Made by a program: the position numbers and the translations under genes. 64,000 bases of DNA, taken from positions 12,622 to 76,621 of the forward strand of contig MHCC01000001.1 in assembly GCA_001816475.1 (NCBI GenBank), written 5' to 3'. Below the pieces are notes generated by a model that was not told the DNA's origin, ran no database searches, and saw only the letters and a list, made by a program, of their open reading frames with translations. This document shows, in pieces, positions 1-64,000 of this stretch; positions within the stretch are counted from its first letter, which is position 1, and every line of letters starts with the position of its first letter. This DNA comes from Candidatus Blackburnbacteria bacterium RIFCSPLOWO2_01_FULL_40_20. Lineage in GTDB: Bacteria; Patescibacteriota; Microgenomatia; UBA8517; UBA10165.

Positions 1-165
1 ACCGCTCACCTCTACATTGCAAATGTAGCGTTCTACCGGATGAACTACGGGCCCCTACTTATCAATTCTTCGGTGGGCCAGCACTTATGTAGTTCAATTT
101 AGCGCTGCCCTCCAAAGCCACTTTTAAGGCGACTTTACCAGGAAGCTTGAGTCCTCTATTTAGTT
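1..165 (-). rRNA. 23S rRNA 3'-domain-like fragment (partial, continues past window start)
   Basis: Minus-sense reads ...AUAGAGGACUCAAGC..UUCCUGGUAAAGUCGCC...GGCAGCGCUAAAUUGAACUACAUAAGUGCUGG. This resembles the E. coli 23S stretch 5'-GAGAGGACCGGAGUG...CACUGGUGUUCGGGUUGUCAUGCC...GGUAGCUAAAUGCGGAAGAGAUAAGUGCUGA-3' (sarcin-ricin loop through helices 98-100). No upstream 23S body is present in the window. Confidence 0.35.
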
Positions 166-180
166 GTTAAGTTATACAAA

Positions 181-208
181 AAAACTGGTCCAGAGACCAG
201 TTTAAACA
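181..208 (-). terminator. hairpin AAACTGGTCTCTGGACCAGTTT followed by TTTTTTT on minus strand
   Basis: Perfect 9-bp stem, 3-nt loop and a T7 run read on the minus strand, downstream of the minus ORF 444..1001. It could instead be the structural end of an intron preceding the 23S-like exon. Confidence 0.35.
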
Positions 209-443
209 CTTTTGAGAAGTACCTACTTTCAGCCCACGACCTAAGGCCGCGAATTGCTTTGGGTAAGTTTAGAAAATATTCTCATTAGGAAAACCAAAAC
301 TCTTGACTAAAAATCCCTTGTCGGGATTACTGCGAGAATTATACAGTGTTACATCCTTAGTGTCAACGCTCAAAGTTAATTTGGGTGGAGTTCTCCCTTG
401 TCCGCCAAAGGCGGATTTTGTTCAAACTCCACCCCTTCACCTC

Positions 444-1001
444 CTATCTCATCCGTTCGCTTGATATTTGCGCTTCAGACAACGATATGTTTCTACAGTC
501 AGCGCAAACTACCATTCTCTCCTTAAGCCACGAATCTCCCTCCGGACCATCAAATGCTTGGACATAGTGTTCAACCACAGGTTGCCCAGAATGGCCAACA
601 GGGCAACTTCCTCTCAGCACTTCCGACAGCGGAATGGCTCGATACCTAGGGGATACCAACTCAAGTGGTCTCCACCAACGTTCGGATGTGTCGTACTCTC
701 TCCATTCCCGCCAGTCCTCAATGACCTTCGTCCCATCTGGAATTAGTTCTTTGACAACTGCCCATTTGCCTTCCTGATCCAGGAAAAAGTATGCATTGTC
801 GCGTTTGCCAGGATCATGCTCCTTCCAGGATTTGCCTAAGGCAGTAAGCACTTGCCCAAAATTCTCCAGGCGAGCAACCTTATTCTCCTGTTCGGTTAAA
901 CATGCCCGTACCTGTGCGATCACTTGTTTTGCGGCTTTTGTCTCCGCAGTGCAGACCATAGCAAGCTCTGAAAGCCCTTGGGCGCCTGTTGGGAATCCCA
1001 C
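444..1001 (-). CDS. hypothetical protein, GC-rich relative to surroundings, no recognisable family
   Basis: 185-aa ORF whose GC content is clearly above the flanking AT-rich DNA. It lies between the intron-like structured region 210-440 and ORF 1162..1632. It could be an intron/mobile-element ORF. Confidence 0.35.
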   Translation of the reverse strand: MGFPTGAQGLSELAMVCTAETKAAKQVIAQVRACLTEQENKVARLENFGQVLTALGKSWKEHDPGKRDNAYFFLDQEGKWAVVKELIPDGTKVIEDWREWREYDTSERWWRPLELVSPRYRAIPLSEVLRGSCPVGHSGQPVVEHYVQAFDGPEGDSWLKERMVVCADCRNISLSEAQISSERMR

Positions 1002-1161
1002 TGTATCCTCCTGTTAGTCAAGGTGCTTGCGTGATTTTAATCCCAAATTAGACCTAAATGCAAATTTTCTACTTCCCCAACTTCCCCTAAGTTCCTTGTT
1101 TGGTTTTTGTAAAATAACTGAAGCTAATTTGAAGAAATGTATCAAACGACACCAACCACAA

Positions 1162-1632
1162 CTAACTGTTCAAGACTTTCTTATCAACCTTTTTCAAATA
1201 CTCTTCCCATTCTTGCCATTTGACCGGATTAAAAATTCCCATTTTTTCTCTTAGTTTAAGAAGCGACAAAATCATTCCAAAAAATTCTATTTCTACTTCC
1301 CGAGCAATATATTCTTGATGTGCTGCACAACTAATGAAAAACGTCCTTGTTTTTTCGTATGGACTTTCCTCCTTGTTTATTCCAGATTTATACTCGATCC
1401 CCGATTCAAAAACAACTTGGGTTTTAAAAAATGTTGAAACGGGTGACAAATCCATTATCCTTTCAAACCACTTCATGTATTCCATGCAGCCTTGGGATAA
1501 TTTACCTGCTTTGTATTTTTGCCAAAATATTTGCGGGTCTAGATTCTTTTCGTCAAGCAAGATTACAACACCTTCAAATTCAGGTTTAGAAGACTCGGGA
1601 ACAAATCGAATTGAACTTCTCTCAATCGTCAT
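1162..1632 (-). CDS. hypothetical protein
   Basis: 156-aa ORF with no recognisable motif. Confidence 0.35.
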   Translation of the reverse strand: MTIERSSIRFVPESSKPEFEGVVILLDEKNLDPQIFWQKYKAGKLSQGCMEYMKWFERIMDLSPVSTFFKTQVVFESGIEYKSGINKEESPYEKTRTFFISCAAHQEYIAREVEIEFFGMILSLLKLREKMGIFNPVKWQEWEEYLKKVDKKVLNS

Positions 1633-1752
1633 TTAGAGAAAATTGTTAAGTGAATAATAGCATATTTCTGAAAACCTACAACAGCTGAAAAATGGTAGTG
1701 TTGTACGAACGTACAACTTGACAACTTTTATGTAATAAGGTATCATTCAGTC

Positions 1753-2010
1753 ATGAGAAGCGTTAATTCTTTTAATCTAAGAAATAATTTATCTGAATAT
1801 CTGGATACTGTTGCAAAAACTGAAGCTTCTTTTGTCGTTAACCGTTTTGGCAAGTCTGTTGCCATACTTTCCCCTTACAAAGAAAGCGGGTTCAAAATTG
1901 AAGAATATTTTGGATTTTTAGGAAAAGGTGAAAGTGGAAAAAAATTTATAGATAGACTTAGAAGAAACTCGAAAGAAAGAGATCGGATTAAAAAACTTAG
2001 AGGAAAATGA
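1753..2010 (+). CDS. Phd/YefM-family type II antitoxin
   Basis: N-terminus LSEYLDTV...FVVNRFGKSVAIL matches the Phd/YefM fold pattern. Overlaps the downstream PIN gene by 4 nt (ATGA). A TTGACA-17-TATCAT promoter-like sequence lies at ~1717-1750. Confidence 0.7.
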   Translation: MRSVNSFNLRNNLSEYLDTVAKTEASFVVNRFGKSVAILSPYKESGFKIEEYFGFLGKGESGKKFIDRLRRNSKERDRIKKLRGK

Positions 2011-2393
2011 CAAAGATTTTCGTTGATACTGATGTTTTAATTGACTACTCCAAGGGCCGCAGTCGCTCCTTTGAAAAACTTCTAGATAAACAGCTTAAAG
2101 GAAAACTCGAATTGTTTATTAATCCCGTTGTTGTTGCAGAATTCATGACAGACAAAAATTTAAAAGATAAGGAAAAACTATCTAAAGCTTTAGAATTTCT
2201 TGGTTTATTTCAAACATTAGACCTGGGAAAAAACGCAGGCGTTATAGCAGGAGATCTCTTGCGTGAGCAAAAAACTTCATTTATCGGGGACGCTTTAATT
2301 GCAGCAAATTGTTTAAACTCAAAGCTCCAGCTTGCAACAAACAACAAAAAACACTTCTCGAAGATTACCCAGCTCGTCCTCTATCCTTCTTAA
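2007..2393 (+). CDS. PIN-domain toxin (VapC-like)
   Basis: IFVDTDVLIDY N-terminal acidic PIN signature plus later conserved D/E residues; translationally coupled to the antitoxin. Confidence 0.75.
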   Translation: MTKIFVDTDVLIDYSKGRSRSFEKLLDKQLKGKLELFINPVVVAEFMTDKNLKDKEKLSKALEFLGLFQTLDLGKNAGVIAGDLLREQKTSFIGDALIAANCLNSKLQLATNNKKHFSKITQLVLYPS

Positions 2394-2454
2394 TAAAACT
2401 TTCGAGGTCTAACATGACTAAACTAACCTTTTCGTGGTAAAATGTAAAAAATTG

Positions 2455-2500
2455 GGTCGTTGGCTCAGTGGTAGAGCGCGTTCCTGATGACAAACGAAGT
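2455..2500 (+). pseudogene. truncated tRNA-Ile-like 5' half (acceptor, D-arm and anticodon arm only)
   Basis: GGGTCGTTGGCTCAGTGGTAGAGCGCGTTCCTGATGAC is near-identical in the D-arm to the adjacent intact tRNA-Ile and has a CTGATGA loop (GAT). No T-arm or acceptor 3' strand follows. Confidence 0.4.
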
Positions 2501-2525
2501 TTGACATATCAAATATTTGCCAAAT

Positions 2526-2597
2526 GGGCCGATGGCTCAGTGGTAGAGCGCCAAACTGATAATTTGGAGGTCCGTGGTTCGATCCCACGTCGGCCCA
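2526..2597 (+). tRNA. tRNA-Ile(GAT)
   Basis: Cloverleaf: acceptor GGGCCGA/TCGGCCC, D-arm GCTCAGTGGTAGAGC, anticodon stem CCAAA/TTTGG with loop CTGATAA, T-arm CGTGGTTCGATCCCACG. Confidence 0.85.
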
Positions 2598-2871
2598 CAC
2601 ATTAGGCAAATATTTGTTATAAGAACGAGGTCGATGGTTCGAGAATTGCGTAGCGTAAGCGAAGCATATTCCAAGGTTCTGCGAAGCAGGTTCTTATCCC
2701 ATCAGCGCCCACTCGAATGGGGAAAGAGGCAAGTTGGATCAAAAGGAGACTAGCTAAGTTTAACAAAGTGCCTAAATCTCTCTTTGGAGCAAATCTTTTA
2801 GAAAGCGAGTGGCGGTTTAATCACCGTAGTGATATAGTAAAAGAAGTCAGAAAACTGGCGCGTTTTAGAAT

Positions 2872-3519
2872 ATGGCAAGAAAGAAAATCATTATCTTCAC
2901 ATTCATATTTGCTTCAATCCTGCTTGCGTTATACTTTATTTTCTTTTCAACTCCGTATTATAAAATCACAACTCCTGTCCGTAAAGACCTTTTTATTGTA
3001 AAATCAGAAAAGAACACTCAAAAACAACAATCTTCTGGTGTAAATTCTGGCATTTGTGCACCTCCTGGCTGTGGAAATCCTTATGGCAGCGAAGGTAGAG
3101 AAGATATTACTCTTTTATTAACTGACGAACAAATCACTTCGTTATTAAACCAATATAAACCAACTTCTGTTTTGCTTACCAATATAAAAGTAGAGTTTTC
3201 CGATCAAACCATTTTTGCTTCAGCAACAAGCCTGTACCTATTTATGCCTGGACAATTATCTATTTCAGCGAGATTATATATTAACCATTTCTATATGAAC
3301 GATGCTTACATAGGGAACATCAAAGCTCCGGGGAAAATTGCTAATTTTATTGAAGCGAATGGAGACAAAATAATTAAAGATATATTTGCTAAGTATGGTA
3401 TTTGGCTTGATCAGATGAAACTAGTCGACGGAAAGTTAAGTTTCAAGGCTAATGTGCCAAAGGGAATGATTACTGTTGACCAAAACGGAACGATATTGGT
3501 TAATTTACAAGAAATTTAA
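2872..3519 (+). CDS. hypothetical membrane-anchored protein
   Basis: N-terminal hydrophobic segment IIIFTFIFASILLALYFIFF; no known motif. Confidence 0.5.
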   Translation: MARKKIIIFTFIFASILLALYFIFFSTPYYKITTPVRKDLFIVKSEKNTQKQQSSGVNSGICAPPGCGNPYGSEGREDITLLLTDEQITSLLNQYKPTSVLLTNIKVEFSDQTIFASATSLYLFMPGQLSISARLYINHFYMNDAYIGNIKAPGKIANFIEANGDKIIKDIFAKYGIWLDQMKLVDGKLSFKANVPKGMITVDQNGTILVNLQEI

Positions 3520-3704
3520 GAAAGCCAAAATAACGGGGCAGAGAAAAATTGATAAATTGGTCCACCTCCACCACCAGTCACAATATACTCCACCCCATCT
3601 GGGGAACACTCGTTGTTTCTAATCTTGCATGTTCTTTCGTAATTGTGTTCATGTCCTGAGGAATATGGAGGATATAGCTAAAAATCTTCTCATATACCAA
3701 AAAA

Positions 3705-3735
3705 CCCGAGCTTGCGCCGGGTTTTTTCTGCGTGC
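3705..3735. terminator. bidirectional rho-independent terminator (A6-CCCGAGCTTGCGCCGGG-T6)
   Basis: GC stem flanked by an A-run on one side and a T-run on the other. It lies downstream of both the 16S rRNA (minus) and ORF 2872..3519 (plus). Confidence 0.45.
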
Positions 3736-3736
3736 C

Positions 3737-3775
3737 CCTAACGTACTCCGATCAGATCGGAGGAAGTGGGGACCT
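3737..3775. repeat. 39-bp hairpin repeat, copy 1 (GCCCCTAACGTACTCCGATCAGATCGGAGGAAGTGGGG)
   Basis: Identical 39-mer recurs at 27816..27854. Internal palindrome CTCCGATC-A-GATCGGAG is bracketed by CCCC...GGGG. Confidence 0.7.
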
Positions 3776-3950
3776 CAACACTCAAAATGTAACTGGGAAC
3801 ATTGTGATTCCGTTAGATTAGCGAGAAACGGTTTTCGTAGATCTCGGGGTGATGATTTTCCCCACATCCAAATAAATTGAATCTGGAGTTTCCAACATCT
3901 CCTTAGAAAGGAGGTGATCCATCCGCACCTTCCAGTACGGATACCTTGTT

Positions 3951-4737
3951 CATGTTCTTCCCCTATTACTAAGGGCATGGACTATATCTTCATCCGCAGA
4001 AAAATGACCTTTTCCGGATGACTGGATCCTATTGTTTTTGCAAAGTCCAAATAAGATTTTGCTCTAACAAAAAATCTCCAATAATTCGGGTCTGCTTTTT
4101 TGCTCGGATTATGCACCACTCCACAGCTTATACCCAACTTTTCTAAATAGTTTCTTACCTGAACTAGATCCTCAAATTTCTTTTGAGCAAAGTACAAGTA
4201 ATAACGAACAGTTGGACTTCTTGAAATACCACCCTCTGTGTCAAAGTAGCCTCTTGTGTAATCAACCTTATCTTGCCTTGTTTTAACTTGAATTCCTTTA
4301 AGAAGTTTCTTGGAAAATTCCACAATCCAAAGATTGCGGTTTTTCCCTTCTTTGTAAATCCAAGCTTTAGATCCAAGACTGAGAATACCTTTTGCAAGAT
4401 ATTCGCAATAAGATCGACTTTTAGAAGCCACTCGATAAGTGGTTTTTCTTTCTGTGGAATCATGCAACGCTCCAAGTAAGTAAGCTTTAGTCATCTTGCG
4501 GCGTCAACGTGTAGTCTCTACGGGGTCAAGCCCTTCGATCCGCCTTTTGGCGGACTCAGGACCGACTTCCCTCGGTATTTTCCCTTTTGTGTAATACCTC
4601 TACTAGGTTGAATTTTAGCTCAACCAACTCAAGTAAGCAAAGCTTGCTTTATGCTTCGCTTCACTACGCAAAAGTAGGAGTTCACCGATACAGTTGAATT
4701 TATCTACACCATTACTAGTGTAGGTCGCAACAGATTC
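3951..4737 (-). other. 16S intron 2 (group I-like), inserted between AAGUCGU and AACAAGGUA (E. coli ~1498/1499)
   Basis: The upstream exon ends in U (CATCAAGTCGT). The intron ends in G (..ACATG) directly before AACAAGGTATCCG. It contains a LAGLIDADG ORF. Confidence 0.6.
3982..4494 (-). CDS. LAGLIDADG homing endonuclease (intron-encoded)
   Basis: Motifs LLGALHDS and GYFDTEGG (LAGLIDADG-type dodecapeptides) in a 170-aa ORF lying wholly inside the 16S intron. Confidence 0.8.
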   Translation of the reverse strand: MTKAYLLGALHDSTERKTTYRVASKSRSYCEYLAKGILSLGSKAWIYKEGKNRNLWIVEFSKKLLKGIQVKTRQDKVDYTRGYFDTEGGISRSPTVRYYLYFAQKKFEDLVQVRNYLEKLGISCGVVHNPSKKADPNYWRFFVRAKSYLDFAKTIGSSHPEKVIFLRMKI

Positions 4738-4809
4738 ACGACTTGATGCTAGTTGCTGAACTTACCTTTGGGTCGCCGAGGGCGACACTTCAGGTACTTC
4801 CAACTCCTC

Positions 4810-5316
4810 TCATCTGACGGGCGGATTGCGATCCAATAAGGTTTTGGTCGCGTTCCCACCCGGCGAGCGGATTTCCCGCACCGGGCGAGACCCAAGATTC
4901 ATCCTAGACTTCAATTGTAGAACGAGCTTCAATCCCCTCTTGTTGTTGTGCCTTTTATCTCTAACCAAAAGTGCGATCTTGCGAAAAATTTTATAATTTT
5001 CAACTTTTACACTTTGGAGATGATGAGCGTCAAAAAAGGGTATTAAAACTTTACGTATGTCCTCCTGAGAGTTAATCTCGTATCGATAACATTGGCTGTG
5101 ATTTCGACGCTTTTCCTTTTGGTGGTATACTGCGCCACATCCAAAGAATTCCTCAACTTTCTTGAGCAAAGACAGTTCATCTTCCCTCATTTTTATATAA
5201 AAGTGAGTCATCACACCATGTTTTGAACGAGAATAACGTTTATCAGGAGGTCGGATGCCAACATAAAAACATCCTTCTCCATCCGTTAATCCTACAATGT
5301 AGTCTGGTGAAAGCAT
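4810..5316 (-). CDS. LAGLIDADG homing endonuclease (intron-encoded; reading frame runs 15 nt into the downstream exon)
   Basis: N-terminal IVGLTDGEGCFYV is a classic LAGLIDADG motif. The ORF's last five codons (NPPVR) are read from the 16S exon CCGCCCGTCAGATGA. Confidence 0.85.
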   Translation of the reverse strand: MLSPDYIVGLTDGEGCFYVGIRPPDKRYSRSKHGVMTHFYIKMREDELSLLKKVEEFFGCGAVYHQKEKRRNHSQCYRYEINSQEDIRKVLIPFFDAHHLQSVKVENYKIFRKIALLVRDKRHNNKRGLKLVLQLKSRMNLGSRPVREIRSPGGNATKTLLDRNPPVR

Positions 5317-5692
5317 AGGTAACTCCCTTTATCACCGCTGCGTCAATAATTCCAGTATATTTCACCGAAATAAAATAATCAACAGCAGTAACTAATATGG
5401 AGTAGCTGACTTCTCTTAAGGCCTTAACCTTCATCCTTAAGAGATCTCCCTAGGTCACTATCGCTTCTGTTCCAAGCATCCAAGTTATGCCACTTCCCCA
5501 AAACACACCGCTTGGGTCGATTTGGCACCCCGATATCGATCGGAGCTTGGCTGCTTTTTGCCTCAGGCCCTCCAGCTGGTATCTCACGATAACCCAGCCT
5601 GCCAATTCTTTTTGGCTACTCCTCCTCATGTTTAGAGGAGGGAGTGGATTTAAACCACTTAGGAACAATAGCTGCTAGGCGCGCTTTAATTT
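4825..5692 (-). other. 16S intron 1, inserted between TTGTACACA and CCGCCCGTCA (E. coli ~1398/1399)
   Basis: Universally conserved 16S sequence resumes exactly on either side of the insertion. Intron type not established: the boundaries do not show the canonical U / omega-G pattern in my reading. Confidence 0.55.
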
Positions 5693-6161
5693 TGTGTACA
5701 AAGAGCGAGAACGTATTCACCGCGGTATAGCTGACCCGCGATTACTACCAATTCCGCGTTCATGCAGGCGAATTTCAGCCTGCAATCCCCACTGAGACGC
5801 CTTTTGATGAGATTAGCTCCGCCTCGCGGCTTGGCAACTCATTGTAGGCGCCATTGTAGCATGTTTGTAGCCCCAGACATAAGGGCCATGCTGACTTGAC
5901 GTCGTCCCCTCCTTCCTGTCCGATAAAATCGGACCTGTCCCGTATGAATATTTAACATACAGCAGGGGTTGCGCTCGTTACCTCACTTAAGAGAACACCC
6001 CACGGCACGAGCTGACGACAGCCATGCAACACCTGTCCTAACGCTCCGGTTTGCACCGGAGGGCTCTGACTTTCATCGGAGTTTCATTAGGATGTCAAGC
6101 CTGGGTAAGGTTCTTCGGTTCGTGTCGAATTAAACAACATGCTCCACTGGTTGTGCGCTCT

Positions 6162-6210
<49 letters not shown>

Positions 6211-6254
6211 CTCGCTTAACGCGTTAGCTTGCGGAACAGATCTCGCAAAAAATA

Positions 6255-6440
6255 CAACGTATTTTTTGCTCAAAACCCAAAATACGAAATCCTAAATTCG
6301 AAACAATATCTAAATTCTAAATTCAAATAATTAAACGTTTTGAATTTTAGGATTTTTAGATTTTGAATTTGTTTCGTGCTTCGATATTCGTGCTTTGAAT
6401 TTCTCGCAAAGAATGTATTCTTTGCGAGACCTATCCCAAG
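6255..6440 (-). repeat. AT-rich ~185-nt expansion segment inside the 16S (E. coli ~840 region)
   Basis: Inserted between GTAAACTATG... and GCTAACGCGTTAAGC. Self-complementary halves (AAATCCTAAAATTCAAAACG ... CGAATTTAGGATTT) predict a long hairpin. Built from AAATTCAAAAT-like units similar to the intergenic GAAAATT iterons. Confidence 0.5.
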
Positions 6441-7560
6441 CGAGCATAGTTTACGGCTAGGACTACAGGGGTCTCTAATCCCTTTCGCTACCCTAGCTTT
6501 CGTCTCTCAGCGTCAGAATCTTTCTAGATGTTCGCCTTCGCCGTCGGTGTTCCTCGTAATATCAACGGATTTAACCCCTACACTACGAGTTCCAACATCC
6601 CCGAAAGATCTCAAAGTTCACCCGTATTCTCCGATATCCCAGAGTTAAGCTCTGGACTTTAACAGAAAACGTGGCGGACCGCCTACAGACTCTTTACGCC
6701 CAATAAATCCGGACAACGCTTGCACCCTCCGTATTACCGAGGCTTCTGGCACGGAGTTAGCAGGTGCTTATTCTACAACCTGTATGATTGTCAAAAGGAG
6801 TTTAAGACCCGAAGGCCTTCTTCCTCCACGCGGCGTCGCGGGATCAGACTTGCGTCCATTGTCCACGATTCCCAGTTGCTGCCACCCGTAGGTGTATGAG
6901 CCGTGTCTCAGTCTCATTCTGGGGGGCCGTGCTCTAACACCCCCTACCCGTTATAGCCTTGGTAGGCCGTTACCCCACCAACTAGCTGATAGGCCGCCGG
7001 CTCTTTCTTCGGTGGACCGTTAAGTCCTTTGCTCTTGCGAGATTATGCGGTATTACCCCCGCTTTCGCGGGGCTATCCCCCACCAAAGAGTAGATTCCGA
7101 CGTGTTACTCAGCCGTCTGCCGCTATCCCGACTTGCGTCGGAATCGCTCGACTTGCATGCTTAAAGCGCGCCGCTAGCGTTCGTCCTGGGCCAGGATCAA
7201 ACCCTCAAAAAAAATTGACATGATCAACTCCGATTTACATCGGAGCAACCATGGGTTCCCAGTTACATTTTGAATGTCAAAGAGCAAATTGCAACGCAAT
7301 TTACGATGCACCCACCGATAAATCTTGGCACGAGGCGTGTACGAATAGTACCCGCAAGCCGAGTGCGAAGATAAGGCGGGAAGGTACGCATGGTCTCTTT
7401 AAACCAAAAATCCACCACATGGCGGATTAAACAAGCTTTTTAGGCTTACTGGCTTACTCTTTTCCCATGTGTTTGAAAAGTATACTCGATTCCCTATCAA
7501 TAGTCAACCATCCGTTTAGTGTAAACACATATTTGCAAATACATATATAATAGTGTTGAA

Positions 7561-7953
7561 ATGGCCGAAAGAATAAAAGTTTTAACAGTAGAAAACGATA
7601 AAAGAATCGCAGAGGTAATAAAAGACATTTTAGCTTTTGAAGAAATCGAAACAGATCGTGTGACTTGGGTTAAAACAGCAGACGAAGCAATTGAGGCTTT
7701 AAAAAGCCCAGAAAAACCTTCAATAATCATATTAAATTTGGTTCTTGATAGTGGAATTGAAGAAAGTTGGCAATTTATAAGATATGTAAGGTCACCAACC
7801 TCCCCATTTCGCGATGTTCCAATACTGGTTATAACCGGCATGGACGCATCGGACGTAAAAATGACTTGCAAAACTTTGGGGGTAGAAGGATTTTTAGCCA
7901 AACCATTCGCCATTGAAGATCTCTTACAGAGTGTAAAAGAAGTATTAAAATGA
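7561..7953 (+). CDS. response regulator receiver-domain protein (CheY-like, no output domain)
   Basis: KVLTVENDKRI...D...ILNLVLDSG...ILVITGMDASD...K follows the receiver-domain D/D/T/K pattern. Overlaps the downstream kinase gene by 4 nt. Confidence 0.75.
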   Translation: MAERIKVLTVENDKRIAEVIKDILAFEEIETDRVTWVKTADEAIEALKSPEKPSIIILNLVLDSGIEESWQFIRYVRSPTSPFRDVPILVITGMDASDVKMTCKTLGVEGFLAKPFAIEDLLQSVKEVLK

Positions 7954-9137
7954 TGACTGAAGAAGAAACAGGTATCAAGACAATCCCAAAGTCTTCCACA
8001 GACTCCGCTGAACGTGAGTCCAAAGATCATTTGCGCGTGTTTGTTGCAGAAGCCGGAACCTCAGAAGTTGCGAACAGTGCATCGTTTGAGGTATTACGAA
8101 AAACCTTAGTTGCAATAAACGCGTGCGGTAGAATCTCAAGAGCATATCAAGAAAATCCTGTAAAAGACCAGTTTAGTTTATTATCGAGGACCGACGATAT
8201 TGAGACGGACTCGAGAGTATTAAGAAATATTTGTCAGCTGGCAGTTCCTTCCGACAGTACCGCTTCTGAGCTTTTGTTACAACAACAAGAAGAACGGTTT
8301 AACGAGATTGCACATCAAGAAGAGTTAAGATATGGGAGACATTTCCCTACTGAAACTGCAGCACTAATAATTCCTGACGAAAAAACTTTAAAAGAGCTAA
8401 CTCAAACACTTGCTGATTTAAGGCACGACTTGAAAAACGCAATGTGCACTCTTCTGCCAAGAGTACAAATGGCAAGACGCGGGATAAACATAGACATTGC
8501 ACTTGAAAACATAAATTACTCATTTAATAAGGTTGGAGAGCTTACAGAAAGCGCTACAAGCTTGATCGAAAAATCTTACCCAAAAGAAAAATTGTCAACT
8601 TCAGACGTCGCAGCAGCCCTTAAAGAGTGTCTGAAAAAAAATAATCCTGCAGAAAAATCTTTAAGTATTAGCGTTATCGAGTCAGAAGAATCTCAAGATT
8701 CAATAGTGATCTGGTCGCAAAGTTGGATATCGCGTCTTGCAGCAAACATTGCCCAAAACACATTAAAGGCTTACGATGCCCGTGACGAGCTATCCCCTGA
8801 AAAAGCAAAAGGCCCAAGAATTCTTTTGGCCAGTATGCGAACAACCAAAAGTGAAAACGGGGCAAGATGTTTGAGAATTGAAGTTGATAACAGAGCCATA
8901 AAAATGCCAGATGAAATAATAAAAAATGGATTCCAAAGAGGTCTCTCGTTTTGGCCAGGAAGTTCTTTGTCGGGAGAAGGAAGGGGTATGGCCTCAGACA
9001 GTAAAACTCTTCAAGAGCAATATGGAGGAACAATTAAGGCTGAAAATATTGCTAACCAAGCGGGTGAAATAATAGGGGCAAGAATTATCATTGAAGTGCC
9101 GATCGTCAAAGATGCACCTGTGGCCTACCCATATTAA
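7950..9137 (+). CDS. sensor histidine kinase (cytoplasmic; HisKA + HATPase_c)
   Basis: H-box LRHDLKNAMCTL. C-terminal G-box-like GRGMASDSKTL...GG. No transmembrane helices. Confidence 0.65.
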   Translation: MMTEEETGIKTIPKSSTDSAERESKDHLRVFVAEAGTSEVANSASFEVLRKTLVAINACGRISRAYQENPVKDQFSLLSRTDDIETDSRVLRNICQLAVPSDSTASELLLQQQEERFNEIAHQEELRYGRHFPTETAALIIPDEKTLKELTQTLADLRHDLKNAMCTLLPRVQMARRGINIDIALENINYSFNKVGELTESATSLIEKSYPKEKLSTSDVAAALKECLKKNNPAEKSLSISVIESEESQDSIVIWSQSWISRLAANIAQNTLKAYDARDELSPEKAKGPRILLASMRTTKSENGARCLRIEVDNRAIKMPDEIIKNGFQRGLSFWPGSSLSGEGRGMASDSKTLQEQYGGTIKAENIANQAGEIIGARIIIEVPIVKDAPVAYPY

Positions 9138-9147
9138 AATTAAGTCG

Positions 9148-9186
9148 AGAGAGGGGTCATGGAGGACGTGACCCCCCTCTCTTGTA
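9148..9186. terminator. bidirectional terminator hairpin AGAGAGGGGTCA..TGACCCCCCTCTCT
   Basis: 12-bp GC-rich stem between the convergent genes 7950..9137 (+) and 9192..9755 (-). Confidence 0.45.
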
Positions 9187-9191
9187 GATTA

Positions 9192-9755
9192 TTAGTCGAC
9201 GACTTGTTGGGCGGGATAGATCGTGTAGGTATACCGGATCAATCCGGTTTTACCATAAATAACGGCAATGTCGATTTTGCCGGTAAGTGCCCCACCATCC
9301 TTCCCGTTGTGATTCCCAGGATCCCGTAGGCTTACGACCTGGCTGTTGAGCAGCTGAGCCAACTCGCCAACTGAAAGGTTGCTCCCATTCGGATTTTGGG
9401 TTACACCAGTCCACTGGTATCGCGGGCGAAGCGTAAGAACAACGTCATTGCCACCGTTTACAGGTGCAACCGGACCAATGACTACAACAAGGCTTGCCCT
9501 ATCTTCCCCGGTCCCCTTTCCAACAAACGAGAACGTTTGGCCCGACGGGTCGGTGTATGATACGTCGCCTGTTGAGACAACGATCGAGTTCCCGTCTTCT
9601 GTCCAAAGGCCGTAAGGACTCGGGTCGGAACTCGCGTCAGGTGAACCAACCGACGAATAGTGGAATGTCGGAAATCCGCCTCCTGCCGAGGTCGTTGACG
9701 AGAAACCGACAAAAAGAGCCAGCACCATTGCAACGATCGAAACCAGAATCTTCAC
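9192..9755 (-). CDS. secreted hypothetical protein (signal peptide, Gly/Thr/Ser-rich), GC-rich gene
   Basis: N-terminus MKILVSIVAMVLALFVGFSSTTSA. GC content well above neighbours. Confidence 0.55.
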   Translation of the reverse strand: MKILVSIVAMVLALFVGFSSTTSAGGGFPTFHYSSVGSPDASSDPSPYGLWTEDGNSIVVSTGDVSYTDPSGQTFSFVGKGTGEDRASLVVVIGPVAPVNGGNDVVLTLRPRYQWTGVTQNPNGSNLSVGELAQLLNSQVVSLRDPGNHNGKDGGALTGKIDIAVIYGKTGLIRYTYTIYPAQQVVD

Positions 9756-10131
9756 CTGCCACTCCTTAATTTAATGTTCTGAAAGTACCAGAGCGTGTGT
9801 CCCGATGAATCGGGGCTTTACGTTCTAAGTCCTCCAACAGTACTTTCATCACTATTATACTATGAGGCAAGAACATTTGCAACAATTTTCTTGTAGTAAG
9901 TTTACTATCAACTTACTTTATACTTACTAACAAAGAGTACATTAAATGTATGACTGAAAAATCAAGAAAAGGGGGTTATGCAAAAAGACCTCTTTGGCAA
10001 TATATACTGATGTATCTGGTCATCGGTGGAATAATCTATGTTTTGATTTACTACTTTTTAATTCGAGGAAATTATTCGCCTTCTCTACTTTCTGCCCCTG
10101 CACCAGTCCAAAACGCTCCAGGACCAAGATA

Positions 10132-11034
10132 TTAGACTGCTTGAGTAGTAACTCCATTTTTATGAGGAACTTGATAGCAGTAACCACCTTTTTTCCCATA
10201 AATTCTCCCCAAGCCATATTTGGCTACTTTTTCTCTTAAAATTGGCAATTCATCGCGCACCGAGTTTGCCGCTCCATTTATCGTAATCTTTCCGTCGCCG
10301 ATTTCTTCCTTAAAAACAGCAAATGCCAAAGCAAGAACACTAATCACTCCACCGCCAATTGGCAAGTTTCCTAAAATTCTATTCTGAAAATCTGTTAAAG
10401 GATCTATTGGCATTTCCTTTTCCACTTTACGCGCCGTTTCAATAAGGAGTTGGGTTGGTTCGTTACCATTTTTATACAACACCACCGTCACATTGCTTTC
10501 TGGTCTTACCCAAGTCTCCCTTCTTTTTCGTTCTTCTTTGATTCTTAAAAGTTCGATCCCTCGCTCTAGACCCGGGTCTTTCCTTATCCTTTCAGCTTCT
10601 TCAAGATAAGCCTTCTCAAGTGAATCTAATGCAGTATCGCAATCGGGAGGAAGAATCCCCCGTTCAGCGTCCTCCCTCATTGCTTTAATTTTGCCACAAG
10701 ACTCCATGGTGTGGGCGTATTGTTCTGCGAGTCTTACAAGTCCTTCTGAAAATATACGATCCGTTTTTCTTATACCCGCCTTTACTAATACTTTGCTTGT
10801 ACATGAAGAACAAATTGTTTCTTCTGAGCGCTGGTTTGACTGAAGCGGCTTTAAAGGAAGAAGGCACTCAGGATCGTCATCACCCCAAAGACAGTATTTA
10901 ACTACTTGAATCTGCTCTGGAGAACGTCCATTCTCAGTCCCGTTCTTAAACTTGGACATAGACTGTTCTGAAGAACTATGAATCTCACAAGTTATTGTGG
11001 AAAACTGTCCAATCCTTTCGTGAGGTTGGTACAT
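10132..11034 (-). CDS. hypothetical protein with Cys-rich N-terminal region
   Basis: 300-aa ORF containing C...C..C...C and CGK motifs; no family recognised. Confidence 0.45.
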   Translation of the reverse strand: MYQPHERIGQFSTITCEIHSSSEQSMSKFKNGTENGRSPEQIQVVKYCLWGDDDPECLLPLKPLQSNQRSEETICSSCTSKVLVKAGIRKTDRIFSEGLVRLAEQYAHTMESCGKIKAMREDAERGILPPDCDTALDSLEKAYLEEAERIRKDPGLERGIELLRIKEERKRRETWVRPESNVTVVLYKNGNEPTQLLIETARKVEKEMPIDPLTDFQNRILGNLPIGGGVISVLALAFAVFKEEIGDGKITINGAANSVRDELPILREKVAKYGLGRIYGKKGGYCYQVPHKNGVTTQAV

Positions 11035-11077
11035 GCGCCATTAAAGCAGATTTGTGCCTGTTTGTCAATTTTTAGCC

Positions 11078-11428
11078 TCAATTTTTCTTGAAAAGTTTCC
11101 TTAAAATTACTTTGGCCAATGTCCAAAGGAGTGACTCACTCATAAGCGAAGCTTGGGGCTTCGTCTTAGACTTATGCTGACCCTCCCAAACTAACCTTGA
11201 CCAAACGGACAAAATGATCCACTCCTTTTTCTCATTTTGTTTTGCCACAACCTCAATTTTTTCACTTCCCAATGTTTTGTAATAAATCCAAGCTCCTTGA
11301 GCTGTAGCATATCGCGACTTGTCTGGACGGCGCCATGTTACCCATGCGTCTCCTTGTTTTATTCCCCGCTCGCGTAGTCTTTGTAAAGCATGATTTGTCC
11401 AAATAACACCTCCGTAATGTTGATCCAT
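11078..11428 (-). CDS. DUF4258-family protein (putative toxin component)
   Basis: HALQRLRERGI motif near the N-terminus, typical of DUF4258. Confidence 0.5.
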   Translation of the reverse strand: MDQHYGGVIWTNHALQRLRERGIKQGDAWVTWRRPDKSRYATAQGAWIYYKTLGSEKIEVVAKQNEKKEWIILSVWSRLVWEGQHKSKTKPQASLMSESLLWTLAKVILRKLFKKN

Positions 11429-11436
11429 ATTTATAT

Positions 11437-11700
11437 CTACTTTGCTAAACCATCAAATATAAGTTTTTTAACAAGCGTTTGATAAGGCATGTCCGCCTTG
11501 TGAGCTGTAATTTTCAATCTCTCAATAAGACTTTCTGGCAACCGGATTGTAATGGGCCGGCTTGTTAATTTAAGATTCGGAAAGCGGGCCACCCTGGCCG
11601 TAGAGTAGTCTATAAATTCGGTTGAATCATGTGATTGCCAAAATTTTCTTTCCTGACTTTCCGTTTTGAAATGTGGAATTTTTTTAAGTTTTTTGTTCAT
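11437..11700 (-). CDS. brnA: BrnA-like ribbon-helix-helix antitoxin
   Basis: C-terminal RPITIRLPESLIERLKITAHKADMPYQTLVKKLIFDGL (RHH/CopG-like). Overlaps the upstream BrnT-like gene. Confidence 0.6.
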   Translation of the reverse strand: MNKKLKKIPHFKTESQERKFWQSHDSTEFIDYSTARVARFPNLKLTSRPITIRLPESLIERLKITAHKADMPYQTLVKKLIFDGLAK

Positions 11701-12016
11701 ATTGATTCCTTTCTTTTTTGTTCGCTTTTCTTGCAGAAATTATCCTTATTTTATCTTTTCTTATCGTAAATACTACAAACAATACTTTGTTTTGAGTAGT
11801 TAAGCCAACTGCAATATACCTTTCTTCGAGTTGTGAATGTCTAACATCGTCCACCAGTAATAAGTTTTCATCTAAAAATATTTCTTCTGTTTCCTTTGGT
11901 GTAATGCCATGCTTTTTATAGCTTTTATCAAGATTACCTTTGTCCCAAATAAAACCAACGATCTTTGAGAGATCTAGCATTGTACATATGATACATGTAC
12001 AAATATTATTTGTCAA
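11684..12016 (-). CDS. brnT: BrnT-like toxin (DUF497)
   Basis: FIWDKGNLDKSYKKHGITPKETEEIF...DDVRHSQLEERYIAVG...RIISARKANKKERNQY matches the DUF497/BrnT pattern. The true start is probably an internal Met (MLDLSK...). Confidence 0.65.
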   Translation of the reverse strand: MTNNICTCIICTMLDLSKIVGFIWDKGNLDKSYKKHGITPKETEEIFLDENLLLVDDVRHSQLEERYIAVGLTTQNKVLFVVFTIRKDKIRIISARKANKKERNQYEQKT

Positions 12017-12237
12017 GATGGCTTTAGAGTTAAATCGTTGAACAAAAATTTCCCCCCTTGCAACTCCTATAGTTGTGTGGTATAAAGAAAAACCGCGTGC
12101 CCAGGCGGTGTCAAAAAATCATGAATAGTCAAGAACTATTAAATGTCATGTTACCCAAGAGATTGGGTTTTCGCCTCGTGGGCCAAAACTTAAGTTTTGC
12201 CGCGATCTTTGTGCACAAAGCACCTCTTCAGCTTTAG

Positions 12238-12507
12238 CGCACAAGCACCGCGACAAAACGCGGTGTAAGTTCCAAAGTTGATGCAATCACAGAACGCGAG
12301 ATTCAAACAAAGATGAAGTGGATTGCCAGCGGCAAGACAGTTGTCATTATCGCCCACCGACTCTCGACAATCAGGAGTGCTGACAACATTATTGTCATGG
12401 ACGAAGGGAGGAAAGTTGAGGAAGGAACTCACGCACAGTTGATGCAACAGCGGGGTTTGTACGCAAAAATGGTAGCGCTGCAAACTGCGGAAGTTGCAAT
12501 CAGCTAG
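12238..12507 (+). pseudogene. C-terminal fragment of an ABC exporter ATP-binding domain (MsbA-like), remnant
   Basis: In-frame translation reads ...SKVDAITEREIQTKMKWIASGKTVVIIAHRLSTIRSADNIIVMDEGRKVEEGTHAQLMQQRGLYAKMVALQ. This covers the D-loop and H-loop with the IAHRLSTI motif. There are no Walker A/B motifs or transmembrane region, an upstream in-frame stop, and much higher GC than surrounding DNA. Confidence 0.6.
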
Positions 12508-12569
12508 ATATCTGGCACCAGGCCGTCACGACGCTAAGTCGGACGTAAGTCCTGGTGCTTTTTCATTAG

Positions 12570-12833
12570 CTATTTGTATACGCCTTGCCTGTGGCCAATT
12601 TCCACAATTATTACTGCATGGCTAGTGTTTATGACTACATAAATGATGCTGTATGGCCAAGCCCGAAGTTTGTACTGACCCTCAAATTCTCCTCTTAATC
12701 TTTCACCCGCAAGAGGGTTCTTGGATAATTTTTCAACCGCTCTTGATATTTTTTCTTTGTCTGAAGGTTTGAGTTTTGAAAATGATTTCTCGGCTTGCTT
12801 GGTAAAAATAATCTTAGCCACTTTACATTCCAA
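12570..12833 (-). CDS. RelE/ParE-family toxin
   Basis: 87 aa with C-terminal ...LRAWPYSIIYVV...IVEIGHRQ pattern, preceded by an overlapping antitoxin gene. Confidence 0.65.
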   Translation of the reverse strand: MECKVAKIIFTKQAEKSFSKLKPSDKEKISRAVEKLSKNPLAGERLRGEFEGQYKLRAWPYSIIYVVINTSHAVIIVEIGHRQGVYK

Positions 12834-13146
12834 ATTTTTTCTTTACATCTTTCCACTCGACCAGTCGACCTGCCTTGATGTCTTCCATTCCCTTTTTAAT
12901 ACCACGAACAAGTTTGGTGTCCGACATCACGTCTAATGTCGCCTCTAAAGAGGCTAACTCTTCTTGAGAAACAAGTACGGCTTTAGTCTCTCCTTTTTTA
13001 GTTATGCCAACCCTTTCCCCTGTTTGGGAAACCTCATCGAGTAAGTCGTAGAGCTTAGTTCTAGCTTGTGTTGCAGAAATCGTAGTCATAACGGTATCGT
13101 ACGCTTTAGCGTACGTTTTGTCAATGCCCAATAGATCACTATTCAA
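12823..13146 (-). CDS. Phd/YefM-family antitoxin
   Basis: TTISATQARTKLYDLLDEV...GERVGITKKGETKAVLVS is the Phd/YefM N-terminal signature. Confidence 0.7.
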   Translation of the reverse strand: MNSDLLGIDKTYAKAYDTVMTTISATQARTKLYDLLDEVSQTGERVGITKKGETKAVLVSQEELASLEATLDVMSDTKLVRGIKKGMEDIKAGRLVEWKDVKKKFGM

Positions 13147-13933
13147 ACTCTAAAACCATAGGTAAATGATCTGAAACTTCAACAACCGGCACTTCAAAAC
13201 TAACAACATTTATGTCTTTTGAAACAAACGTATAATCTGCGAACGGTTGAAATTCTGGTGTGCCTTGATAAGGGTCTAGCGAACTTCTTGTAGTTTTGAT
13301 CTCATTCTTCTTAATAAGGTTTATGAAATCCTGTTCTATCATTTTTATACATTGTGTATAAGGCCTTAAATTAAAATCTCCACACAAAATTTTCGGCCCC
13401 GCGTGTTTCCTTGTAAACTCAAGAGTCTTTTCAGATTGTGCAATTCTATCGGAGTTGTCCAGTTTATCCCCAGGATGCCAAATGCCATGAATGTTGCAAA
13501 TCAAGAAATTTTTACCATCTTTGTTAAAACTAACATAGGAAACGTTTGAAGGATTGTCAGTAAAATCAGGTTTCATTGGAGCAAAACGGGATCGGAAGGT
13601 AAAGAAGTCTCCTTGGTTGTCGATTATTATACTTTTTTTAACAAAAATTCCGAGACCGTATTTTAAATCAAAACCGATATGTCCTGTTGGATCTACACCT
13701 CTGCAAGTTGGGTAATAAAAGCCGTGATAATCAATAAAAAGATTTGAAAGCTCCTGATAAAGATTTGCCCTTGCCCCACCGGTTTCAACTACATTATCTG
13801 CAGTGTCAAATATTTCCTGAAAACAAAAAATGTCAACATCCCCGTTGTATTTTTCCAAAAACTCCATCAAGGAACCGTACGCTCTCCCACCCCATAAATT
13901 TAAAGATAAAAGTTTCACAAAACATGTTATCAC
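13139..13933 (-). CDS. endonuclease/exonuclease/phosphatase (EEP) family protein
   Basis: LKLLSLNLWGG...FCFQE..., IHGIWH, GDFN and SDHLP motifs typical of the EEP fold. Confidence 0.7.
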   Translation of the reverse strand: MITCFVKLLSLNLWGGRAYGSLMEFLEKYNGDVDIFCFQEIFDTADNVVETGGARANLYQELSNLFIDYHGFYYPTCRGVDPTGHIGFDLKYGLGIFVKKSIIIDNQGDFFTFRSRFAPMKPDFTDNPSNVSYVSFNKDGKNFLICNIHGIWHPGDKLDNSDRIAQSEKTLEFTRKHAGPKILCGDFNLRPYTQCIKMIEQDFINLIKKNEIKTTRSSLDPYQGTPEFQPFADYTFVSKDINVVSFEVPVVEVSDHLPMVLEFE

Positions 13934-13990
13934 ACTTTTTTCTTACCAATTTATATCAGTTTTATCATTTCAAAAATTTAATGTAAAAGT

Positions 13991-14644
13991 ATGAATAGAG
14001 TTTTGATATTAGTAATAATTGCGCTTTTAATTGGAGCATTCTTTGGAGGAGAAGTTGTAAAACCCGTAAAGGAAATCTTCGTCCTAAAAGAACAAACTTT
14101 TACAACCCAAGAAATTGATTTCAAAAATACATCACGCAAGCTTTGGGAGGATCACATTGTTTGGACTCGAGAATTCATAACAAGTGCTGCTAACAACTCC
14201 TCTGATCTAAACAACGTCGCCCAAAGGCTTTTGAAAAACCAGGAGGACATTGGAAATTCAATCAAGCCATATTATGGAGAAGAAGCCGGAAACAAATTAA
14301 CAGATCTCTTAAAAACCCACACCCAAACAGCAGGAGACTTGGTAAAAACAACAAAAGCGGGAAGTAAAACGGCTGCAGATCAAGCAGAAAAAAAGTGGTA
14401 TGGGAATGCTGATGACATTGCCTCCTTCTTTGCAAATGCAAATCCTGAATTTAGAAAAGGAGATTTAGTAAAGATGTTGAATGAACATCTTGCGCTAGCT
14501 AAACAAGAAGCTGTTGATATTTTAGGTAAAAAACCAGCAGAAAGCATTGGAACTCATGACGCGATCCAGGATCAAATCTTGAAAATGTCCGACTCCCTAT
14601 CGAACGTAACAATCAACAAATTCCCCGATAAGTTTGGAAAGTAA
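13991..14644 (+). CDS. hypothetical membrane-anchored protein
   Basis: N-terminal transmembrane segment VLILVIIALLIGAFFGG; the rest is hydrophilic. Confidence 0.5.
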   Translation: MNRVLILVIIALLIGAFFGGEVVKPVKEIFVLKEQTFTTQEIDFKNTSRKLWEDHIVWTREFITSAANNSSDLNNVAQRLLKNQEDIGNSIKPYYGEEAGNKLTDLLKTHTQTAGDLVKTTKAGSKTAADQAEKKWYGNADDIASFFANANPEFRKGDLVKMLNEHLALAKQEAVDILGKKPAESIGTHDAIQDQILKMSDSLSNVTINKFPDKFGK

Positions 14645-14720
14645 AAATACGTTTGCCCAGGGACAAGGTTCGAAAAGCAAAATTACTTCTCTCACCCTGC
14701 CCCCAGGCGGTTGGATCCTA

Positions 14721-14921
14721 TTAGCCTTCCTTTATCACCGACGGCTTGTCGATGTTTTTGAAAAAGGCTACCAGGACAAACAAGCCAACCGGGCCAAAAA
14801 GTCCAGTCAACAGGAACCAGTTAAAACCGCTCCTTCCCTTGCCTTGTGCGATTCCTGCCGCGATCGTGGCAATAATGAACCAGCCTACGAACAGATCAGC
14901 GCCTAAGTAACCCACCTTCAC
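14721..14921 (-). CDS. small membrane protein (two TM segments)
   Basis: 66 aa, FIIATIAAGIA...WFLLTGLFGPVGLFVLVAFF. Confidence 0.35.
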   Translation of the reverse strand: MKVGYLGADLFVGWFIIATIAAGIAQGKGRSGFNWFLLTGLFGPVGLFVLVAFFKNIDKPSVIKEG

Positions 14922-15457
14922 TCCTTTAGTTATCTAAATCTGCCAACTTCACTGTCAAAAGACAAGTTCCCAGACTGGGCAAATGATAGATCAAAGAGAC
15001 AGAAAAGTCAAACTACAGGACGTTATGTTATATTTATCATAAGGAACAACGCAACAATTTAAAGTCGATATCTTGTATGGAGGACAGGAGCTTGGCGTTA
15101 AACCAGAAAACGTCCTTGATTGGAACGAACAGCATCTGCAACGGGAAGGCGCAGAACAAGTTCCTGTAAAGGGTGTTTTGTTTACTGCTTCCCAAACAAC
15201 CGTTGACCAACAAAAAAACCAGACAAGATCATGTTCACATACGTTGACAAGTATGGACAAGCAAGAGAAAGCGAGGAGGCAATGAAAAAACTTTTAAGGT
15301 TTTATGAACTATTGGATTATTGTTATCAAGGGATGTTTGGTTCTGCTTTGGCTGAAACAAACCCCACCACTCACATCATGCCAATTCTTCAAGGAAGAAA
15401 ATAATTTAGAATAACGGAACAAATCAAGAAGTTGAACAAAGTTGGTGTTGCAGTTGT

Positions 15458-15528
15458 TGCGGAGCTAGGATTCGAACCTAGAGTCGCACGGATTCAAAGT
15501 CCGGCGTGTTGCCATTACACCACTCCGC
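15458..15528 (-). tRNA. tRNA-Gln(TTG)
   Basis: Minus-sense GCGGAGTGGTGTAATGGCAACACGCCGGACTTTGAATCCG...CTAGGTTCGAATCCTAGCTCCGCA. Anticodon loop CTTTGAA. Confidence 0.8.
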
Positions 15529-15533
15529 AAAAA

Positions 15534-16253
15534 TCAAACATTGCCTGTGCGTTTGGGAAATTGGCAATATTTCATACATATTATACCCGATAAGGCTAGT
15601 ATTTTTCTAGTCAGGCTTGGTATTCCTCGCACAATTACCTGTAACTGCCCCACATAGTTGGAATTAGTCCTTCTTTTAGAGACAACATTCTTTTTCCAAG
15701 TTAAATCAATGTATCCCACAGGTACAGATAGTTTCATTGCCCAGAAATTCTTAATCCTGCCAAGATCTTCTTTTCTGCTTTCGTGAACAAACAACCTATA
15801 TTTGACCTCTTCTGTCCTACTAAGAAAAAAGTACTTTTCTAAAAAGTTCAAAAATAACTGAACCAAGCGATAGTCAGAGTTGGAAAACCTGCACTCATTC
15901 TTTTTTGTACCCTCTGCTTGGTAAAGCATAAGGCCTGCCACAAAAAATGGATCATTTATAAACGTCTTGTATCTCTGAATAAAACTTTCAAGTTCTTCAT
16001 CAAACTTCTTTGCTCTAGTAAATTTTGCCGCTTCGGTCGCAGCTCTAATTTTTTCTACTCTTTTCTTGAGTTGAATTTCTAAATGTTCTTTTGTAAGCGT
16101 TAAGCCTGCAAATGTCAACCAGTTTTGGAGTGTAGATTTGGCAACTGGAACAATTTTTCTAATTTCTCCGTAACTTAACCCTTCTTTTCTCAATCTAACA
16201 CATTCAACGAATTTCCCTTTGTTTTTCTTTCTTATCGAACTTTTATTAATCAT
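15534..16253 (-). CDS. HTH-domain protein with a LAGLIDADG-like motif (possible free-standing homing-endonuclease-like gene)
   Basis: N-terminal HTH-like LSYGEIRKIVPVAKSTLQNWL. Central DPFFVAGLMLYQAEGTK resembles a LAGLIDADG dodecapeptide. Sits directly upstream of tRNA-Gln. Confidence 0.45.
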   Translation of the reverse strand: MINKSSIRKKNKGKFVECVRLRKEGLSYGEIRKIVPVAKSTLQNWLTFAGLTLTKEHLEIQLKKRVEKIRAATEAAKFTRAKKFDEELESFIQRYKTFINDPFFVAGLMLYQAEGTKKNECRFSNSDYRLVQLFLNFLEKYFFLSRTEEVKYRLFVHESRKEDLGRIKNFWAMKLSVPVGYIDLTWKKNVVSKRRTNSNYVGQLQVIVRGIPSLTRKILALSGIICMKYCQFPKRTGNV

Positions 16254-16373
16254 ACTTTATGTATGAACTATTGGTTCGAAAATGTCAAATACAAGATCTT
16301 GTTGAATATTTGGAATGCCTTGGTAGATTTTGGGCATAAATTAGGCTATAATTAGTTACCTATACACAATTAG

Positions 16374-16444
16374 GGCCCGTAGCTCAACGGCAGAGCATCT
16401 CCCTTTTAAGGAGTTGGTTGACAGTTCGAATCTGTCCGGGCTCA
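16374..16444 (+). tRNA. tRNA-Lys(TTT)
   Basis: GGGCCCGTAGCTCAACGGCAGAGCATCTCCCTTTTAAGGAG..GACAGTTCGAATCTGTCCGGGCTCA. Anticodon loop CTTTTAA. Confidence 0.85.
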
Positions 16445-16482
16445 CCCAATGATATTTGTGTTTTTAGAGACTTTTAGCTTCA

Positions 16483-16583
16483 AGAAATTGTGGAAAACTC
16501 TGGGATTGTCTTGATACCTGTTTCTTCTTCAGTCATCATTTTAATACTTCTTTTACACTCTGTAAGAGATCTTCAATGGCGAA
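16483..16583. repeat. inverted duplicate (~100 bp, 2-3 mismatches) of 7898..8003, the junction of the response-regulator 3' end and histidine-kinase 5' end
   Basis: The reverse complement of 7911-7990 (ctttgggattgtcttgatacctgtttcttcttcagtcatcattttaatacttcttttacactctgtaagagatcttcaatg) occurs at 16499-16578 with a single visible mismatch. Identity fades at both ends. Confidence 0.8.
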
Positions 16584-16688
16584 TATTATTTACTTCATGC
16601 TTTTATAAAGAAAAGTCAGAAAACACCTGCCAAAGAATTAAAGGTAGCCCTTGACAGAATGAGAAAATTAGTATAGCATATATGCTAT

Positions 16689-16982
16689 ATGATTAAACCT
16701 AAAGACAGACAACATTTAGATTTTGAAGTGTGGGAAAAGGAAGCTTTAAAAGATCCTAAACTAAGAGCGGAGTATGACAAACTACAGCCACAGTTTGCTA
16801 TTCTAAGAGCAAGGATTGAAAAAAGATTAACCCAAAAAGAGTTGGCTCAAAGGATTGGGACCAAACAATCAGTTATCTCGAGACTTGAATCCGGCCGTGC
16901 TAATCCATCAGTTGCTTTTCTTAAGAAACTAGCTCAAGCCTTAAACTCTCATCTGGAAATTAGATTTACCAATTTTAAGTAA
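16689..16982 (+). CDS. XRE-family helix-turn-helix transcriptional regulator
   Basis: LTQKELAQRIGTKQSVISRLESGRANPSVAFLKKLAQAL is an XRE/Cro-type HTH. Confidence 0.7.
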   Translation: MIKPKDRQHLDFEVWEKEALKDPKLRAEYDKLQPQFAILRARIEKRLTQKELAQRIGTKQSVISRLESGRANPSVAFLKKLAQALNSHLEIRFTNFK

Positions 16983-17175
16983 TCTTGCTGTACTTTATTG
17001 TGCATTTTTTAGACCAAATGTATAGGCAAACTCAGAGTTTAGACCGTCAGCCCCGATTAAATCGGGGTCAGACAGGAATAATTCAAAGAATTCCCGCAGC
17101 TCGCCTCGCTGAAGCTCCGACGAAGCGGGTCTGTTTAAGGTACTAGGGGCTCACAGAAGCACAAGGTGTGCCAAA

Positions 17176-17649
17176 TTAGAAGTTTATTATTTCCGGCATT
17201 TGGAGTCTTACGCTTTCTCCTCTTTTCTGCTCAAATTGGACCACCTGTGCTTGAGTAAGATTGCCATTGTCGTAAAAATACCTTATTTCAAAGCCGTCCA
17301 TACTTTTAAACGTTTTCTTTTCGTAGACTAAGTAGCCTTCTGGTAAGTATTCATATCGATGAATATCTGATCCTTCTACCGCCATCAGCAATCTCCCGCT
17401 CTTATCATATTCGTAAACATATCGTTTGCCGCCTTTCATAAAATCCAAACGTAAGTTTGAACCAGATGAATATATCTCTACTTCTTCTGTCCCCCAAAAG
17501 ATTGCAGGTCTTGTTAAAAGATTTTCTGCTGGAATGGGTTTTGCCAACCTTTCCTTTTGGTGAGCCTTCCAACTATCAACAGTGTCAAATGGGATGAAAA
17601 AACTAACAATATCTCTTCTTTGAGGAACCTCAGCAGTTAAAGTTGCCAT
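17176..17649 (-). CDS. hypothetical protein
   Basis: 157-aa ORF followed (on the minus strand) by a GCACACCTTGTGC hairpin. Confidence 0.45.
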   Translation of the reverse strand: MATLTAEVPQRRDIVSFFIPFDTVDSWKAHQKERLAKPIPAENLLTRPAIFWGTEEVEIYSSGSNLRLDFMKGGKRYVYEYDKSGRLLMAVEGSDIHRYEYLPEGYLVYEKKTFKSMDGFEIRYFYDNGNLTQAQVVQFEQKRGESVRLQMPEIINF

Positions 17650-17990
17650 ATTTATGGGCTATAGTATGATTGAAAACTTAATGGAGACAGTTGTCAAGAG
17701 GATTTCTTATTGCAAAAAATACTCCTCGCTTTAAAATTGCATTCATGCGAGTTGAGAGAATGGAGGGTGAAGGCAATGTTCTTTATAGAATTGTCGGGAT
17801 AAAAGATGATATGGGCCGTGGCGTTTCTATGACTTTGATACAACAATAAGATAAAGACATTATTGTCTCCTTGCAGGAGCAAATAACAGGAAAAATGCTA
17901 AGTGCTAAATTTTGTAGTTCACAAGGCGGAAGCTTAAACCCCAAGATTGCAAAAGCACTTCGAGCAGCAATCAAGGTACTTGTAGATGAG

Positions 17991-18064
17991 TGACGCCTGC
18001 GGGAATCGAACCCGCGATTCCTGGGATGAAAACCCAGTGTCCTAGGCCGCTAGACGAAGGCGCC
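17991..18064 (-). tRNA. tRNA-Glu(TTC)
   Basis: Minus-sense GGCGCCTTCGTCTAGCGGCCTAGGACACTGGGTTTTCATCCCAGGAATCGCGGGTTCGATTCCCGCAGGCGTCA. Anticodon loop TTTTCAT. Confidence 0.85.
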
Positions 18065-18147
18065 AAGTCATACTTGGCTGGCACGTATGACGTGCCGCCG
18101 CGTTGAACTACTATATTTTACCATTTTGTGCTTGAAAATGCTAGAAT

Positions 18148-18702
18148 ATGGGCATGATCAAACTTGGCTCAAAAGAACTTCGAAAAAACAAACCTGAAGA
18201 GCATCAATTAAAAGAAATTAAAAGGAATCCAATTTATATTGTATTGGATCGGGTTTGGGATACTTATAACATTGGCTCTTTATTTCGTTTGGCTGACGCG
18301 GTTGCAGTTGAAAAAGTATATCTTTGCGGCGATATGGAATACCCTCCTTCTTCCCGAATCCACAAAGCTGCAGTGGGGACTGAAGAATGGGTTCCTTGGG
18401 AAAAAAGAGACACAACAATTGAAGTAATTGATGAATTGAAGAAGAAGGGTGTTCAAATAGTTGCAATTGAACAAGATAGTAGATCAACTCTCCTAAAAGA
18501 ACTTGTACCAAGCTTCCCAGTTGCACTAATTGTTGGACATGAATCTGACGGTGTATCAAAAGAAGTATTGGATAAAGCAGACATTATTGTTGAGTTGCCG
18601 ATGTTTGGAGTAAACAAATCGTTTAACGTTTGGGGCTCGGGCGCTGTCGTTGCCTACAAAGTCCTAGAATACACACAAAAATGTCATCCTGAACGCAAGT
18701 GA
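18148..18702 (+). CDS. SpoU/TrmH-family RNA 2'-O-methyltransferase
   Basis: NIGSLFRLADAVAVEKVYLCG, GHESDGVS and ELPMFGVNKSFNVWGSGAVVAY match the three SPOUT motifs. Confidence 0.75.
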   Translation: MGMIKLGSKELRKNKPEEHQLKEIKRNPIYIVLDRVWDTYNIGSLFRLADAVAVEKVYLCGDMEYPPSSRIHKAAVGTEEWVPWEKRDTTIEVIDELKKKGVQIVAIEQDSRSTLLKELVPSFPVALIVGHESDGVSKEVLDKADIIVELPMFGVNKSFNVWGSGAVVAYKVLEYTQKCHPERK

Positions 18703-18709
18703 AGGATCT

Positions 18710-19021
18710 ATGGGCATGAAGCACTATTACACTTATATTTTGACTAACATAACAAATAATGTTCTTTATACCGGGGTAACAGGCAACTTACTTAAAAGAG
18801 TATGGCAACACAAGAACAAGCTAATTCGTGGTTTCACTCAAAGATATAATGTCAATAAGCTTGTTTACTTTGAAAGTTTCAACAACCCGCATGAAGCAAT
18901 TGCAGCCGAAAAGAAAATAAAAGGTTGGAACAGAGAGAAGAAAATTGCTTTGATTGAATCCAAAAATCACGAATGGAGAGATATGAGTGAAGAACTAGAT
19001 CCTTCGCTTCGCTCAGGATGA
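18710..19021 (+). CDS. GIY-YIG nuclease-family small protein
   Basis: YYTYILTN...LYTGVTGNLLKRVWQH followed by E and N residues fits the GIY-YIG domain. Confidence 0.75.
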   Translation: MGMKHYYTYILTNITNNVLYTGVTGNLLKRVWQHKNKLIRGFTQRYNVNKLVYFESFNNPHEAIAAEKKIKGWNREKKIALIESKNHEWRDMSEELDPSLRSG

Positions 19022-19072
19022 CAACCTAACCAGTGCTCAGGATGACAACCTAACCAGTGCTCAGAAAAAACA
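19019..19072 (+). repeat. tandem direct repeat, 24-bp unit GCTCAGGATGACAACCTAACCAGT x2.25
   Basis: Two perfect copies plus a partial third, starting at the GIY-YIG gene's stop codon. The GTCATCCTGAG core recurs at 28354 and (as GTCCTGAGC) at 44948 and 45448. Confidence 0.7.
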
Positions 19073-19173
19073 GCTCGTCGCCATAATAATTATTGTCCCC
19101 GCCCTGTCAGCAAATTTTCGTTCTCGATCTAAATCGGAACAAATTTCTGCTTGACAGGGCGAGGTTGCGGTAG

Positions 19174-19431
19174 TTATGACAGCTTGAGCGTAAAGTACCT
19201 GCTATCGTGGTCAAGTTCCTTGACTTCCCAGTCGCCCTCCTTCAAGCGCCGCAGTGTTTCTGCATCTATTCTTGCAGAACCATACCGACGCATTCGAACT
19301 TGAATAGTTTCCCCATTCCGGTATTCTCTGTCAATTTGGATATTGACCAGCCTGATTGTCTCTTCGACCCAGTCTTGTTGGCCCTCACCCAAATCTTGAA
19401 CAGACTCCTTAGTGATTACGTCAAACCTCAC
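19174..19431 (-). CDS. hypothetical protein (GC-rich segment)
   Basis: 85-aa ORF in the compositionally distinct block 19170-21000. Confidence 0.3.
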   Translation of the reverse strand: MRFDVITKESVQDLGEGQQDWVEETIRLVNIQIDREYRNGETIQVRMRRYGSARIDAETLRRLKEGDWEVKELDHDSRYFTLKLS

Positions 19432-19452
19432 TTCTTCCTCCTTTGTTGTTTC

Positions 19453-19668
19453 TCAAGGAAAAATCAAATGCCAACCGCCAAGCAGGAGTGGAACAATCCC
19501 CACGAGCGCAACAACAAAAAGACAACCGGCGGACGCTCCTATGTCTTCAAACTCAAACGGAACGCGAGGTTGCCTGTTGGGGTTGTAACCCTCCATCATC
19601 CTAATACCAAGCACAACGAAAAATCCAACCCACAGGAAGCCGAAAATTGCTTCGACAACTGAAAACAC
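19453..19668 (-). CDS. small membrane protein (two TM)
   Basis: FGFLWVGFFVVLGI and LFVVALVGIVPLLLGGW hydrophobic segments. Confidence 0.35.
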   Translation of the reverse strand: MFSVVEAIFGFLWVGFFVVLGIRMMEGYNPNRQPRVPFEFEDIGASAGCLFVVALVGIVPLLLGGWHLIFP

Positions 19669-20147
19669 ATCTCCTCCTTTTAGCCAGCCAACTTTCTTGC
19701 CGCATCAAGAACCAGAATCATACAAGCAAAGAAACTTACCGTGAGCGGTCCGAATGCAAGGAGTGTCCGCTTGTTGATTTCAGCGACAACCAGATCCTTT
19801 GCAACACCTGCTTCTTGCATTTGGAAAGATCTGTCCCCATCTGCAATACGCAGTGCAACAAGAAGAAACACGCCAAGCTGTGCGACGCCAACCAAAGCTT
19901 CAGTCAAAGAGCTCACAACTCCTCCTTCTTTTGATATGTCAAGGAAGATGCGATAGCGAGTACCGCAGATCCCCGTACACACGCATTTGCGACGCGAGGA
20001 CGCGCAGCCCTCGGGAGCAATCAGGTGTTGTAGCGGGATAAATGTGCTGATGTGATAATACCACAAACGAAGTGAAATAATCAAAATTATGGGTTAAAAC
20101 AAAAGTAGTAATATTGTTTTCTTTAATCTTCCTTTTTAAAGAAACAC

Positions 20148-20211
20148 TAAAGAGAACCGCGATGGGGTCAACAAACTCAAAAGAGTCTGAAAACCCCATC
20201 GCGTGACTTCG
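20148..20211. repeat. stem-loop repeat copy 1 (GAGAACCGCGATGGGGT-loop-ACCCCATCGCG), probable terminator of the CSD gene
   Basis: 11-bp perfect stem CGCGATGGGGT/ACCCCATCGCG with ~33-nt loop, followed on the minus strand by a T-rich tract. A near-identical copy lies at 21267..21319. Confidence 0.6.
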
Positions 20212-20217
20212 CGGAAC

Positions 20218-20985
20218 CTAGACTACTGACATCAGAGCACGTGCCCTGTTCATGAACTGCTCGGTTGTCACCGTTGATGACCGAAATTTCGGCCGGGCAA
20301 TTCCTCGAACAAGGTCACCAAAGCCGATCGGCAACTGTTCCCTGATCCTGTCTGCAAGTTCAATGTCCGTACGACGCTTGACCTTGCGCGGATCTGGGCA
20401 TTGCTGCCACTCCTCCTCGCCGCTGCGCTTGACCATCCAGCAGTGCTGTGTTTGGTTTCCTGCTCCCTGGAGAATCAGACGCCGAATCGGGTCGGATTTT
20501 GGATCCTCGCCGCGGTCCGGGATTGGAAACTCGTACTGCAACGCTTCGAGATTGACGCCTTCCCAAAGCAGCTCATGATCGAGCTTCTCGAACTTTACCG
20601 TTTTGATACGGTAAAGTCGGTATCTTGGCAATGCCGCAATCTTTGCAGCGATAGCTGCCTCGTAGGCCTTGTTTTCGTCGATCAACTTCTGGAGGTAGTC
20701 GTACTCGGTCTGAGTACTCCACGCACCGGTCCGCCAACGACGATCCACAGGCTGCTCCCGATCGAAAACGAGTTCGAAAACGAGTTCGTCCCCTCCTTTG
20801 GGATACACAAGACCAGGAAGGTTGTCGCCATACAGACCGGTCAAAAGGAATTCGGGCTCATCTTGACCTCTGACAAGCCGGTAGGCGTGCTTGATGTGCA
20901 AAAAGACCTTACCGTCCTCCAGGTTAACAAACCCGAACCCGCGATCCTCGGAAAAGAATTCTACCGTCCCTTTGTGCAACTTCAT
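20218..20985 (-). CDS. cold-shock-domain protein with long C-terminal extension
   Basis: N-terminus KGTVEFFSEDRGFGFVNLEDGKVFLHI resembles CspA-type RNP motifs. GC-rich. Contains a 13-bp tandem duplication cgaaaacgagttcg x2 (20761-20790). Confidence 0.55.
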   Translation of the reverse strand: MKLHKGTVEFFSEDRGFGFVNLEDGKVFLHIKHAYRLVRGQDEPEFLLTGLYGDNLPGLVYPKGGDELVFELVFDREQPVDRRWRTGAWSTQTEYDYLQKLIDENKAYEAAIAAKIAALPRYRLYRIKTVKFEKLDHELLWEGVNLEALQYEFPIPDRGEDPKSDPIRRLILQGAGNQTQHCWMVKRSGEEEWQQCPDPRKVKRRTDIELADRIREQLPIGFGDLVRGIARPKFRSSTVTTEQFMNRARALMSVV

Positions 20986-21266
20986 CTTATTTCCTTTCAG
21001 TCTAATTTGGCCAAATTACATTTTGCCCACGAACTTTTGCAAACCACAAAGGTGGTACGCAAAACGCCGCAGGCAAAATATCCGCGAAATATAAAAGTGC
21101 TAAAGTCTACAAAAGACAAAAATGAAGCTAATAATTAGCTTCTATTTGTCCTTTGCAATATGGCCTATATTATACACCTGAATAACCAAAAAGTCAAGAA
21201 TATGGGATATTAAAATAGAAGATTAATTTGAACCCTTGATGCTCGTCTTCATGTATTGATATATGA

Positions 21267-21319
21267 AGAGAGAACCGCGATGGGGTTTGCAAACCTTTTG
21301 GGTCTGTAAACCCCATCGT
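21267..21319. repeat. stem-loop repeat copy 2 (AGAGAACCGCGATGGGGT-loop-ACCCCATCG)
   Basis: Same 18-nt left arm as copy 1. Positioned just downstream (minus sense) of ORF 21366..21692. Confidence 0.6.
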
Positions 21320-21365
21320 CAAATCAGCCGTGAGCGGCCGAGCACCGCCGTTGCTCCTTGCCAGT

Positions 21366-21692
21366 TTATCTGCTGAAAACCGATGCAAGCGCACGTTCCA
21401 CCATATCCGGATTCTTGGTATACAAAAACACAACTTGGATAGAACGAGGTCCACGAACCTTAGCTTGAACCCCACCTACGATCGGTATAAACTTCACATT
21501 GTAATCGCCAGCAGGAAGCCCCATCTTGATCGGTCCCAAGGAGATCTTATTCACTTCCGGCAGCTTTTGAGCAGCCTTCACAAACTTTTCAGCTGCATCA
21601 ATAACTGTTGTGTGCGAACGGTTGACCTTGCCACCAGAAATGTGCTTCATTGCCTCCTCCACAACTGATATATCAAAGAACGATCTTGCCAA
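21366..21692 (-). CDS. hypothetical protein
   Basis: 108-aa ORF with no motif assigned. Confidence 0.4.
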   Translation of the reverse strand: MARSFFDISVVEEAMKHISGGKVNRSHTTVIDAAEKFVKAAQKLPEVNKISLGPIKMGLPAGDYNVKFIPIVGGVQAKVRGPRSIQVVFLYTKNPDMVERALASVFSR

Positions 21693-21893
21693 ACAAACTC
21701 ACGCCCTGTTGGCAAGTACAACAAGAAAAAAACAGACTGCAAATTGTCAGCCTTTTAAACGTAACAATAGCCTGCTTTTTTAACTTGCATTGTGCCCAAT
21801 TGTACCACTAAAATGGCCAAAGTCAATAAATATAGGATATAACATACTCTACCCTCCTTTACATCTCCTTTAATAATTGCTAACCTGGATTCT

Positions 21894-22385
21894 GTGGAAC
21901 AATTAATAGTTTTCTCTGCCAAGTACTTCTTTGCCCTTGCCCCATTTGTTGCAACTGTTTTCTTTTTCATGCTCAAAAAGAATCTCAAAATTAAATTCCT
22001 CGCGCTTTCTGCTTTATCTTTATCTTTATCTTTATCTCTTGCCAAACTCCTCAACAAGATAATTGTCGATCCTCGCCCCTTTGTTGTAAACCACATTCAA
22101 CCCCTTATTCCCCATGCACCCGACAACGGTTTCCCATCAGACCACACACTTTTGGTTGCAACAATAGCTTCAATTGTCTTTGTGTTCAACAAAAAACTTG
22201 GGATCGTTATAATGGTGTTAGCAGTAATCGTTGGATATTCTCGTGTTCTTGCACAAATCCACCACCCGCTGGATATAGCAGGAAGCGTTCTAATCGCCGT
22301 TGTGGCGACTTGGGCATCGAGACTAATATTAACGAGGCTTAATTTTAAATCTAAATTTGAAAATTCAATGAAAATTGTAAATTGA
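21894..22385 (+). CDS. PAP2-family phosphatase (undecaprenyl-diphosphatase-like)
   Basis: The three PAP2 motifs are present: DPRPF (KxxxxxxRP), FPSDHT (PSGH) and SRVLAQIHHPLD (SRxxxxxHxxxD). Contains a (TCTTTA)4-5 microsatellite encoding LSLSLSLSLS. Confidence 0.7.
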   Translation: MEQLIVFSAKYFFALAPFVATVFFFMLKKNLKIKFLALSALSLSLSLSLAKLLNKIIVDPRPFVVNHIQPLIPHAPDNGFPSDHTLLVATIASIVFVFNKKLGIVIMVLAVIVGYSRVLAQIHHPLDIAGSVLIAVVATWASRLILTRLNFKSKFENSMKIVN

Positions 22386-22387
22386 TT

Positions 22388-22410
22388 CCGATCCTATCGG
22401 AATTGAAAAT
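22388..22410. promoter_or_regulatory. palindrome GATTCCGATCCTATCGGAATTG flanked by GAAAATT heptamer repeats (copy 1 of 4)
   Basis: 7-bp arms TTCCGAT/ATCGGAA with 3-nt spacer; the same element occurs at 23186, 27410 and 30269. Confidence 0.4.
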
Positions 22411-22416
22411 TGAAAA

Positions 22417-23178
22417 TTATTTCAAGGCTGCCTCCATTAACTGCGCCACGGTTAAGGACGATACTGCTCCACTTATTACCCAAGCATTACCCCGCTCGTC
22501 AAGCAAGAAATTTGCAGGAGTCCCGTTGACTTGAGCTTCTAAACCACCATCCGAATCTTCTTTTACCTTTTGGGTAGTTGCACCACTGTCCAAACATTTC
22601 TGGAAGGCAGTTTTGTTCAAGCCTAATTCAATTGCAATTTTAGGAAGTTGGCTTGCGTCAAGTCCGTTGTTTGCTGGCGTAACCTCAAAAACTTTATCAA
22701 TGTATGACCAAAAGACATCTTCTCCGCCGAGCTGCGAAGCACACTCTGCCGCAGCTGCCTCAGGTCGAGCTTTTGAATGAAGTGAATCAAGTGGAAAATG
22801 ACGATAAACCCAACGCACCTTTCCATCGTAATCAGCAAGCATTTTTTGCAAGACCGGGTGCATTTGCTTGCAAAACGGACATTCAAGATCTGAGTACTCA
22901 ATCCAAGTTAACTTTGCGTCTTTTGAGCCTTTAATGTGATCTTTGTTGGTAATTGGCGGAAGATTTAGTGTATCTGCCTTAATCGGAGAAGGAATAGATG
23001 GCCGCGCAGGTGGATTTGCGGCGTTTGCACCTGCAACATCCCCACCGTTCTTGTTTTCAAGGTATTGTACGCGCTGCCAAAGAACACCCAAGAAAAAAGT
23101 GCCAACCAAAACACCTGCTATTCCAACTGGTATGAGTATGCTTTTAACAGTATTATTCATATACGATTTAATTTTCAA
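22417..23178 (-). CDS. membrane-anchored DsbA-like thiol:disulfide oxidoreductase
   Basis: N-terminal TM helix, thioredoxin-fold CPFC active site (LECPFCKQMHP). Confidence 0.7.
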   Translation of the reverse strand: MKIKSYMNNTVKSILIPVGIAGVLVGTFFLGVLWQRVQYLENKNGGDVAGANAANPPARPSIPSPIKADTLNLPPITNKDHIKGSKDAKLTWIEYSDLECPFCKQMHPVLQKMLADYDGKVRWVYRHFPLDSLHSKARPEAAAAECASQLGGEDVFWSYIDKVFEVTPANNGLDASQLPKIAIELGLNKTAFQKCLDSGATTQKVKEDSDGGLEAQVNGTPANFLLDERGNAWVISGAVSSLTVAQLMEAALK

Positions 23179-23185
23179 TTTTCAA

Positions 23186-23210
23186 TTCCGATCCTATCGG
23201 AATCAATAAC
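23186..23210. promoter_or_regulatory. palindrome AATTCCGATCCTATCGGAATC with flanking (C)AATTTTC iterons (copy 2)
   Basis: Lies in the trxB-dsbA intergenic region. Heptamer units attttcaattttcaatt on one side and tgaaaattgaaaattgtaaattgaaaatt on the other. Confidence 0.4.
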
Positions 23211-23304
23211 CAATTTACAATGAATTTTCAAATTCTAATTTTCAAACTGTTTGGAACTTGATAATTGGGATTTGATTGAAAATTGAAAATTGTAAATTGA
23301 AAAT

Positions 23305-24300
23305 TTATTTGTGTTCCATTAACCACTTCTCAACGTCTAAGGCTGCCATGCAACCAAAAGCAGCCGCCGTCACCGCCTGTTTGTAGTGGTAATCGTGAAC
23401 ATCTCCTGCAGCAAAAACCCCCTCAACGCTTGTCTTTGTACGATCAAAAACTTTGATATACCCTTTCTCGTCCAAATCAATTTCACCTTTGAAAATATTT
23501 GTTGCTGGAGTATGGCCTATCGCAACAAATATACCATCAATTGGAAACTCTACAACTTCTTTCGTTTTATTGTCCCTTATTTTTACCCCTACTACCCTTA
23601 CTTCCCCTATCACATCCACTATCTCACGGTTTAATAACAGCTTAATTTTTGGGTCTTTTGAGACCTTTTCTTGCATTATTTTTGAAGCCCTAAATTCATC
23701 TCGTCTGTGAACTATTGCTACTTCGGCGGCAAACCTTGATAAGACCAATGCCTCCTCCATTGCAGAGTCTCCACCCCCAATAACAATAATGTTTTTATCC
23801 CTAAAAAATGGGGCATCGCAAGGAGCGCAAGAAGATACACCGCGACCTATCAACTTTTGCTCGTTGGGCAACCCAAGCCATGTGGTTTGGGCACCAGTTG
23901 CAATAATTACAGACCTTGCTTTGTATTCTTTGTTTCCAGCCCATGCAGAAAACTCGCCAACATTCTTAAAAGCAACTTTCTCAACGTCTTCAAGTACAAT
24001 TATTGCGCCAAACCTTTCTGCTTGTTTGCGTATCTTGTCCATGAGCTTTGGCCCCATGATTCCCTCAGGAAACCCTGGGAAATTTTCAACTTCAGTTGTC
24101 AACATCAATTGCCCACCCCAAGAAGTACCTCCAATAACGACAGTAGAAAGAGCGGCTCGCGTTGTATAAATAGCAGAAGTTAACCCCGCGGGTCCCGATC
24201 CAATGATCAAAACATCAAAGACTTCGCCAGACCCACGAGTCATACTTGACCCATTAGACATACTCATCTCAAGTTTGCCCTCCAGTTTGTTCCCCTTCAT
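23305..24300 (-). CDS. trxB: thioredoxin-disulfide reductase
   Basis: FAD-binding IIGSGPAG, redox-active CAPCD and NADPH-binding IGGGDSAMEEA motifs. Confidence 0.85.
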   Translation of the reverse strand: MKGNKLEGKLEMSMSNGSSMTRGSGEVFDVLIIGSGPAGLTSAIYTTRAALSTVVIGGTSWGGQLMLTTEVENFPGFPEGIMGPKLMDKIRKQAERFGAIIVLEDVEKVAFKNVGEFSAWAGNKEYKARSVIIATGAQTTWLGLPNEQKLIGRGVSSCAPCDAPFFRDKNIIVIGGGDSAMEEALVLSRFAAEVAIVHRRDEFRASKIMQEKVSKDPKIKLLLNREIVDVIGEVRVVGVKIRDNKTKEVVEFPIDGIFVAIGHTPATNIFKGEIDLDEKGYIKVFDRTKTSVEGVFAAGDVHDYHYKQAVTAAAFGCMAALDVEKWLMEHK

Positions 24301-24520
24301 TTGGCACTGTTGGATTAGCAGCCGGTTGCTCTGCAGGTGCTTGCCCTAAACCGCTCTGGTTCGGGGTAGCGGATGATGTCGGTTGAGTCACCGCTGGTGC
24401 AGATGGTATCTCAGTAATTGACGACACAGCAGGTTGTGCTGGTTGTGCTGGTTGTGCAGGTTGAGGCTGCGCAGCTGGTGCTTGTCCTGGGTTTACTGGT
24501 TGTTGATCTTGTGGATTCAT
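24269..24520 (-). CDS. low-complexity Pro/Gln/Ala-rich ORF overlapping the trxB start (doubtful)
   Basis: Encoded by a 9-bp tandem repeat GGTTGTGCT x3 (PAQPAQPAQ); GC-rich; different frame from trxB. Confidence 0.2.
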   Translation of the reverse strand: MNPQDQQPVNPGQAPAAQPQPAQPAQPAQPAVSSITEIPSAPAVTQPTSSATPNQSGLGQAPAEQPAANPTVPNEGEQTGGQT

Positions 24521-24674
24521 TAAAACATATCACCCCCTAACTCACGAAATTTGAAATTTTAAATTTTAAATTTGAATTCAATTTGAAAATCACAATTTTA
24601 AATGTTTAAAAATTGAAAATTGAGATTTTGGATTTCATTGAAAATTTTAAATTGAAAATTGAAAATTGCAAAAG

Positions 24675-24992
24675 CTACGCTTTTGCTAAAAGGTCTTCAA
24701 ATGGTTTTCTTCCTCCGAATCCGATTTGTCGCCCTACTTCTTTTCCGTCTTTGAATAAAATTGTTGTGGGAATAGACATAACTTGGAGGGCTTGTGCGCT
24801 TGCAGGATTTTTATCTACATCAATTTTAACAAAATCTATCTGGCCTTCATATTCTTTTGAGAGCTCCTCAAGAATGGGCCCTGCGAGTCGGCAAGGCCCG
24901 CACCAAACAGCATGCAAATCCACAAGCACCGGGGTCTTGTTTTCCGTCACTTTTTGCCTAAAATCTTGGTCTGTTACGTCAATTAAAGCCAT
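24675..24992 (-). CDS. trxA: thioredoxin
   Basis: WCGPC active site, 105 aa. Confidence 0.85.
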   Translation of the reverse strand: MALIDVTDQDFRQKVTENKTPVLVDLHAVWCGPCRLAGPILEELSKEYEGQIDFVKIDVDKNPASAQALQVMSIPTTILFKDGKEVGRQIGFGGRKPFEDLLAKA

Positions 24993-25094
24993 CGCTCTTT
25001 ACTGCTCGTCTAGCCTATCACAAAAGGGGGGATTGGAGTCAAGTAGTGTTTTCACGGATGCAATTTTCCAACACGCCAAAAAGAGGAAATTCCC

Positions 25095-27344
25095 TTACTT
25101 CCCTAATCCAACCCTTTTCAACAACAATGAATTTGAAACAACTGAAACTGAAGACATTGCCATGGCAGCTGAGGCAAAGATGGGGCTAAGCAGTATTTTT
25201 GCGAACGGATATAAGGCACCCATCGCCACAGGAATCAAAATAACGTTATATCCAAACGCCCAAATCAAGTTCATCCGAATTGTTCTCATTGTTTTCCGTG
25301 ACAGTTCAATCGCCCGCGCAACAGAGCGCAAATCTTTGTTAACCAAGGTTATACTTGCTGCCTCAATTGCCACATCCGTTCCCGTTCCCATTGCAATCCC
25401 GATGTCAGCTGCCGCCAGCGCCGGTGCGTCGTTTATCCCGTCCCCCACCATTGCAACAACTTTCCTCTCGGCTTGAATTTTCCTAACTTCTGCTTCTTTC
25501 CCGTCCGGCAAAACTTCCGCTAAAACACGTTTAATCCCAACTTGCCCGGCAATAGCCTCAGCCGTCCTTTCGTTGTCTCCGGTTATCATCACAACTTCAA
25601 TTCCCATTTTTTGCAAAGCTGCAACACCTTCTTTCGCGCTATCCTTAATTTGATCTGCAACCGCAATTAATCCTGTCAATTCCCCGCCAACTCCAAGCAT
25701 CATAACTGTCTTTCCTTCCCGCTCAATTTTTACCAATCCCATTTCCTCTTCCTTCTCTATCTTTATCTTCTCTCTTTGCATTAGTTTTATATTTCCCAAT
25801 ACAACCCGTACGCCTCCAATCTCTCCTACGACCCCGAACCCCGCTATCGCCTTAAACCCTTCGACTCCGCTCAGAACAAGCCCTTCTTCCTCTGCCTTTT
25901 TGACAATAGCCTCGGCCAGCGAGTGCTCCGAACCCTTCTCCAAAGACGCTGCCATTTTCAAAACATACCCCTTATCTCCCTTAGCCTTAATTCCCACCAC
26001 ATCTGTTACCTCTGGTTTTCCTCGCGTTAAAGTTCCTGTCTTGTCAAAAATAACAGTATTGATTTTGAGTGCAGTCTCCAGACTCTCTGCGTCTTTTATC
26101 AAAATCCCGTTTTCTGCTCCCTTACCTGTTCCAACCATAATTGCAGTTGGCGTTGCCAGCCCCATTGCGCAAGGGCAAGCGATAATCAACACGGCAATCG
26201 CGTTTAGCATTGCAAAAAGAAAAGTAGGTGAAGGACCGAAGTTGTACCAAACAACAAAAGTTAAGATAGAAAGCATAATAACAACAGGAACGAAATATGA
26301 AGAAACTGAATCAACCAACTTTTGTATCGGTGCTTTGCTTGCTTGAGCATCAGCAACAAGCTTAATAATTTGAGCAAGCATAGTTTCCTGTCCAACTTTT
26401 GAGGCCTTAAAGGTAAATGTACCGGTCTTGTTAAGCGTCGCCCCAATCACAACATCGCCTTTTGTCTTGTCAATTGGCAGGCTTTCACCCGTTACCATAG
26501 ACTCATCTATCGAGGATTCTCCATCTTCAATAATCCCGTCCGTTGGTATCTTCTCTCCTGGCCGCACGCGAACAATGTCGCCCGCCACTACTTGCCCGAT
26601 AGGCACATCCATTTCTTTACCACTCTTTAAAACTCTGGCAGTTTTGGCTTGTAATCCAATAAGTTTTTTGATGGCCTCCGAAGTCCCTGCCTTTGCACGA
26701 GCTTCAAAATACCTGCCCAACAAAATTAAACCAATCACAACGGTTGAAACGTCAAAATATGGCATAACTTCAAAACCTGCTCTTTCTAAAAATTGTGGGA
26801 AAAGTGTTGCAACAACAGAAAATGAATAAGCAGCAGTCGTGCCAATGGCAATGAGTGTATCCATATTGGCAGTCCTGTGGCGAAGTGCGGGGATAGTGCC
26901 CTTGTAAAACTGTAACCCTGGCCAAAATTGAACAATGGTGGCCATTACGAGTTGAAAATAAAAGTCCTTCAAAAACAAAGGCGCTGTGTCCACCAAAACC
27001 GGAAAGCTTCCCCAAACAATCAATCCAGCAAATACTAAACTGACAATCACATCGCGAAGAAGCCTGCGAAGCTCTCTGGACTTTTCCTCTTTATCTTTAT
27101 CTTTATCTGCCTCCATCTCTGTCTCTTGCTTTATCCCATACCCAATATTCGATACCGCTGAAAAAATTTGCTCATCCGTTGTCTTTTGGGGGTCAAACGC
27201 TACTGTTGCCCGTTCTGTAACTAAGCTAACCTGGGCCGAGAATACTCCATCCACCTTCTCCAAAGCCTTTTCAATAAGCCTCACACAAGATGCACAATGC
27301 ATTCCTTTGACGGAATAAGTTCGATTAATTAGTTTTTTCTCCAT
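25095..27344 (-). CDS. copA: copper-translocating P1B-type ATPase
   Basis: N-terminal HMA domain GMHCASC, CPC transmembrane motif, DKTGTLT phosphorylation site, GDGINDAP hinge. Contains a CTTTAT hexamer repeat encoding DKDKDKEEK. Confidence 0.9.
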
Positions 27345-27409
27345 GTTTTGATTGTTCTAACAGGCTCAATTTTTAATTTGAAATTTTAAACATTAAAAAT
27401 TTATATTTC

Positions 27410-27432
27410 ATTGAAAATTGATTCCGATAGGA
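27410..27432. promoter_or_regulatory. palindrome GATTCCGATAGGATCGGAATTG with GAAAATT flanks, upstream of copA (copy 3; loop inverted relative to copies 1-2)
   Basis: Same 7-bp arms with the spacer AGG instead of CCT. Confidence 0.4.
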
Positions 27433-27445
27433 TCGGAATTGAAAA

Positions 27446-27805
27446 TTATTTTACTATTATCTTCCCCCGGTACATATTCATGCCGCATGAATATGTATAT
27501 TCGCCCGTCTTTTGAGGATTTATTTCAACAGTAACCTTTTCACCCAAGGGCAAATCGCGCTTTATCTTAAAATCTCCTAAAACAACTTCGCTCAAACAAT
27601 CATTTTCATCCTTGCGAGTAAAGTTAATTATTGTAGTCTTGCCACGAGGAACGGTAATAATGTTTGGTGTATATCCACCATCTACTGTTATGTCAACAGA
27701 TCCGGAAGCCTTGACTTCTTTTTCCTTTTTGCCAAGGAAAAACCAATAAACAAACCCAATTCCCATAACGCCAATAATGGTAACGACTAATTTATCAATA
27801 CTCAT
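27446..27805 (-). CDS. cupredoxin-like domain protein (membrane-anchored)
   Basis: N-terminal TM helix. C-terminal EYTYSCGMNMYRGKIIV resembles the Cys/Met metal-binding motif of cupredoxin_1-type domains. The same motif type is at the C-terminus of ORF 29243..30253. Confidence 0.55.
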   Translation of the reverse strand: MSIDKLVVTIIGVMGIGFVYWFFLGKKEKEVKASGSVDITVDGGYTPNIITVPRGKTTIINFTRKDENDCLSEVVLGDFKIKRDLPLGEKVTVEINPQKTGEYTYSCGMNMYRGKIIVK

Positions 27806-27815
27806 AATCTCCTTG

Positions 27816-27854
27816 CCCCTAACGTACTCCGATCAGATCGGAGGAAGTGGGGTA
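27816..27854. repeat. 39-bp hairpin repeat, copy 2 (identical to 3737..3775)
   Basis: Overlaps the stop codon of the small ORF 27847..27996. On the minus strand it ends GGGGCAAGGAGATTATG, supplying the Shine-Dalgarno sequence and ATG of the cupredoxin gene. Confidence 0.7.
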
Positions 27855-27996
27855 TCTATTTCTTGTTTATCTGCTTCCACAAATAAACTGACAAAAGAAT
27901 AAGGGTTATTATCACCAGAATCCAAACCAAGGATCCAAGGAATGCAAAAAGCCCAAACCCTCCTCCCCAGTTCATCATGTTTCCCCAATTTCCATA
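27847..27996 (-). CDS. 49-aa Gly/Trp/Met-rich small membrane protein (not in supplied ORF track)
   Basis: My translation of the minus strand: MMGYGNWGNMMNWGGGFGLFAFLGSLVWILVIITLILLSVYLWKQINKK. Sits immediately downstream of csoR. The supplied ORF 27833..28051 is a different frame. Confidence 0.45.
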
Positions 27997-28013
27997 TCCC
28001 ATCATATTGTCTC

Positions 28014-28301
28014 TCACCCCACTTTCTTGAATATCTCAACCATCTCATCAATTACTTCTTCCCTGCCTTTTTTAACTGCGTCAGTTGTGCAAGTTTTAAG
28101 GTGATTTTCTAAAATTAAATTATCAACTCCACGAAGTGCTTTTTGGACTGCTTGTGATTGGTGAAGTACGTCAACACAATACTCCCCCTCACCAACCATT
28201 TTTATAACCTTATTAAGATGTCCCCGGACGATTTTAAGTCGGTGCAATATTGTCCTTTTTACGGACGGGTCTCGCGGAATTCCTCTTGGCATGTTTTTCA
28301 T
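28014..28301 (-). CDS. csoR: CsoR/RcnR-family metal-sensing transcriptional repressor
   Basis: RLKIVRGHLNKVIKMV...EYCVDVLHQSQAVQKAL...H...C carries the Cys-His-Cys sensing triad. The probable true start is the second Met (MPRGIP). Confidence 0.8.
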   Translation of the reverse strand: MKNMPRGIPRDPSVKRTILHRLKIVRGHLNKVIKMVGEGEYCVDVLHQSQAVQKALRGVDNLILENHLKTCTTDAVKKGREEVIDEMVEIFKKVG

Positions 28302-28316
28302 CCCCTAGAGGGGGAT
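28300..28316. promoter_or_regulatory. candidate CsoR operator: perfect palindrome ATCCCC-TAGAG-GGGGAT abutting the csoR start
   Basis: 6-bp inverted arms separated by 5 nt. A GGGG/CCCC-containing inverted repeat is the general architecture of CsoR operators. A matching ATCCCC-N5-GGGGG site precedes the second csoR gene. Confidence 0.4.
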
Positions 28317-28589
28317 TAAGTAATTATACCATTAAAGACAAGAAAATCAATATTATTGTCATCCTGAGGAATGAAACGACGAAGGATCTCTCGCAAATGC
28401 GAGATGAAATATATGCTAAACAACTACCAAGTAGAGCAGAGATTCCTCCTCCGCCGAGCGAGATCGGAACGACGAGGGATATATGAAAAAAACTTGGGGT
28501 AGGCCGAAATATTTGCTTCTAGCAAAATACTCCGGACTACCCCGAACGAAGTTTAGAACGTGGTCCCGATCAAATCGGGGCTTTACGTT

Positions 28590-28838
28590 CTAGGTCAGCG
28601 ACAGCTGTCGCGAACGCCCTCGCGGCGGGTCATGCCGACTCTCAGGAAGCTGCTGCATTGCTTCCTGTCGTTTTGTTGTTTGGGCACATTCTTGCTCTTT
28701 AAGGACTCCGCGAAGGTCGTCGACCAACTTCTCTTCATTCTTGAACGAAAGCTCGGTTACTCGCTCAACCCCCGCTTTGTCAAGATGCCATTGTATGACT
28801 CTCGTCACATTCTCAATGATATCTCTTCTCAAGAACAA
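28590..28838 (-). CDS. hypothetical protein in GC-rich insert
   Basis: 82-aa ORF inside the ~670-bp high-GC block 28560-29230. The plus-strand ORFs here look like wrong-frame artefacts (Cys/Arg-rich). Confidence 0.3.
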   Translation of the reverse strand: MFLRRDIIENVTRVIQWHLDKAGVERVTELSFKNEEKLVDDLRGVLKEQECAQTTKRQEAMQQLPESRHDPPRGRSRQLSLT

Positions 28839-28862
28839 GCCACACCTCCTTTTTTTTGCAGA

Positions 28863-29219
28863 CTACTTCAGAACGTCAGCCAAATCGTGTGCCATCTCCA
28901 CTTTTTGCAGCGGACAAAGGTCGACCGGGCGCACTGTAGCAATGCAACGATTCCGTGCCTCACGATCCAAGTGCGACTGGATGACCTCGATCGCCTCGCG
29001 TGTCTTGTCCGAAACTGCCGGTGCGACTGGCGCAGCAGGCTCGGGCGGAGCAGCGACAGCGTGCAACACCTGATCCTGCCATCTGATCCCCCCACGGGGT
29101 TTGGTAACCGCAACCTTTTCCCGTGCCTTCTCGAGAACCGCTGTTGGTGACACTTTCTCCTCCTCGCGCGAAATATTTGGTTTATTAAAGATCCCTAGAC
29201 CTAACCCAGAGTATAGCAA
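28863..29219 (-). CDS. hypothetical protein in GC-rich insert (Pro/Ala-rich linker)
   Basis: 118-aa ORF with a protein-like composition, unlike the overlapping plus-strand frames. Confidence 0.35.
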   Translation of the reverse strand: MLYSGLGLGIFNKPNISREEEKVSPTAVLEKAREKVAVTKPRGGIRWQDQVLHAVAAPPEPAAPVAPAVSDKTREAIEVIQSHLDREARNRCIATVRPVDLCPLQKVEMAHDLADVLK

Positions 29220-29242
29220 GTTAGACCAAAAAAGTAAAATTT

Positions 29243-30253
29243 ATGGTAAAATTAAAGTTCATGGAATCCTTCTGGCTTGCCTTCCTTACCGGTCTTACAA
29301 CAGGCGGGTTTTCCTGCCTTGCCGTGCAAGGCGGGCTTTTAGCCTCAGCAATCTCCGGAAAAGAAACACAATCAAAACAAATTGTAGGATTGTTTTTGAT
29401 TGCAAAAATTATTGCCTATACCTTTTTGGGGGCTGGATTGGGACTTGTCGGATCTGCCTTGACCATTTCCGCTCAAACCCAAGGCTGGATGCAAATTTTT
29501 GCCGGAGTGTTTATGTTGTTAACTGCAGCAAGACTTCTAGACATCCATCCAATTTTTAGATATTTCGTTATCCAACCCCCACGCTTTGTATATAAATTTT
29601 TACGCAAAACCAGCAAAAGTGATGCATATTTCACGCCATTACTGCTCGGGTCGCTTACTGTTCTTATCCCCTGTGGAATCACCCAAGGCATGATGATTCT
29701 TGCAGTTTCATCTGGTAATCCTGTTACGGGCGCTTTAATAATGTTTTCATTTATCCTTGGTACTAGCCCAGTTTTCTTTGCCTTGGGCATTGCCACATCA
29801 CAACTTTTAAAAAGAAAGATCTTTGCGATTTTTACAGCTGGTGTAATTGCCATACTTGGTGCAATGGCTATAAACAGTGGCCAGGTTTTGCGGGGTTCAA
29901 TTTACACTTTTCAAAACTTCTATAAAGCTGCAACAACTGACGTGTATGGATCCGGGGGCAGTGTTGCCGGTGTAAACGCAGAAGGAAAACAAGAAGTTAC
30001 AATTGATGTTTTGAACAACGGATACAATTCCTCAAGCGATGTCTTAAAAGCTGGCGTTCCAGTAAAACTAAGCCTAGTAACAAACGGCACAAGAAGTTGT
30101 ACCCGCGCATTTACAATCCCAGCCTTGGGTGTTTCAAAAGTACTCCCGCAAACAGGTAGCGAAACAGTCGAATTTACGCCAGCAAAGGCGGGATCCTTGG
30201 CTTATTCTTGCGGGATGGGAATGTATGGAGGAACATTCCAGGTGATAAATTAA
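29243..30253 (+). CDS. polytopic membrane protein with Cys-containing TM motifs fused to a C-terminal cupredoxin-like domain (putative metal transporter)
   Basis: TM1 GLTTGGFSCLAVQGG and a later LIPCGITQG motif. C-terminal soluble domain ends SLAYSCGMGMYGGTFQV, paralleling SCGMNMYRGKI of ORF 27446..27805. Confidence 0.6.
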   Translation: MVKLKFMESFWLAFLTGLTTGGFSCLAVQGGLLASAISGKETQSKQIVGLFLIAKIIAYTFLGAGLGLVGSALTISAQTQGWMQIFAGVFMLLTAARLLDIHPIFRYFVIQPPRFVYKFLRKTSKSDAYFTPLLLGSLTVLIPCGITQGMMILAVSSGNPVTGALIMFSFILGTSPVFFALGIATSQLLKRKIFAIFTAGVIAILGAMAINSGQVLRGSIYTFQNFYKAATTDVYGSGGSVAGVNAEGKQEVTIDVLNNGYNSSSDVLKAGVPVKLSLVTNGTRSCTRAFTIPALGVSKVLPQTGSETVEFTPAKAGSLAYSCGMGMYGGTFQVIN

Positions 30254-30268
30254 CCCAATTTTCAATTT

Positions 30269-30292
30269 TTAATTCCGATAGGATCGGAATTG
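30269..30292. promoter_or_regulatory. palindrome AATTCCGATAGGATCGGAATTG with AATTTTC/GAAAATT flanks, upstream of copZ (copy 4)
   Basis: Identical arms to copies 1-3. Confidence 0.4.
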
Positions 30293-30325
30293 AAAATTTC
30301 AAATTTGTTATAGATCAACAAAAGC

Positions 30326-30577
30326 ATGAACAACGGTCAAGATAATAAACCAAAAGTACTCAGATTTTCCATCAAGGGTATGCATTGTCCGTCTTGCGCC
30401 ATATTAATCGAAAGCGATCTGGAAGACGCGGGTGTCAAAGTTTCTTGTAGTTACGCAAAACAACTCCTAGAAGTTGAGACCCCCTTTCGCTCGCAAGCTT
30501 CGGAGGGGCAAGCAGAAACAGAAAAAACTGTTAAGAAAGTTGTTGAAGATTTGGGATATAAGATAGAGGCTTTGTAA
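30326..30577 (+). CDS. copZ: heavy-metal-associated domain copper chaperone (CopZ-like)
   Basis: GMHCPSCA metal-binding motif in an ~80-aa ferredoxin-like ORF. Confidence 0.8.
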   Translation: MNNGQDNKPKVLRFSIKGMHCPSCAILIESDLEDAGVKVSCSYAKQLLEVETPFRSQASEGQAETEKTVKKVVEDLGYKIEAL

Positions 30578-30579
30578 AA

Positions 30580-31506
30580 CTACACCCCACAGCTTGATCC
30601 CCCGTTTGTTGCAGGAGGTAAAAAATTATTAGCAGACAACCAATCGTGAACTTTCTTCCACCCGGAAGATGAGGAATATTCTCGTCCTAACACTGTACGC
30701 GCAGGAACATCTTTCCAAGCCGTGCCTTCTTTCGCTTCAAAGTAGCCCGCAAGTTCGATATATTGGTTAGAAAACCAATAGGAGTTCATCGCTTTTAATG
30801 CGTCAAATATTTGGTCAGCGGTTGCGCCTTGTGAAACCATCAGCTCAGCCAAACCTAGAGCCGCCATACCGTGGTTGCAGTCAGGAAATGCAGTAGAGTT
30901 GTTGCAACACGGCCTGAAAACCCCATTTGCAACTTCCTCAACTATTTTTTGTTGATCTGCAGATATAGGAATAATTTGAAACTTTGAATAGTAATTAACA
31001 GCTTTTGTTTTTGAAACTGTCCAACCACCGGTTGATGCAAAATTCCCCACCTTTGCACGACCTCCCTCAACCATTACTCCTTCATCTAAAATTTTATTTT
31101 TATTTGCTAACCCCAATGCCCAAAAGAGGTTAAGTAAAAAGTGAGCGTTACCTGCGTTAACTGTTATTTCCTGGTCGCGCCCTAATGTTAATATTTCCAA
31201 CTGCTCGTCCGTAAGAGCATTGGCGCCTTGATAAATTGCCTTAAATTTTTCCAGGTCTATCGTTCCTGATTGAATAAGTTTTGGCCCGATGTCGCCAAAC
31301 TTAACACCCAGTTTCACTCCTTCTGCCGGGACAACTTGCTGCGCAAGAGCTTGCACGTCGTAAGTTGAAGTTTGGGTTTGTACTTGAGCTTTTTTCTTTA
31401 CCGACACATTAATGTCCCAACTCTGAAGAAATTTTGGAATATAAAAACCTGCGGCAAAAACAAAAACGGCCACAAGCGCGATTGCAATAATTCCTTTTAT
31501 GTTCAT
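30580..31506 (-). CDS. membrane-anchored extracytoplasmic hypothetical protein with Cys/His cluster
   Basis: N-terminal TM helix. RPCCNNSTAFPDCNHG motif suggests metal or disulfide chemistry. No family assigned. Confidence 0.5.
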   Translation of the reverse strand: MNIKGIIAIALVAVFVFAAGFYIPKFLQSWDINVSVKKKAQVQTQTSTYDVQALAQQVVPAEGVKLGVKFGDIGPKLIQSGTIDLEKFKAIYQGANALTDEQLEILTLGRDQEITVNAGNAHFLLNLFWALGLANKNKILDEGVMVEGGRAKVGNFASTGGWTVSKTKAVNYYSKFQIIPISADQQKIVEEVANGVFRPCCNNSTAFPDCNHGMAALGLAELMVSQGATADQIFDALKAMNSYWFSNQYIELAGYFEAKEGTAWKDVPARTVLGREYSSSSGWKKVHDWLSANNFLPPATNGGSSCGV

Positions 31507-31766
31507 TTTAAAAATCGATTGTACACCTTAGCAAACGCCCAACCAGATACCCAAGTTACAACGGCCATGGTTATTGCGCCTAGAATTAACGACCCGCTGC
31601 TTGCATAAACATCCCAAACATTAGCTAAGTTTACACCATGGAACCAGCTTTGAAAAACTAATTTTGCAATGTCTGGAACCAAGATAATCGCAAGGTAACA
31701 AATAACGGAAACTCCAACACTTACGGCAGCTAAAGCATTTGCTAGAGCGACTTCGTTAAGTTTCAT
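31503..31766 (-). CDS. small membrane protein
   Basis: 87 aa with two to three hydrophobic segments; overlaps the downstream gene by 4 nt. Confidence 0.45.
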   Translation of the reverse strand: MKLNEVALANALAAVSVGVSVICYLAIILVPDIAKLVFQSWFHGVNLANVWDVYASSGSLILGAITMAVVTWVSGWAFAKVYNRFLK

Positions 31767-31780
31767 TAGACCACCCCATT

Positions 31781-32395
31781 TTATTTAATTTTCTCCAACT
31801 GATTAATCAATTGGTTATTTCTCACTCCCATTTTTGGATCATCCCACCAATATGCAACTTGCCCATCTTTGTTAACAATTACAAATGTGTGCCCCGGATA
31901 TCCGCCTTTGTGCATCGAAGAAGGCGCATAAAGTGTTTCATAGGCAGCTGATGTGGATTTTGTGTTATCAAATAAAACCTTTGCTTTTGCCAACTCGGGC
32001 ATTTTGTCCAATGCTTTCTTCCAGTTGTCCGGAACATCAACTATTACTGAGTACGTCTCAACTCCGTCTTTGCTAAACCTTTCATCCTCGCCCAATGCTT
32101 TCATCTGATCCCAACAAGCAGGATAACAAATCAATCCTTCATTAAAAAACAACAAAACAGTTTTTCCGCGAAGGTCGGATAATTTGACTGTATTCCCTTC
32201 ATAGTCTTTAAGTTCAAAATCCGGGGCTTGTTTGCCAACCATACCACCTTCAACTGACTTTCGCCCCTCCGGGTTTGGACCAAACTTTTGTGCTCCAACA
32301 ACAATGCCGCCAAGCAGGGCTATTGTTATTACAACTACAATAATTATAAATTTGTTATTCATCTTGCTCCCCCTGTTAATATATTTGTTACCCAA
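31781..32395 (-). CDS. membrane-anchored thioredoxin-fold redoxin (TlpA/ResA/peroxiredoxin-like)
   Basis: N-terminal TM helix and a thioredoxin-like fold, with the unusual CYPAC (CxxxC) motif in place of CxxC. Confidence 0.6.
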   Translation of the reverse strand: MGNKYINRGSKMNNKFIIIVVVITIALLGGIVVGAQKFGPNPEGRKSVEGGMVGKQAPDFELKDYEGNTVKLSDLRGKTVLLFFNEGLICYPACWDQMKALGEDERFSKDGVETYSVIVDVPDNWKKALDKMPELAKAKVLFDNTKSTSAAYETLYAPSSMHKGGYPGHTFVIVNKDGQVAYWWDDPKMGVRNNQLINQLEKIK

Positions 32396-33129
32396 GCCGC
32401 ATAAGTATTAACCATCACTTTGTAATCCGACCTTACCTGTAATCCCCCAGTTAATGCCAGGTAAGTAATTAAAGCGCTCATTGCTATGAAAATAATTCCT
32501 GACAATAGATTAGCAATTGTTATATTCACTTCTTTCCCAAATATTTTGTAGGTTATTCCACGCCTGACAAGCATAAACTTTTGAGTGATCTTTGTTTTGT
32601 CAATTGCCCAAGAAAGTATAAAAAGCGGAGCGACCATGCCAAGAACATAGGCAATCGCATAAAGCCCACCTAAAAGTGTTGAACCTGGCAATGCAGATAA
32701 GGCAACAATCCCCGCCAACACTGGTGCACAACAAGAGGTAGCAAATCCTGAAAACACACCCAGCATAAAGATAGAACCAAAGGTAAATTTACCGGGTGTC
32801 GTAACGCTTGTGTGCCAAGGAAGAGAAAAGCTTCTGCCTGTTAAAATCACAACGCCAAGTACAAAAAGGAATATTGCCCCAAGTATATATATTTGATCAT
32901 GGTACATTTCAAATATCTCTCCTAAAAACCCAGCACCAAGCCCAATTGGTAAAAAGACAACGGCCAGCCCCAAAGAAAATACCCCAGTCATCCCCAAGAC
33001 TGTTTTTCTTTGCGAAAAAATAGAACCCATGTAAGAAGGCAAAAGAACGGTAATGCAACAAGGCGCAAACAACGCCGCGATACCAGCAACGAATGAGGCT
33101 ATAAACGAAGCAATGGGCAAAATAGTCAT
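32359..33129 (-). CDS. ccdA: CcdA/DsbD-family transmembrane thiol-disulfide electron transporter
   Basis: Begins MTILPIASFIASFVAGIAALFAPCCITVLLP (paired Cys in TM1). Six predicted TM segments. The listed ORF's 25-codon upstream extension is probably not translated. The start overlaps the csoR2 stop (ATGA). Confidence 0.7.
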   Translation of the reverse strand: MTILPIASFIASFVAGIAALFAPCCITVLLPSYMGSIFSQRKTVLGMTGVFSLGLAVVFLPIGLGAGFLGEIFEMYHDQIYILGAIFLFVLGVVILTGRSFSLPWHTSVTTPGKFTFGSIFMLGVFSGFATSCCAPVLAGIVALSALPGSTLLGGLYAIAYVLGMVAPLFILSWAIDKTKITQKFMLVRRGITYKIFGKEVNITIANLLSGIIFIAMSALITYLALTGGLQVRSDYKVMVNTYAAWVTNILTGGAR

Positions 33130-33386
33130 GTTCTTTTGTAAAGTTCTACTAACTCTTCCAACACCTTCTCTCCTTTTCCATCCTTTATATCCTTTACAAC
33201 ACAACCATAAAGATGGCCTTGAAGAACCATCCCGTCAACATTTTTTAAAGCAGACTGAACAGCTTTTGATTGATGAATTACGTTTGGGCAATAACAGCCT
33301 TCGCGAACCATAGCAATCACCTTTTTAAGATGTCCCTCAGCAATTGCCAACCGTTTTAGTGTAAGCTCTTGAACTTTTGAATCCAT
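33126..33386 (-). CDS. csoR: CsoR/RcnR-family metal-sensing repressor, second paralogue
   Basis: LKRLAIAEGHLKKVIAMVREGCYCPNVIHQSKAVQSALKNVDGMVLQGHLYGC carries C, H and C at the sensing positions. Confidence 0.8.
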   Translation of the reverse strand: MDSKVQELTLKRLAIAEGHLKKVIAMVREGCYCPNVIHQSKAVQSALKNVDGMVLQGHLYGCVVKDIKDGKGEKVLEELVELYKRT

Positions 33387-33387
33387 A

Positions 33388-33410
33388 CCCCTACCCCCTG
33401 ATGGGGATAT
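33388..33410. promoter_or_regulatory. candidate CsoR operator ATCCCC-ATCAG-GGGGTA (minus sense) immediately upstream of csoR2
   Basis: Same ATCCCC-N5-GGGGG architecture as the site at 28300. On the minus strand GGGGTAGGGGT then supplies the RBS before ATG. Confidence 0.35.
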
Positions 33411-33450
33411 TCAAATCATACCAAACAACTTTTAATTGTCAACAAGAAGA

Positions 33451-35241
33451 TTATCTCAACTCCATCAAAAACCTTGCCACACTAACATGATCTTTAATGC
33501 GCAAATCTTTCCCGGCGTCTAAAATAAATGCAGACAAATATTGACACAAGGAATAAGAAGAAAAAGATGAGTTTCTTATAACTTCCGCCCTGTATGCCCT
33601 GGTAAAAGCATTAATTAACTGTTGAGGGTCAAGTGCCTTAGCGTGAGTATTGCGTTCGCATGCCAAATTAATTAATCGATAAACAAGCTCGCCAAACTCC
33701 CCCTTCTCTCTTCCCTCAAGCCGAATTTCGTTTCCAGAAAAGTAATTGTTCTTAACAGGCGTATACCAATAAACAGCCTTGCCACCCACCAATTCTGCCC
33801 CTAAAATGGCTTTTGAATCTGGCAATAAAAGTCTATATTCCCCTATAACAGAAGCAACAGCCTCCTTAAATCTTCCAACAATGCGAACATACAAACCAGG
33901 GAGATCAATTCCTTCATGGTTCATTCCCGATTTTGTCCTGATTTGTACAAATCTTTCAAATCCATCTTCAAATTTAGAATTACTGCGTACGAGATCCAAT
34001 ACGAGTGGCATAGCATTTTTCCCAACAGTTGAAACCAGGTACCTCTTAAATTCTACAAACTTGGTTTCCATCGCCAATTCTACAACTATAGTTGAAGCAA
34101 AATTACCACTTGTTTTAACTATCCGACGAATTTCTTCACTTGTTGGCAGCTCTTGTATGCTAACAATACTTTCTACTATCTGTCGAAATTTTTGAGCAGT
34201 ACTAGTTTCTTTTGGGCCATTTCCATTTTGCAAAACTCTGCCGCTTTTTACCCACTGAGGGAAGGTCTTTGGGAAACTTCCAACAAGAAAATCCATGTAT
34301 TTTTGGGCTTCCGGCCAATTTCGGTCTTTAACAAATTCGGCAACTGGCGTAATCAAACCTGTAAAACCAGATTGTCCGGGGATATATCTTTTCCTTGTAC
34401 TCATCAGACTTTTCAATAGTTTGACTTGATCTTGCTTAAGACCAACGCCTTGTGCTACATCGTCCATTAAGCGCTGACAAAGCCTTAAGAACCCCTGATG
34501 GATCCTTAAGCGATCTATTTTTGGCCCTAAACGATCGTCAAAATACGCTGGAAATTTGCCTGCCTCAACACCTCCAAATATTAATGCGTACTCAGCAAGT
34601 TCTCGCGCAGAACCCAACGAGCTTTGGCCATCGCCCCAACGCGCGAAATTTCCTATTAAATGGTCTTTTGCGACTTCGATCAAACAAACAAGTGCCATTA
34701 TTTTTGCCTCAGGCGAGTTTGTATCAATCTTCCCGGCTTCAACAATCTCAGTAAAAAGCTTGCTCAAGTCCAAGTATTTTTCGTGAATCGATATCGTTTT
34801 TTGTGGAACATAAAAACAAGGTAGATAAGGCAAAATACCTAAGTCTGGATTTATAAAATAAACTGCTTCAACCGCCTTGGGTACATGAACTAAACGGCCT
34901 CCAGGAGCTAAGTACATAATCTCGCCTTCTATCTTTTTTAAACGGCTTTCAGGAAGTGCTAGCTCTTTTTGTGACCTGATCCCCTCAATACCCTCATTGA
35001 TTTCTTGAGCGTGTAAGGGTTGTTGCTGCAATAGCACTTCTTTTATTCGTTCCAGTGCTAAATCTTCGCATTCTTTGCAGTATTCAAAAACAGGATCTAG
35101 CGACTCGCTTGGTGCAAGATTTTTTCTGTGAAGTACTTGGAGCTGGTCTTTAAGCCCTTGCCGGGACAGAACATGCTCTTTTGTTATCATCGGCCACCGA
35201 TTATACCCAGATCTTACTTTTTTAGCAATGTCCAGGCACAT
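33451..35241 (-). CDS. large hypothetical protein (596 aa), no recognisable domain
   Basis: Long uninterrupted ORF with ordinary amino-acid composition. Overlaps the MGMT gene's end, so probably co-transcribed. The true start is probably the internal MITKEHV. Confidence 0.55.
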   Translation of the reverse strand: MCLDIAKKVRSGYNRWPMITKEHVLSRQGLKDQLQVLHRKNLAPSESLDPVFEYCKECEDLALERIKEVLLQQQPLHAQEINEGIEGIRSQKELALPESRLKKIEGEIMYLAPGGRLVHVPKAVEAVYFINPDLGILPYLPCFYVPQKTISIHEKYLDLSKLFTEIVEAGKIDTNSPEAKIMALVCLIEVAKDHLIGNFARWGDGQSSLGSARELAEYALIFGGVEAGKFPAYFDDRLGPKIDRLRIHQGFLRLCQRLMDDVAQGVGLKQDQVKLLKSLMSTRKRYIPGQSGFTGLITPVAEFVKDRNWPEAQKYMDFLVGSFPKTFPQWVKSGRVLQNGNGPKETSTAQKFRQIVESIVSIQELPTSEEIRRIVKTSGNFASTIVVELAMETKFVEFKRYLVSTVGKNAMPLVLDLVRSNSKFEDGFERFVQIRTKSGMNHEGIDLPGLYVRIVGRFKEAVASVIGEYRLLLPDSKAILGAELVGGKAVYWYTPVKNNYFSGNEIRLEGREKGEFGELVYRLINLACERNTHAKALDPQQLINAFTRAYRAEVIRNSSFSSYSLCQYLSAFILDAGKDLRIKDHVSVARFLMELR

Positions 35242-35564
35242 ATTTCCAAATTTACGTGTTGGTTGTCTTTAAAAATCACACCTTCTTCAACTAATTTTCT
35301 TTTTTGCTCAACTTGTCCCCCAAAAGCATAACCTGTGGCAAGTTTCCCATCTTTGTTAACAACCCTATGGCATGGAATTTTTTTGGGATTTTTGTTTTTA
35401 TGCAGTGCCCACCCAACCATATTGGCTGTGATTTTTTTACCCCTTACTTCCCCAATCTCCCCAACTTCCCTTACACCCACCATCCTTGCCACCTCCCCGT
35501 AAGCCATAACCTTACCTTTTGGTATTTTCTCTACAAACTTCCAAACTAATTCGTAATAACTCAT
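35214..35564 (-). CDS. methylated-DNA-protein-cysteine methyltransferase DNA-binding domain protein
   Basis: AYGEVARMVG ... NP.KKIPCHRVV has the PCHRV active-site motif. Carries an extra GVREVGEIGEVRGKK insert. Confidence 0.7.
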   Translation of the reverse strand: MSYYELVWKFVEKIPKGKVMAYGEVARMVGVREVGEIGEVRGKKITANMVGWALHKNKNPKKIPCHRVVNKDGKLATGYAFGGQVEQKRKLVEEGVIFKDNQHVNLEICAWTLLKK

Positions 35565-36115
35565 TTTTTCTCTTTCAACAAAAACCTTAACTGTTTATCC
35601 TTCCAATCTCCCGCATAATTAATCCCAACTCTTGCAGTAGCAATTATTTCCTCCCCCTTACTTCCCCTACGCCCCAAACTTCCCCTATCCTCTACCCAAA
35701 ATCTTTCCCCCTCCACAACATCCTCCCCATAAAAACTTCCGTCAATCTTAAAAAACTTTGTTACCTTTCCTGGACCCCTTACCTCCCCAACTCCCCCAAT
35801 CTCCCTTACCCCCCTTATCAATACCCCTTGTGGATCACCAACTTTACTTGTAATTATATTCAACATCCAATGAACCCCGTAAGTAAAATAAACATATGCC
35901 ACCCCCGATTTGCCAAACATCACTTCCGTCCTTTTTGTCCTTCTTCCGCCATATGAATGTGCAGCCTTATCCTCCACCCCCATGTAGGCCTCCGTCTCAA
36001 TAATCACACCTTTTTTTGTTGACCCATCAGGGAATTTGCGCACCAAAACTTTCCCTAGAAGTTCTCGAGCGACAGCATCAGCACTCCTGTTAAAAAACTT
36101 TCTTTTAAGTCTCAC
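35561..36115 (-). CDS. DNA-3-methyladenine glycosylase (MPG/AAG family)
   Basis: ARELLGKVLVRK...GVIIETEAYMGVEDKAAHSYGGRRTKRTEVMFGKSGVAYVYFTYGVHWMLNI...VLIRGV...GPGKV matches the MPG fold signature. Confidence 0.75.
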   Translation of the reverse strand: MRLKRKFFNRSADAVARELLGKVLVRKFPDGSTKKGVIIETEAYMGVEDKAAHSYGGRRTKRTEVMFGKSGVAYVYFTYGVHWMLNIITSKVGDPQGVLIRGVREIGGVGEVRGPGKVTKFFKIDGSFYGEDVVEGERFWVEDRGSLGRRGSKGEEIIATARVGINYAGDWKDKQLRFLLKEKK

Positions 36116-36446
36116 GCGTAAATTATACGCTTTTGAAGCTAGAATACTTACCTAAATCTTACCTTTTTCTTGCCTCGTCATAACGTCAAAAACATATTAT
36201 CAAATCAATAATTTAATAATTGACCAATGAGTAACGTCTGCCTTGATTCTACTACCCAAATCACCTACTTTCCGTACTCGACTTTGTCTTCAATAAAGGG
36301 TTCGGGTTCTCAATTTGTCAACAGCTTCAACAAAGAAACTGTAATGCCCGACCCGCTTTCTTTGGTAACCCAGAGCGTCAAAAAGGCCATGAAGAATACA
36401 ATCTTTGAGCACATCTTTGTGCTCTTCACTGCACCAGTAAAATAGT

Positions 36447-36803
36447 TTACTTTTTCACCAATGACTGTAGAAGTGAGGCAATAAAGGCTAATACGATTCC
36501 GCCTGCAAGTGCGCTCAGAAATCCTTGAACCACAAACCCCGGAACGAGAAGGCTGGCAACCCACAAAACAAAAGCTGAAATTGCCCAAGAAAAAAGGCCA
36601 AAGGTTAAAAAGTTTACAGGGAGCGCCAATAATTCTAAAATTGGCTTGAGGATTGTATTTAATATCCCCAACACCAAAGCTGCTATTAAAGCAGTTGTGA
36701 AACTGCTTATTCTAATCCCCGGTATCAACCAGGCCGTTGCTAAAATGGCAACTGTGTTTATTAATAGTCTAAATAGTAAGTTCATATTGCTTGTCTCCAA
36801 CAA
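36447..36803 (-). CDS. four-TM membrane protein (phage-holin-4-like family)
   Basis: Four hydrophobic segments in 118 aa, with the pattern of the superfamily IV holin-like / DUF proteins. Family assignment tentative. Confidence 0.45.
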   Translation of the reverse strand: MLETSNMNLLFRLLINTVAILATAWLIPGIRISSFTTALIAALVLGILNTILKPILELLALPVNFLTFGLFSWAISAFVLWVASLLVPGFVVQGFLSALAGGIVLAFIASLLQSLVKK

Positions 36804-36985
36804 AGCCTAGGCAAAGCGGGAACCTGTCCCCAACGTAGCCGCAGGCGAAGTGGGATTCCCGCACTTTTACCGCGTGATTACCGTAAGAATTTACAAATAT
36901 TGTACATCATCTGATTTTTTACAACAACAATAATCACCACAAAAAGGCCATTGACAATAGGTAACATTTAATACACATTATTAAT

Positions 36986-39900
36986 ATGTCCAAAAGGGTA
37001 TTAGCCCTTGTTTTTTTGTTTTTGGCCTTTTTAGCTCTTTTTATTACCCCTTCAGAATCCAAAGCTGCAAGAAGTTCTTATTATGATTACGGACCTTATT
37101 ATGACCAAACCAAAGTATTAGGAATTTCGTTTTCTGCGCTCGAAAATTTGCCTGTACCGACTATTCCCGAGAATCTTGTTCCACAACAGGCTACCGGCAT
37201 TATGCCAGGTAATCCACTTTATTTTTTTGAGCAAGTAGCCGAAAACCTCCAAATAGCCTTCACATCCAATCCCCAAGCACGAGAAGAGCTTAGGTTAAAT
37301 TTTGCCGATGAAAGGCTTTCTGAAGCTAAAACATTGCTCGAACAAGGAAATACACAAGGAGCTCAAACAGCAATGGAGCACTATAAAGATAGTATGACGG
37401 GCGTTGCGCAAGGTCTTTTTGAATTGATCAACAACAACGACCCTGCCGCACAAAGTTTAACCGAGAAAGTTGAAGATGCAGCCAGTACACACACAATTGT
37501 TGCCCAAAATCTAAGTTTAAGCTCATCCCCCGTCCAAGCAGAAATCTGGACATACGCAGCGCAAGCTGGCAAGTCGGCTCTTGATCAAATCGCCGATGCT
37601 CAAAATGTACCTGCCATGCCAGAGGGACTATCAGTGAGCATTCAAAACTTGCGAAAACAGGGTATTTTGTCGGAAGAAGAAAGCAATAAGCTTTACAGCC
37701 TTGATAGCCGAAGCCAGCTTCGAGAAGAGCTGGACAAACTTACATCCTCCGGTATGTTTCCTCCGGGCGAGCTTGCAAAACTTGATGAAACTATTGCCAA
37801 TCGCTATCCGGAAATTCACAGACAACAAACAGCAAACCTTGAAGTGATGGAGTTAAGAACTTACCAAACGCTCCCTCAACCATCTGAGGAAATATTGGAA
37901 AAAATCTCAAATTGGCAAAAAGATCCGGGCACCCCCCCATCAAGCGACATAAGACAATATTTGTGGTATGATCGCGCTCAGGATTTAGCTGGCAAAGTAG
38001 ATTTATCAAATTATTCTACAGACCAACAAGAAGATCTGGTTCGTTCCTGGCAAACAGCAAAAGAGAATCCAACATATTCACCTGCTCCATCTCCTACACC
38101 AACATCATCTCCTACACCAACATCATCTCCTACACCAACATCATCTCCTACACCAGCACCATCTCCATCACCCGAACCGTCAACACCGGACGAAACTCCA
38201 CCTTCTCCTGAGCCCTCATCCCAACCATCGCCCAGTCCAATACCCTATATAGATAGTACAAACGTCACCCTGCCAGGTACCACCCAGTATTTTTTCAATA
38301 ATTTGGGAGAGCAAATATCGTATACATTCACATTTGATGCTGTTGAGCGCTCCAAACAAAAAATGAATCAGGCCGAACGCCGTTTGGCTGAGGCAAAAGC
38401 ACTCGCTGGCGATCCAACAAAAGAATCTCTTTACCTATCCACTTTAAAACAATACCAGCAAGCGATGACTGACGCGTCTGCGCTTCTTAAAGACACTGAT
38501 GGGCAATTTGCCAGTCGAGATGCAGCTGAAAGACTTGAGGCTCAAGCTGCGCGGCACGGCGTTGCACTTGAAAAAGGATACTTGCCAACTCCCGCTGCCG
38601 ACACACAAATTATCGGCGAAGCAATCCAGGCTGTTGAAACCGCCATGGACAGAAGCGCTGATGCTCTTGGCCGCCCCGCACTACCTCCAACGCTTGCCAA
38701 CCGTTTGGACGATCTTAAGGCCCAGGGGTTAATCCTGCCTGAAGAGGCAGAAAAGATTGTCAACTCTGCCTCACGTGAGGAAGCCCGCGACAAGATAAGA
38801 GAACTTGTTGAGATTGGGACCTTCCCTCTGGCTGATGCTAAAAAAATGGACGAGGCTCAAATATTAACCTCACCAACAGAATACAATCAATTAGTTGAAA
38901 TAAGGAAAGTTGAAGAATTTCAAAGATTAAGAGCCGCTCAATCTGAATTTGCCCAAACCCAAACACTAAGAAACACAGCGTCAGTCTTAAGCCAGCAAGA
39001 GGCAGCGCTATTTAATAGTATTGACCCATCCTTGTTAAAACCTGAAGATTTTGGAGGAAGAGAAGATTTAGTCAAGGCATACGAAACACTTATTGCAACC
39101 GCTCGTCCAATTAATAGCGGCCAATTCGGACCAGACATCACGCCAGGTGCAACACCATCTCCTTCTCCTTCCACAACCCCGACGCGACAAGACGCGGTTT
39201 TGACAACTTGTCCGGCTGGCGCTATTTTCAAACAGTTTGAAGGTTGTGTTTGGGAAGACAACGGTAAAGCTATTAACGATTATGAACAATACAAATGCGA
39301 ATCAAGACAATATTACTCCTTCGCAGCCAGAACGTGCGTATCTTACGAACCAGGTACAGGATTTAAAGATGACGCGCAACCTATCTGTCCTATTGGCTAC
39401 GCATGGGAATGGCAAAATCAAAGTTGTCAAAAGGGAACAGGCGGAATTATTTTACCCACGCCCATTCCCCAACCGGAGCCAATTGACAAAGAGGAAGAAG
39501 AAAAAAGGTCCAAATCCTGTCCTCAGGGCGCAACATATAAAGCCCCTGATGGATGTGTATGGGACGAGACAGACAGGCCGATTTACGACTCAAGACAATA
39601 CCGCTGTAGTGCAAGTGGTCAATATTATTCCTTCGAACAACTTAAGTGTGTGCCTGCGCCCAGCGAAGGAGAAGTGTATCCGAAGGATTCTGCCCCATCT
39701 TGTAAAGAAGAGGGGTCTTATTGGAGTTGGTCTGATGGAAAATGTATATCTTTGGCAGCACCTGACGAATCTGTCGAAAAAGGAGGCCAAGCAACCAACA
39801 TTGGCGACCCTCGTCCATACCTTGTTCCCCCCGACAGTCCGTTTTATTTCGTAAAGCAATTTGGTGAAACTATACAAACTGCTACTGCGTTTACACCCGA

Positions 39901-42367
39901 GGCGCGAGAACAAGTTAGGATATCGCAGGCCGATGAAAGACTCACCGAGGGCTATTATTCACTAAAGCACGGCAATACAAAAGATTTTGAAAAATCACTT
40001 TCTACCTATACAACTACAATGCAGAATGTTTTTAATGACTTGGCTGCGTCGGAATATTCTCCCCAAGTAAAACAGGCAATTGCAGAAAGATTAGGAAAAG
40101 AAGCTCCGGAACAAAACCTGCTTTTGCAAAAAGCTGAAGCATTGGCAGAAGATGAACAGGCAACAGCTATCTCAGCTGCAGTCTCGTCGACAATCTTGGC
40201 CTCAGATAAGGCAGCCGATCTGGCAGGCAAACCGCCAATCCCCGATGAAATTAAAACCAAGATCGAAAACTTACCTGAAACGGTACTCAGTCAAGAAGAT
40301 AAAAATAAACTTTTAGAAATCGATTCAAGGGTTGATGCCAGACTCAAACTAGGCGGACTTGCATCAACCGGTATATTAAGTACCCAGGACACATCTTTCC
40401 TGAATGAAGATTTTGAATCAGTCGATAAAGACGCCAAGATCAAAGTTGATGAACTTAAAAAATTAGAGCAAATTGCCAAAATTACGGAACAAAAGAACGA
40501 AGTTGTAGAAAAAGCTCAAAAGAATGAAAACATTGTAAATAAACTTACAGAATTTCAAAATACGTTCGAGCCGGGCCAGGAAGTCCCTGCTGAAATACGT
40601 CCATATGTGCGCCTTACACGAATTGAAGAGATCGGTCAAACAATAAGGCCTGATGTTGTTCGCGTGGAAGATTTCCAAAACCGGAAAGATGTTGTTTTGG
40701 CTGTTGCAGCGCTGCAGGATGAGTTCAGACCGACAAAAGAATCAATAAAGCAAGTTGCGGACTTTCGACGAAGAAATCCTGATAAATCCCTTCCGCCGGA
40801 GCTTGCAAGAATTGAGGCGCTCTCTTACGGCTTAGGTACAAGAGAACAAGCAGGTCAATGCTTCCTGCCTCCTCCATTCCCTGCAAATACCCCGTGTCCT
40901 GCTCCCGGGTCAACTGTTGCTGTAGCATCTTATTGGGGAGGTCAATGGTCAAGTCCTGCAGCTCCCGTTCAACCTGTTGCGTCCACAGACAAAGACGGCA
41001 AGCCTCTTGTTTACGGACAAGGTCCGCAGGCTGTAAGCTCTGGTTCCTGTCCGAGTGGTTATCATTGGATGTATGACTCAGGCGGCTGGTGTATGGCCAA
41101 CAGTGGTAGCTACGGCTATTCTTCCAATTATAATTCACCTTCTTCCACCTACACGACCGCCTCTTATCCTATCGGGACCGCAACCAGCGAAACACCTCCT
41201 GCGGAAGGTTACAATTGTGGCAGCCAACCTTACGACCCGGCCACCAAAAAATGTAAGGATGGAGCCTGTCCTGGAGGGTTTGAGTGGGATGGATCAAAAT
41301 GCGTAGCAAGAGGTTATTCTGGGCCAACATATCAAAGCAGCCCTTACTACTCACCCAACCTAACCCAATCCAGTTGTGGTCCCGGATATTATTGGGACGG
41401 CAAGGGTTGTATACCCAATTATAGTGGCGGTGGAAGTTATCCAGGTACCTCAAATTATTATTCTGGGGCTGCTGTCAACTGCGGTAGTGGATATTGGTGG
41501 AACGGCAACAGTTGTCAACCCTCATCCGGGCCAGGATCGTCGTGTAGTTATCCCTCCGGAGGATGCCCAGGCAACGGAGCGTGGTATGATTATTCCAGCT
41601 GCAGTTGTAAAACAACCAGCTATCCCTCTGGCTATTCCGGTCCAACAATCCAAAGCAGCCCCTATTACTCACCCAGTTCGTACGAACGTGGTTGTGCACC
41701 AGGCAACTACTGGGACGGCCGCAAGTGTGTGGCAGGAAGCTATGAAGGTCCTGGTTGGTCAGACACTACAGCCAGAGGCTGTACGCAGCAAAGCTGTGGT
41801 AGCAACCAGTGGTTTGACTGGGGAACTTGTTCCTGCAGACCCAATGGAAACACTTACACTCCTCCAACTTACAGTGGCGGTGGTGGCGGGACATCTAGTG
41901 GATCCTGCCCCTCAGGATCTCATTGGATGTCAGATAATGGTGGATACTGCATGTCAGATGCAGACAGATCGTCCTCATCGGGAGGATCCTCAAGTGGATC
42001 TTCTGGTGGATCACCTTCAGGGTCTTGTCCCTCAGGATCCCACTGGATGTCAGATAATGGTGGATACTGTATGTCAGACGGAGGTAGCTCGTCATCGGGT
42101 GGATCTTACACCCCACCTTCAACATCGACTTCCGGAAGTACCGGTTCTTATACCGCGCCTACTGAACCAGCTCCAGCTGCTCCAGCTCCTGCACCCGCTC
42201 CACCTCCAAGTGAGCCTGCACCAGCGCCACCTCCAAGTGAACCAGCTCCAGCTGCTCCAGCTCCTGCACCAGTTAGCGAACCAGCTCCTGCACCAGTCCA
42301 AGGAGCAAGCACTGAGAAAAATATACTGCAATTTATATTAGATATCCTCTTGGGTAAACTACGATAA
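36986..42367 (+). CDS. giant secreted protein (1793 aa) with three DUF5667-like repeats, Cys-rich C-terminal repeats and a Pro/Ala-rich tail
   Basis: Signal peptide MSKRVLALVFLFLAFLALFITPSESKA. Three repeats of P(G/D)xP(L/F)YFF/V...ADERL(S/T)E at ~aa 75, 440 and 950. PTPTSSPTPTSS linker. Repeated CPSG(Y/S)HWM(Y/S)D(S/N)GG(W/Y)CM units. Tail EPAPAAPAPAPAPPPSEPAPAPPPSEPAPAAPAPAPVSEPAPAPV and a terminal hydrophobic stretch. Confidence 0.8.
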   Translation: MSKRVLALVFLFLAFLALFITPSESKAARSSYYDYGPYYDQTKVLGISFSALENLPVPTIPENLVPQQATGIMPGNPLYFFEQVAENLQIAFTSNPQAREELRLNFADERLSEAKTLLEQGNTQGAQTAMEHYKDSMTGVAQGLFELINNNDPAAQSLTEKVEDAASTHTIVAQNLSLSSSPVQAEIWTYAAQAGKSALDQIADAQNVPAMPEGLSVSIQNLRKQGILSEEESNKLYSLDSRSQLREELDKLTSSGMFPPGELAKLDETIANRYPEIHRQQTANLEVMELRTYQTLPQPSEEILEKISNWQKDPGTPPSSDIRQYLWYDRAQDLAGKVDLSNYSTDQQEDLVRSWQTAKENPTYSPAPSPTPTSSPTPTSSPTPTSSPTPAPSPSPEPSTPDETPPSPEPSSQPSPSPIPYIDSTNVTLPGTTQYFFNNLGEQISYTFTFDAVERSKQKMNQAERRLAEAKALAGDPTKESLYLSTLKQYQQAMTDASALLKDTDGQFASRDAAERLEAQAARHGVALEKGYLPTPAADTQIIGEAIQAVETAMDRSADALGRPALPPTLANRLDDLKAQGLILPEEAEKIVNSASREEARDKIRELVEIGTFPLADAKKMDEAQILTSPTEYNQLVEIRKVEEFQRLRAAQSEFAQTQTLRNTASVLSQQEAALFNSIDPSLLKPEDFGGREDLVKAYETLIATARPINSGQFGPDITPGATPSPSPSTTPTRQDAVLTTCPAGAIFKQFEGCVWEDNGKAINDYEQYKCESRQYYSFAARTCVSYEPGTGFKDDAQPICPIGYAWEWQNQSCQKGTGGIILPTPIPQPEPIDKEEEEKRSKSCPQGATYKAPDGCVWDETDRPIYDSRQYRCSASGQYYSFEQLKCVPAPSEGEVYPKDSAPSCKEEGSYWSWSDGKCISLAAPDESVEKGGQATNIGDPRPYLVPPDSPFYFVKQFGETIQTATAFTPEAREQVRISQADERLTEGYYSLKHGNTKDFEKSLSTYTTTMQNVFNDLAASEYSPQVKQAIAERLGKEAPEQNLLLQKAEALAEDEQATAISAAVSSTILASDKAADLAGKPPIPDEIKTKIENLPETVLSQEDKNKLLEIDSRVDARLKLGGLASTGILSTQDTSFLNEDFESVDKDAKIKVDELKKLEQIAKITEQKNEVVEKAQKNENIVNKLTEFQNTFEPGQEVPAEIRPYVRLTRIEEIGQTIRPDVVRVEDFQNRKDVVLAVAALQDEFRPTKESIKQVADFRRRNPDKSLPPELARIEALSYGLGTREQAGQCFLPPPFPANTPCPAPGSTVAVASYWGGQWSSPAAPVQPVASTDKDGKPLVYGQGPQAVSSGSCPSGYHWMYDSGGWCMANSGSYGYSSNYNSPSSTYTTASYPIGTATSETPPAEGYNCGSQPYDPATKKCKDGACPGGFEWDGSKCVARGYSGPTYQSSPYYSPNLTQSSCGPGYYWDGKGCIPNYSGGGSYPGTSNYYSGAAVNCGSGYWWNGNSCQPSSGPGSSCSYPSGGCPGNGAWYDYSSCSCKTTSYPSGYSGPTIQSSPYYSPSSYERGCAPGNYWDGRKCVAGSYEGPGWSDTTARGCTQQSCGSNQWFDWGTCSCRPNGNTYTPPTYSGGGGGTSSGSCPSGSHWMSDNGGYCMSDADRSSSSGGSSSGSSGGSPSGSCPSGSHWMSDNGGYCMSDGGSSSSGGSYTPPSTSTSGSTGSYTAPTEPAPAAPAPAPAPPPSEPAPAPPPSEPAPAAPAPAPVSEPAPAPVQGASTEKNILQFILDILLGKLR

Positions 42368-42400
42368 CGTTCTCTCTAGAAATGCTTGCACTGAGTCCTA

Positions 42401-42814
42401 TTGAAGTGTAATAATCAAAGTGTGTTGAAGATCTTTGTTGCAATCACAACAAGCCTTGCGTTGCTGCTTTTGGTTGCGTCACCCTCACTTGCAGCACCAT
42501 TAAAATCAAAATCCCCTTCAGTCTCTGCATCAGTTGCTAAAAATAGACGCTCAATGTCGGCAAGTTTCCTAAACATTAAAAACGTCAAGAAAATTTCTTA
42601 CCAGTTAACATACGACTCAAACAAAGGTCCACAGGGCGCTGGAGGAACTATAAATGTGCCTAAAAACAAGAACTCACTTTCTCGCACACTTCTTTTTGGA
42701 ACTTGTTCAAAGAATGTTTGTACCTACCACAAAAACCTCAAAAATATAAAACTTTCAGCAGACTTCACCCTCAAATCTGGAGGAGTTATTTCATACGAGA
42801 AGAAGTTGAAATAG
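42401..42814 (+). CDS. small secreted hypothetical protein
   Basis: Signal-peptide-like IFVAITTSLALLLLVASPSLAAP; Lys/Ser-rich mature part. Confidence 0.5.
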   Translation: MKCNNQSVLKIFVAITTSLALLLLVASPSLAAPLKSKSPSVSASVAKNRRSMSASFLNIKNVKKISYQLTYDSNKGPQGAGGTINVPKNKNSLSRTLLFGTCSKNVCTYHKNLKNIKLSADFTLKSGGVISYEKKLK

Positions 42815-42898
42815 TTAATAACTTGCTACCTTGCTACCTTGTTAACTTGTTAACATATTGTTGACACCAACAAAGTAACAAGCTAACTAGGTAACCAA

Positions 42899-44416
42899 TT
42901 ACATTATCGTTCTCTTCTCCACTCTCACTCCACCAACCTCAGCTTCCTCTACTAGCGTTGTGTCTTTACTCGCCTTCTCATACCACTTATCAAACTTTTC
43001 GGGGTCTCCACCGGGTTCAATAACTAAAAATATAATCTTCCCGCATCCAATTTGCGGCTTTGCGTAAAACGCCGATGATGGAACATAAGTATCCTTTAAA
43101 AATCCCGGCTCGATTGTATATTCACAAGGAACAAAACCATATTTATTCTTTCCTTGCCACCAAAAAAGATATTGCCAATTGTAGTCATAAACATGTGGTG
43201 TATAAACATAAACGTCAAACCCGTTCCCCTCATTTTTTGAGTAGACATAGTCAACGACCGACATTTCGTTTTTTAATACGCTTACATCGTTTGAGGGTTG
43301 AAGATATTGCAGGTATCGCGGGACAAAAACTAAAAGTTGGGAAATGATCACGCCACCCCATACGATAGCTGCCGCCTTCTTCGAAATTTTGGCCAACATT
43401 AACAAAAAGGAGACAAACAAGAGTGGATAAAGATAAACTGTGTGCCAATCACGCCAGGCGCTATTTAATGAAAATAGTAAATAGGAAATAATAAATAACA
43501 CAATAACAAGCGATACAAACTTCCCTGCAAATTTGTCTTTAAATCCTCCGTTTTTCGCAAACAGATAAAAAATAAACACAAAAACAAGGATGCTTATTAA
43601 CAAGCTTTGTGGAACTAAACTTATTGAAAAGATCTCCCCAAAGCGTGCACCCATCTCGCCAAAGGTAGTACTTGAGAAAAATCCCCTGCCCCCAGTTTGG
43701 GCAAAAATAAATTTGCTTTGAACAAACTCCACAAACAATCTCAAGGTAAGCGGCAAAAGCAAAATTGTGGGCAACACTACATCCAGTCCAAGCAAGAACT
43801 TAAGCGCTATTTTCTTTTTGATAACTTGATGCAAGCCAACTAAAAAATGAAAAACAAAGAGTGCGACGCTTCCGGCAATTTCTGTGTTAAACCCTAAGGC
43901 AATTGGAATTAAAGCGTAAACAAAGCTTCTCTTTTTGCCTTGCAAAAAATTAACCAAGAGAAAAACAAACCAAAAAGAAAGAAAAACTAACGGAAAAGGA
44001 TTAAATGCCCAACGGGATGTATCGTAAAAAAACCAATAAAATTGCAAGCTTGTACCAATAAACAAAGCAACATATGGCGACACCCTACTTTTCAATTGCC
44101 ACATTATAAAAGCTGTTGTGGCAACACCAAGAAGGATGGTGACAAACAACGCGCCATACGGATGTCCGTTAAAAAGTTTGTATCCGACGCCGATAAAGTA
44201 ATACCACCCAGGGCCTGCATAAAGCCCGGCAATCCCCGTCTCTGGACCTTTGACAGGTAGTTGTCCCCTCTCGGTTAATTCGCGGACGTGGACCGCGTCA
44301 TTCCCTTGATCCATCGTAAAGAAAAAATTATTGTTTTGAGGAGGGATAACCCGAATCAAAAATGCAAAAACTAAAATTGAAAAGAATAAAACCCAATACG
44401 GCTTGCTCTTCATCAA
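42899..44416 (-). CDS. GT-C superfamily glycosyltransferase (ArnT/PMT-like, 12+ TM)
   Basis: Many TM helices. N-terminal loop with conserved acidic residues (FTMDQGND). Overall architecture of dolichyl-phosphate-mannose/4-amino-arabinose transferases. Confidence 0.6.
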   Translation of the reverse strand: MMKSKPYWVLFFSILVFAFLIRVIPPQNNNFFFTMDQGNDAVHVRELTERGQLPVKGPETGIAGLYAGPGWYYFIGVGYKLFNGHPYGALFVTILLGVATTAFIMWQLKSRVSPYVALFIGTSLQFYWFFYDTSRWAFNPFPLVFLSFWFVFLLVNFLQGKKRSFVYALIPIALGFNTEIAGSVALFVFHFLVGLHQVIKKKIALKFLLGLDVVLPTILLLPLTLRLFVEFVQSKFIFAQTGGRGFFSSTTFGEMGARFGEIFSISLVPQSLLISILVFVFIFYLFAKNGGFKDKFAGKFVSLVIVLFIISYLLFSLNSAWRDWHTVYLYPLLFVSFLLMLAKISKKAAAIVWGGVIISQLLVFVPRYLQYLQPSNDVSVLKNEMSVVDYVYSKNEGNGFDVYVYTPHVYDYNWQYLFWWQGKNKYGFVPCEYTIEPGFLKDTYVPSSAFYAKPQIGCGKIIFLVIEPGGDPEKFDKWYEKASKDTTLVEEAEVGGVRVEKRTIM

Positions 44417-44495
44417 AACAAGATTACCACATCAGTCTAAGCGAATATAGATTTTTGACCTCCCAAATGATAAAATTGATCCTGTTCTTTAATAT

Positions 44496-44846
44496 TCCCC
44501 GGTAGCTCAGTGGTAGAGCGGAGAGCTGTGTTAGCAGCCTTCGAAGGAAACTTCGGAGTGAAAAGTGGGTGAATTCAGGGAACGGTCCGACTTTGTTGGA
44601 TTAATCCTGAGCCAATCCTCCATTAATAGTTAGGCATGTTTGCCGAATCTTTTAATGAAGGCAGGTGCAGAGACTAGGTGATTACACCAATTAGCGCCCA
44701 CCACCCCACCCTACGCCCAGTATTAAAAATACAGGGCTTCGGAGCGGCAAGTAAAAACTTGTCCTTCCGCAGCTTAGGCGGAGAAGGGTGATGAGATAGT
44801 CCAAAAAGTAACTCTAAGGTCGTAGGTCCGAATCCTACCCGGGGAG
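44496..44846 (+). tRNA. tRNA-Asn(GTT) interrupted by a group I intron (5' exon 44496-44529, 3' exon 44809-44846)
   Basis: Exons: TCCCCGGTAGCTCAGTGGTAGAGCGGAGAGCTGT | TAACTCTAAGGTCGTAGGTCCGAATCCTACCCGGGGAG. Acceptor TCCCCGG/CCGGGGA, anticodon stem GAGAG/CTCTA, loop CTGTTAA, discriminator G. The intervening 279 nt starts after U, ends in G, and carries GGATTAATCCTGAGCCAATCC, matching the conserved element of trnL(UAA)-type group I introns. Confidence 0.65.
44530..44808 (+). other. group I intron in the tRNA anticodon loop (between positions 35 and 36)
   Basis: See tRNA entry. Also contains AATTCAGGGAA, similar to the chloroplast/cyanobacterial trnL intron AATTCAGAGAAAC. Confidence 0.6.
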
Positions 44847-44851
44847 CACGA

Positions 44852-44886
44852 AAAATTAGGCCTCATTTTTGAGGCTTTATTTTTTA
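44852..44886 (+). terminator. rho-independent terminator after the tRNA (AGGCCTCA-TTTTT-GAGGCTTT + T-run)
   Basis: GC hairpin followed by TTTATTTTTT. Confidence 0.5.
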
Positions 44887-44939
44887 TTCTTGATAGGATG
44901 AGGAGTTTACTCTGAGCGAGCGAACCCATTAAATTGCAC

Positions 44940-45005
44940 TCGGGTTTGTCCTGAGCATGTCGAAGAACGAAGCGAGTCGAACGAGAATCCTACCCGGGGA
45001 GCCGA
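44940..45005 (+). repeat. ~65-nt repeat unit ending in a copy of the tRNA-Asn 3' end (GAATCCTACCCGGGGAGC), copy 1
   Basis: GTCCTGAGCATGTCGAAGAACGAAGCGAGTCGAACGAGAATCCTACCCGGGGAGCC. The 17-nt tail is identical to tRNA positions 57-73. Confidence 0.6.
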
Positions 45006-45016
45006 CAAATCTAATA

Positions 45017-45346
45017 CTACTTAGGAGCCTTGCCGTATTTAAGAACAAAAATAATTAATATAATGGAAAAAATCCAACTAACTATTTCAACTGGTATAGA
45101 GTCAAATCCGTACGTTTTAGATAAGTAAACCAGTAATAAAAATACCGCAACAGTAAAGACTAAAATAACTACACCTAGTTTCTTATCAAAAGTAGGAAAA
45201 AAGAAAGGAACTGATCTCTCAAGCTTAGAAAATAGCTTATTCCCCAAAAGTAAATACTTTATTAGAAGAATGGTGATAAAGATAATTCCAAGAATTAACA
45301 GAAACAACTGGATAAACATAATTTGATTATAGCAAACTGTCCACAT
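45017..45346 (-). CDS. small membrane protein
   Basis: Three hydrophobic segments; lies between the two tRNA-3'-end repeat copies. Confidence 0.4.
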   Translation of the reverse strand: MWTVCYNQIMFIQLFLLILGIIFITILLIKYLLLGNKLFSKLERSVPFFFPTFDKKLGVVILVFTVAVFLLLVYLSKTYGFDSIPVEIVSWIFSIILIIFVLKYGKAPK

Positions 45347-45454
45347 CCCTTGTGCAATAGGATTGAATTATAGAAATTCCGCTTTTCTAAGACTTAATTA
45401 CTGTTCTTTGACGAGATGGGTTTACCTCTTCAAGCCTGATCCGATTCGGTCTGA

Positions 45455-45525
45455 GCCTCACAGTCGAAGACCTCAAAACCAAAGGCATGAGCGAAGCCGA
45501 AGGAAATCCTACCCGGGGAGCAAAT
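45455..45525 (+). repeat. ~65-nt repeat unit ending in the tRNA-Asn 3' end, copy 2
   Basis: GGTCTGAGCCTCACAGTCGAAGACC...GAGCGAAGCCGAAGGAAATCCTACCCGGGGAGCA. Shares the TCTGAGC...GTCGAAGA...GAGCGAAGC...AATCCTACCCGGGGAGC skeleton with copy 1. Confidence 0.6.
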
Positions 45526-45541
45526 TTAGTATAATCAACAT

Positions 45542-45847
45542 ATGTCTAAGAATCCTATTATCAATGCCCTTGGCGCGTCAGCTTACATAATCCTCATCGT
45601 CTCTGTTATGACCTTCGTGACACAACCTTTAAGGAACAAACCTGATACCTTTTTCGCCCCAATCACAGCATTATTTGTGCTCACTCTCTCTGTTACAGTA
45701 ATGGCATTCCTGTTTTTTTACCAACCCCTTCAGTTTTTTGTTGAAGGAAAGAAAAAAGAAGCGGTTAATTTGTTTGTTAAAACTGTGGGCACATTCGCAG
45801 TTATTACAGTTGTGGTTTTAATTCTGCTTTTTTCTGGTCTAATTTAG
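45542..45847 (+). CDS. small membrane protein (three TM)
   Basis: 101 aa, strongly hydrophobic. Confidence 0.45.
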   Translation: MSKNPIINALGASAYIILIVSVMTFVTQPLRNKPDTFFAPITALFVLTLSVTVMAFLFFYQPLQFFVEGKKKEAVNLFVKTVGTFAVITVVVLILLFSGLI

Positions 45848-45929
45848 TGTTAAAACAGTTTCTAAGACTCAACTCTCCAACTCCAAATTTTTAAAACACA
45901 ATCCCCTTCGTAATAAATTCCAGTATAAT

Positions 45930-46799
45930 TTGTACATGTTCTCAAAAATGCATAAGGGCACTATTGTTTTATCTCATTTTCAAGTAGCCTCTTTGTTGCA
46001 GTCCCAAAAAGAAGCAACTGTTTCAATATCTTTGGATTTAGGTTTAACTACAAGCAGGGTTCAGGTGGAGAATAGTGGAATTATCTTGCCTGATGGCCAA
46101 AGAATTAGTTGGAAGGATTTAGGAAAAATTTCCAAACATAAAAATAGATGTTACCTGGTTGAAAATAATACGGTTAGCCCGATTGTTGTCTATTCCGAGA
46201 AGACTGGCTGGGTTCGTACTCTTTACCCAACAAGTAGCGCTCCAACAACTTTAATTTCAGGAATACTAATGCACAGGATTAAAGATGTGGATCCAACAGA
46301 AGATACAGTAAGAAAAATTGGGACTCTTGGTTCTTTAAAAGGAGCTGTAGTTTTGGATACTGCCACAGGCTTGGGCTACACTGCAATTGAGGCTTCAAAA
46401 CAAGCAAACAAGGTTGTAACAGTAGAACTTGATCCTACAGCACTGGAGATTGCTCAACTTAATCCTTGGTCACAAAAACTTTTTAACAATCCTAAAATTA
46501 TTCAAATTGTTGGAGATATAGGAAAAGAAGTTAAAAAGTTTAAAAATGAGGATTTTACCCATATTGTCCATGACCCACCCACTTCAAGAATCACAGGAGA
46601 GCTTTATTCGGGAAATCTTTACAAAGAATTTTACAGAATATTAAAAAGTGGTGGAAAAATGTTCCATTATATAGGTGATCCCAACAGTGAACATGGTGCC
46701 CAAGTTACACCTGGTGTGATAAGAAGACTTCAAGAAGCAGGATTCCGCGATATTGAGAAAAGACCTGAAGCGTTTGGAGTAGTGGCTGTCAAATTTTGA
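45930..46799 (+). CDS. class I SAM-dependent methyltransferase (DPPx-motif, probable RNA/DNA base methyltransferase)
   Basis: SAM-binding motif I VLDTATGLGYTAIEAS. Motif IV-like HIVHDPPTS. N-terminal ~100-aa extra domain. Confidence 0.6.
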   Translation: MYMFSKMHKGTIVLSHFQVASLLQSQKEATVSISLDLGLTTSRVQVENSGIILPDGQRISWKDLGKISKHKNRCYLVENNTVSPIVVYSEKTGWVRTLYPTSSAPTTLISGILMHRIKDVDPTEDTVRKIGTLGSLKGAVVLDTATGLGYTAIEASKQANKVVTVELDPTALEIAQLNPWSQKLFNNPKIIQIVGDIGKEVKKFKNEDFTHIVHDPPTSRITGELYSGNLYKEFYRILKSGGKMFHYIGDPNSEHGAQVTPGVIRRLQEAGFRDIEKRPEAFGVVAVKF

Positions 46800-46811
46800 T
46801 ATACTGTCCTC

Positions 46812-47963
46812 GTGTTTCTTTTCGCACAAAATGCAAAAATTGTCTTTGTTTTTCTTTTTGTCTTCGTTGTTGGTTTAATCCAAACTACTCCAGTTTTTGC
46901 ACTTGAGGATAAAGAAAGCGGCACAAGCGGACAAATATCAACCCAAAAAGATGAAGTTTTAGAAGGAAACATAACCCAAATCCTGGAAGAAAAGCAAGTA
47001 ATTCCAATGGGTCAAACAGAATTCCAGCTCAATCAAAAACTTGAGGTTTTAGTAACAAAAGGCTCTCTAGAAAACAAAAAAATTGAGGTTCAAAGTGGAA
47101 ACTTGCCTGTTACCAATTTGCAAAAGTACAAAATTGGCGACGATGTAATCATAAACTTTAGCAAAGACTTTGAAGGAAAAGATAATTTTGTAATAACTGA
47201 TTATGTAAGGCGGAACTCTTTGGCGTTGTTGTTTGTGATTTTTGTAGCAGTAGCTGTAGTCATCGGTCGAATTCAAGGTGCAACTTCGCTTTTAGGAATG
47301 GGTATTTCATTCCTGGTGATTTTTGTATTTATTCTGCCAAGGATATCCTCGGGTGACGATCCTGTTTTAACTGCAATCATCGGCTCACTTGTTATAATCC
47401 CAACAACATTTTTCTTGTCACACGGTGTAAATAAAAAAACTGGTGTGGCAATGGCTGGAACATTTTTTGCACTTGCTGTTACAGGTTTGTTGGCTGCCGT
47501 TTTTGTTGAAGCTTCAAAACTTACCGGGTTTGGCTCTGAAGAGGCAAGTTTTTTGCAATCAATCAAACCAGGGTTTATCAACATCAAGGGTTTACTTTTG
47601 GCTGGAATGATAATTAGTGTTTTGGGAATTTTAGACGATGTCACAGTGTCTCAAGCATCCATTGTAGAACAACTTAAAAAGGCCAACCCGAAATTCAGCA
47701 CCCGAGAGCTTTATAGCAAAGCAATGGCTGTTGGAAAAGACCACATAGCCTCGGTTGTAAACACACTTGTATTGGTTTATACAGGCGCTTCCCTCCCCCT
47801 ACTGCTTTTATTTATTGATAATCCGCAACCTTTTTCTCAAGTTGTAAACTACGAAATGATTGCTGACGAGATTGTTAAAACACTTGTTGGTAGTATTGGG
47901 TTAATGTTGGCTGTCCCCATTACAACCCTAATTGCCTCAATTATGTCCGAAAGAAACGCTTAA
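46812..47963 (+). CDS. YibE/F-family membrane protein
   Basis: N-terminal signal/TM plus periplasmic domain, then a multi-TM block with the Gly-rich pattern of the YibE/F family. Confidence 0.6.
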   Translation: MFLFAQNAKIVFVFLFVFVVGLIQTTPVFALEDKESGTSGQISTQKDEVLEGNITQILEEKQVIPMGQTEFQLNQKLEVLVTKGSLENKKIEVQSGNLPVTNLQKYKIGDDVIINFSKDFEGKDNFVITDYVRRNSLALLFVIFVAVAVVIGRIQGATSLLGMGISFLVIFVFILPRISSGDDPVLTAIIGSLVIIPTTFFLSHGVNKKTGVAMAGTFFALAVTGLLAAVFVEASKLTGFGSEEASFLQSIKPGFINIKGLLLAGMIISVLGILDDVTVSQASIVEQLKKANPKFSTRELYSKAMAVGKDHIASVVNTLVLVYTGASLPLLLLFIDNPQPFSQVVNYEMIADEIVKTLVGSIGLMLAVPITTLIASIMSERNA

Positions 47964-48731
47964 TTATCTGGAGCTCTTTTTGACGAAGCCTTCAAACGCT
48001 CTCAATATCTCAAGTGGGGTTACGAACACTACGGTGTTATTTTTGTCTGCTGACAATTCAGAAAGTGTTTGAAGTGTCCTTAAGTGCAAACCCCCTGTTG
48101 TTTTTGTCAATTTTTCTGCCGCTGTTGCAATGTTTTCAGCAGCCGCCTTTTCACCTTCTGCTCGAATCACAATTGCCCTTCTTTCCCGCTCAGCTTCAGC
48201 TTGGCGAGCAATAACCCTCTTCATCTCGTCAGGTAAAATAATATCTTTTAGCTCTACTGCCTCAACCTTTACTCCCCAAGGATACGTTGCTTTGTCAATT
48301 ATATGTTGTATCTTGTCTGCAACATCATTTCTTTTTGATAACAAATCATCAAGCGAGGTTTCTCCAATAACATTCCTCATTGTTGTTTGGGCAAGTTGGG
48401 AAACCGCGTAGTAAAAGTTTTCAACCTCCAAAACCGCCTTTTGTGCAACACTAATTCGGTAATAAATCACAGCATTCACCCGAGCAGAAACGTTGTCTTT
48501 TGTAATTGCCTCTTGGTCTGGCACATCAACCGCCTTAACTCTGATATCAATCCTTTGCCAGTTTTCAATAATCGGCCAAACTATTCTCCAACCAGGCACC
48601 ATCTCGTCTTTATATTTCCCAAAACGAAAACGTACCCCACGTTCAAATTGATTGACCTGTTTGATTGAGATAAGAACAATAAACAAAAAGACAATAAGTG
48701 CAATTCCTGTGAAACTAAACAAAAATTCCAT
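47964..48731 (-). CDS. SPFH/band-7 (stomatin-prohibitin-like) membrane protein
   Basis: N-terminal TM helix followed by ...FERGVRFRFGKY...IDIRV...ITKDNVSARVNAVIYYRI... and a coiled-coil Ala/Glu-rich segment. Confidence 0.8.
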   Translation of the reverse strand: MEFLFSFTGIALIVFLFIVLISIKQVNQFERGVRFRFGKYKDEMVPGWRIVWPIIENWQRIDIRVKAVDVPDQEAITKDNVSARVNAVIYYRISVAQKAVLEVENFYYAVSQLAQTTMRNVIGETSLDDLLSKRNDVADKIQHIIDKATYPWGVKVEAVELKDIILPDEMKRVIARQAEAERERRAIVIRAEGEKAAAENIATAAEKLTKTTGGLHLRTLQTLSELSADKNNTVVFVTPLEILRAFEGFVKKSSR

Positions 48732-48793
48732 TTGAACTGATTTTACACCAATACAGTACCTTTGTCCAAATTGTTGTGGTAAACTAAAACGGA

Positions 48794-49162
48794 ATGGCTA
48801 TTGTTAACAATATTGACCAGAAAGTAAGAGAAAATACAGACTTTCGTCAAGTGCTTGAAACAGGCGCAAATACTCAAGTAGTGATTATGAGTATTCCTCA
48901 AAATGGCGAAATTGGAGAAGAAGTCCACGCCGACAATGATCAAGTTTTGCACTTGGTCGAAGGATTGGGAAAAGTCGTTTTAAACGGAGAAGAACAGCCT
49001 TGGGAAAAAGGTGATTTAGTTTTAGTTCCAGCAGGCACAAAACACAATTTTATCAACACAGGCTCTCAAGATTTGAAAATTATCACAACGTACTCTCCCC
49101 CACACCACCCCCAAGGTACAATCCACAAAACCAAAGAAGAAGCAGAAAAAGCAAACTACTAG
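48794..49162 (+). CDS. cupin-domain protein
   Basis: G(X)5HXH-like EVHADNDQVLHLVEGLG ... PAGTKHNF two-motif cupin signature. Confidence 0.7.
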   Translation: MAIVNNIDQKVRENTDFRQVLETGANTQVVIMSIPQNGEIGEEVHADNDQVLHLVEGLGKVVLNGEEQPWEKGDLVLVPAGTKHNFINTGSQDLKIITTYSPPHHPQGTIHKTKEEAEKANY

Positions 49163-49562
49163 CTTTTCTCCATTGTCCTGTAATATTGACTTTTTATCGT
49201 TAAAATGCTACATTTAGTGTCGCACCTTCAAAATTTTAACTTTTGTGGATAGTTTTTTGGGTGTTTGCAAACAATGCTCAAATAACTATCCAGCAAGGGT
49301 AGTACTTAAGATTGAAGATTTGAAATACTATGAAAATGTTTGGGGTACAACGTTGACACGAAAGAATTACTTAAACTTAATACTTAAGTTTTGCACAATA
49401 ATTTCTTCTATAATATTGATTTTTACAAACATGGCAAACTGTGCTATACTACATTAGTCAATTAATTTTGACAAGAAAAGGATTCTCCATTAACACAAAG
49501 ACACTAGTAAGTTTAACCTCTGCCTGTTTTGAAAATATTTCTATCCTTACCACTATTAATTC

Positions 49563-49808
49563 ATGAGCAATCCTTGTACACGATGTGGAAATGAACGTAT
49601 TGTTTCAAAAACCTGGCAACAGGTTATTGAATCCTACGGGAGAACCTCAACCGTTATACACACTGAGTATGTATGTATTGACTCTAAATGCCAAAAAATT
49701 GTCGAACAACAACTTGTCGCTCAAAAAGAAAAGCGTGAATCAATAGAAAACCAAAGAAAAATTGACAAGGAAAATAGAGCAAAACACGCAGCGGCTGCAA
49801 GAAGATAA
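49563..49808 (+). CDS. small Cys-containing hypothetical protein
   Basis: CTRCGN...C...C pattern suggests a zinc ribbon; Lys/Arg-rich tail. Confidence 0.4.
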   Translation: MSNPCTRCGNERIVSKTWQQVIESYGRTSTVIHTEYVCIDSKCQKIVEQQLVAQKEKRESIENQRKIDKENRAKHAAAARR

Positions 49809-49812
49809 CACA

Positions 49813-50091
49813 TCACTTTGTTTTAATCGGCTTAATTCCTCCGTGATTAACAACAACTGCCGGTCTTCCATGAACCAAGGCGATTCTACCAATTCTTAAG
49901 TTTTCTCCTTCTTTTTTGCAATTGGGACAATAAACATCTGTGCCGTTTGACAATCCCGAAACACCAATATAATCAATCCCTATCTCGTCAATGTAGCACT
50001 TCATCAAATTCCCAGCCTTTACCTTTCTATATTTTTCAAACAACAAGTGTCCTTTTTTACATTCAACGTCGATAATTTTTTGTTTGGCCAT
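49813..50091 (-). CDS. small zinc-ribbon-like protein downstream of dnaN
   Basis: Using the internal start MAKQKIIDVECKKGH...CPNCKKEG. The longer listed ORF would overlap dnaN. Confidence 0.4.
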   Translation of the reverse strand: MAKQKIIDVECKKGHLLFEKYRKVKAGNLMKCYIDEIGIDYIGVSGLSNGTDVYCPNCKKEGENLRIGRIALVHGRPAVVVNHGGIKPIKTK

Positions 50092-50095
50092 AGCA

Positions 50096-51202
50096 CTATT
50101 GAACCCTAATAGGCATGATAAGGTGGAGATATGATTCGTCTGTTGAATCTTTAAAAACTCCCGAGGCTGTTGAGCCGTTTGTTGAAAACACAATTTCACT
50201 CCCCGTGGCACTATTTAAAAACTCAAGTAAATACTTATAATTGAAAGCAGTCTCCACTTCCCCACCTTCCACCTTTGCGTCCAGTGAGGCTTCTTGACAC
50301 CCAAAACTCGGGTTTTCCGTAAATACAGTTAATTTATCCTTCTCAATCTTGAGCCGAACAACACCTGACGATTCCCGGGCAATAACCGAGGTAATCTTAA
50401 CAGCCCGCACCAAATCGTCTTTTGAAAATCGGGCGGTGATTGTTGTGCTTTTAGGAATAATCCTTTTATAATCGGGAAAATCTCCTTCTATTAAGCGTCC
50501 TGTTAAGGTTGCAGTGGATGTTGTAAAAATTAACTGTTTCTCCCCGTCAAGAACTGAGACCCCTATTTCTTCTTCCGAGTTTGAAATCAACTTCGCAACT
50601 TCTTCGATCAGCCTTGCAGGCATCAAAACAGTTTGATCCATATCTATTTTTTTATTTTTTTGAATATCCTTGCAAGAAAGTCTAAACCCGTCTGTTGAAA
50701 CCGCACGCAAGCCATCTTGATTAATTGAAAATAAAACACCACTCAAAATCGGCCGAGAGTCGTCTCTCGACGCCGAAAACACAACTTGCTTATTAATGGT
50801 ATCTAAAATCTCCTTGTTGATTGTAAAATCGATCTTTTCTGCGGTTTCTGGAACCTCTGGAAATTCACTTGCTGAAATTCCACTAAGGTTGGCTGATGAA
50901 GAGTTGGAAGTAACCGTCAATTGCCCTTTGTCTGCTTTTAGCCTTACTTTACCTGCTGGCAAGTTAGACATGAGTTCGCTAATCACTTTTGAGGGTATTG
51001 TTATTGCGCCTTCTTCTTCTATTTTTGCTCCAAGTTTATATGAAATTCCCATCTCGAGGTTTGTTGCTGCAAGTCTAAGTGTGTTTTTATCAGCTACTAT
51101 TAATATGTTGGATAAAATTGGAAGTTGTACTCGTGTTGATACAAAACGAGAAACGCTCATTAACCCTTTTAGAATGTCTTCTTGAAGTACAACAACTTCC
51201 AT
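50096..51202 (-). CDS. dnaN: DNA polymerase III beta sliding clamp
   Basis: 368 aa, three-domain beta-clamp pattern (MEVVVLQEDILKGLMSVSRFVS...LPILSNILI...). Immediately downstream of dnaA. Confidence 0.9.
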   Translation of the reverse strand: MEVVVLQEDILKGLMSVSRFVSTRVQLPILSNILIVADKNTLRLAATNLEMGISYKLGAKIEEEGAITIPSKVISELMSNLPAGKVRLKADKGQLTVTSNSSSANLSGISASEFPEVPETAEKIDFTINKEILDTINKQVVFSASRDDSRPILSGVLFSINQDGLRAVSTDGFRLSCKDIQKNKKIDMDQTVLMPARLIEEVAKLISNSEEEIGVSVLDGEKQLIFTTSTATLTGRLIEGDFPDYKRIIPKSTTITARFSKDDLVRAVKITSVIARESSGVVRLKIEKDKLTVFTENPSFGCQEASLDAKVEGGEVETAFNYKYLLEFLNSATGSEIVFSTNGSTASGVFKDSTDESYLHLIMPIRVQ

Positions 51203-51421
51203 TAGAGTGAGTATACGTTCAAATTAAAAGCAGTGCAAGCTTTGTATTTTAAGGTGTGGAAATCTTCGTTTTCTTTTAATATTAATATATTGATGTTGTT
51301 GTAGAACTGGTGGATAAGTGTAAAACATGCTTAAAAAGGTAATTTTAATGTGGAAAACAAAGCTACTATTTTTCTTGATAATTTTGTTGATTAATTTGTA
51401 CACGTTGTGGAAAAGAAAATA
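51203..51421. promoter_or_regulatory. AT-rich DnaA-box cluster (oriC candidate) between dnaA and dnaN
   Basis: TGTGGAAAT (51255), CACTTATCCACC on the opposite strand (51309-51318), TGTGGAAAA (51349) and TGTGGAAAA (51405). All are TTWTCCACA-type boxes within 220 bp of >70% AT. Confidence 0.55.
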
Positions 51422-52816
51422 CTAGACGGAAAGTTGTCCAGAAACTGATTGTTTTATCCCCAAAAGATCTCGCTTTAGTGCGTTATCTGTTGATATTCTT
51501 GTTGATATCTTTCCTACTGCGTGCATAACCGTTGTGTGGTCTCGTCCGCCGATCAGTCTTCCAACTTCTTGTAGTGGTAGGCCAAATTCAATTCTTAATA
51601 AGTACATTAAAATTTGTCGAGGATAAGCAACTGGTCGGACTCGGGAGTCACTTAACAGTTTTCTTCGGCTTATTGAATAGTATTCTGCAACAGCATCAAT
51701 AACTGCCTGTGGTAAAATTGCTTTTGGGTTAAGATTGGTACTTTCCCTTTTAGGAGAAGTCTTGCCTAATATTTTTTCTGTTAATTCCATGGTAATTGGT
51801 TCATTTCTTCCTTTTGCTTCAGTCATCAATCTTGTCAAAAAACCTTCTATCCTCCTTGCGTTGTCAAAATTTGCTCCGATTGTTTGAGCAATTTCCATTG
51901 GTAGTTCAATACCTCTTTCTTGTGCTTTAATAAGAGTAATTGCTGATAGAAGTTCAAAATCAGGTGGAGAAATATCAATTATTAAACCCGCTTCAAATCT
52001 ACTTCTCAATCTATCCTCAAGTTTTTCAATCTCAGTCGGTGGTCTGTCGGACGTTAAAACAACTTGTCCACCTTCTCTTAGTAGTGCGTTAAACGAGTGG
52101 AAGAACTCTTCCTGCACTTTTTCCTTACCTGCGATAAACTGAACATCGTCCAAAAGTAGCAACTTTAGTTTTCTATACCTTTTTTTGAACTCGTCAGTGT
52201 TTTTGTTTTTAATAGCCTCAACTATTTCGGTTGTAAATTCTTCACCTGTGGAGTATAGAACCTGCAATGTCGGATCAACTAATAATAGTTTATGGGCGAT
52301 GGCCAACATCAAATGAGTCTTGCCTATACCCACTCCTCCCCACAAAAACAGTGGGTTGTATGCTTTACCTAAATCTTTTGAGACAGCCTCAGCTGCCGCC
52401 CAAGCCATTTGGTTTGAAGAGGAAACTGCGAAGTTTTCAAAAGTAAATCCTGGTCTGATCCTGTGCCTCTTAAGGACGTCGTTTATATTGCTTTGCTCTT
52501 CGAAAGATTGAGAAAACAATGAGTTTTCCTGAACCTGTTTTTTTTCTGTGGCAGGATTTTGTTTTACTGTAAAAGTGATATCGTTTTTGTAACCCGTTGT
52601 TCGGTTTAGTGAGTCAAGGATTAACCCAAAATATCTTTTCTCAATAGTGTCGGCAATAAAAGAAGAAGGACATCCTATTTCAATTAATTGTCTACCGTTG
52701 TCCAGCTCTCGTGTCGAGGTAATGAAGGTTTGGGAAAGCCAAGTTGAATAGTTACCAGAAGACACAGAGACTTTTAGTGTCGATAGTACTTCTTGCCAAA
52801 TTTTATTTTTGTCCAT
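51422..52816 (-). CDS. dnaA: chromosomal replication initiator protein DnaA
   Basis: AAA+ Walker A GGVGIGKTHL, box VII, and a C-terminal DNA-binding helix-turn-helix. Confidence 0.9.
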   Translation of the reverse strand: MDKNKIWQEVLSTLKVSVSSGNYSTWLSQTFITSTRELDNGRQLIEIGCPSSFIADTIEKRYFGLILDSLNRTTGYKNDITFTVKQNPATEKKQVQENSLFSQSFEEQSNINDVLKRHRIRPGFTFENFAVSSSNQMAWAAAEAVSKDLGKAYNPLFLWGGVGIGKTHLMLAIAHKLLLVDPTLQVLYSTGEEFTTEIVEAIKNKNTDEFKKRYRKLKLLLLDDVQFIAGKEKVQEEFFHSFNALLREGGQVVLTSDRPPTEIEKLEDRLRSRFEAGLIIDISPPDFELLSAITLIKAQERGIELPMEIAQTIGANFDNARRIEGFLTRLMTEAKGRNEPITMELTEKILGKTSPKRESTNLNPKAILPQAVIDAVAEYYSISRRKLLSDSRVRPVAYPRQILMYLLRIEFGLPLQEVGRLIGGRDHTTVMHAVGKISTRISTDNALKRDLLGIKQSVSGQLSV

Positions 52817-52996
52817 GAATGTGGCTAATCATAATGAGTTATCCACAATTGCGTCAACCCCGAAAAATGCCGAACGGTGAATTGTAAAGTTACTTGGTTA
52901 ATAAGCTACTGAGTTACTAAGATTGTGAAATACAAAATAATGATAGTTTGCAGAAAGCAGAAAAATTTAGTACACTTATACCAACAATTAACAACA
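52817..52996. promoter_or_regulatory. dnaA upstream region with consensus DnaA box TTATCCACA (52838-52846)
   Basis: Perfect nonamer in the rpmH-dnaA divergent intergenic region. Confidence 0.45.
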
Positions 52997-53134
52997 ATGC
53001 CAAAAAGAACTTACCAGCCAAGTAAAAGAAAAAGAGTTAGAAAATATGGGTTTATGGCCAGGAATGGTAGTGCATCCGGTCGTAAAGTTTTGAAACGAAG
53101 GATTGCCAAAGGTAGAGCCAAATTGACAATCTAA
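52997..53134 (+). CDS. rpmH: 50S ribosomal protein L34
   Basis: [45 protein letters not shown]. The listed ORF starts at an upstream in-frame Met that is unlikely to be used. Confidence 0.85.
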
Positions 53135-53135
53135 A

Positions 53136-53477
53136 TTGATGCTTCGTAAAGAAAACAGGTTAACCAAGAGAGTAGATTTCCAAAAAGTCTTAAAGCAAGG
53201 AAAAATGGTTCAAGGAAGACTGTTTAGTCTTTCTTTTTTGAAATCCCCAGAAGACTTTCAACCCAAGTTTGGGATTATTGTTTCAAACAAGATTTCCAAA
53301 AGGGCTGTTGCCAGAAACAGGATAAGGAGGCTACTTCGCGAAGCAATTAGAAAAAGTTTAGTGCGCGCGCCTCGCGGATCAATATTTGTGCTTTTAACGA
53401 AAAAGAGTGCACTGGAGGCAAAAAGCAACCAAGTTGAAGATGATTTAAAATATATGTTCAGTAAATGTGGAATATGA
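53136..53477 (+). CDS. rnpA: ribonuclease P protein component
   Basis: Basic 113-aa protein, ...[11 protein letters not shown]-like motif; canonical position after rpmH. Confidence 0.8.
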
Positions 53478-53728
53478 GAAAAACTTTTGCAAATCTAATA
53501 AAAATTTACCAAAACTTTTTTTCTTTTGACCGAGGCTTGGGATTCTTTTTACCGTTTGGATCAGGAAGAACAAACTCTGGAAGTGTTTGCCGATTTTACC
53601 CCACTTGCTCAGAATACACAAAGCAATCTGTTGGAAAATATGGAATAATTGTAGGATCTGTTAAAGGATTACTAAGAATCTTAAGGTGTAATCCATTGTT
53701 TATTGGAGGATTTGACCCAGTAAAATAA
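53465..53728 (+). CDS. yidD: membrane protein insertion efficiency factor YidD
   Basis: [10 protein letters not shown]...GGFDPV signature. Confidence 0.8.
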
Positions 53729-53734
53729 AATACT

Positions 53735-54556
53735 ATGAATTTTTGGGAAACACTTTTTATTCAACCATTAGTCAACGGACTCCTTGTTTTTAATGGAGTT
53801 TTTGGAAATTTGGGAGTTGCAATTATCGCGCTAACAGCTTTTATCCGAATTATTCTTCTTCCAGTTACTCTACCTTCCATGAGAGCAATGCAGAAAATGA
53901 AAGATTTGTCGCCAGAAATTGCAAAACTCAAGCAAAAACACAAAGATGATAAGGCGCGACTAATGCAAGCACAAGCTGATTTGTACAAAAGCAAAGGTGT
54001 TAATCCAGCCGCCGGATGTTTGCCGCAAATTGTTCAGCTTATTATACTTTTTGCCTTAGTTGGAGTTTTTAACCTTTTTGCAACCGGAAATCCGATCGAA
54101 AACGTAAACAAATTTGCCTACCCTGCCTTACGGTTAACAGATGGTCTAAATACTCAGTTTTTATACCTTGATCTAACAAAGCCTGATGTTTTCAGAATTC
54201 CTGAAATTCCCCTGCCAATTCCTGGCATTTTCCTAATTACAGCCGCTCTTACACAATTACTATCATCAAAAATGCTCATGCCCGCTGTTGAAGTTGAAGA
54301 AAAAGAAGCAAAAAAAACAAAAGAAAAAACAGACGACATGATGGCTTCCATGCAAAAACAAATGCTTTACCTTTTTCCCTTAATGACAATATTTATCGGA
54401 TTTCAATTTGCATCAGGTTTAGTACTTTACTGGCTTGTTTTGTCAGGATTCCAAATGATTCAACAATATGCTATTTCTGGGTGGGGAGGACTCGTTTCGT
54501 GGCGAAACGGGCTCGCCTCTTGGCTAAATAAGCTTAATCTGGTAAAATCAAACTAA
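53735..54556 (+). CDS. yidC: YidC/Oxa1-family membrane protein insertase (short form)
   Basis: Five-TM core with the conserved hydrophilic groove region; canonical gene order rnpA-yidD-yidC. Confidence 0.85.
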   Translation: MNFWETLFIQPLVNGLLVFNGVFGNLGVAIIALTAFIRIILLPVTLPSMRAMQKMKDLSPEIAKLKQKHKDDKARLMQAQADLYKSKGVNPAAGCLPQIVQLIILFALVGVFNLFATGNPIENVNKFAYPALRLTDGLNTQFLYLDLTKPDVFRIPEIPLPIPGIFLITAALTQLLSSKMLMPAVEVEEKEAKKTKEKTDDMMASMQKQMLYLFPLMTIFIGFQFASGLVLYWLVLSGFQMIQQYAISGWGGLVSWRNGLASWLNKLNLVKSN

Positions 54557-54557
54557 T

Positions 54558-55016
54558 ATGGCAAAAGAAGAGTTTGTAAACATTACAAAAGAAGTTGTTG
54601 AACAGCTTTTATCCTTGATGGGAATCGAGGCAAAAATTTCGGTTTCCGAGGAGGAAGAAAATATATTGGTCAATATTGAAACTGAGGACACAGGAATTTT
54701 AATTGGCAAACACGGCGAGACGCTAGAGGCTCTGCAATTCATTCTTGGTGTTGTTTTGCAAAAGCGAACTGGCGAGTGGAAAAGAGTTGCTGTTGACACA
54801 GGTGGATACCGCGACAAACAAAGTGAATCACTCCAAAGATTAGCAACGGAAACTGCCGCCAAAGTTAAAGAATCAGGACAACCCCATTCCCTTTTTGATC
54901 TTTCGCCCAATCAACGAAGAATAGTTCACACAATTTTGTCTGATGACCCCGGTGTTGTGACAGAATCTGAAGGTGAAGGTCGAGAAAGACACTTGGTGGT
55001 GAAACCTCGAGAGTAA
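54558..55016 (+). CDS. Jag/KhpB-like RNA-binding protein (KH + R3H)
   Basis: C-terminal R3H-like ...LSPNQRRIVHTIL... and position after yidC. Confidence 0.7.
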   Translation: MAKEEFVNITKEVVEQLLSLMGIEAKISVSEEEENILVNIETEDTGILIGKHGETLEALQFILGVVLQKRTGEWKRVAVDTGGYRDKQSESLQRLATETAAKVKESGQPHSLFDLSPNQRRIVHTILSDDPGVVTESEGEGRERHLVVKPRE

Positions 55017-55026
55017 CCCCCTTTTC

Positions 55027-56379
55027 TTGCTAAAATCTAATCTTCCTCATACACTAGAGTTACCTGGAACTTATATGTTGAAAACAATTGCAAAAAACAC
55101 TTTTGCCCAGGGCGTTGGCAAAATAATAACAATTCTTCTCTCTGTTGTTTCAACCGCTTTTCTTTCAAGATACCTACAGCCAGCTGGATATGGAGACTAT
55201 ACATTTATTATGTCATTTGTTCTTTTGTTTGGAAACATTTCCGACTGGGGAACAAATATTATTGCCGTTAGGGAAGCGTCACACGACAGTAAAAAGCACC
55301 CGGTCGTTTTTGGCAGCATTGCTATTTTTCGCATACTACTTGCCATCTTTTCAATACTGCTTTTAAATATTGCCGTTCGCGTTAACTCAAATTGGGAGAG
55401 TTTGGTTTTCCCAACAACAATTGCCTCCTTCGTGTTGTTTGGTCTTTCTCTAAAAACTTCTGCATCGATTGTATTTCAAACATTGTTAAAACTGGAAAAT
55501 GGAATGATTGTTGAGATACTCTCTTCCGTAGTTTTTTTAATAGGTATTTTATTTTTAGCTTTTACCAACAAAGGAGGAATAAACGAAGCGATGGTTATTT
55601 GGGTTGGTTCAACTTTTATTGCAGCCGGTGTGGGGATGTTTTTGGCGATGCGACTCTCGCCTGTTGATTTGAAAATTAATTGGAACATTGTAAAAAATGT
55701 TATTTGGGAAGCCTTACCTACCGGCGCGTTTTTGATAGTGTTTACCATTTATAACCGAATTGACACGATTATTTTACAAAACTATCAAGGGTCCACAGCT
55801 GTTGGTATTTATGGCCTGTCTTACAAAATTCATGACAACTTGGTTTTGGGCGCTGTTTTTTTAATGAATTCTCTATTTCCCCTATACTCAAAGAAATTTT
55901 CATTGGACAGTAAAAAAGAAATAAGTAATTATTATCAAAAAACGTTTGACGTTTTGTTGCCCACAGCAATTTTTGTTTTTGTTATTACTTATCTTTTTGC
56001 GCCGGTAATGGTCAATGTTTTGGGTGGTCCGCAATATTTTCAATCAACTGAAGTATTACGAATTTTGGTTTTTGCAACTTTTATTGCTTACTTTAATCAT
56101 TTGACAGGATTTTCCTTGATTGCTTTCAGGAAACAAAAAACACTATTGGTAGTTGGACTAACTGCACTTATTTTTAATGTCCTGGCGAATTTATTGTTTG
56201 TTCCAAAGTATTCATACAACGCATCGGCTATAATCACTATTGCAACAGAGGGTCTTGTTTTGCTACTATCCAGTATTGCCATTTGGAAAACCATAGGAAT
56301 TGTTCCAACACCTTTTTCTTTTCTAAGAACAGCATCGGGGTTTTTAAAGGAAAAATTCAATGCACCAAATCCTAGTTAG
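55027..56379 (+). CDS. polysaccharide/oligosaccharide flippase (MOP/Wzx-like)
   Basis: ~12 predicted TM helices with the N-terminal KNTFAQGVGKIITILLSVVSTAFLSRYL pattern of Wzx-type exporters. Confidence 0.6.
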   Translation: MLKSNLPHTLELPGTYMLKTIAKNTFAQGVGKIITILLSVVSTAFLSRYLQPAGYGDYTFIMSFVLLFGNISDWGTNIIAVREASHDSKKHPVVFGSIAIFRILLAIFSILLLNIAVRVNSNWESLVFPTTIASFVLFGLSLKTSASIVFQTLLKLENGMIVEILSSVVFLIGILFLAFTNKGGINEAMVIWVGSTFIAAGVGMFLAMRLSPVDLKINWNIVKNVIWEALPTGAFLIVFTIYNRIDTIILQNYQGSTAVGIYGLSYKIHDNLVLGAVFLMNSLFPLYSKKFSLDSKKEISNYYQKTFDVLLPTAIFVFVITYLFAPVMVNVLGGPQYFQSTEVLRILVFATFIAYFNHLTGFSLIAFRKQKTLLVVGLTALIFNVLANLLFVPKYSYNASAIITIATEGLVLLLSSIAIWKTIGIVPTPFSFLRTASGFLKEKFNAPNPS

Positions 56380-56399
56380 AGCTTTGAATTTAGAATATT

Positions 56400-56834
56400 A
56401 TGTATAAAATTTTTTGTGATGGTGGTAGTCGAGGAAATCCAGGACCGGCAGCTGGGGCATTTATTGTGTTTGATCAAAACGGAAAAATTGTAACAAAACA
56501 CGGAGAGTATCTTGGTGTTGCAACAAACAATGTTGCAGAATATTCTGCTGTTTTGTTGGCAATGGAATGGTTGAGAGAAAATAAAATCAACCAAGAAGTA
56601 AAATTTTTTCTTGACTCACAATTGATAACAAACCAATTAATCGGGACTTACAAAATAAAAGACACAAAACTTGCAGTGCTTGCAACCAAAGTGAAAAATA
56701 TTAAAAGAAATTTTCCGCAAAGAATTACCTATATAAACATCCCACGAGAACAAAATAAAATTGCCGATCTTTTAGTTAATGAAGTGCTTGATAAGAAAAG
56801 CCGCAGTGAAAAGTCAAACATCAAATCAATCTAA
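56400..56834 (+). CDS. rnhA: ribonuclease HI
   Basis: DGGSRGNPGPAAGAFIV...EYSAVLLAMEW... carries the D-E-D-D catalytic residues. Confidence 0.8.
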   Translation: MYKIFCDGGSRGNPGPAAGAFIVFDQNGKIVTKHGEYLGVATNNVAEYSAVLLAMEWLRENKINQEVKFFLDSQLITNQLIGTYKIKDTKLAVLATKVKNIKRNFPQRITYINIPREQNKIADLLVNEVLDKKSRSEKSNIKSI

Positions 56835-56959
56835 TTTCACATCTTACAGCTTTTTTATAGGTTAATTACTATATTGCGGTGAAGATTTGTTTACTTCAGA
56901 CCCCCGCTTTTTGCAGTTGAAATTACGCCACAACCAAGTACAATATAATATAGGAAAAA

Positions 56960-59900
56960 ATGCCCATGTCTCTGCCGACTCATTTTTTTGATGGATCGCT
57001 TCCAATTGCATTGGTTGCAGGTGGCGCGGGTTTCGTTGGTTCTCATGTTTGTGAAGCACTTCTGGGTCGATCTGTAAAAGTAATTTGTGTTGATAATTGG
57101 CAAACAGGACTTAAAGAAAATATAAACCATCTTCTTTTAAACAAAAACTTTTTACTTCTTGAAGAAGATGTAACCGATGAAATTGCAACAAGAATCAAAA
57201 AGATTGATTATGTTTTTCACCTTGCAGGAGTTGAGTCTTACTTAAACGGGGAGGATGTTTCAATAGAAAGCCTGGAGTCAAATTCCATTGGATCAAGAAA
57301 TCTTCTCGATTTGGCCCAAAAGTATAAAGCAAAGTTTTTATTAGCATCAACAATTTACATCTACTCAGCAAAACTGTCAAAAGATAATACAACTTCCTAT
57401 TTTGGCGCAACACGAGAAGATGAAGGGGAGTTTTCTCATTTAGAGGCAAAGAGGTTCGCAGAGGCTTTGGTTTCTGAATATGGACAAAAAAGAAATGTTG
57501 ACGTAAGGATTGTGCGTTTGGGAGACGTTTATGGTCCTCGAATGATGATCTCGACAAATAACATCTTGGCGCGACTTGTTAAACAAGCTGCGTATAAAGA
57601 ACCTCTCACAGTTCACGGCGGTGAGGACATATATATTCACCCCGTTTTTATAGATGATGTGGTTGAGGGAATAGTAAAATCATTATTTATCGGAGGAACC
57701 CGCAACGCGATTATTGCTTTAACCGGTCCTAAAACAAGTTTGTTCTCGGTGGCCCAAGCGATCAAAAATTTAAAACCGGACGAGCTTGAGGTCGTCTTTA
57801 AAAACGAAAGTTTTCCTAAGTTGGGACAGGTTGAGGAGTCGGTGTTGTTTACCGGACGGGACACAATCTCGTGGAGTCAAGAGATTGGACCAGAAGAAGG
57901 GTTGCGACGAACTTTAGATTGGTTTACGTACCATCAAAAGTATTTACCAAAAAGCTATAAACCTGTAGAAAAATCCAAGGACCCAACAAAAGATCAAAAG
58001 ATGGGAGTGTTAACAAGTGTTGGGGAGTGGGCAAAAAAAGTGAGGACAAGTCCGCATTTGGTTACAAAAGAAGAAAGTCGGGCATTAAAAGAAGATAGTT
58101 TTTGGGAAGAGAAAGAACAGGTTTCACCAAAGAGCCAAAAGAAAGTTAATGCAAAAAAAAATTGGGTAGCCCCCAAAGTTTTTTTGGCAGCAGTTGTTCT
58201 ACTACTAGGATGGTTTTTTGCTATGCCAGTGTTCCTTTTTTACCTTGGACTGGGACAGCTTCATTTGTTTAAAAATTCAATTTCAAAAGGAGACACCACA
58301 AGCGCATCTCGTTGGGCAAATTTGGCTTTTTATAGTTTTGATAGTGCCCAAGCGGGCTTTAACCAGTGGTTGGTTGTTCCGGGCTTGAAAAATGAATCGG
58401 TTCGGTATGTTAATAAAAGTAAGACTTTTAGCAAACTCGCAGATGTGGCAATTTCTTCTTCTCAAGGCGCTTTGGCTTCTAAGACTTTTATGCAGGGCTT
58501 ACTTTCAAGTCAAGGAGTAAACGAATACGCGTCAAAGTCTTTGGCTTTAGAGCTTAAAAAGTTAGGTCAAAAAATCGGTTTTCTTGAAGCGGATATTGAG
58601 GGTAACAAAGTCTTACTAACAGCTCCTTTATTAAGAACCAAACTAATTGAAGAGTCGGAGCTAAAAGACATTAGAGAATCGACCTTAACTTTTGCTAATT
58701 TGGTTGAGAAAAGTGGTAGCCTGTTTGGGGTTGACAAGAAAAAGACATATTTGGTTTTATTGCAAGACAACTCAATATTGCGCCCCGGAGGGGGACTGTT
58801 GCGATCTTATGCTCTTTTGTCTTTTGAAGGTGGAAAACTAGAAAACATTGATGTGCAAGATGTTGCGTTCGCAGATGAGCAGTTGAAGGGTCAGGTTGAC
58901 CCACCTCAGACGATAAAAGATTATCTCGGAGAAACCAGCTGGTTTTTGAAAGATTCGAATTGGAGTCCCGATTTTGCTTCTTCTGCAGAACGCGCAGCTT
59001 GGTTTGTTAACAAGGAATTGGGCACAAACATCGATGGAGTTATTGCCTTAGATTTGGAGTTTATAAAAAGTTTTATTGACTACCTAGGTCCTGTTAAATT
59101 AGATGGCTTTGAGGCAATCGATTCAAATAATTTATTTGAATTGGCGCAAAATTCCAACAAAGACCAATCTGTCCAGAAAAGTTTCCCAACTTCTCTTTTG
59201 CGAGAAATATTAAAGGTTGCTACAGAATTGCCAGGCAGTAATTTAACTGCACTTACAAAGACAACGATTTCATCACTGCGCGAAAGACACCTTGCGCTTT
59301 GGATGAAGGATCAAGGCTTGGCACAAATTATGTCTGAAGCAGGATGGGATGGAGCGGCAAAGAGACCAAGTTGTCGCGGGGACTTTGACTGCACTATTGA
59401 TTATCTACAAATTTCTGAAGCCAATTTAACACAATTAGGAAATCCTCTAAAATCATATTCTCTTGAGATTTTTCCGTCAAATGACACTATTTCTCACAGA
59501 CTATTAATTTCTTACGACAACAAAAATGCTGATTATAAAGGATTTGTTCGAGTTTTGGTTCCAAGATTAGGAAAAATTGCCCAAGCAGCCGCTATTTTGC
59601 CAGACCAAGCAAAACAAGAAGAGCTGCAAGTTGAAGAAGGGTTTGAAAGCAAAAAAAAATCTTTTTCGTTTATATTAGATATTAAGGCTGGTGATAAAAA
59701 ACAAATCGTGCTTTTATGGGACACACCGTTATCTGAAAACACATCAAAAGTGGCAGGGGATTCAACATTCAAGGGAAATAATCTGGTTTTCTTTTGGCAA
59801 AAGCAAATGGGGGTGTTAAACGACCCAGTTTCTTTGCGTATAAATCTTCCTGCCGGCACCCAAGAAATATCCAGCTTTCCTCGACCTTTATTGACGAGCG

Positions 59901-59971
59901 AGGGTTCAATAAGTTATAATACAAATCTATCACGTGATTTAACCACGCAAGTATCATGGCAAAAAAGGTAG
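56960..59971 (+). CDS. fusion protein: N-terminal NAD-dependent sugar epimerase/dehydratase domain + TM segment + C-terminal DUF4012 domain
   Basis: Rossmann GGAGFVGSHVCEALL and YxxxK-type short-chain dehydrogenase features in the first ~330 aa. Hydrophobic helix ~aa 410-430. C-terminal ~550 aa carries LVLLQDNSILRPGGGLLRSYALL, typical of DUF4012. Confidence 0.65.
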   Translation: MPMSLPTHFFDGSLPIALVAGGAGFVGSHVCEALLGRSVKVICVDNWQTGLKENINHLLLNKNFLLLEEDVTDEIATRIKKIDYVFHLAGVESYLNGEDVSIESLESNSIGSRNLLDLAQKYKAKFLLASTIYIYSAKLSKDNTTSYFGATREDEGEFSHLEAKRFAEALVSEYGQKRNVDVRIVRLGDVYGPRMMISTNNILARLVKQAAYKEPLTVHGGEDIYIHPVFIDDVVEGIVKSLFIGGTRNAIIALTGPKTSLFSVAQAIKNLKPDELEVVFKNESFPKLGQVEESVLFTGRDTISWSQEIGPEEGLRRTLDWFTYHQKYLPKSYKPVEKSKDPTKDQKMGVLTSVGEWAKKVRTSPHLVTKEESRALKEDSFWEEKEQVSPKSQKKVNAKKNWVAPKVFLAAVVLLLGWFFAMPVFLFYLGLGQLHLFKNSISKGDTTSASRWANLAFYSFDSAQAGFNQWLVVPGLKNESVRYVNKSKTFSKLADVAISSSQGALASKTFMQGLLSSQGVNEYASKSLALELKKLGQKIGFLEADIEGNKVLLTAPLLRTKLIEESELKDIRESTLTFANLVEKSGSLFGVDKKKTYLVLLQDNSILRPGGGLLRSYALLSFEGGKLENIDVQDVAFADEQLKGQVDPPQTIKDYLGETSWFLKDSNWSPDFASSAERAAWFVNKELGTNIDGVIALDLEFIKSFIDYLGPVKLDGFEAIDSNNLFELAQNSNKDQSVQKSFPTSLLREILKVATELPGSNLTALTKTTISSLRERHLALWMKDQGLAQIMSEAGWDGAAKRPSCRGDFDCTIDYLQISEANLTQLGNPLKSYSLEIFPSNDTISHRLLISYDNKNADYKGFVRVLVPRLGKIAQAAAILPDQAKQEELQVEEGFESKKKSFSFILDIKAGDKKQIVLLWDTPLSENTSKVAGDSTFKGNNLVFFWQKQMGVLNDPVSLRINLPAGTQEISSFPRPLLTSEGSISYNTNLSRDLTTQVSWQKR

Positions 59972-60681
59972 TAGTACAAGAAACTAAAAAAGCGCTGTCT
60001 GGAAAGTATGTGCTTGAGGCTCAAAAAAGGGAGATGTTCGGTCGGAAGATCAAGACACTGCGCAGAGACGGTATTTTACCTGCAAATGTGTATGGCAAAA
60101 AAATGGAGTCTTTGGCAATCCAACTCAAGACCTCAGACTTTTTAAAAGTGTTTTCAGAGGCAGGGGAAACAGGGCTTGTTACATTAAATGTCGACGGCTC
60201 CTCATATCCAGTTTTGGTTCATAATCTTCAAGTCGATCCAGTGTTAGACAAACCATTACACGCAGACTTTTTACAAGTAAATCTTAAAGAAAAAGTTACA
60301 GCAACTGTTTCTGTTGAATTTGTAGGTGAGTCTCCAGCAGAAAAAGCTCAAGAGGGTATTGTCGTTCCTCAAGTAAGAGAAGTTGAGGTTGAAGCCTTAC
60401 CCGCAGACCTTCCTGAACAAATTACAGTTGATGTGTCAACACTTGAAAAGGTAGATGACGCGATTAAGATATCGGACATTAAGGTTGATCGGGAGAAAGT
60501 TGAGATAAAAGAGGATCCAGAAAGAATAGTTGTTTCGGTTGCACCCCTTGCCAAAGAAGAAGTTGTTGAGGAAGCACCCACAAAAGGGGCAGAAGGTGAA
60601 GCTCCAACAGAAGGTGAAGTTCCAGCTGAGGGTGAAGAAGCCCCCCCAGAATTCCCACAAGGCGAGAAAAAAGAAGAGTAA
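59956..60681 (+). CDS. rplY: ribosomal protein bL25 (Ctc form) with acidic C-terminal extension
   Basis: GRKIKTLRRDGILPANVYGK ... LQVDPV bL25 core; E/A/P-rich tail. Confidence 0.8.
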   Translation: MAKKVVVQETKKALSGKYVLEAQKREMFGRKIKTLRRDGILPANVYGKKMESLAIQLKTSDFLKVFSEAGETGLVTLNVDGSSYPVLVHNLQVDPVLDKPLHADFLQVNLKEKVTATVSVEFVGESPAEKAQEGIVVPQVREVEVEALPADLPEQITVDVSTLEKVDDAIKISDIKVDREKVEIKEDPERIVVSVAPLAKEEVVEEAPTKGAEGEAPTEGEVPAEGEEAPPEFPQGEKKEE

Positions 60682-60807
60682 TTGTTGTAGATTGTTAATA
60701 TGGCACGTCGCCAATATACCCAATCAACTCTTGAAATTTATGAAGAAGCTGTTCCCTCAAGGCTTAAAGAGGTATGTGAAGAAAAGTTGGTTTACATTCT
60801 CTAACGA

Positions 60808-62946
60808 TTAAACAACTTCTGGCCATTTGGCAACAATTAGTGCTTCTTCTTCAAAAAAGCCCTCAACACCCTTTGTTTCTTTTAACGTTTGCCAAATTGT
60901 TTCTGTAACAAATGGCATGAAAGGGTGGAGGAGTTTTAATGATTCTTGTAAGGCAAAAAGTAGAGTTGGTTGAGCCTCGCTCTGGCGGTCTTTTGTTTTT
61001 TCAAGGTAGACGTCAGCAAGTTTGTGCCAAACAAAATCATAAATTTCCTCCGCTGCTTCATTGAGTCGATAGTCTTCAAGTAAAACTGTTGTCCTTTCGA
61101 TTGTTTTTCCAAGCTCTTCTTTTATCCAGGCATCGTCTTGTTTAGATGTGTCCTTGGATTTTTCTATGCTCTTAGCTCTTGGCTCTATGCTCTGTGTTGT
61201 TATATACCTTGCCACATTCCATATCTTGTTTGCAAAGTTTCTTTGAGCGCGGATATTGTCTTCTGACAAAGATATATCGTTTTCAACCAACGCACCCCAA
61301 ACTATCCCCATACGAAGCGCGTCAGATCCGTATTTTTCGGCCATTACGATAGGATCAATAACGTTCCCTTTTGATTTTGAAATTTTTTGACCTTGCTTGT
61401 CTCGCACCAATCCATGAATTAAAACTTCTTTAAATGGAACTTCACCTGTTGCGTAGAGCCCAAGCATAATCATGCGCATTACCCAAAACGGAAGAATGTC
61501 GTAGGCTGTTTCCATAACCGAGGTTGGGTAGAAGTACTCAAAATCACCAGGTTGTGTGGTTTGAAGAGTTGCAAATGGCCATTGGCCTGATGAAAACCAG
61601 GTGTCAAAAGTATAAGACTCCTGTTCAAGATCTGCGCTTTGGCAATTTGAACAAAATTCAGGCTTTTCTCCGTCGGTAACTATTGTTTGGCTACACGCCG
61701 AGCAGTACCAAACTGGCATTCTAATACCCCACACAATTTGGCGGCTTATGTTCCAGTCTCTTAAAATGTCCAACCAATGAAGATATGTCTTTTCAAAACG
61801 TTGAGCGGCAAATTTGATTTTCCCGGAAATAACTGCTTCACGAGCTGTTTTTACAAGAGGTTCTACTTTTAAAAACCATTGGGTGGATAACATGGGCTCG
61901 ATTGTGTTCTTACAACGATAGCAAACTCCAACCACAGTTTTATAATTTTCATCAATCTTCTCTATTGATCCTTTTTCTTGAAGGTCTTTGACAACTTCTT
62001 CTCGTGCTTTTTTGACTGTTAGACCTGCGTACTTTTTCCCGATAGTAGTTATCTTTCCATCTTGGTTTATTGCGACAATAAAAGGGAGGTCGTGTTTTTG
62101 AGCTGCTTCAAAATCGTTAAAGTCGTGAGCTGGGGTAAGTTTAACTATTCCTGTGCCAAATTCGGGATCGACAAACTCATCGCCAATTATTTCCATTTCT
62201 TCGTTTGTTAATGGGTTTAAGACTTTAGTTCCGATTAGTTTACCTCTTTTCTTATCTTTTGGATTAACCGCAAGATGAGTATCAGCAAAAATAGTTTCTG
62301 GCCTTGTTGTTGCAACGGTGATAAATTCACCATCTGCATTGGAGTATTTTACGTAATAGAGTGGGATGTTTTTTTCTACCCTGTCTACTTCAAGTTCAGA
62401 GTACGCAGTGCCGCAATAAGTACAATAATTTACAAGCTTGTTGCCTTTGTAAACGAGCCCATTGTCGTAAAGCTTTTTAAAAGTTTTGTAAACAATTTTG
62501 ACAATGTCTGGATCGAGAGTGAACTTTCCTCTTGTCCAATCGCAAGATGCGCCAAGTATTCTTAATTGCCCCTCCATTGTTTTTTTATTTTCTTGAACGT
62601 ATTTCCAAATCATTTGGTATAGAGTATTTTGATCAAAATCAAAACGGCTTTTACCATCTTCTTTGAGTCTTTTTTCAAAAACAAATTGAGTTTCAATCCC
62701 TGCATGGTCTGCACCAGGCAGCCAAAGCGTTGAGTCGCCTTTCATTCGATGATATCTGATTAATACATCTTCAACCGCAACAAAGCGAGCGTGACCGATA
62801 TGTAGGGGGTCGTTGGCGTTGGGTGGAGGCATAATAATTGTGAAAGGCTTTTTGTTCTTGTCAATTTTAGGTGTAAAATAGCCACCTTTTTCCCAAAGGG
62901 TATAAATTTTTTCTTCGTGCAATTTTGGATCGTATGTCTTGTCCAC
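60808..62946 (-). CDS. valS: valine--tRNA ligase (compact form)
   Basis: HIGH-region PPPNANDPLHIGHA, KMSKS-region KISKSKGNVIDP, editing-domain TPAHDFNDFE motif. 712 aa is shorter than typical ValS. Confidence 0.75.
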   Translation of the reverse strand: MDKTYDPKLHEEKIYTLWEKGGYFTPKIDKNKKPFTIIMPPPNANDPLHIGHARFVAVEDVLIRYHRMKGDSTLWLPGADHAGIETQFVFEKRLKEDGKSRFDFDQNTLYQMIWKYVQENKKTMEGQLRILGASCDWTRGKFTLDPDIVKIVYKTFKKLYDNGLVYKGNKLVNYCTYCGTAYSELEVDRVEKNIPLYYVKYSNADGEFITVATTRPETIFADTHLAVNPKDKKRGKLIGTKVLNPLTNEEMEIIGDEFVDPEFGTGIVKLTPAHDFNDFEAAQKHDLPFIVAINQDGKITTIGKKYAGLTVKKAREEVVKDLQEKGSIEKIDENYKTVVGVCYRCKNTIEPMLSTQWFLKVEPLVKTAREAVISGKIKFAAQRFEKTYLHWLDILRDWNISRQIVWGIRMPVWYCSACSQTIVTDGEKPEFCSNCQSADLEQESYTFDTWFSSGQWPFATLQTTQPGDFEYFYPTSVMETAYDILPFWVMRMIMLGLYATGEVPFKEVLIHGLVRDKQGQKISKSKGNVIDPIVMAEKYGSDALRMGIVWGALVENDISLSEDNIRAQRNFANKIWNVARYITTQSIEPRAKSIEKSKDTSKQDDAWIKEELGKTIERTTVLLEDYRLNEAAEEIYDFVWHKLADVYLEKTKDRQSEAQPTLLFALQESLKLLHPFMPFVTETIWQTLKETKGVEGFFEEEALIVAKWPEVV

Positions 62947-63083
62947 AGTTATGATATTTTAACTTGCAGGGGAGCTTAATACAAATTTTGTTTTGTTTTT
63001 AAGTTTTGGAAGTAAATTTTTCAAGGGTTGAGAATTCAACTTCTTTCCTTGTTGCCTTTAAATCTTTGAGAAAATTATATTAT

Positions 63084-63734
63084 CTACATTGATATGTCTA
63101 GCGCTTTTTCAATTTGCTCTTTTATAATCGGTCCTTCGCGTAATATTTTGGGTGGGGTGCAGGTTAGATCAAGCAGGGTAGATGGAGGGAGACTAGGGAG
63201 TTTGCCAACATCGACTATTAAACTAATTTCCTCCTGTTTTTCGTCTGACATCTGGTTTAGTATTTCCTCAACAGAATAAGGGTTTTCTCTGCCTGAGATA
63301 TTTGCCGAAGTTGTTGTATAAGGTTTGCCAAATTTTCGAGCAACAAGAAGATTAAGTGGTGTGTTGGGGATTCTTATTCCTAAAGTAGGCAAGCCAGAAG
63401 TAAGAATCTCTGGTAAAATGCCAAGTTTTTTGGGAAGTACTAAGGTCAGGGGGCCGGGTAAAAAGTGTTGTGCAAGAATCATAGCGGGCTTATTAACCTC
63501 GACATATTTTTCTGCATCTTTTATACTTGCGACAACAACATGCATGGGTTTAGAAAACTCTCTTCCTTTAAGTTTGTAAACTTTTTCTATGGCTTCTTTG
63601 TTGGTCGCGTCAACTGCAAATGTATAGACAGTTTCTGTGGGAAGGACAACAATTTTTCCAGTCCCCAGGTCTGAAACAATCTTGTTTAAACTTTCTTTTT
63701 GTGGATTTTGGGGATTAACCTTTATTGATTCCAT
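63084..63734 (-). CDS. tsaC: L-threonylcarbamoyladenylate synthase (YrdC/TsaC type)
   Basis: ...VVLPTETVYTFAVDATN...KVYKLKGREFSKPMHVVVAS... is the YrdC-domain signature. Confidence 0.75.
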   Translation of the reverse strand: MESIKVNPQNPQKESLNKIVSDLGTGKIVVLPTETVYTFAVDATNKEAIEKVYKLKGREFSKPMHVVVASIKDAEKYVEVNKPAMILAQHFLPGPLTLVLPKKLGILPEILTSGLPTLGIRIPNTPLNLLVARKFGKPYTTTSANISGRENPYSVEEILNQMSDEKQEEISLIVDVGKLPSLPPSTLLDLTCTPPKILREGPIIKEQIEKALDISM

Positions 63735-64000
63735 AATATTCCATTGCTTCGTTTGCGTTTGGAATTGCTCTTATTTCTTTCCAGGGTCGGGGAGTGTAAT
63801 TGTAAAATGCATATCCGGCAATAAAGCTTGCATTGTCTGTACAGAGACTGGGAAGGGGAACTCGAAAGTCTAAGTTCAAGTCTAAGTCTAAGATTCTCGA
63901 TTGGAATTTTTCCCGAAGGCGCTGGTTTGCAGATACGCCGCCAGCTAAAAGCAATGTCGAGACATTATATTTTTCAACGGCTTTTAGTGTTTTTTCAACC
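63715..64000 (-). CDS. tsaD: tRNA N6-adenosine threonylcarbamoyltransferase TsaD (Kae1/YgjD), C-terminal part; gene continues beyond window end
   Basis: LLAGGVSANQRLRE...LCTDNASFIA matches the C-terminal ASKHA-fold motifs of TsaD. Open at the 3' window edge (the 5' part of the gene lies outside). Confidence 0.7.
   Translation of the reverse strand, partial: VEKTLKAVEKYNVSTLLLAGGVSANQRLREKFQSRILDLDLNLDFRVPLPSLCTDNASFIAGYAFYNYTPRPWKEIRAIPNANEAMEYYGINKG

Follow-up and report, generated by a model that had tools for sequence, protein, structure and literature searches.

A discrete two-tier hairpin at three loci of a Blackburnbacteria contig belongs to a widespread Patescibacteria palindromic-repeat family

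Introduction

Of the REP/BIME/REPIN elements, those most like the hairpin reported here form the GTAG-tagged superfamily of REPs (Di Nocera et al. 2013, PMC3733652). In phage T4, the GIY-YIG nuclease gene segB offers a further precedent, as a gene of this kind can promote the inheritance of itself and of flanking DNA (PMC2330249). A role in RNA metabolism has been suggested for prokaryotic Slx1-like GIY-YIG domains because of one fusion to a TrmH-like methyltransferase, according to a superfamily survey in which a term search finds no mention of linkage to tRNA genes or conserved hairpins (PMC1564403). Here, we describe a short hairpin element found in a 64-kb stretch of Candidatus Blackburnbacteria DNA (the window) and compare it with these and other systems.

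Results

The preliminary description of this DNA reported a perfect hairpin repeat, and an exact-match search of the window bears this out, its coordinates having been off by 1-4 nt: an identical 39-mer stands on the + strand at two sites (copies 1 and 2, Table 1). The 38-mer quoted at the time occurs exactly twice (3734-3771 and 27815-27852, + strand), where none is expected by chance, and an additional 5' T common to both sites extends the perfect repeat to 39 nt. Outside the 39-mer the sequences of the two copies differ, with no more than 5 matches among the 7 bases directly upstream. The longer duplicated block named earlier as counting against a discrete element is thus not found; the 39-nt identity lies between unrelated, diverged flanks, and the element is a discrete unit rather than a segmental duplication.

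A covariance model scanned across the window returned exactly three matches of about 43 bits each, the next best reaching 10 bits, which amounts to three copies in 64 kb. The third match had been proposed as a diverged copy and is indeed a true variant with another inner hairpin. It has the same scaffold as copies 1 and 2 (GUCCC, the CA bulge, AC-GU and GUA-GAA), with an inner hairpin of 3 bp, GCC-GCA-GGC, and contains CCCCAACGTAGCCGCAGGCGAAGTGGG at 36828-36854 (three pattern matches against 0.1 and 0.0 expected). The longer GCGGGAA...TTCCCGC stem noted around it is present as well, and similar enclosing stems surround other family members (L060, L064 and L102).

Table 1. Positions in the window of the element copies, their smaller relatives and neighbouring features
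Feature	Position	Strand	Remarks
Minimal relative GCGTAGCGTAAGCGAAGC	2648..2665	+	same C-GUA-G...C-GAA-G core
Terminator-like hairpin AAAAAACCCG...CGGGTTTTTT adjoining copy 1	3700..3729	.	read from sequence
Copy 1	3733..3771	+	exact match to copy 2; covariance-model match 3734-3773, 42.8 bits, E=5e-8
16S 3' trailer	3772..3902	-	pairs with 16S leader 7216-7283 as processing stem
16S rRNA gene	3905..7206	-	exons 7206-5693, 4824-4738, 3950-3905
Second minimal relative GCGTAGTGAAGCGAAGC	4653..4669	-	inside 16S insertion 2
AATTCCGAT(N3)ATCGGAATT hairpin	27422..27438	.	one of four; others at 22386, 23186, 30273
Cupredoxin_1 gene	27446..27805	-	Shine-Dalgarno AAGGAG 27809-27814 abuts copy 2
Copy 2	27814..27852	+	exact match to copy 1; covariance-model match 27815-27854, 42.7 bits
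Small glycine-rich membrane-protein gene	27856..28017	-	53 aa from GTG, 49 aa from first ATG
Phage_holin_4_2-family gene, downstream of copy 3	36447..36785	-	converted from L001 1021-1359
Outer stem around copy 3	36816..36862	.	GCGGGAA (36816-36822) / TTCCCGC (36856-36862)
Copy 3	36826..36857	+	covariance-model match 43.8 bits, E=2.9e-8

The element rests on a lower stem of 5 bp (NNCCC/GGGNN). Above this come a bulge of 2 nt (YA on the quoted strand), an AC/GU step of 2 bp and a 3x3 internal loop, GUA/GAA (UUC/UAC when read on the opposite strand), and the whole is topped by a stem-loop that varies freely. The two-tier fold predicted earlier is correct, as outer and inner stems both covary over 44 distinct family members, in which 96.9% of cells are paired, compared with 85.5% in shuffles and 36-46% with slid partners. 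Nearly all stem pairs are Watson-Crick, and even the two outermost pairs, which lie outside the search pattern, covary (CG 21/UA 17/GC 3 and GC 14/AU 12/GU 4). Free variation of the inner hairpin with base pairing kept suggests that the folded single strand is what matters, not a sequence motif in duplex DNA. We therefore find it hardly credible that a regulator such as CsoR, or a nucleoid protein, binds the element as double-stranded DNA. Its CCCC...GGGG symmetry is reminiscent of CsoR operators and one copy does lie within the copper operon, but other copies follow rRNA and tRNA genes, and CsoR-operator-like palindromes are found elsewhere, at 28300-28316 and about 33392, where each of the two csoR genes has one between its -10 element and start codon; these are likely the CsoR operators.

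On the quoted strand, the invariant core 5'-C GUA G...C GAA G-3' carries the signature, in sequence, of a tandem sheared G.A pair flanking a U.A pair (loop E/sarcin-ricin type). The genes flanking the window copies all lie on the minus strand, so local transcripts hold the reverse complement of the quoted sequence, and all three copies are transcribed with the pyrimidine loop UUC/UAC, not GUA/GAA. The two minimal relatives of the element, in turn, present GUA/GAA in sense orientation, one 50 nt after tRNA-Ile (a 2-bp hairpin capped by GUAA, to which the covariance model gives no score) and the other in a 16S insertion. Four further hairpins of the AATTCCGAT(N3)ATCGGAATT type have the stem core TCCGAT/ATCGGA, which is also the inner-hairpin core of copies 1 and 2.

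Copy 1 had been assigned to the 16S 3' flank, a location that stands; the true 3' end of the 16S gene is at 3905, and copy 1 lies 134 nt past it. The 16S gene is interrupted by two insertions with LAGLIDADG ORFs, and its trailer and leader form a predicted duplex of -58.6 kcal/mol, with an inverted 18-mer at 3783 and 7255, whose pairing stops one base short of copy 1. Kept in 8/8 strain contigs examined and transcribed as the reverse complement within the 16S 3' trailer, copy 1 sits between the 3' strand of this processing stem and the terminator-like hairpin. The latter stands between an A-run and a T-run, and its two strands have folding energies of -16.0 and -14.5 kcal/mol; a simple terminator scan did not call it. 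That copy 1 has such a separate hairpin alongside is one of several observations that make it very improbable that the element itself is an intrinsic, possibly bidirectional, transcription terminator. The element does usually stand at gene ends, and A-runs and T-runs flank some family members (e.g., L074, L116, L059 and L103), but no U-tract follows any of the window copies on either strand, copy 2 is internal to an operon, copy 3 stands between divergent genes, and terminators do not feature a conserved internal loop and bulge.

Copy 2 occupies a 50-nt spacer of the csoR-cupredoxin-copA operon, between the small membrane-protein gene, whose homologues in Daviesbacteria are 48-aa and 45-aa ORFs, and the cupredoxin gene. 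It was proposed to overlap the stop codon of the former and to provide the ribosome-binding site of the latter; in fact, the TAG codon (27856-27858, minus strand) is 3 nt apart from it, and AAGGAG merely abuts it, with one base in common with the 39-mer. The spacer position between a stop codon and the next gene's Shine-Dalgarno sequence, along with a stable predicted hairpin in the operon RNA (-15.7 kcal/mol), would suit a dedicated translational or RNA-stability control of this operon. However, the predicted fold leaves the cupredoxin Shine-Dalgarno sequence unpaired, and its stability is at the level of shuffled sequence (z = -0.7). Moreover, the identical 39-mer also follows the 16S gene as part of a widespread family, and this spacer in strain L130, whose cupredoxin protein is 99% identical, lacks the element, as do those of a homologous Daviesbacteria operon (L131, with a spacer of 10 nt) and of the other homologous operons examined (L132 and L133). 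Together with the separate palindromes at the promoters, which are the likely CsoR operators, these observations make dedicated operon control very unlikely. Thus, of the earlier interpretation, the discreteness, the two-tier fold and the variant third copy stand, whereas the purpose-built control at 27.8 kb is not supported. As modelled, the -16 kcal/mol hairpin may still have a side effect on mRNA decay or processing.

Copy 3 precedes the start codon of the Phage_holin_4_2-family gene and is divergent from the giant-protein gene. It is kept in all of the strain contigs covering the site (10/10, L001-L010) and in L130.

Beyond the window, a scan of species-representative genomes yielded 48 hairpin-containing matches, most of them in contigs deposited as Uhr-, Roizman-, Berkel-, Woese-, Parcu- or Saccharibacteria or as 'Patescibacteria group', while a scan of viral contigs gave chance-level matches only. 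The window hairpins therefore belong to a widespread palindromic-repeat family of Patescibacteria (candidate phyla radiation), which matches no Rfam family. Its placement is biased: 18 of the 48 copies lie at most 300 nt downstream of a tRNA or tmRNA 3' end, compared with 1 of 75 controls, i.e., hairpin-less matches to the same pattern. Other copies are placed after 5S rRNA (L116) or before a 16S gene (L082). Relative to tRNAs, both orientations occur and are about equally common; in tandem contexts, 10 copies are same-sense and 8 antisense to the flanking ORFs. Inverted or tandem doublets make up about 10 of 53 loci, and some genomes carry several copies with identical or near-identical variable hairpins (e.g., CAYMIY01, L018 twice and L041; JAGORL01, L108 and L121).

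In the fullest context, the CCA end of a tRNA or tmRNA gene is immediately followed by an inverted doublet, and this in turn by a GIY-YIG nuclease gene; elsewhere, single units and doublets lacking the gene are dispersed in both orientations. Copies 1 and 2 match the tRNA-abutting first unit of the doublet in both sequence and transcript orientation (CACUUC-CUCCGAU..AUCGGAG-UACGUU in the window, CACUUCG-CUCCGAU..AUCGGAG-CUACGUU in L159). Some tRNA-abutting copies carry cUUCGg loops in transcript sense.

Besides SmpB, the GIY-YIG ORF is the sole recurrent neighbour in the genome scan (7/48 loci, leaving 41 solo copies). It encodes a protein of 78-80 aa that comprises the nuclease domain only, is of the Slx1/UPF0213 type and has invariant Tyr, Tyr-x-Gly, Arg, His and Glu positions (alignment A1). 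Among solved structures, its nearest relatives are the UPF0213 proteins and SLX1, a structure-specific endonuclease (best match 1zg2, E=5e-13, then 1ywl and several SLX1 entries). The family holds more than 4,000 clusters at 90% identity, and those named by organism are mostly from Patescibacteria. When the search started from the protein, a tRNA or tmRNA was found at most 300 nt upstream on the same strand in 42/76 metagenome loci, and a sense copy of the element stood beside the start codon of the 78-aa gene in 23/80 sampled loci. Covariance-model matches fell within 230 nt upstream of the ORF in 34 of 35 cases at E<=0.1 and in 56 of 59 at E<=5. Sense copies upstream of the gene favour G.U over A.C by 9:1, and a long-range pairing between the tRNA 3' end and the segment just before the sense unit covaries.

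The window itself has no 78-aa GIY-YIG gene. It does hold a 103-aa relative (18710-19021) that is about 30% identical and has no element upstream. A SpoU methyltransferase gene in the window is directly followed by a GIY-YIG gene.

Discussion

Our results establish a hairpin family with a covarying structure, a biased location and a linked nuclease gene, of which two identical copies stand at unrelated sites in the window and one differs in presence between strains. A widespread family at stable-RNA 3' ends and before a GIY-YIG gene points to a miniature mobile element and not to a dedicated copper-operon regulator. We thus hold, with confidence evenly divided between its being right and wrong, that each of the three loci holds a solo copy of a short REP/MITE-like mobile hairpin whose RNA effects, if any, are secondary. 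Copies would spread by DNA-level copying, for example when a nuclease initiates repair, or gene conversion takes place, at an extruded hairpin; the GIY-YIG protein may drive this in trans. A copy landing in a transcription unit would merely add a stable stem-loop to the RNA. The two orientations, the doublets, the variable hairpins common to several loci of a genome and the strain-variable copy 2 are all mobile-like traits. Counting against mobility are the fixation of copies 1 and 3 across the strain contigs, the small number of copies in the window and the lack of the 78-aa gene there; also, no pair of filled and empty sites with clean boundaries was found, since the copy 2 site in L130 is not a precise empty site but unrelated sequence including (GTCTAA)x5.

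Alternatively, the hairpin may be a functional RNA module that marks the 3' trailers of stable RNAs, and some mRNAs, for processing, 3'-exonuclease protection or protein binding, with dispersal being secondary. We consider this possible yet doubtful, and it is compatible with a mobile element. The small GIY-YIG protein could be the binder, working as an RNase; alternatively, the hairpin could serve as an autoregulatory leader on the mRNA for that protein. The strong concentration of copies right after tRNA, tmRNA, 5S and 16S genes speaks for such a module, as do the exact start of units at the CCA end, their co-transcription with stable RNAs, and the position of copy 1 between processing stem and terminator-like hairpin. 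So do the transcript-sense cUUCGg loops, the wobble bias of the sense units, the covarying helix with the tRNA 3' end, the purine-rich GUA/GAA loop set between C-G and G-C, which recalls loop-E-type modules, and the small sense hairpins after tRNA-Ile and within the 16S insertion. The GIY-YIG/TrmH-like methyltransferase fusion reported in the superfamily survey (PMC1564403) and the SpoU methyltransferase-GIY-YIG gene pair of the window point the same way. However, as both orientations are about equally common relative to tRNAs and ORFs, many copies would present UUC/UAC instead of GUA/GAA, as all three window copies do, and the solo set has no strand bias in wobble pairs (6:5, with almost no wobble pairs in a second set). 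Furthermore, copy 2 is dispensable in a near-identical strain, no Rfam family matches, and identical variable hairpins at unrelated loci would still require a copying mechanism.

Like MITEs, the element is a short non-coding repeat whose solo copies outnumber protein-linked ones (41 vs 7 in the genome sample), with one copy present or absent between strains. However, it is much shorter than typical MITEs, shows no target-site duplication and, besides the hairpin itself, no conserved transposase-type terminal inverted repeats, and no related insertion sequence was identified. Integron attC sites are likewise folded single-strand sites in which boxes pair, some bases are extrahelical and the terminal structure varies, and the element's 5' CCC(T)AAC resembles the RYYYAAC box. 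Its 3' side, however, reads GTGGG and not GTTRRRY, it spans 27-50 nt compared with 57-141 nt for attC, and it lies outside cassette arrays with no integrase seen.

SLX1 cleaves branched and stem-loop DNA, and SegB-family homing endonucleases such as I-TevI have a separate DNA-binding domain. The protein found here has its best matches among solved structures to SLX1 and bacterial UPF0213 (YhbQ-like) nucleases; because SLX1 cuts stem-loop DNA, a hairpin substrate would, by analogy, fit. As with SegB of phage T4, its gene lies among or next to tRNA genes (PMC2330249). SegB, however, is a site-specific enzyme, whereas this protein is a nuclease domain alone, belongs with Slx1/UPF0213 rather than the homing-endonuclease/UvrC lineage, and is accompanied by a conserved folded element with no counterpart in SegB. 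The likeness to loop E and sarcin-ricin motifs is one of sequence, and in half of the family, the three window copies among them, transcription runs the opposite way, giving the loop UUC/UAC.

With the GTAG REPs, the element has in common a palindromic unit of 27-50 nt with GTAG by a variable stem (GTAC in copies 1 and 2), compensatory stem changes, several copies in a genome that stand alone or in tight inverted dimers and clusters, and a position mostly downstream of genes, in either orientation and plausibly transcribed (PMC3733652). It differs in that its GTA(G) is internal, forming one side of the 3x3 loop between two stems, while the REP tag is terminal and unpaired; in that its density is low here; and in that no RAYT (Y1 transposase) neighbour was seen, the GIY-YIG nuclease recurring instead. 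The same flank sequence is conserved over contigs deposited under at least six candidate Patescibacteria phylum names rather than being species- or genus-specific, and the element strongly prefers tRNA and tmRNA 3' ends.

A discrete hairpin repeat at three sites in the window

The 38-mer quoted in the preliminary description occurred exactly twice in the window (zero expected by chance), and one further identical base at its 5' end brings the perfect repeat to 39 nt. Outside these 39 nt, five of the seven adjacent bases were identical between copies 1 and 2 and the remaining flanks were unrelated, which excludes a longer duplicated block and bears out the view of a discrete element rather than a segmental duplication. 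A third locus with kept flanks and a different inner hairpin was also recovered as described (CCCCAACGTA-GCCGCAGGC-GAAGTGGG), as was the longer GCGGGAA/TTCCCGC stem around it, 5' of a Phage_holin_4_2-family gene. Patterns built on the flanks only gave three matches in the window, where 0.1 and 0.0 were expected, and a covariance model built from unrelated genomes found exactly three sites in the 64 kb (43.8, 42.8 and 42.7 bits), with the next at 10 bits. Since the genes beside all three copies lie on the minus strand, the local transcripts carry the reverse complement, CCCCACUUC-CUCCGAUCUGAUCGGAG-UACGUUAGGGGCA. All three copies are singletons with no doublet among them, and no target-site duplication shared by the flanks of copies 1 and 2 was seen. 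The organism comes from the Rifle aquifer and belongs to the candidate phyla radiation (CPR); GCA_001816375.1 and GCA_001816535.1 hold the same contigs, and a relative at strain level has been deposited under the name Candidatus Blackburnbacteria.

Coordinates of the element and associated features (window positions unless a retrieved locus or contig, L plus number, is named)
Feature	Position	Strand	Remark
Copy 1	3733-3771		exact 38-mer at 3734-3771 (+)
Copy 2	27814-27852		exact 38-mer at 27815-27852 (+)
Copy 3	36826-36857	+	flanks and inner hairpin at 36828-36854
16S rRNA gene	3905-7206	-	true 3' end 3905; exons after the first, 4824-4738 and 3950-3905
16S insertion 1	5692-4825		LAGLIDADG ORF 4810-5316
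16S insertion 2	4737-3951		LAGLIDADG ORF 3982-4494
Rfam 16S match	5643-7212
16S leader; trailer	7216-7283; 3772-3902		inverted 18-mer at 7255 and 3783
Terminator-like hairpin	3729-3700		after copy 1
boxA-like motif	7275-7287		16S leader
CUCCGAU-GUAA-AUCGGAG hairpin	about 7228-7246		directly 5' of the 16S 5' end
tRNA-Ile(GAT), complete	2526-2598		nested region 2450-2712
tRNA 5' half; 3' half	2452-2487; 2624-2712
Additional nested tRNA 5' half	L217, 600-1200		strain contig
Minimal hairpins	2648-2665; 4653-4669	+; -	tRNA-Ile trailer; 16S insertion 2
Shine-Dalgarno of cupredoxin gene	27809-27814
Membrane-protein ORF (53/49 aa)	27856-28017		stop codon 27856-27858
71-aa ORF (public call)	27833-28051	-	spans the element
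Homologue of 27806-27855	L130, about 9085-9165		strain contig
CsoR-operator-like palindromes	28300-28316; about 33392-33410		two csoR paralogues
SpoU/TrmH-type methyltransferase gene	18148-18702
103-aa GIY-YIG gene	18710-19021
24-nt direct repeat	19011 and 19035		region 18148-19060
TCCGAT(N1-9)ATCGGA palindromes	3747, 5919, 7229, 22387, 23187, 27423, 27828, 30274
Copies with identical variable hairpin	L018, 1860-1950 and 5450-5535		one MAG
Inverted/tandem doublets, spacing up to about 100 nt	L011, L025, L035, L058, L092, L093, L096, L113, L129		also GIY-YIG gene leaders

The palindrome TCCGAT(N1-9)ATCGGA occurred eight times in the 64 kb, compared with about 0.1 per 100 kb in control loci. Four of the eight are AATTCCGAT(N3)ATCGGAATT hairpins with TTGAAAATTG repeats on their flanks, located at gene ends; these could be terminators or members of a second repeat family.

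Copy 1 abuts the 16S processing stem

Near its 3' end the 16S gene is interrupted by two insertions, each with one LAGLIDADG ORF, and the final two exons are not covered by the Rfam match. Leader and trailer of the 16S gene pair into a long processing stem (duplex -58.6 kcal/mol; inverted 18-mer CAAAATGTAACTGGGAAC), whose 3' strand stops one base short of copy 1, and a terminator-like hairpin with A- and T-runs, uncalled by a simple terminator scan, follows the copy. Among strains, no empty site for copy 1 was found, the copy being present in all eight contigs.

The same region showed several other features. The 16S leader holds a boxA-like TTGCTCTTTGACA and the hairpin listed in the table. 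A tRNA 5' half, broken in the anticodon loop, and the matching 3' half, whose T-loop holds two small hairpins, enclose a complete tRNA-Ile(GAT) gene; with the additional nested 5' half of a strain contig, the region looks like a product of serial insertion into a tRNA gene. Minimal hairpins of the form GCGUAG-(CGUAAG/UGAAG)-CGAAGC, with the element's GUA/GAA core, lie in the tRNA-Ile trailer and in 16S insertion 2, both in the sense of their own transcript.

Copy 2 is an add-on to the csoR-cupredoxin operon

Copy 2 occupies most of the 50-nt spacer between the gene for a 53/49-aa membrane protein and the cupredoxin gene. The preliminary description had the element overlapping the stop codon of the former and supplying the ribosome-binding site of the latter from its 3' end; in fact, the stop codon lies 3 nt off, and the Shine-Dalgarno sequence abuts the element and is unpaired in the fold predicted around copy 2. 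A strain contig encoding a 99% identical cupredoxin (L130) carried unrelated sequence in this spacer, including (GTCTAA)x5, while retaining copy 3, and the homologous Daviesbacteria operon has only a 10-nt spacer from its 48-aa gene to the cupredoxin gene. The spacer of copy 2 is a hotspot of between-strain variation. Palindromes resembling CsoR operators were found elsewhere, between the -10 box and start codon of two csoR paralogues (ATCCCCCTCTAGGGGAT and ATATCCCCATCAGGGGGTA). Given its absence from L130 and Daviesbacteria and the position of these palindromes, copy 2 is an operon add-on and no conserved control device, contrary to the translational or RNA-stability control suggested for it. 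Its -16 kcal/mol hairpin may have an incidental effect on mRNA processing. The element was also considered as a CsoR operator itself and rejected, as it sits within the operon and beside the 16S gene, the operator-like palindromes being at the csoR promoters instead.

As for the strain contig, its corresponding stretch has no obvious Shine-Dalgarno sequence and holds the (GTCTAA)x5 microsatellite. Public gene calls place a 71-aa ORF across the element; this call is probably spurious, because it is the glycine-rich membrane ORF, read in a different frame, that is conserved in Daviesbacteria. The covariance model, which separates true copies cleanly from noise, could spare annotators such spurious ORFs, and could also flag strain-variable insertions within operons.

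The element belongs to a family with a conserved two-tier fold

The exact 37-mer had no match in species-representative genomes. We therefore replaced it by a gapped flank pattern with a free middle, which returned more than 119 loci in these genomes. A perfect hairpin of at least 3 bp was present in the free middle of 48 of the 123 pattern matches, almost all of them reading CCCC(N)AACGTAG-[hairpin]-CGAAGTGGG; the other 75 were hairpin-less, came from all kinds of bacteria and served as an internal control. Most of the 48 were in contigs deposited as Uhr-, Roizman-, Berkel-, Woese-, Parcu- or Saccharibacteria or as 'Patescibacteria group'. Sixteen were in bulk-submitted MAGs, where '(uncultured) Gammaproteobacteria' is a deposited label only.

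When 44 distinct members were aligned, 96.9% of alignment cells were paired, compared with 85.5% in shuffled and 36-46% in partner-slid alignments, and the two outermost pairs, which lie outside the search pattern, covaried (CG 21/UA 17/GC 3 and GC 14/AU 12/GU 4). The consensus unit, 27-50 nt long, consists of a lower 5-bp stem NNCCC/GGGNN with a 2-nt bulge (CA, UA or AA) and an AC/GU step, and an upper part in which a 3x3 loop GUA/GAA leads, through a G-C closing pair, into a variable stem-loop of 9-30 nt. GTA(G) faces CGAA(G) and separates the inner stem from the conserved outer one. It reads GTAG in 41 of the 44 members; in copies 1 and 2 of the window it is GTAC, and these two also have a C-G closing pair in place of the usual G-C.

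Rfam 15 returned no family matching the element at gathering thresholds for the whole window or 20 family loci, and at E<=10 four element-containing stretches gave noise only, far under the thresholds. In viral contigs, essentially all of 122 pattern matches lacked the CCC flank or had no proper hairpin, which is chance level, and the family is not evidently phage-borne. Some genomes, like the window, hold several copies with variable hairpins identical or one base apart, and the sampled contigs of one MAG held up to five. Two copies with identical variable hairpins in one MAG (L018) were each preceded by a T-run and a different internally compensated hairpin (GGGAAGTACC..GGCACTTCCC and GTGGTGTGTACC..GGTACACACCAC), so these repeat units appear mosaic.

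Many family members lie near tRNA genes, and some precede a minimal GIY-YIG nuclease gene

Within 300 nt downstream of a tRNA or tmRNA 3' end we found 18 of the 48 copies but only one of the 75 control matches; one copy comes after a 5S rRNA, another before a 16S gene. One subclass starts two bases past the CCA end, antisense to the search pattern; a second, in sense orientation, is found 5-95 nt downstream. About ten loci held two or three units inside 100 nt, mostly as inverted doublets in which, along the direction of tRNA transcription, the antisense unit comes before the sense unit. Relative to neighbouring ORFs (naive ORF calling), no orientation bias was seen (10 vs 8).

Clustering of ORFs in the 2.5 kb around the 48 copies (8-kb genome pieces) gave only two recurrent neighbours, a GIY-YIG protein (seven loci) and SmpB (four loci), the latter trivially, since SmpB neighbours tmRNA; solo copies exceeded gene-linked ones, 41 to 7. 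The GIY-YIG protein, of 78-80 aa, starts 4-90 nt past a sense copy in all seven loci and consists of the GIY-YIG domain alone (Pfam E=5e-15 and 1e-17), with the Tyr, Tyr-x-Gly, Arg, His and Glu positions invariant. Among solved structures it is closest to the UPF0213 proteins 1zg2 and 1ywl and to SLX1, a structure-specific endonuclease, and its family comprises more than 4,000 clusters at 90% identity, the organism-named ones mostly from Patescibacteria.

Proceeding in reverse, from the protein, we collected 80 metagenome loci. A tRNA or tmRNA lay within 300 nt upstream on the same strand in 42 of 76, with at least 16 different tRNA identities represented, and model matches lay within 230 nt upstream of the GIY-YIG ORF in 34 of 35 cases at E<=0.1 and 56 of 59 at E<=5. 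Sense matches adjoined the start codon in 23 of the 80 loci, and antisense matches lay 80-140 nt farther upstream, abutting the tRNA end. Alignment of the spacers showed that the bases after the CCA end (e.g., CACACUUCG) are perfectly complementary to those preceding the sense unit (CGAAGUGUG), that this pairing covaries between loci, and that the first unit's lower stem is partly supplied by the tRNA's own 3' end. Window copies 1 and 2 correspond to the first doublet unit in sequence and transcript orientation, inner hairpin included (CUCCGAU..AUCGGAG; compare L159, L153 and L138). The gene-repeat linkage is seen in other genomes, and the window holds no 78-aa GIY-YIG gene.

The window does hold a 103-aa GIY-YIG gene, directly after a SpoU/TrmH-type methyltransferase gene and followed by a 24-nt direct repeat, GCTCAGGATGACAACCTAACCAGT.

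A mobile repeat, an RNA module or part of a nuclease system

The most economical reading of these findings is a REP/MITE-like family of mobile hairpins, to which we give roughly an even chance, based on the discreteness of the element, the presence of identical copies at unrelated loci, polymorphism between strains, the lack of an orientation preference, doublets, the excess of solo copies and the linkage to a nuclease gene found behind many tRNAs. Such an element could spread by a structure-specific nick at the extruded hairpin, followed by repair-mediated copying that would plausibly be driven by the Slx1-like protein. T4 SegB, a GIY-YIG homing endonuclease inside a tRNA cluster, offers a precedent (PMC2330249).

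As the main rival reading, which we consider less likely, the element may act at the RNA level as a module for the 3' ends of stable RNAs, a role compatible with mobility. The exact CCA junction of the units and the covarying long-range helix from the tRNA end to the segment before the sense unit favour such a role, as do the cUUCGg loops found in transcript sense in some copies and the 9:1 excess of G.U over A.C, seen only in sense copies upstream of the GIY-YIG gene; solo copies have too few non-Watson-Crick pairs for this wobble asymmetry to distinguish RNA from DNA. Moreover, a role in RNA metabolism has been suggested for prokaryotic Slx1-like domains on the strength of a fusion with a TrmH-like methyltransferase (PMC1564403), and the adjacent SpoU and GIY-YIG genes of the window echo that fusion.

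It is also possible, if on the unlikely side, that the element is the cis-acting or recognition module of an undescribed, Patescibacteria-wide system joining tRNA genes to a minimal GIY-YIG nuclease. This system would consist of a 78-aa, nuclease-domain-only Slx1-like protein encoded right behind tRNA or tmRNA genes, with an inverted doublet running from the CCA end before it. It could be either a structure-guided homing element, in which a folded DNA target replaces the DNA-binding domain, or a 3'-end processing or quality-control device for stable RNAs; in either case, the three window copies would be orphan targets. Because CPR genomes are tiny and streamlined, a non-coding element conserved across many lineages is unexpected in them. 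Should the nuclease link prove functional, the large, uncharacterised prokaryotic Slx1/UPF0213 family would gain a concrete nucleic-acid substrate testable in vitro, and the position of GIY-YIG genes behind tRNA and tmRNA genes would be explained.

Comparison with known repeat and site classes

Searches of the literature for the element sequence, its GIY-YIG/UPF0213 relatives and a Patescibacteria tRNA link returned no description of the element. Several known classes were considered and rejected. As to an intrinsic terminator, none of the three copies was picked up in the terminator scan or is followed by a T-run on either strand; T-runs occur at a minority of family members outside the window. 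As to a MITE, neither terminal inverted repeats nor a target-site duplication nor any related insertion sequence of the autonomous kind was identified, and no transposase was found near the window or family copies. The defining sequence or spacing features of K-turns, tetraloop receptors, hammerhead, twister and pistol ribozymes, CRISPR repeats and attC sites are likewise missing. A C-GUA-G/C-GAA-G signature recalls the Loop E/sarcin-ricin module, a likeness at the level of sequence only.

The closest parallels are the GTAG-tagged REPs, which the element resembles in size, GTAG motif, compensatory stems, dimers and location, and which reach tens to hundreds of copies per genome (PMC3733652). 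Like these small (20-40 bp) palindromes, it can fold as a stem-loop and is frequently arranged in opposite-orientation dimers or clusters, as in BIMEs and REPINs. However, REPs carry an unpaired GTAG tag at the end of the palindrome, whereas the GTA(G) of the element is internal and faces GAA across a loop. REPs also neighbour a RAYT (REP-associated Y1 tyrosine transposase), while no RAYT was found among the ORFs within 2.5 kb of the 48 copies, whose recurrent neighbour is the GIY-YIG gene. Furthermore, unlike in REPs, the flank sequence is conserved across many deposited candidate Patescibacteria phylum names. Taken together, the element is no canonical terminator, MITE, attC site, CsoR operator or Rfam family; we therefore class it among the structured palindromic repeats.

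Follow-up and report, generated by a model that had tools for sequence, protein, structure and literature searches.

An inverted copy of a receiver/kinase gene junction beside tRNA-Lys in Candidatus Blackburnbacteria is most likely a rearrangement scar

In a 64,000-nucleotide stretch of the genome of Candidatus Blackburnbacteria bacterium RIFCSPLOWO2_01_FULL_40_20 (hereafter, the window), the junction between a response-regulator gene and a histidine-kinase gene occurs twice. The second copy lies about 8.5 kb away on the contig, upside-down relative to the first and next to tRNA-Lys. We asked how such a pair arose and whether the second copy does anything.

The repeat search, MAFFT alignment, and self-BLAST delimited two arms of 96 nt each, arm A at 7905-8000 (plus strand) and arm B at 16489-16584 (reverse complement). 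They are 98% identical, with two mismatches (7989 A/G and 7993 C/T), and self-BLAST of the window gave an E value of 7e-41. The match is exact over 84 nt (7905-7988), and the homology breaks off abruptly at both arm ends. A sequence-only reading of this DNA had proposed a 100-bp inverted duplication with 2-3 mismatches between 7898-8003 and 16483-16583, to be checked by self-alignment, with the second copy about 40 bp downstream of tRNA-Lys. The self-alignment shows this to be essentially right, with coordinates a few bases too generous; arm B begins 42 nt past tRNA-Lys(UUU). The longest exact inverted repeat expected by chance was 15-24 nt in 30 order-1 Markov simulations, against 84 nt observed, and the arm pair is the strongest repeat of any kind that the repeat search and self-BLAST found within the window. 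The repeat is real and far above chance. The arm sequence has two copies only in the window and in the collections searched; no further copy was found in the window, IMG/VR, or other organisms, and the arm core matched none of the IMG/VR contigs.

Arm A is the original, still-working gene junction. It comprises the final 16 codons of the receiver gene (FAIEDLLQSVKEVLK and the stop codon), the ATGA in which that stop overlaps the kinase start codon, and 17 codons from the 5' end of the kinase gene (MMTEEETGIKTIPKSST). The upstream gene (7561-7953, plus strand) encodes a stand-alone receiver-domain response regulator of 130 aa, with a Pfam Response_reg match (E 3.7e-12) and NCBIfam receiver matches; the promoter scan placed a promoter-like site for it at 7522-7551. 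Since the Response_reg match reaches residue 125 of 130, arm A encodes a genuine receiver C-terminal helix. The downstream gene (7950-9137, plus strand) encodes a divergent cytoplasmic histidine-kinase-like protein of 395 aa. Its HATPase_c match (E 3.6e-5) falls just below the gathering score and its C-terminal ChvG match is weak; by eye, the translation has an H-box-like RHDLKN motif and N/G-box-like motifs. Outside this population, no homologues of the receiver were found in a word-seeded search, and none were found for the kinase.

Arm B is non-coding, lies outside any ORF, and has unrelated flanks. On its minus strand, a stop codon precedes the receiver fragment, the kinase fragment is a mere 19-codon ORF (MMTEEETGIKTIPEFSTIS followed by a stop codon), and both mismatches would be non-synonymous (K14E and S15F). 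The 42-nt spacer between tRNA-Lys and arm B (16447-16488, plus strand) is T-rich and has no terminator-like hairpin. The rest of the 1.5-kb block that separates tRNA-Lys from tRNA-Glu (16585-17989) contains an XRE/HTH_3 regulator gene (16689-16982, plus strand) with its own promoter (TTGACA-17-TAGCAT, 16651-16679) and operator downstream of arm B, the palindrome TATAGCATATATGCTATA (16672-16689), p157 (17176-17649, minus strand), and an unassigned 340 nt. No terminal repeat was found around this 1.5-kb insert.

Within one Candidatus Blackburnbacteria population, about 21 independent contigs from metagenomes and MAGs share this structure; neither the orientation of the arms nor the two mismatches ever differ. 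The count rests on 38 arm occurrences in 30 fetched loci, which reduce to about 21 distinct contigs drawn from assemblies of JGI, ENA, Logan-type, and NCBI origin. Because the arms keep the same flanks and mismatches in these contigs, duplication of the copy at 16.5 kb during assembly, which the sequence-only reading had named as a refuting case, is excluded. Apart from the general risk attached to metagenome-assembled genomes, nothing speaks for an assembly or scaffolding artefact, and an artefact would have to repeat one structure and two mismatches across samples, years, assemblers, and centres; we give it virtually no chance. The strain variants are 100% identical from 6112 to 16625. Differences begin just outside arm B, and the block between tRNA-Lys and tRNA-Glu is polymorphic among strains from 16625 on, with the XRE promoter and operator kept in a second allele. 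Since all strains are clonal over both arms, the conservation of the arms is no argument for or against function.

The comparison with relatives placed arm B at a breakpoint. In the three closest relatives (L072, L059, and L032), the order is tRNA-Lys(-)-tRNA-Glu(-)-SpoU(+), with the two tRNA genes side by side immediately before SpoU and 13-20 nt between them. In the window, tRNA-Lys(UUU) (16373-16446) is on the plus strand, with a TATAAT box at 16348-16353, and 1543 nt separate it from tRNA-Glu(UUC) (17990-18064, minus strand), which has kept its ancestral position and orientation beside SpoU (18148-18702, plus strand). The L072 SpoU is 83% identical to that of the window, its tRNA-Glu is nearly identical by eye, and its partial tRNA-Lys is identical in the D-arm and acceptor. 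Since tRNA-Lys is flipped and 1.5 kb from tRNA-Glu, arm B lies at a rearrangement junction specific to this lineage. Among more distant Microgenomates, the tRNA cluster differs in order and orientation, so this polarity depends on the three relatives. The left part of the cluster, tRNA-Gln(UUG) (15456-15529, minus strand) and p239 (15534-16253, minus strand), has the same orientation relative to SpoU as in L059 and L032; therefore, the 8.5 kb as a whole is not simply an inverted block. The synteny comparison that the sequence-only reading had suggested thus puts arm B exactly where the lineage split the tRNA-Lys/tRNA-Glu pair, and the broken junction fits its idea of an insertion or duplication footprint.

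The DNA between the arms invites another explanation, namely that the 8.5 kb arrived with a mobile or integrated element bounded by the arms, whether a genomic island at tRNA-Lys, a composite transposon, or something MITE-like. The interior adjoins tRNA genes, is rich in toxin-antitoxin genes, contains a gene remnant, and is missing from the syntenic loci of relatives. It carries a signal-peptide protein, BrnT/BrnA, ParE/Phd, an EEP nuclease, and the tRNAs. A C-terminal remnant of a type-B ABC exporter ATPase (12246-12507, plus strand) matches the end of the ABCB1 nucleotide-binding domain (E 2e-31); as a second gene fragment, it is further evidence of a history of rearrangement and deletion. 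This agrees with most of the content read earlier from the sequence (secreted protein, EEP nuclease, tRNAs, and ABC remnant); however, only two of the three reported toxin-antitoxin modules are complete pairs, the third being a lone DUF4258 gene, and no search supports a LAGLIDADG-like label for p239.

The accessory character of the segment also holds in part. From 7561 to 14921 the DNA is lineage-specific, and none of its genes occurs at the syntenic loci of the relatives, which are distant; the right approximately 1 kb between the arms (tRNA-Gln, p239, and tRNA-Lys) is instead a core cluster conserved beside SpoU across Microgenomates. A variable island bracketed by the arms, as first proposed, does not match this layout, in which arm A lies inside the accessory receiver-kinase operon, the right approximately 1 kb is core, and the segment is invariant among strains. 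The likeness to tRNA-linked genomic islands is accessory, toxin-antitoxin-rich DNA beside tRNA genes. Here, however, the repeats are inverted and come from a protein-gene junction rather than being direct repeats of a tRNA 3' end, no integrase is present, and the tRNAs belong to a conserved cluster. Over the two arms, the DNA between them, and about 10 kb on either side, no gene has a Pfam domain of an integrase, a recombinase, or a transposase. Additionally, the search for att-type direct repeats found no partial copy of tRNA-Lys, tRNA-Gln, or tRNA-Glu longer than 12 nt in the window, and no target-site duplication was found, the outer flanks GCCAAACC and ATTATTTA being unrelated. The arms are pieces of resident genes, not transposon ends, they have no further copy, the right end is the core tRNA cluster, and no presence/absence polymorphism of the 8.5-kb segment was seen within the population. 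The mobile-element explanation is largely refuted, and we regard it as very improbable.

Arm B is most likely a harmless rearrangement scar and neither a switch nor the boundary of a mobile island. More specifically, it is probably a non-functional ectopic inverted copy of the receiver-kinase junction, a repair or replication patch left by a complex local rearrangement in the ancestor of the population. In that rearrangement, tRNA-Lys would have been turned around and separated from tRNA-Glu by an insertion of about 1.5 kb comprising arm B, the XRE gene, and p157. Arm B would then be the scar of a gene fragment, comparable to the ABC-exporter remnant at 12.2-12.5 kb. Two routes are equally compatible with the data. 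A single template-switching or break-repair event may have used the opposite strand, 8.5 kb away, as the template for the 96 nt placed at the junction. Alternatively, a staggered-break inversion may have duplicated the junction, and later homologous recombination between the arms would have flipped the segment back.

Staggered breaks are known to leave inverted duplications of unique coding sequence at rearrangement breakpoints (Ranz et al. 2007, PMC1885836). As in those cases, a short stretch of unique coding sequence has an inverted second copy, synteny is broken at one of the two copies, and repetitive elements play no part. In contrast, the locus described here belongs to a bacterium (CPR) and has one duplicated stretch only, and the interval between the arms shows no inversion when compared with relatives, tRNA-Gln and p239 being unchanged and only tRNA-Lys flipped. 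Because this DNA is not inverted, and because un-inverting it would split the receiver-kinase operon, a staggered break needs a second flip, or else a pure templated insertion has to be assumed. Replication template switching and break-induced rearrangement (FoSTeS/MMBIR-type and quasi-palindrome events) can yield templated inverted insertions. In line with such events, tRNA-Lys and the adjacent 96-nt copy are both inverted relative to their source, the template is just 8.5 kb off, and the mismatches in the patch sit close together near one of its ends; here, however, the event is read from comparison with fairly distant relatives. Since the receiver and kinase have no outside homologues, no relative exceeds 83% identity in SpoU, and no empty-site or pre-rearrangement genome was found, we infer the repair mechanism, as well as the neutrality of arm B, rather than observe them.

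A rare RecA-type inversion between the arms could still take place; it would keep the receiver gene intact and part the kinase from its promoter and translational coupling. If it happened at low frequency, the flipping 8.5 kb would toggle the kinase between a coupled state and an uncoupled one, divergent from the XRE gene. Each arm holds a receiver end and a kinase start, so inversion is predicted to keep both reading frames, and the 84 nt of exact identity exceed the minimal length usually needed for RecA recombination. The inversion and re-inversion route considered above needs one such reaction. Against this, the arm flanks were A/A in 13 and B/B in 25 of the 38 occurrences, with mismatches following flank type and not one recombinant junction, a count that refers to consensus assemblies, in which a low-frequency inverted subpopulation would not show. 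The JGI collection has one contig with an arm, so its pattern scan says nothing on orientation. An exact-protein look-up of the kinase would also catch an inverted variant, the protein being unchanged; the receiver was directly upstream of the kinase in all ten places listed, and the other nine of the 19 contigs were grouped with these because their neighbours agreed. The parental neighbours were also present in every XRE and p239 contig, and contig ends did not fall at the arms. Many contigs are named k141, which we take to mean MEGAHIT assemblies with k=141 that would span a 96-nt repeat unambiguously. The earlier suggestion that the repeat is a substrate for inversion thus found no contig in its favour, whether by inverted orientation or by recombinant junction, and in the contigs examined the population is fixed in the coupled receiver-kinase orientation. 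Known invertible switches (fimS, hin, Bacteroides invertons, and shufflons) likewise have inverted repeats around a segment whose flip alters the expression context of a gene; here, however, the arms are 96 nt of coding sequence rather than short recombinase sites, the segment is 8.5 kb, no site-specific recombinase lies nearby, and a single orientation was found. We consider a switch of this kind quite unlikely.

A function for arm B in its present place was also weighed. Arm B begins 42 nt downstream of tRNA-Lys on the same strand, and a plus-strand transcript would be antisense to the receiver-kinase junction. Read-through from tRNA-Lys could therefore give a trans-acting antisense 3' trailer that would pair over 84-96 nt with the receiver stop codon and with the ribosome-binding site and start codon of the kinase; judged from the sequence, we hold this to be unlikely. 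Such an RNA might prevent the kinase from being made by translational coupling, or it might cause the operon mRNA to be cleaved. The TATAAT box lies 20 nt upstream of tRNA-Lys, no terminator-like site occurs on the plus strand from 16447 to 16688 or after arm B, the sense-strand position behind the tRNA gene is one that expression of an antisense RNA would require, and the exact 84 nt cover the ATGA overlap, with both mismatches at the far end. Regulatory tRNA 3' external transcribed spacers do exist, for example, 3'ETS-leuZ in E. coli. Like these tRNA trailers and other trans-encoded antisense RNAs, arm B is same-strand sequence 3' of a tRNA with complementarity to another transcript; however, the complementarity here is near-perfect over 96 nt instead of a short seed. 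A T-rich run directly follows tRNA-Lys, and the candidate RNA has no defined 3' end, no Rfam family match, and no structure on either strand beyond that of shuffled controls (z -0.5 and -1.1). A neutral scar would look identical. That the junction copy has been kept, either as a tRNA-Lys trailer antisense tying kinase synthesis to tRNA-Lys transcription or as arms allowing reversible uncoupling by RecA, is an unlikely proposition.

If either device were true, a reduced CPR genome would have made a regulatory device by micro-duplication. Arm B would carry more weight if it proved to be transcribed, as a clear example of an antisense regulator that arose when its own target site was duplicated. 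As a scar, arm B matters little in itself; it records a complex local rearrangement in a CPR genome, with a flipped tRNA gene, a templated inverted patch, and an inserted XRE cassette. The locus also cautions that inverted repeats around accessory genes need not flag mobile elements, and, within Microgenomates, it identifies the tRNA-Gln/Lys/Glu cluster upstream of SpoU as a hotspot of rearrangement.

A repeat search of the window found two arms of 96 nt, at 7905-8000 on the plus strand (arm A) and at 16489-16584 (arm B, the inverted copy near tRNA-Lys), which are 98% complementary and lie 8488 nt apart. The pair was the strongest repeat, direct or inverted, in the 64-kb window according to both the repeat search and self-BLAST (E 7e-41). 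Thirty order-1 Markov simulations of the window produced exact inverted repeats of at most 15-24 nt, compared with 84 nt observed. The MAFFT alignment of both arm regions showed that identity begins and ends abruptly, and the only two mismatches (7989 A/G and 7993 C/T) are close to the inner end; therefore, the first 84 nt are exact. The inverted duplication of the receiver/kinase gene junction claimed in the sequence-only reading was thus borne out, also by its presence in approximately 21 contigs, and the repeat is real and reproducible, an operon junction micro-duplicated in inverted orientation over 96 bp.

Arm A comprises the last 16 codons of the receiver gene (7561-7953, 130 aa), the ATGA stop/start overlap, and the first 17 codons of the kinase-like gene (7950-9137, 395 aa). 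The receiver protein matched Pfam Response_reg (E 3.7e-12) up to residue 125. The HATPase_c match of the kinase (E 3.6e-5) was slightly under the gathering score, and an H-box-like RHDLKN is visible in its translation. Arm B starts 42 nt past tRNA-Lys(UUU) (16373-16446). On its minus strand, a stop codon precedes the receiver fragment, the kinase fragment stops after 19 codons, and each of the two mismatches would change an amino acid. Arm A is the original and arm B a non-coding fragment. The receiver/kinase pair (7561-9137) is an ORFan: a word-seeded search of 5.8 billion proteins returned the same population only, with no homologues outside it. One source assigns the kinase to Candidatus Blackburnbacteria.

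For the comparison among assemblies, contigs with the kinase, the XRE protein encoded right of arm B (16689-16982, plus strand) or p239 (gene at 15534-16253, minus strand) were retrieved by exact-protein look-ups from JGI, ENA, and NCBI assemblies, including GCA_001816375.1, GCA_000993655.1, and several Rifle aquifer samples. Each retrieved contig had an identity of 99.4% or more with the window. Across 30 loci, which represent about 21 distinct contigs, we sorted the occurrences of the 84-nt core by their 20-nt flanks. The recombinant junctions would read GAAGGATTTTTAGCCAAACC+arm+ATTTCTTGAAGCTAAAAGTC and AAAAGCATGAAGTAAATAAT+arm+GACTCCGCTGAACGTGAGTC. Thirteen occurrences had both A flanks, 25 had both B flanks, and none were mixed; the two mismatches accompanied the B flanks in every case. 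The receiver gene was directly upstream of the kinase in 10 of the 10 places listed among 19 kinase contigs, the other nine being collapsed as same-neighbour by the look-up. The kinase protein would be unchanged in an inverted variant, so the exact-protein look-up would still retrieve it. A RecA-type flip-flop switch between the arms, possible in principle given the 84-nt identity, is quite improbable, as the flank-classified contigs contained no recombinant junction and the orientation is fixed. A scan of the JGI metagenome_contigs for the A-left flank, arm, and B-right flank pattern gave no matches, a negative that is uninformative because the control scan found just one contig there (L061) with the arm core.

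Contig ends fall elsewhere than at the arms. Many contigs carry k141_ names, which we take to denote MEGAHIT assemblies at k=141, and a 141-nt word bridges the entire 96-nt repeat. An assembly artefact is refuted, as the same structure occurs in about 21 independent contigs; their agreement also excludes an assembly duplication as the source of the 16.5-kb copy. A 2015 MAG contig (L014, LBWO01000017.1) lacks four stretches of about 100 nt present in all other assemblies (14204-14305, 15142-15267, 17246-17345, and 18546-18659); gaps in the assembly of this record are the probable reason.

Two strain variants (L006 and L007) match the window exactly from 6112 to 16625, both arms included, and diverge sharply from it starting at 16625, through the XRE gene. 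In L007, homology ends after 17050, and p157 (gene at 17176-17649, minus strand) is replaced by other ORFs, while L061 harbors a 56-nt deletion inside the XRE gene. SNPs and indels start 41 nt past arm B. As the divergence starts at 16625, the variable DNA is outside arm B and not between the arms. Although the population is otherwise clonal, at least three alleles exist for the XRE gene together with the DNA upstream of it (16625-17050); an AGGAGG leader is present in that of L006, whereas that of the window looks leaderless. The XRE/HTH_3 promoter is TTGACA-17-TAGCAT (16651-16679), and a perfect palindrome, TATAGCATATATGCTATA (16672-16689, in the 16651-16691 region), lies downstream of the TTGACA -35 box, overlaps the TAGCAT -10 box, and abuts the ATG; it is probably an autoregulatory operator.

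The divergent 16S rRNA gene (5643-7212, minus strand) and the receiver-gene promoter region are located left of arm A. Between the arms are the kinase body, a signal-peptide protein, a 300-aa orphan, a DUF4258 gene, the BrnT/BrnA and ParE/Phd toxin-antitoxin pairs, an EEP nuclease, and two orphans, followed by tRNA-Gln(-), p239(-), and tRNA-Lys(+). This segment also holds ~75 codons from the end of a type-B ABC exporter gene (12246-12507; E 2e-31 to the ABCB1 nucleotide-binding domain end), an isolated C-terminal ATPase remnant with an in-frame stop upstream, which sits between two toxin-antitoxin modules. The region made up of both arms, the DNA between them, and about 10 kb of flanking DNA on each side encodes no domain of a recombinase, integrase, or transposase. 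No partial tRNA copies indicated att sites, and no terminal repeats flank the 1.5-kb insert right of tRNA-Lys. That the arms mark an island or transposon boundary is highly improbable and largely refuted, since att repeats, a target-site duplication, mobility genes, and further copies are all missing. A phage or mobile origin was rejected for arm B, p157, and p239, none of which had a match in IMG/VR. A template/variable repeat of the DGR or retron type was also discarded, as there is no reverse transcriptase and the differences are A/G and C/T.

Arm B shares its strand with tRNA-Lys, and no terminator-like site precedes the XRE promoter. Read-through from the tRNA would yield an RNA antisense to the region in which kinase translation starts. 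This antisense RNA is unlikely, as a T-rich run directly follows tRNA-Lys and there is no Rfam match or structure signal. An RNA element was rejected: Rfam gave no match at E<=1, and the z-scores for folding were -0.5 and -1.1.

The SpoU gene (18148-18702, plus strand) served as the synteny anchor for relatives, in place of the receiver and kinase genes. Among the species-representative genomes recovered by SpoU, all relatives were at most 73% identical and none had the receiver or kinase gene; the window's species was not returned, and these representatives are still informative on tRNA-cluster synteny. The tRNA-Gln, tRNA-Lys, and tRNA-Glu cluster is conserved just upstream of SpoU in relatives (compared in L031, L032, L023, L042, L040, L050, L026, L059, L072, and L073; 15456-18702 in the window), with order and orientation differing between Microgenomates genomes. 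L072, L059, and L032 have the order Lys(-)-Glu(-)-SpoU(+), with tRNAs 13-20 nt apart, and in L059 and L032, Gln(-) and p239(-) come before Lys/Glu on the same strand. L072 has a SpoU of 83% identity, a tRNA-Glu that looks by eye almost the same as that of the window, and a partial tRNA-Lys with identical D-arm and acceptor; L059 has a SpoU of 74% identity and shares the downstream SpoU-DsbA-TrxR-Trx-ATPase synteny. The window order is Gln(-), p239(-), Lys(+), a 42-nt spacer, arm B, XRE(+), p157(-), Glu(-), SpoU(+). Therefore, in this lineage, tRNA-Lys was flipped and an insertion of 1543 nt separated it from Glu. Arm B is next to the flipped tRNA-Lys, at the breakpoint, and Gln and p239, inside the bracketed 8.5 kb, are unflipped.

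The genes from the receiver to p66 (a 66-aa orphan, 14721-14921) were found in none of the relatives' loci; therefore, that DNA is lineage-specific. The right-hand ~1 kb of the bracketed segment is core, judging from this synteny. The proposal of a variable island bracketed by inversion substrates is thus only partly supported: the lineage-specific genes agree with it, and the core portion, the invariance of 6112-16625, and the absence of mixed junctions do not.

Some relatives have a p239 homologue (34-53% identity) between Gln and Lys/Glu and others have none, and this patchy presence of a 230-240 aa family between tRNAs is as expected of a mobile insertion. The protein has an HTH-like N-terminal region and an invariant G-x2-LY-x-AEG-x-K, and it was placed in no family. 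The idea that it is a LAGLIDADG endonuclease, which could have made double-strand breaks, was rejected: the resemblance is a by-eye motif only (VAGLMLYQAEGTK), Pfam, NCBIfam, and PDB gave no support, and neither did a comparison by profile with the two LAGLIDADG proteins of the window. The single-sequence AlphaFold model (pLDDT 50) was too poor for a structure search.

Elsewhere in the window, Rfam scans found no 23S gene after the 16S rRNA gene; downstream of the 16S are instead LAGLIDADG ORFs (3982-4494 and 4810-5316, within 3959-5640) and a sub-threshold group I intron match (3959-4093, 29.8 bits). A 19-nt exact direct copy of tRNA-Ile positions 8-26 (2461-2479) lies 47 nt upstream of tRNA-Ile (2526-2598). 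A family of short intergenic hairpin repeats with a CCGAT-N3/4-ATCGG core, often flanked by TTGAAAATT, occurs at 3727-3771, 9790-9831, 22347-22419, 23169-23241, 27386-27447, 27808-27852, 28555-28596, and 30257-30305; these could be REP-like elements or terminators. Tandem repeats at 38061-38172 and 41873-42288, of the 18-nt CACCAACATCATCTCCTA and 9-nt GCTCCAGCT types, suggest low-complexity repeat proteins.

As for the origin of the arms, we considered the staggered-break inversion model (PMC1885836). A simple inversion of exactly the bracketed 8.5 kb is unlikely because un-inverting it splits the operon, with the ATGA-coupled receiver gene and the kinase start on one side and the kinase body on the other; it also puts Gln and p239 in a non-ancestral orientation. 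In one more complex route, the operon junction would have been copied from 8.5 kb away as a templated inverted patch, by template switching or break repair, and placed in the same break that flipped tRNA-Lys. In the other, a staggered-break inversion would have created the two arms, and homologous recombination between them would then have turned the segment back. The two routes are inseparable from sequence alone, and we infer both the repair route and the neutrality of its product. A rearrangement scar without a dedicated function is the probable outcome, and a duplication-born antisense regulator or switch has little likelihood. The arms are best read as a scar that a complex local rearrangement, an event of a known kind, left at a tRNA cluster in a population of Candidatus Blackburnbacteria.

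Follow-up and report, generated by a model that had tools for sequence, protein, structure and literature searches.

Small palindromic repeats nested in AT-rich heptamer modules of a copper/thiol-redox gene cluster in Candidatus Blackburnbacteria

Four palindromes in a copper/thiol-redox cluster

Are the matching palindromes that lie between the genes of a copper/thiol-redox cluster the sites of a dimeric DNA-binding protein, or copies of a small mobile palindromic element? The DNA comes from Candidatus Blackburnbacteria, uncultured members of the candidate phyla radiation (CPR; Microgenomates), and the window is the whole 64,000-nt stretch analysed. A search of the window for TTCCGATNNNATCGGAA (TTCCGAT-N3-ATCGGAA) returned the four exact matches of the original prediction, against 0.00 expected from 100 dinucleotide shuffles. 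The core CCGATNNNATCGG (CCGAT-N3-ATCGG) occurs at nine sites (3748, 5920, 17053, 22388, 23188, 27424, 27829, 28566 and 30275), against 0.03 expected. Two of the four predicted positions (22388 and 23186) are right within 2 nt, and the other two (27410 and 30269) were low by 12 and 4 nt.

The four palindromes, denoted family A, are unstranded 17-mers at 22386-22402 (copy 1), 23186-23202 (copy 2), 27422-27438 (copy 3) and 30273-30289 (copy 4). Each is the center of a 21-nt block, [G/A]ATT-CCGAT-NNN-ATCGG-AAT[T/C], which is in register with the surrounding heptamers in all four copies: GATT-CCGAT-CCT-ATCGG-AATT (22384-22404), AATT-CCGAT-CCT-ATCGG-AATC (23184-23204), GATT-CCGAT-AGG-ATCGG-AATT (27420-27440) and AATT-CCGAT-AGG-ATCGG-AATT (30271-30291). 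As predicted, Pfam and JGI gene calls place all four 17-mers in intergenic DNA, and runs of GAAAATT/AATTTTC flank every copy. Copy 1 lies in a 31-nt convergent gap between the stop codons of a PAP2 gene (22385) and a DsbA-like gene (22417); copy 2 lies 26 nt upstream of the dsbA ATG (23160); copy 3 has the cupredoxin stop (27446) on one side and the copA ATG (27344) on the other; and copy 4 lies between the DsbD-cupredoxin stop (30253) and the copZ ATG (30326), 37 nt upstream of the latter.

The arms, thought to be identical over 7 bp, are indeed identical and extend to 8 nt (ATTCCGAT/ATCGGAAT). All 16 arm positions agree in 4/4 copies, and the flanks differ by 15-25%, a disparity that, at the level of sequence, suggests selection on the arms, very recent spread or gene conversion. 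The four copies fall within 7.9 kb of the ~90 kb sampled (P ~0.007 for random placement). Across 185,579 species genomes the exact 17-mer gave 82 single matches in unrelated taxa, which is chance level (~70 expected by estimate); the same search returned no match in Nostocaceae and no cyanobacterial family.

We favor, as the probable explanation, that family A is a small palindromic repeat of 17-21 nt that sits in register within a lineage-specific, slippage-prone family of AT-rich GAAAATT modules, and that it is dispersed non-coding filler, not a set of CsoR operators.

Heptamer modules and loop orientation

The dsbA-like gene is bracketed by a 73-nt inverted repeat (85% identity), whose left arm is the module with copy 1 (22347-22419, plus strand); the heptamer array of this module reaches into the last PAP2 codons. 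The trxB-dsbA spacer (23163-23309, unstranded) contains inverted AATTTTC/GAAAATT arrays, and its fold is a long AU-rich hairpin from which copy 2 branches off. The modules with copies 3 and 4 occupy 27365-27447 and 30253-30308 (both unstranded), and copy 4 together with the inverted heptamers on both sides forms a hairpin of ~16 contiguous bp (-17.7 kcal/mol, z -4.5). A palindrome-free module (24546-24686, unstranded), in the spacer between an 83-aa ORF and a thioredoxin gene, is self-complementary (76.7% over 120 nt) and ends in an 8-bp/3-nt-loop hairpin, GCAAAAGC-TAC-GCTTTTGC (24668-24686). The array-start signature TTCAWTG(AAAATTG)n is common to all modules. Inverted heptamer arrays would pair into long hairpins, and the folds computed for whole spacers have energies of -25 to -41 kcal/mol (z -2.6 to -6.4), compared with -8 to -18 kcal/mol for the small hairpins.

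The 3-nt spacer of the palindrome is CCT in two copies and AGG in two, as first described, but the accompanying idea that the whole element occurs in both orientations did not survive alignment. When copy 2 is reverse-complemented, its 73 nt align with those of copy 1, with the flanks in the same orientation and the loops opposed. As loop orientation is uncoupled from the flanks in this pair, it is the loop that has flipped and not the whole element; the palindrome loop inverts while the flanks stay. On the transcript strand one site has the loop CCU and the others AGG. Since the transcript loop varies and copy 1 lies between convergent 3′ ends, the copies have no consistent promoter-proximal geometry.

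Related modules outside the cluster and variation between strains

Members of the same module family are found in rRNA genes and in housekeeping spacers. The 23S rRNA gene has insertions in H25 (model position 583/584) and H45 (~1218/1219), both made of heptamers bracketed by 7-bp/3-nt-loop hairpins. The H25 module matches the cop spacer at 24562-24667 (78.7% over 108 nt, E 4e-16) and also 23212-23305 in the trxB-dsbA spacer. A 153-nt AU-rich insertion in the 16S gene (6249-6401, minus strand), with degenerate heptamers and an 8-nt flanking direct repeat (TTGCGAGA), is 70-73% identical over ~134 nt to a 23S-gene module. The rho-lysM spacer module is ~88% identical to ~80 nt within ~23215-23300 of the trxB-dsbA spacer, and the S1-dnaB spacer also houses an AT-rich hairpin module. 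Judged by these similarities, the heptamer arrays are not confined to the copper cluster, and modules appear to be scattered through the Candidatus Blackburnbacteria genome in intergenic spacers and tolerant rRNA helices. The TTCCGAT palindrome is missing from the modules elsewhere (rRNA genes, S1-dnaB, rho-lysM) in the ~90 kb sampled.

Strains ~99.8% or more identical were compared. The 119-nt module of the S1-dnaB spacer is present in L119; in three further contigs just 10 nt separate the two genes. In L088, the 28 nt that comprise the copy 2 palindrome block and one heptamer (window 23175-23202) are missing with no other change there, and a single heptamer (7 nt, 24649-24655) is separately missing from the palindrome-free module at 24546-24686. 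Whole modules and the palindrome block are therefore gained or lost between near-identical strains, and arrays grow and shrink by one heptamer, which is consistent with replication slippage. Read without an outgroup, each indel could be a gain or a loss; the 28-nt indel carries a 5-nt microhomology (TCAAT), so a slippage deletion fits as well as an insertion. Copies may have reached unlinked sites by a copy-and-paste or recombination route.

Copper operons of related CPR bacteria, whose CopA is ~70% identical, have the compact order csoR-cupredoxin-copA-dsbD-copZ with gaps of 0-50 nt, and contain no CCGAT hairpin and no heptamer array. The choice originally left between a dimeric protein site and a mobile palindromic element now tilts to the second, as the palindromes are nested in a dispersed, strain-variable family that has copies in rRNA and is lacking in relatives.

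Rearrangement and expansion set the Blackburnbacteria cluster apart from the compact operon, and nearly all of its junctions hold a module. This pattern, and the 73-nt inverted repeats around the dsbA-like gene, could indicate that modules delimit gene cassettes that were shuffled into the cluster, with the inverted repeats as the ends of a mobilized dsbA unit. We consider this very improbable: dsbA is neither inverted nor absent in any of the seven contigs compared, and the same modules sit in rRNA helices, which involve no cassette. The spacer sequences contain no integron attC R''/R' cores (RYYYAAC/GTTRRRY), gene calls show no IntI integrase, and the genes lie on both strands and not in one cassette orientation. 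Transposase and RAYT genes are likewise absent from the window and its gene-called flanks, which also counts against the favored repeat reading.

CsoR-type boxes and the operator question

It had been suggested that the two CsoR paralogues bind the palindromes, but this is unsupported, as both csoR genes have canonical C-tract/G-tract pseudopalindromes of their own directly after strong promoter-like sites. The candidate operator of csoR1 (CCCCTAGAGGGGG, 28302-28314, minus strand) directly follows a promoter-like TTGATT-16-TATAAT, and that of csoR2 (CCCCCTGATGGGG, 33394-33406, minus strand) follows TTGACA-17-TATGAT upstream of the gene. Both match the published CsoR operator type, a G-tract pseudopalindrome of the ATATACCCCTNAGGGGTATAT type (PMC3902906). 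A third C4/G4-type box lies at 29088-29099. Family A shares with CsoR operators only that it is a palindromic DNA site within a copper-resistance cluster; it has no C4/G4 tracts and no TAC/GTA dyad, and we reject it as a CsoR operator. The XRE gene has its own upstream palindrome, TATAGCATATATGCTATA, which differs from family A.

A more general proposal is that ATTCCGAT-N3-ATCGGAAT (8-3-8) is the putative site through which a dimeric transcription factor would jointly control the copper/thiol-redox genes, with the heptamer arrays as weak promoter elements. Its half-site geometry would suit helix-turn-helix dimers, for which loop orientation is irrelevant, and the start codons of dsbA, copA and copZ lie 26-94 nt downstream of three of the four copies. 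The palindrome is spanned in one orientation by TTGATT-17-GAAAAT, and this arrangement (TTGATT/TTTAAT-17-GAAAAT) faces the downstream gene in copies 2 and 4, but it is antisense in copies 1 and 3, and copy 1 lies between two 3′ ends. Nor do the other comparisons agree with an operator: copy 2 is absent from one strain of the species, homologous operons of other CPR bacteria have no counterpart, the CCGAT stem also occurs in rRNA trailers, regions bearing intervening sequences and native rRNA helices, CsoR and XRE have different palindromes of their own, and no candidate regulator was found. An operator function for family A is unlikely, though the confinement of all four copies, with perfect arms in diverged flanks, to 7.9 kb of the sequence sampled counts in its favor.

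Comparison with known repeat systems

Heptamer tandem repeats (STRRs) and small dispersed repeats (SDRs) reportedly occur in heterocyst-forming cyanobacteria. SDRs are dispersed 21-27-nt repeats, hairpin-forming in SDR4-6, that are nested in heptamer arrays or MITEs. By this definition family A resembles an SDR: the 21-nt block has a stem of 8 bp and a loop of 3 nt, and all four copies are in register within GAAAATT arrays. It differs in copy number, as Nostocaceae SDRs are numerous and family A has four copies in ~90 kb, possibly a low-copy family, with none in Nostocaceae; Blackburnbacteria also belong to another phylum, and the sequences are unrelated to STRRs and SDRs. In cyanobacteria and Blackburnbacteria alike, arrays are found inside a stable RNA gene, that of RNase P RNA in the former and those of 23S and 16S rRNA in the latter. 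SDRs are reported only in Nostocaceae (PMC5861425). STRRs are 7-nt tandem repeats that fill intergenic spacers and form hairpins between genes (PMC2670836), as the Blackburnbacteria heptamers also do.

REP/BIME elements, and REPINs with their RAYT transposases (PMC3116915), are likewise short extragenic palindromes in intercistronic or 3′-end positions, with several families on a common stem, and may act as mRNA hairpins. Family A has no GTAG-type 5′ tetranucleotide, its flanks being AATT/GATT heptamer sequence, and no inverted doublets within ~100 nt: copies are 800-4200 nt apart, and copies 1 and 2 bracket a whole gene. It also differs in being embedded in heptamer arrays and in having no RAYT gene in the window or annotated flanks.

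Intervening sequences (IVSs) of 23S rRNA lie at helices 9, 25 and 45 and are excised by RNase III (PMC4990558), and short ORF-less insertions occur at the same 23S sites in CPR (PMC11270868). Modules of the cop-spacer family replace the H25 and H45 loops with extended AU-rich stem-loops, so that the rRNA copies have the form of IVSs; the four palindromes themselves, in contrast, lie in mRNA spacers, and excision of the rRNA modules would follow by analogy. To our knowledge, the literature searched holds no description of IVSs that belong to a repeat family with copies in protein-gene spacers as well. Once transcribed, modules would form AU-rich stem-loops that have a short hairpin containing G+C either next to them or inside them. 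By analogy with 23S IVSs, which occupy these rRNA positions, the modules are probably RNase III substrates or serve as intercistronic processing or stabilizing hairpins. In this way they may uncouple the cistrons of the copper/thiol cluster, which in relatives form a tight operon.

Hairpins in transcripts and other CCGAT families

Family A was rejected as an intrinsic terminator, and the initial argument against simple terminators holds: the stem tail is UUGAAAAUU or AAUCAAUUUU with no U-tract, the 7-8 bp include three G:C pairs, and the orientation to transcription is not consistent. The sole terminator-like call among the copies is on the non-coding strand of copy 3; a canonical intrinsic terminator is found elsewhere, at ~3705-3733.

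The hairpins could instead be retained as intercistronic mRNA stabilizers, RNase processing sites or weak bidirectional terminators, and so be REP/BIME-like, not neutral filler. Every copy lies between cistrons or at a 3′ end in a run of co-directional genes, the hairpins are stable at the energies given above, the same module type occurs at RNase III-processed 23S IVS sites (PMC4990558, PMC11270868), and transcript orientation is constant in two related hairpin families, B (both sites) and C (three close copies). We nevertheless regard such retention as possible but doubtful, as family A lacks a U-tract when a canonical terminator exists in the same DNA, its transcript loop differs among copies, modules are dispensable between strains, and relatives express the same genes without any spacer.

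That the core is common to other repeat families, with nine sites in the window, proved correct, and the set extends to 16 YCCGAT-loop-ATCGGR hairpins in 82.6 kb. CCGAT is the commonest 5-bp hairpin stem (n = 16; the shuffle maximum for any stem is 8), and perfect 7-bp/3-nt-loop palindromes number 38 against 5.8 expected. The two copies of family B (3734-3771 and 27815-27852, both minus strand) are identical over 38 nt (GCCCCTAACGTACTCCGATCAGATCGGAGGAAGTGGGG) and have the same orientation to transcription. The first lies in the 16S 3′ trailer, flanked by a long-range stem arm (3778-3800, which pairs with 7255-7277) and the intrinsic terminator, and the second is directly 5′ of the cupredoxin ribosome-binding site. 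Family C includes unstranded hairpins at 28555-28591 (AGAACGTGGTC-CCGAT-CAA-ATCGG-GGCTTTACGTTCT) and 9790-9826 (CCGAT-GA-ATCGG core), with a further relative at approximately window position -6492 in the 23S region. The core site at 5920 was rejected as a repeat insertion, as it is the native 16S rRNA helix h40 (GUCCGAU-UUU-AUCGGAC, 5918-5934, minus strand), which shares the stem sequence. A distant family C-like hairpin (CCCCGAT-TAA-ATCGGGG, 17041-17075, unstranded) lies in the gap where the XRE gene and a 157-aa ORF converge.

Palindrome copies and their gene context

An exact search for TTCCGATNNNATCGGAA returned four matches in the window (22386, 23186, 27422 and 30273, denoted copies 1 to 4 of family A) and none in 100 shuffled sequences, and the shorter core CCGATNNNATCGG matched nine sites where 0.03 are expected. 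The four palindromes of the original prediction are thus real and far from chance, and their core is indeed shared by nine sites. The true conserved arm length is 8 nt (ATTCCGAT-N3-ATCGGAAT), the loop is CCT in two copies and AGG in the other two, and GAAAATT or AATTTTC units flank all four. Together with two extra flanking bases per side, each match forms a 21-nt block that keeps the heptamer phase, as in gaaaatt gtaaatt [gattccg atcctat cggaatt] gaaaatt gaaaatt.

Copies 1 and 2 lie in 73-nt inverted repeats (22347-22419 and 23169-23241, 85% identity) that bracket the dsbA-like gene, and alignment of copy 3 with these longer units reveals 62 nt in common at 81%. When the flanks are co-oriented, the loop reads CCT in copy 1 and AGG in copies 2 and 3; the 3-nt loop of the palindrome therefore inverts independently of its flanks. 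Hairpins are known to undergo small inversions of this kind.

All four copies are intergenic by Pfam and JGI gene calls, in agreement with the gene context described previously. The cluster encodes PAP2 (21894-22385), a DsbD-cupredoxin fusion (29243-30253) and a CopZ-like protein (30326-30577) on the plus strand, and a DsbA-like protein (22417-23160), TrxB (23305-24300), thioredoxin (24675-24992), CopA (25095-27344), cupredoxin (27446-27805) and CsoR (28014-28301) on the minus strand. Between csoR and the cupredoxin gene we also observed a 72-aa minus-strand ORF (27833-28051) whose product has a single hydrophobic helix after an N-terminus rich in glycine (MMGYGNWGNMMNWGGGFGLFAFLGSLVWILVIITLILLSVYLWKQINKK; hand translation). 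The approximately 940 nt between csoR and the DsbD-cupredoxin gene (28302-29242) contain no Pfam-supported gene, are comparatively G+C-rich and form strong local hairpins, one of which (z about -3) belongs to family C, another dispersed hairpin family; Rfam found nothing there at E<=1.

The closest homologues of CopA, at about 70% identity, come from various phyla of the candidate phyla radiation (CPR), where the operons are compact (csoR-cupredoxin-copA-dsbD/cupredoxin-copZ) with genes that overlap or nearly abut. Neither a CCGAT hairpin nor a heptamer array was found in these compact operons, and the 72-aa ORF is missing from them as well. The databases hold no closer relatives, the nearest CopA outside the species being 71% identical and the nearest S1, on a 2-kb contig, 66%.

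Variation between strains

We compared seven contigs of one species, about 99.8% or more identical. Contig L088 lacks exactly 28 nt (23175-23202), corresponding to the 21-nt palindrome block of copy 2 and a single heptamer, so that one family A copy is dispensable in a natural strain; the indel has a microhomology of 5 nt (TCAAT). The same contig lacks one heptamer at 24649-24655; heptamer copy number shifts by single units. The S1-dnaB spacer holds a 119-nt heptamer module (an AT-rich hairpin spacer built of GAAAATT/AATTTTC units) in contig L119 and only TAA-AAAATTTTCA-ATG in three others. Modules and the palindrome block are therefore present or absent between strains, and three SNPs within the 20 nt adjoining the L119 module suggest that this tract was imported.

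Two further contigs yielded gaps that we attribute to assembly. Apparent 100-200-nt deletions in GCA_000993655.1, including copy 2 and a hairpin of family B (a third dispersed family), were rejected as scaffold artefacts because they are located within coding sequence and one of them consists of Ns, and contig L105 has N gaps exactly on the arrays, which are likewise artefacts. With scaffold gaps positioned exactly on arrays in two public contigs, heptamer arrays evidently break assemblies.

Other differences between the strains were also observed. A 9-nt coding repeat, GGTTGTGCT (3.6 copies, 24432-24463, within an 83-aa ORF), has one unit fewer in contig L086, which adds a second type of slippage polymorphism to the cluster. 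Contig L087, which matches the window at about 99.8% overall, carries a dense SNP patch, together with 12 inserted nt, over the promoter and gene start of the XRE regulator (16625-16740); this looks like a recombination tract. Nearby, a 96-nt sequence at 16489-16584 is an inverted repeat (98%) of 7905-8000; it repeats the junction at which a response-regulator gene ends and a histidine-kinase gene begins, and lies 45 nt past a tRNA gene (16373-16444), and may therefore be a rearrangement or integration scar.

Candidate operator sites

Directly after a strong promoter-like site, each csoR gene has a pseudopalindrome made of a C-tract and a G-tract: a CsoR-type C4/G4 box at 28302-28314 after TTGATT-16-TATAAT for csoR1, and one at 33394-33406 after TTGACA-17-TATGAT for csoR2. 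A third such box is located at 29088-29099. Pseudopalindromes of this type are the published operators of CsoR (PMC3902906), and the TTCCGAT palindrome is unlike them. The XRE gene has its own palindrome, TATAGCATATATGCTATA, just upstream. The proposal that CsoR or the XRE regulator binds the TTCCGAT palindrome is therefore not upheld.

That the palindrome is an operator for some regulator is unlikely. The confinement of all four copies to 7.9 kb (P about 0.007) and the identity of their arms amid divergent flanks are what an operator would lead one to expect, but copy 1 sits between convergent 3′ ends, one copy is missing from a natural strain, and the weak promoter-like arrangement found across the palindrome points toward the downstream gene in two copies and is antisense in the other two. 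A promoter scan of the arrays gave 21 promoter-like hits compared with 16.2 in shuffled sequence, which is no enrichment, and most were antisense to the genes. Symmetry alone is insufficient to annotate a motif in a metal-resistance cluster as a regulator site.

Heptamer modules in spacers and rRNA genes

Within the 64-kb window the arrays are almost confined to 22.3-30.3 kb; judging by flanking DNA of the same genome, they are not specific to the copper cluster. The dnaN and dnaA genes lie on the minus strand at 50096-52816, which places the probable replication origin near 52.8-53.7 kb, and the whole repeat-bearing region falls to one side of it.

Whole spacers are imperfect long palindromes of inverted heptamer arrays (-25 to -30 kcal/mol when folded as RNA, z -2.6 to -3.0), and all modules fold as hairpins. 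The family A hairpin of the trxB-dsbA spacer is a small G+C-containing side branch of such a long hairpin. A fifth spacer (24546-24686) contains arrays without the palindrome and terminates in an 8-bp hairpin with a 3-nt loop (GCAAAAGC-TAC-GCTTTTGC). Near-identical modules are found at unlinked loci; the module of the rho-lysM spacer, farther to the left and also without the palindrome, is about 88% identical to the trxB-dsbA spacer over about 80 nt.

The 23S gene carries heptamer arrays in H25 (model position 583/584) and H45 (about 1218/1219), each bracketed by hairpins of the same design, with a 7-bp stem and a 3-nt loop (CUUGUNC-NNN-GNACAAG and CUCGCNC-NNN-GNGCGAG). Intervening sequences (IVSs) of bacterial 23S rRNA, which RNase III excises, classically occupy H25 and H45 (PMC4990558), and short ORF-less insertions have been reported there in CPR (PMC11270868). 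The H25 module matches the spacer of the copper/thiol cluster at 24562-24667 (78.7% over 108 nt, E 4e-16) and 23212-23305 as well. All modules have in common the non-heptamer signature TTCAWTG at the array start and are therefore homologous, beyond mere compositional likeness. The 16S gene contains an ORF-less 153-nt AU-rich insertion (6249-6401) that is homologous to a third 23S module. On either side of it is the 8-nt direct repeat TTGCGAGA, similar in appearance to a target-site duplication.

The 23S gene (11911-17200 of contig L101, left of the window) has, in addition to the insertions in H25 and H45, one of 114 nt in the helix after H9 and, farther 3′, three LAGLIDADG ORFs. The 5S gene follows at 17687-17833 of the same contig.

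Comparison with known repeat systems

Across 185,579 species genomes the exact 17-mer was hit 82 times, always singly and in unrelated taxa, where we estimate that about 70 hits are expected by chance; no genome had several copies. The heptamers had at first pointed to a cyanobacterium, but exact protein look-ups assign the window to Candidatus Blackburnbacteria (Microgenomates, CPR), known from Rifle aquifer MAGs, and it corresponds to MHBV01000004.1 at about 12.6-76.6 kb. A Nostoc SDR/STRR element was rejected on both grounds. A metagenome scan with the 19-mer recovered only the organism's own locus and six chance hits. In viral contigs, family A gave 13 chance hits, without heptamer flanks, and families B and C gave none. 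A plasmid origin was ruled out by the lack of any PLSDB match to 20-32 kb, and no transposase was found in the window or its annotated flanks. Rfam identified only rRNA and tRNA families in the whole window and none at E<=1 in 27300-30400. The literature that we searched contains no description of such repeats in this phylum.

The closest likeness in working is to the STRR heptamers with nested SDR elements of heterocystous cyanobacteria, and also to REP/BIME elements, although the present system belongs to neither the SDR nor the REP sequence families. The palindrome is not a CsoR operator, an intrinsic terminator or an attC site, and the rRNA copies of the modules satisfy the positional and structural definition of IVSs. 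The mobile palindromic element suggested earlier finds support in broadened form, as repeats nested in a dispersed heptamer-hairpin family to which rRNA insertions also belong; the part of that interpretation concerning a CsoR or XRE binding site does not.

CPR genomes are tiny, dense and usually thought to be repeat-poor; here, the spacers of a rearranged copper/thiol cluster are filled by a nested repeat system, whose family is also found at the classic 23S IVS sites. The modules may have spread by a copy-and-paste or recombination route, and by analogy with the H25/H45 IVSs their transcripts would be processed by RNase III. A possible role would be to uncouple cistrons that elsewhere form a tight operon. 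If the link is confirmed genome-wide, it would provide a testable origin for short CPR rRNA insertions, as dispersed genomic hairpin repeats and not rRNA-specific elements, and a case of convergence with filamentous cyanobacteria and their heptamer/SDR system.

A shared CCGAT hairpin stem

CCGAT is the commonest 5-bp hairpin stem in the 82.6 kb searched, with 16 YCCGAT-N(2-5)-ATCGGR hairpins, whereas shuffled sequence gave a maximum of 8 for any stem, always AT-rich. Four groups of these hairpins can be told apart. Family A has four copies; family B has two, which match each other exactly over 38 nt and have the same transcript orientation; family C has three close members and a more distant fourth; and the last group consists of hairpins in or adjoining rRNA, two of which are native helices. 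One family B copy is positioned in the 16S 3′ trailer, between an arm of a long-range stem and a terminator, and the other directly 5′ of the cupredoxin ribosome-binding site.

The native helices, 16S h40 (5918-5934, GUCCGAU-UUU-AUCGGAC) and 23S H9 (about 12047-12064 of contig L101, GUCCGAU-UAAC-AUCGGAC), have the same 7-bp stem, GUCCGAU/AUCGGAC, which is the stem of the dispersed families; the hairpin also occurs in the 16S leader and trailer. Because it aligns as h40, the site at 5920 was ruled out as an inserted repeat. It is conceivable, though unlikely, that a lineage-specific RNA-processing factor or hairpin-targeting recombinase uses the YCCGAT-loop-ATCGGR hairpin as its recognition module and, with the heptamer hairpin modules, moves or converts short structured cassettes between helices of rRNA and spacers of mRNA. 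In that case, CPR rRNA IVSs would represent one aspect of a mobile hairpin system that extends across the genome.

The 16S gene is itself interrupted (3907-7212, minus strand). Rfam aligns it at 5643-7212, with 16 nt in the helix 44 region instead of 106 model positions, and the true 3′ end (GGATCACCTCCTTTCT) lies near 3907. Within the insertion of approximately 1.7 kb are two ORFs for homing endonucleases of the LAGLIDADG type (3982-4494 and 4810-5316), and the entire gene is enclosed by a 23-nt long-range stem (3778-3800 with 7255-7277).
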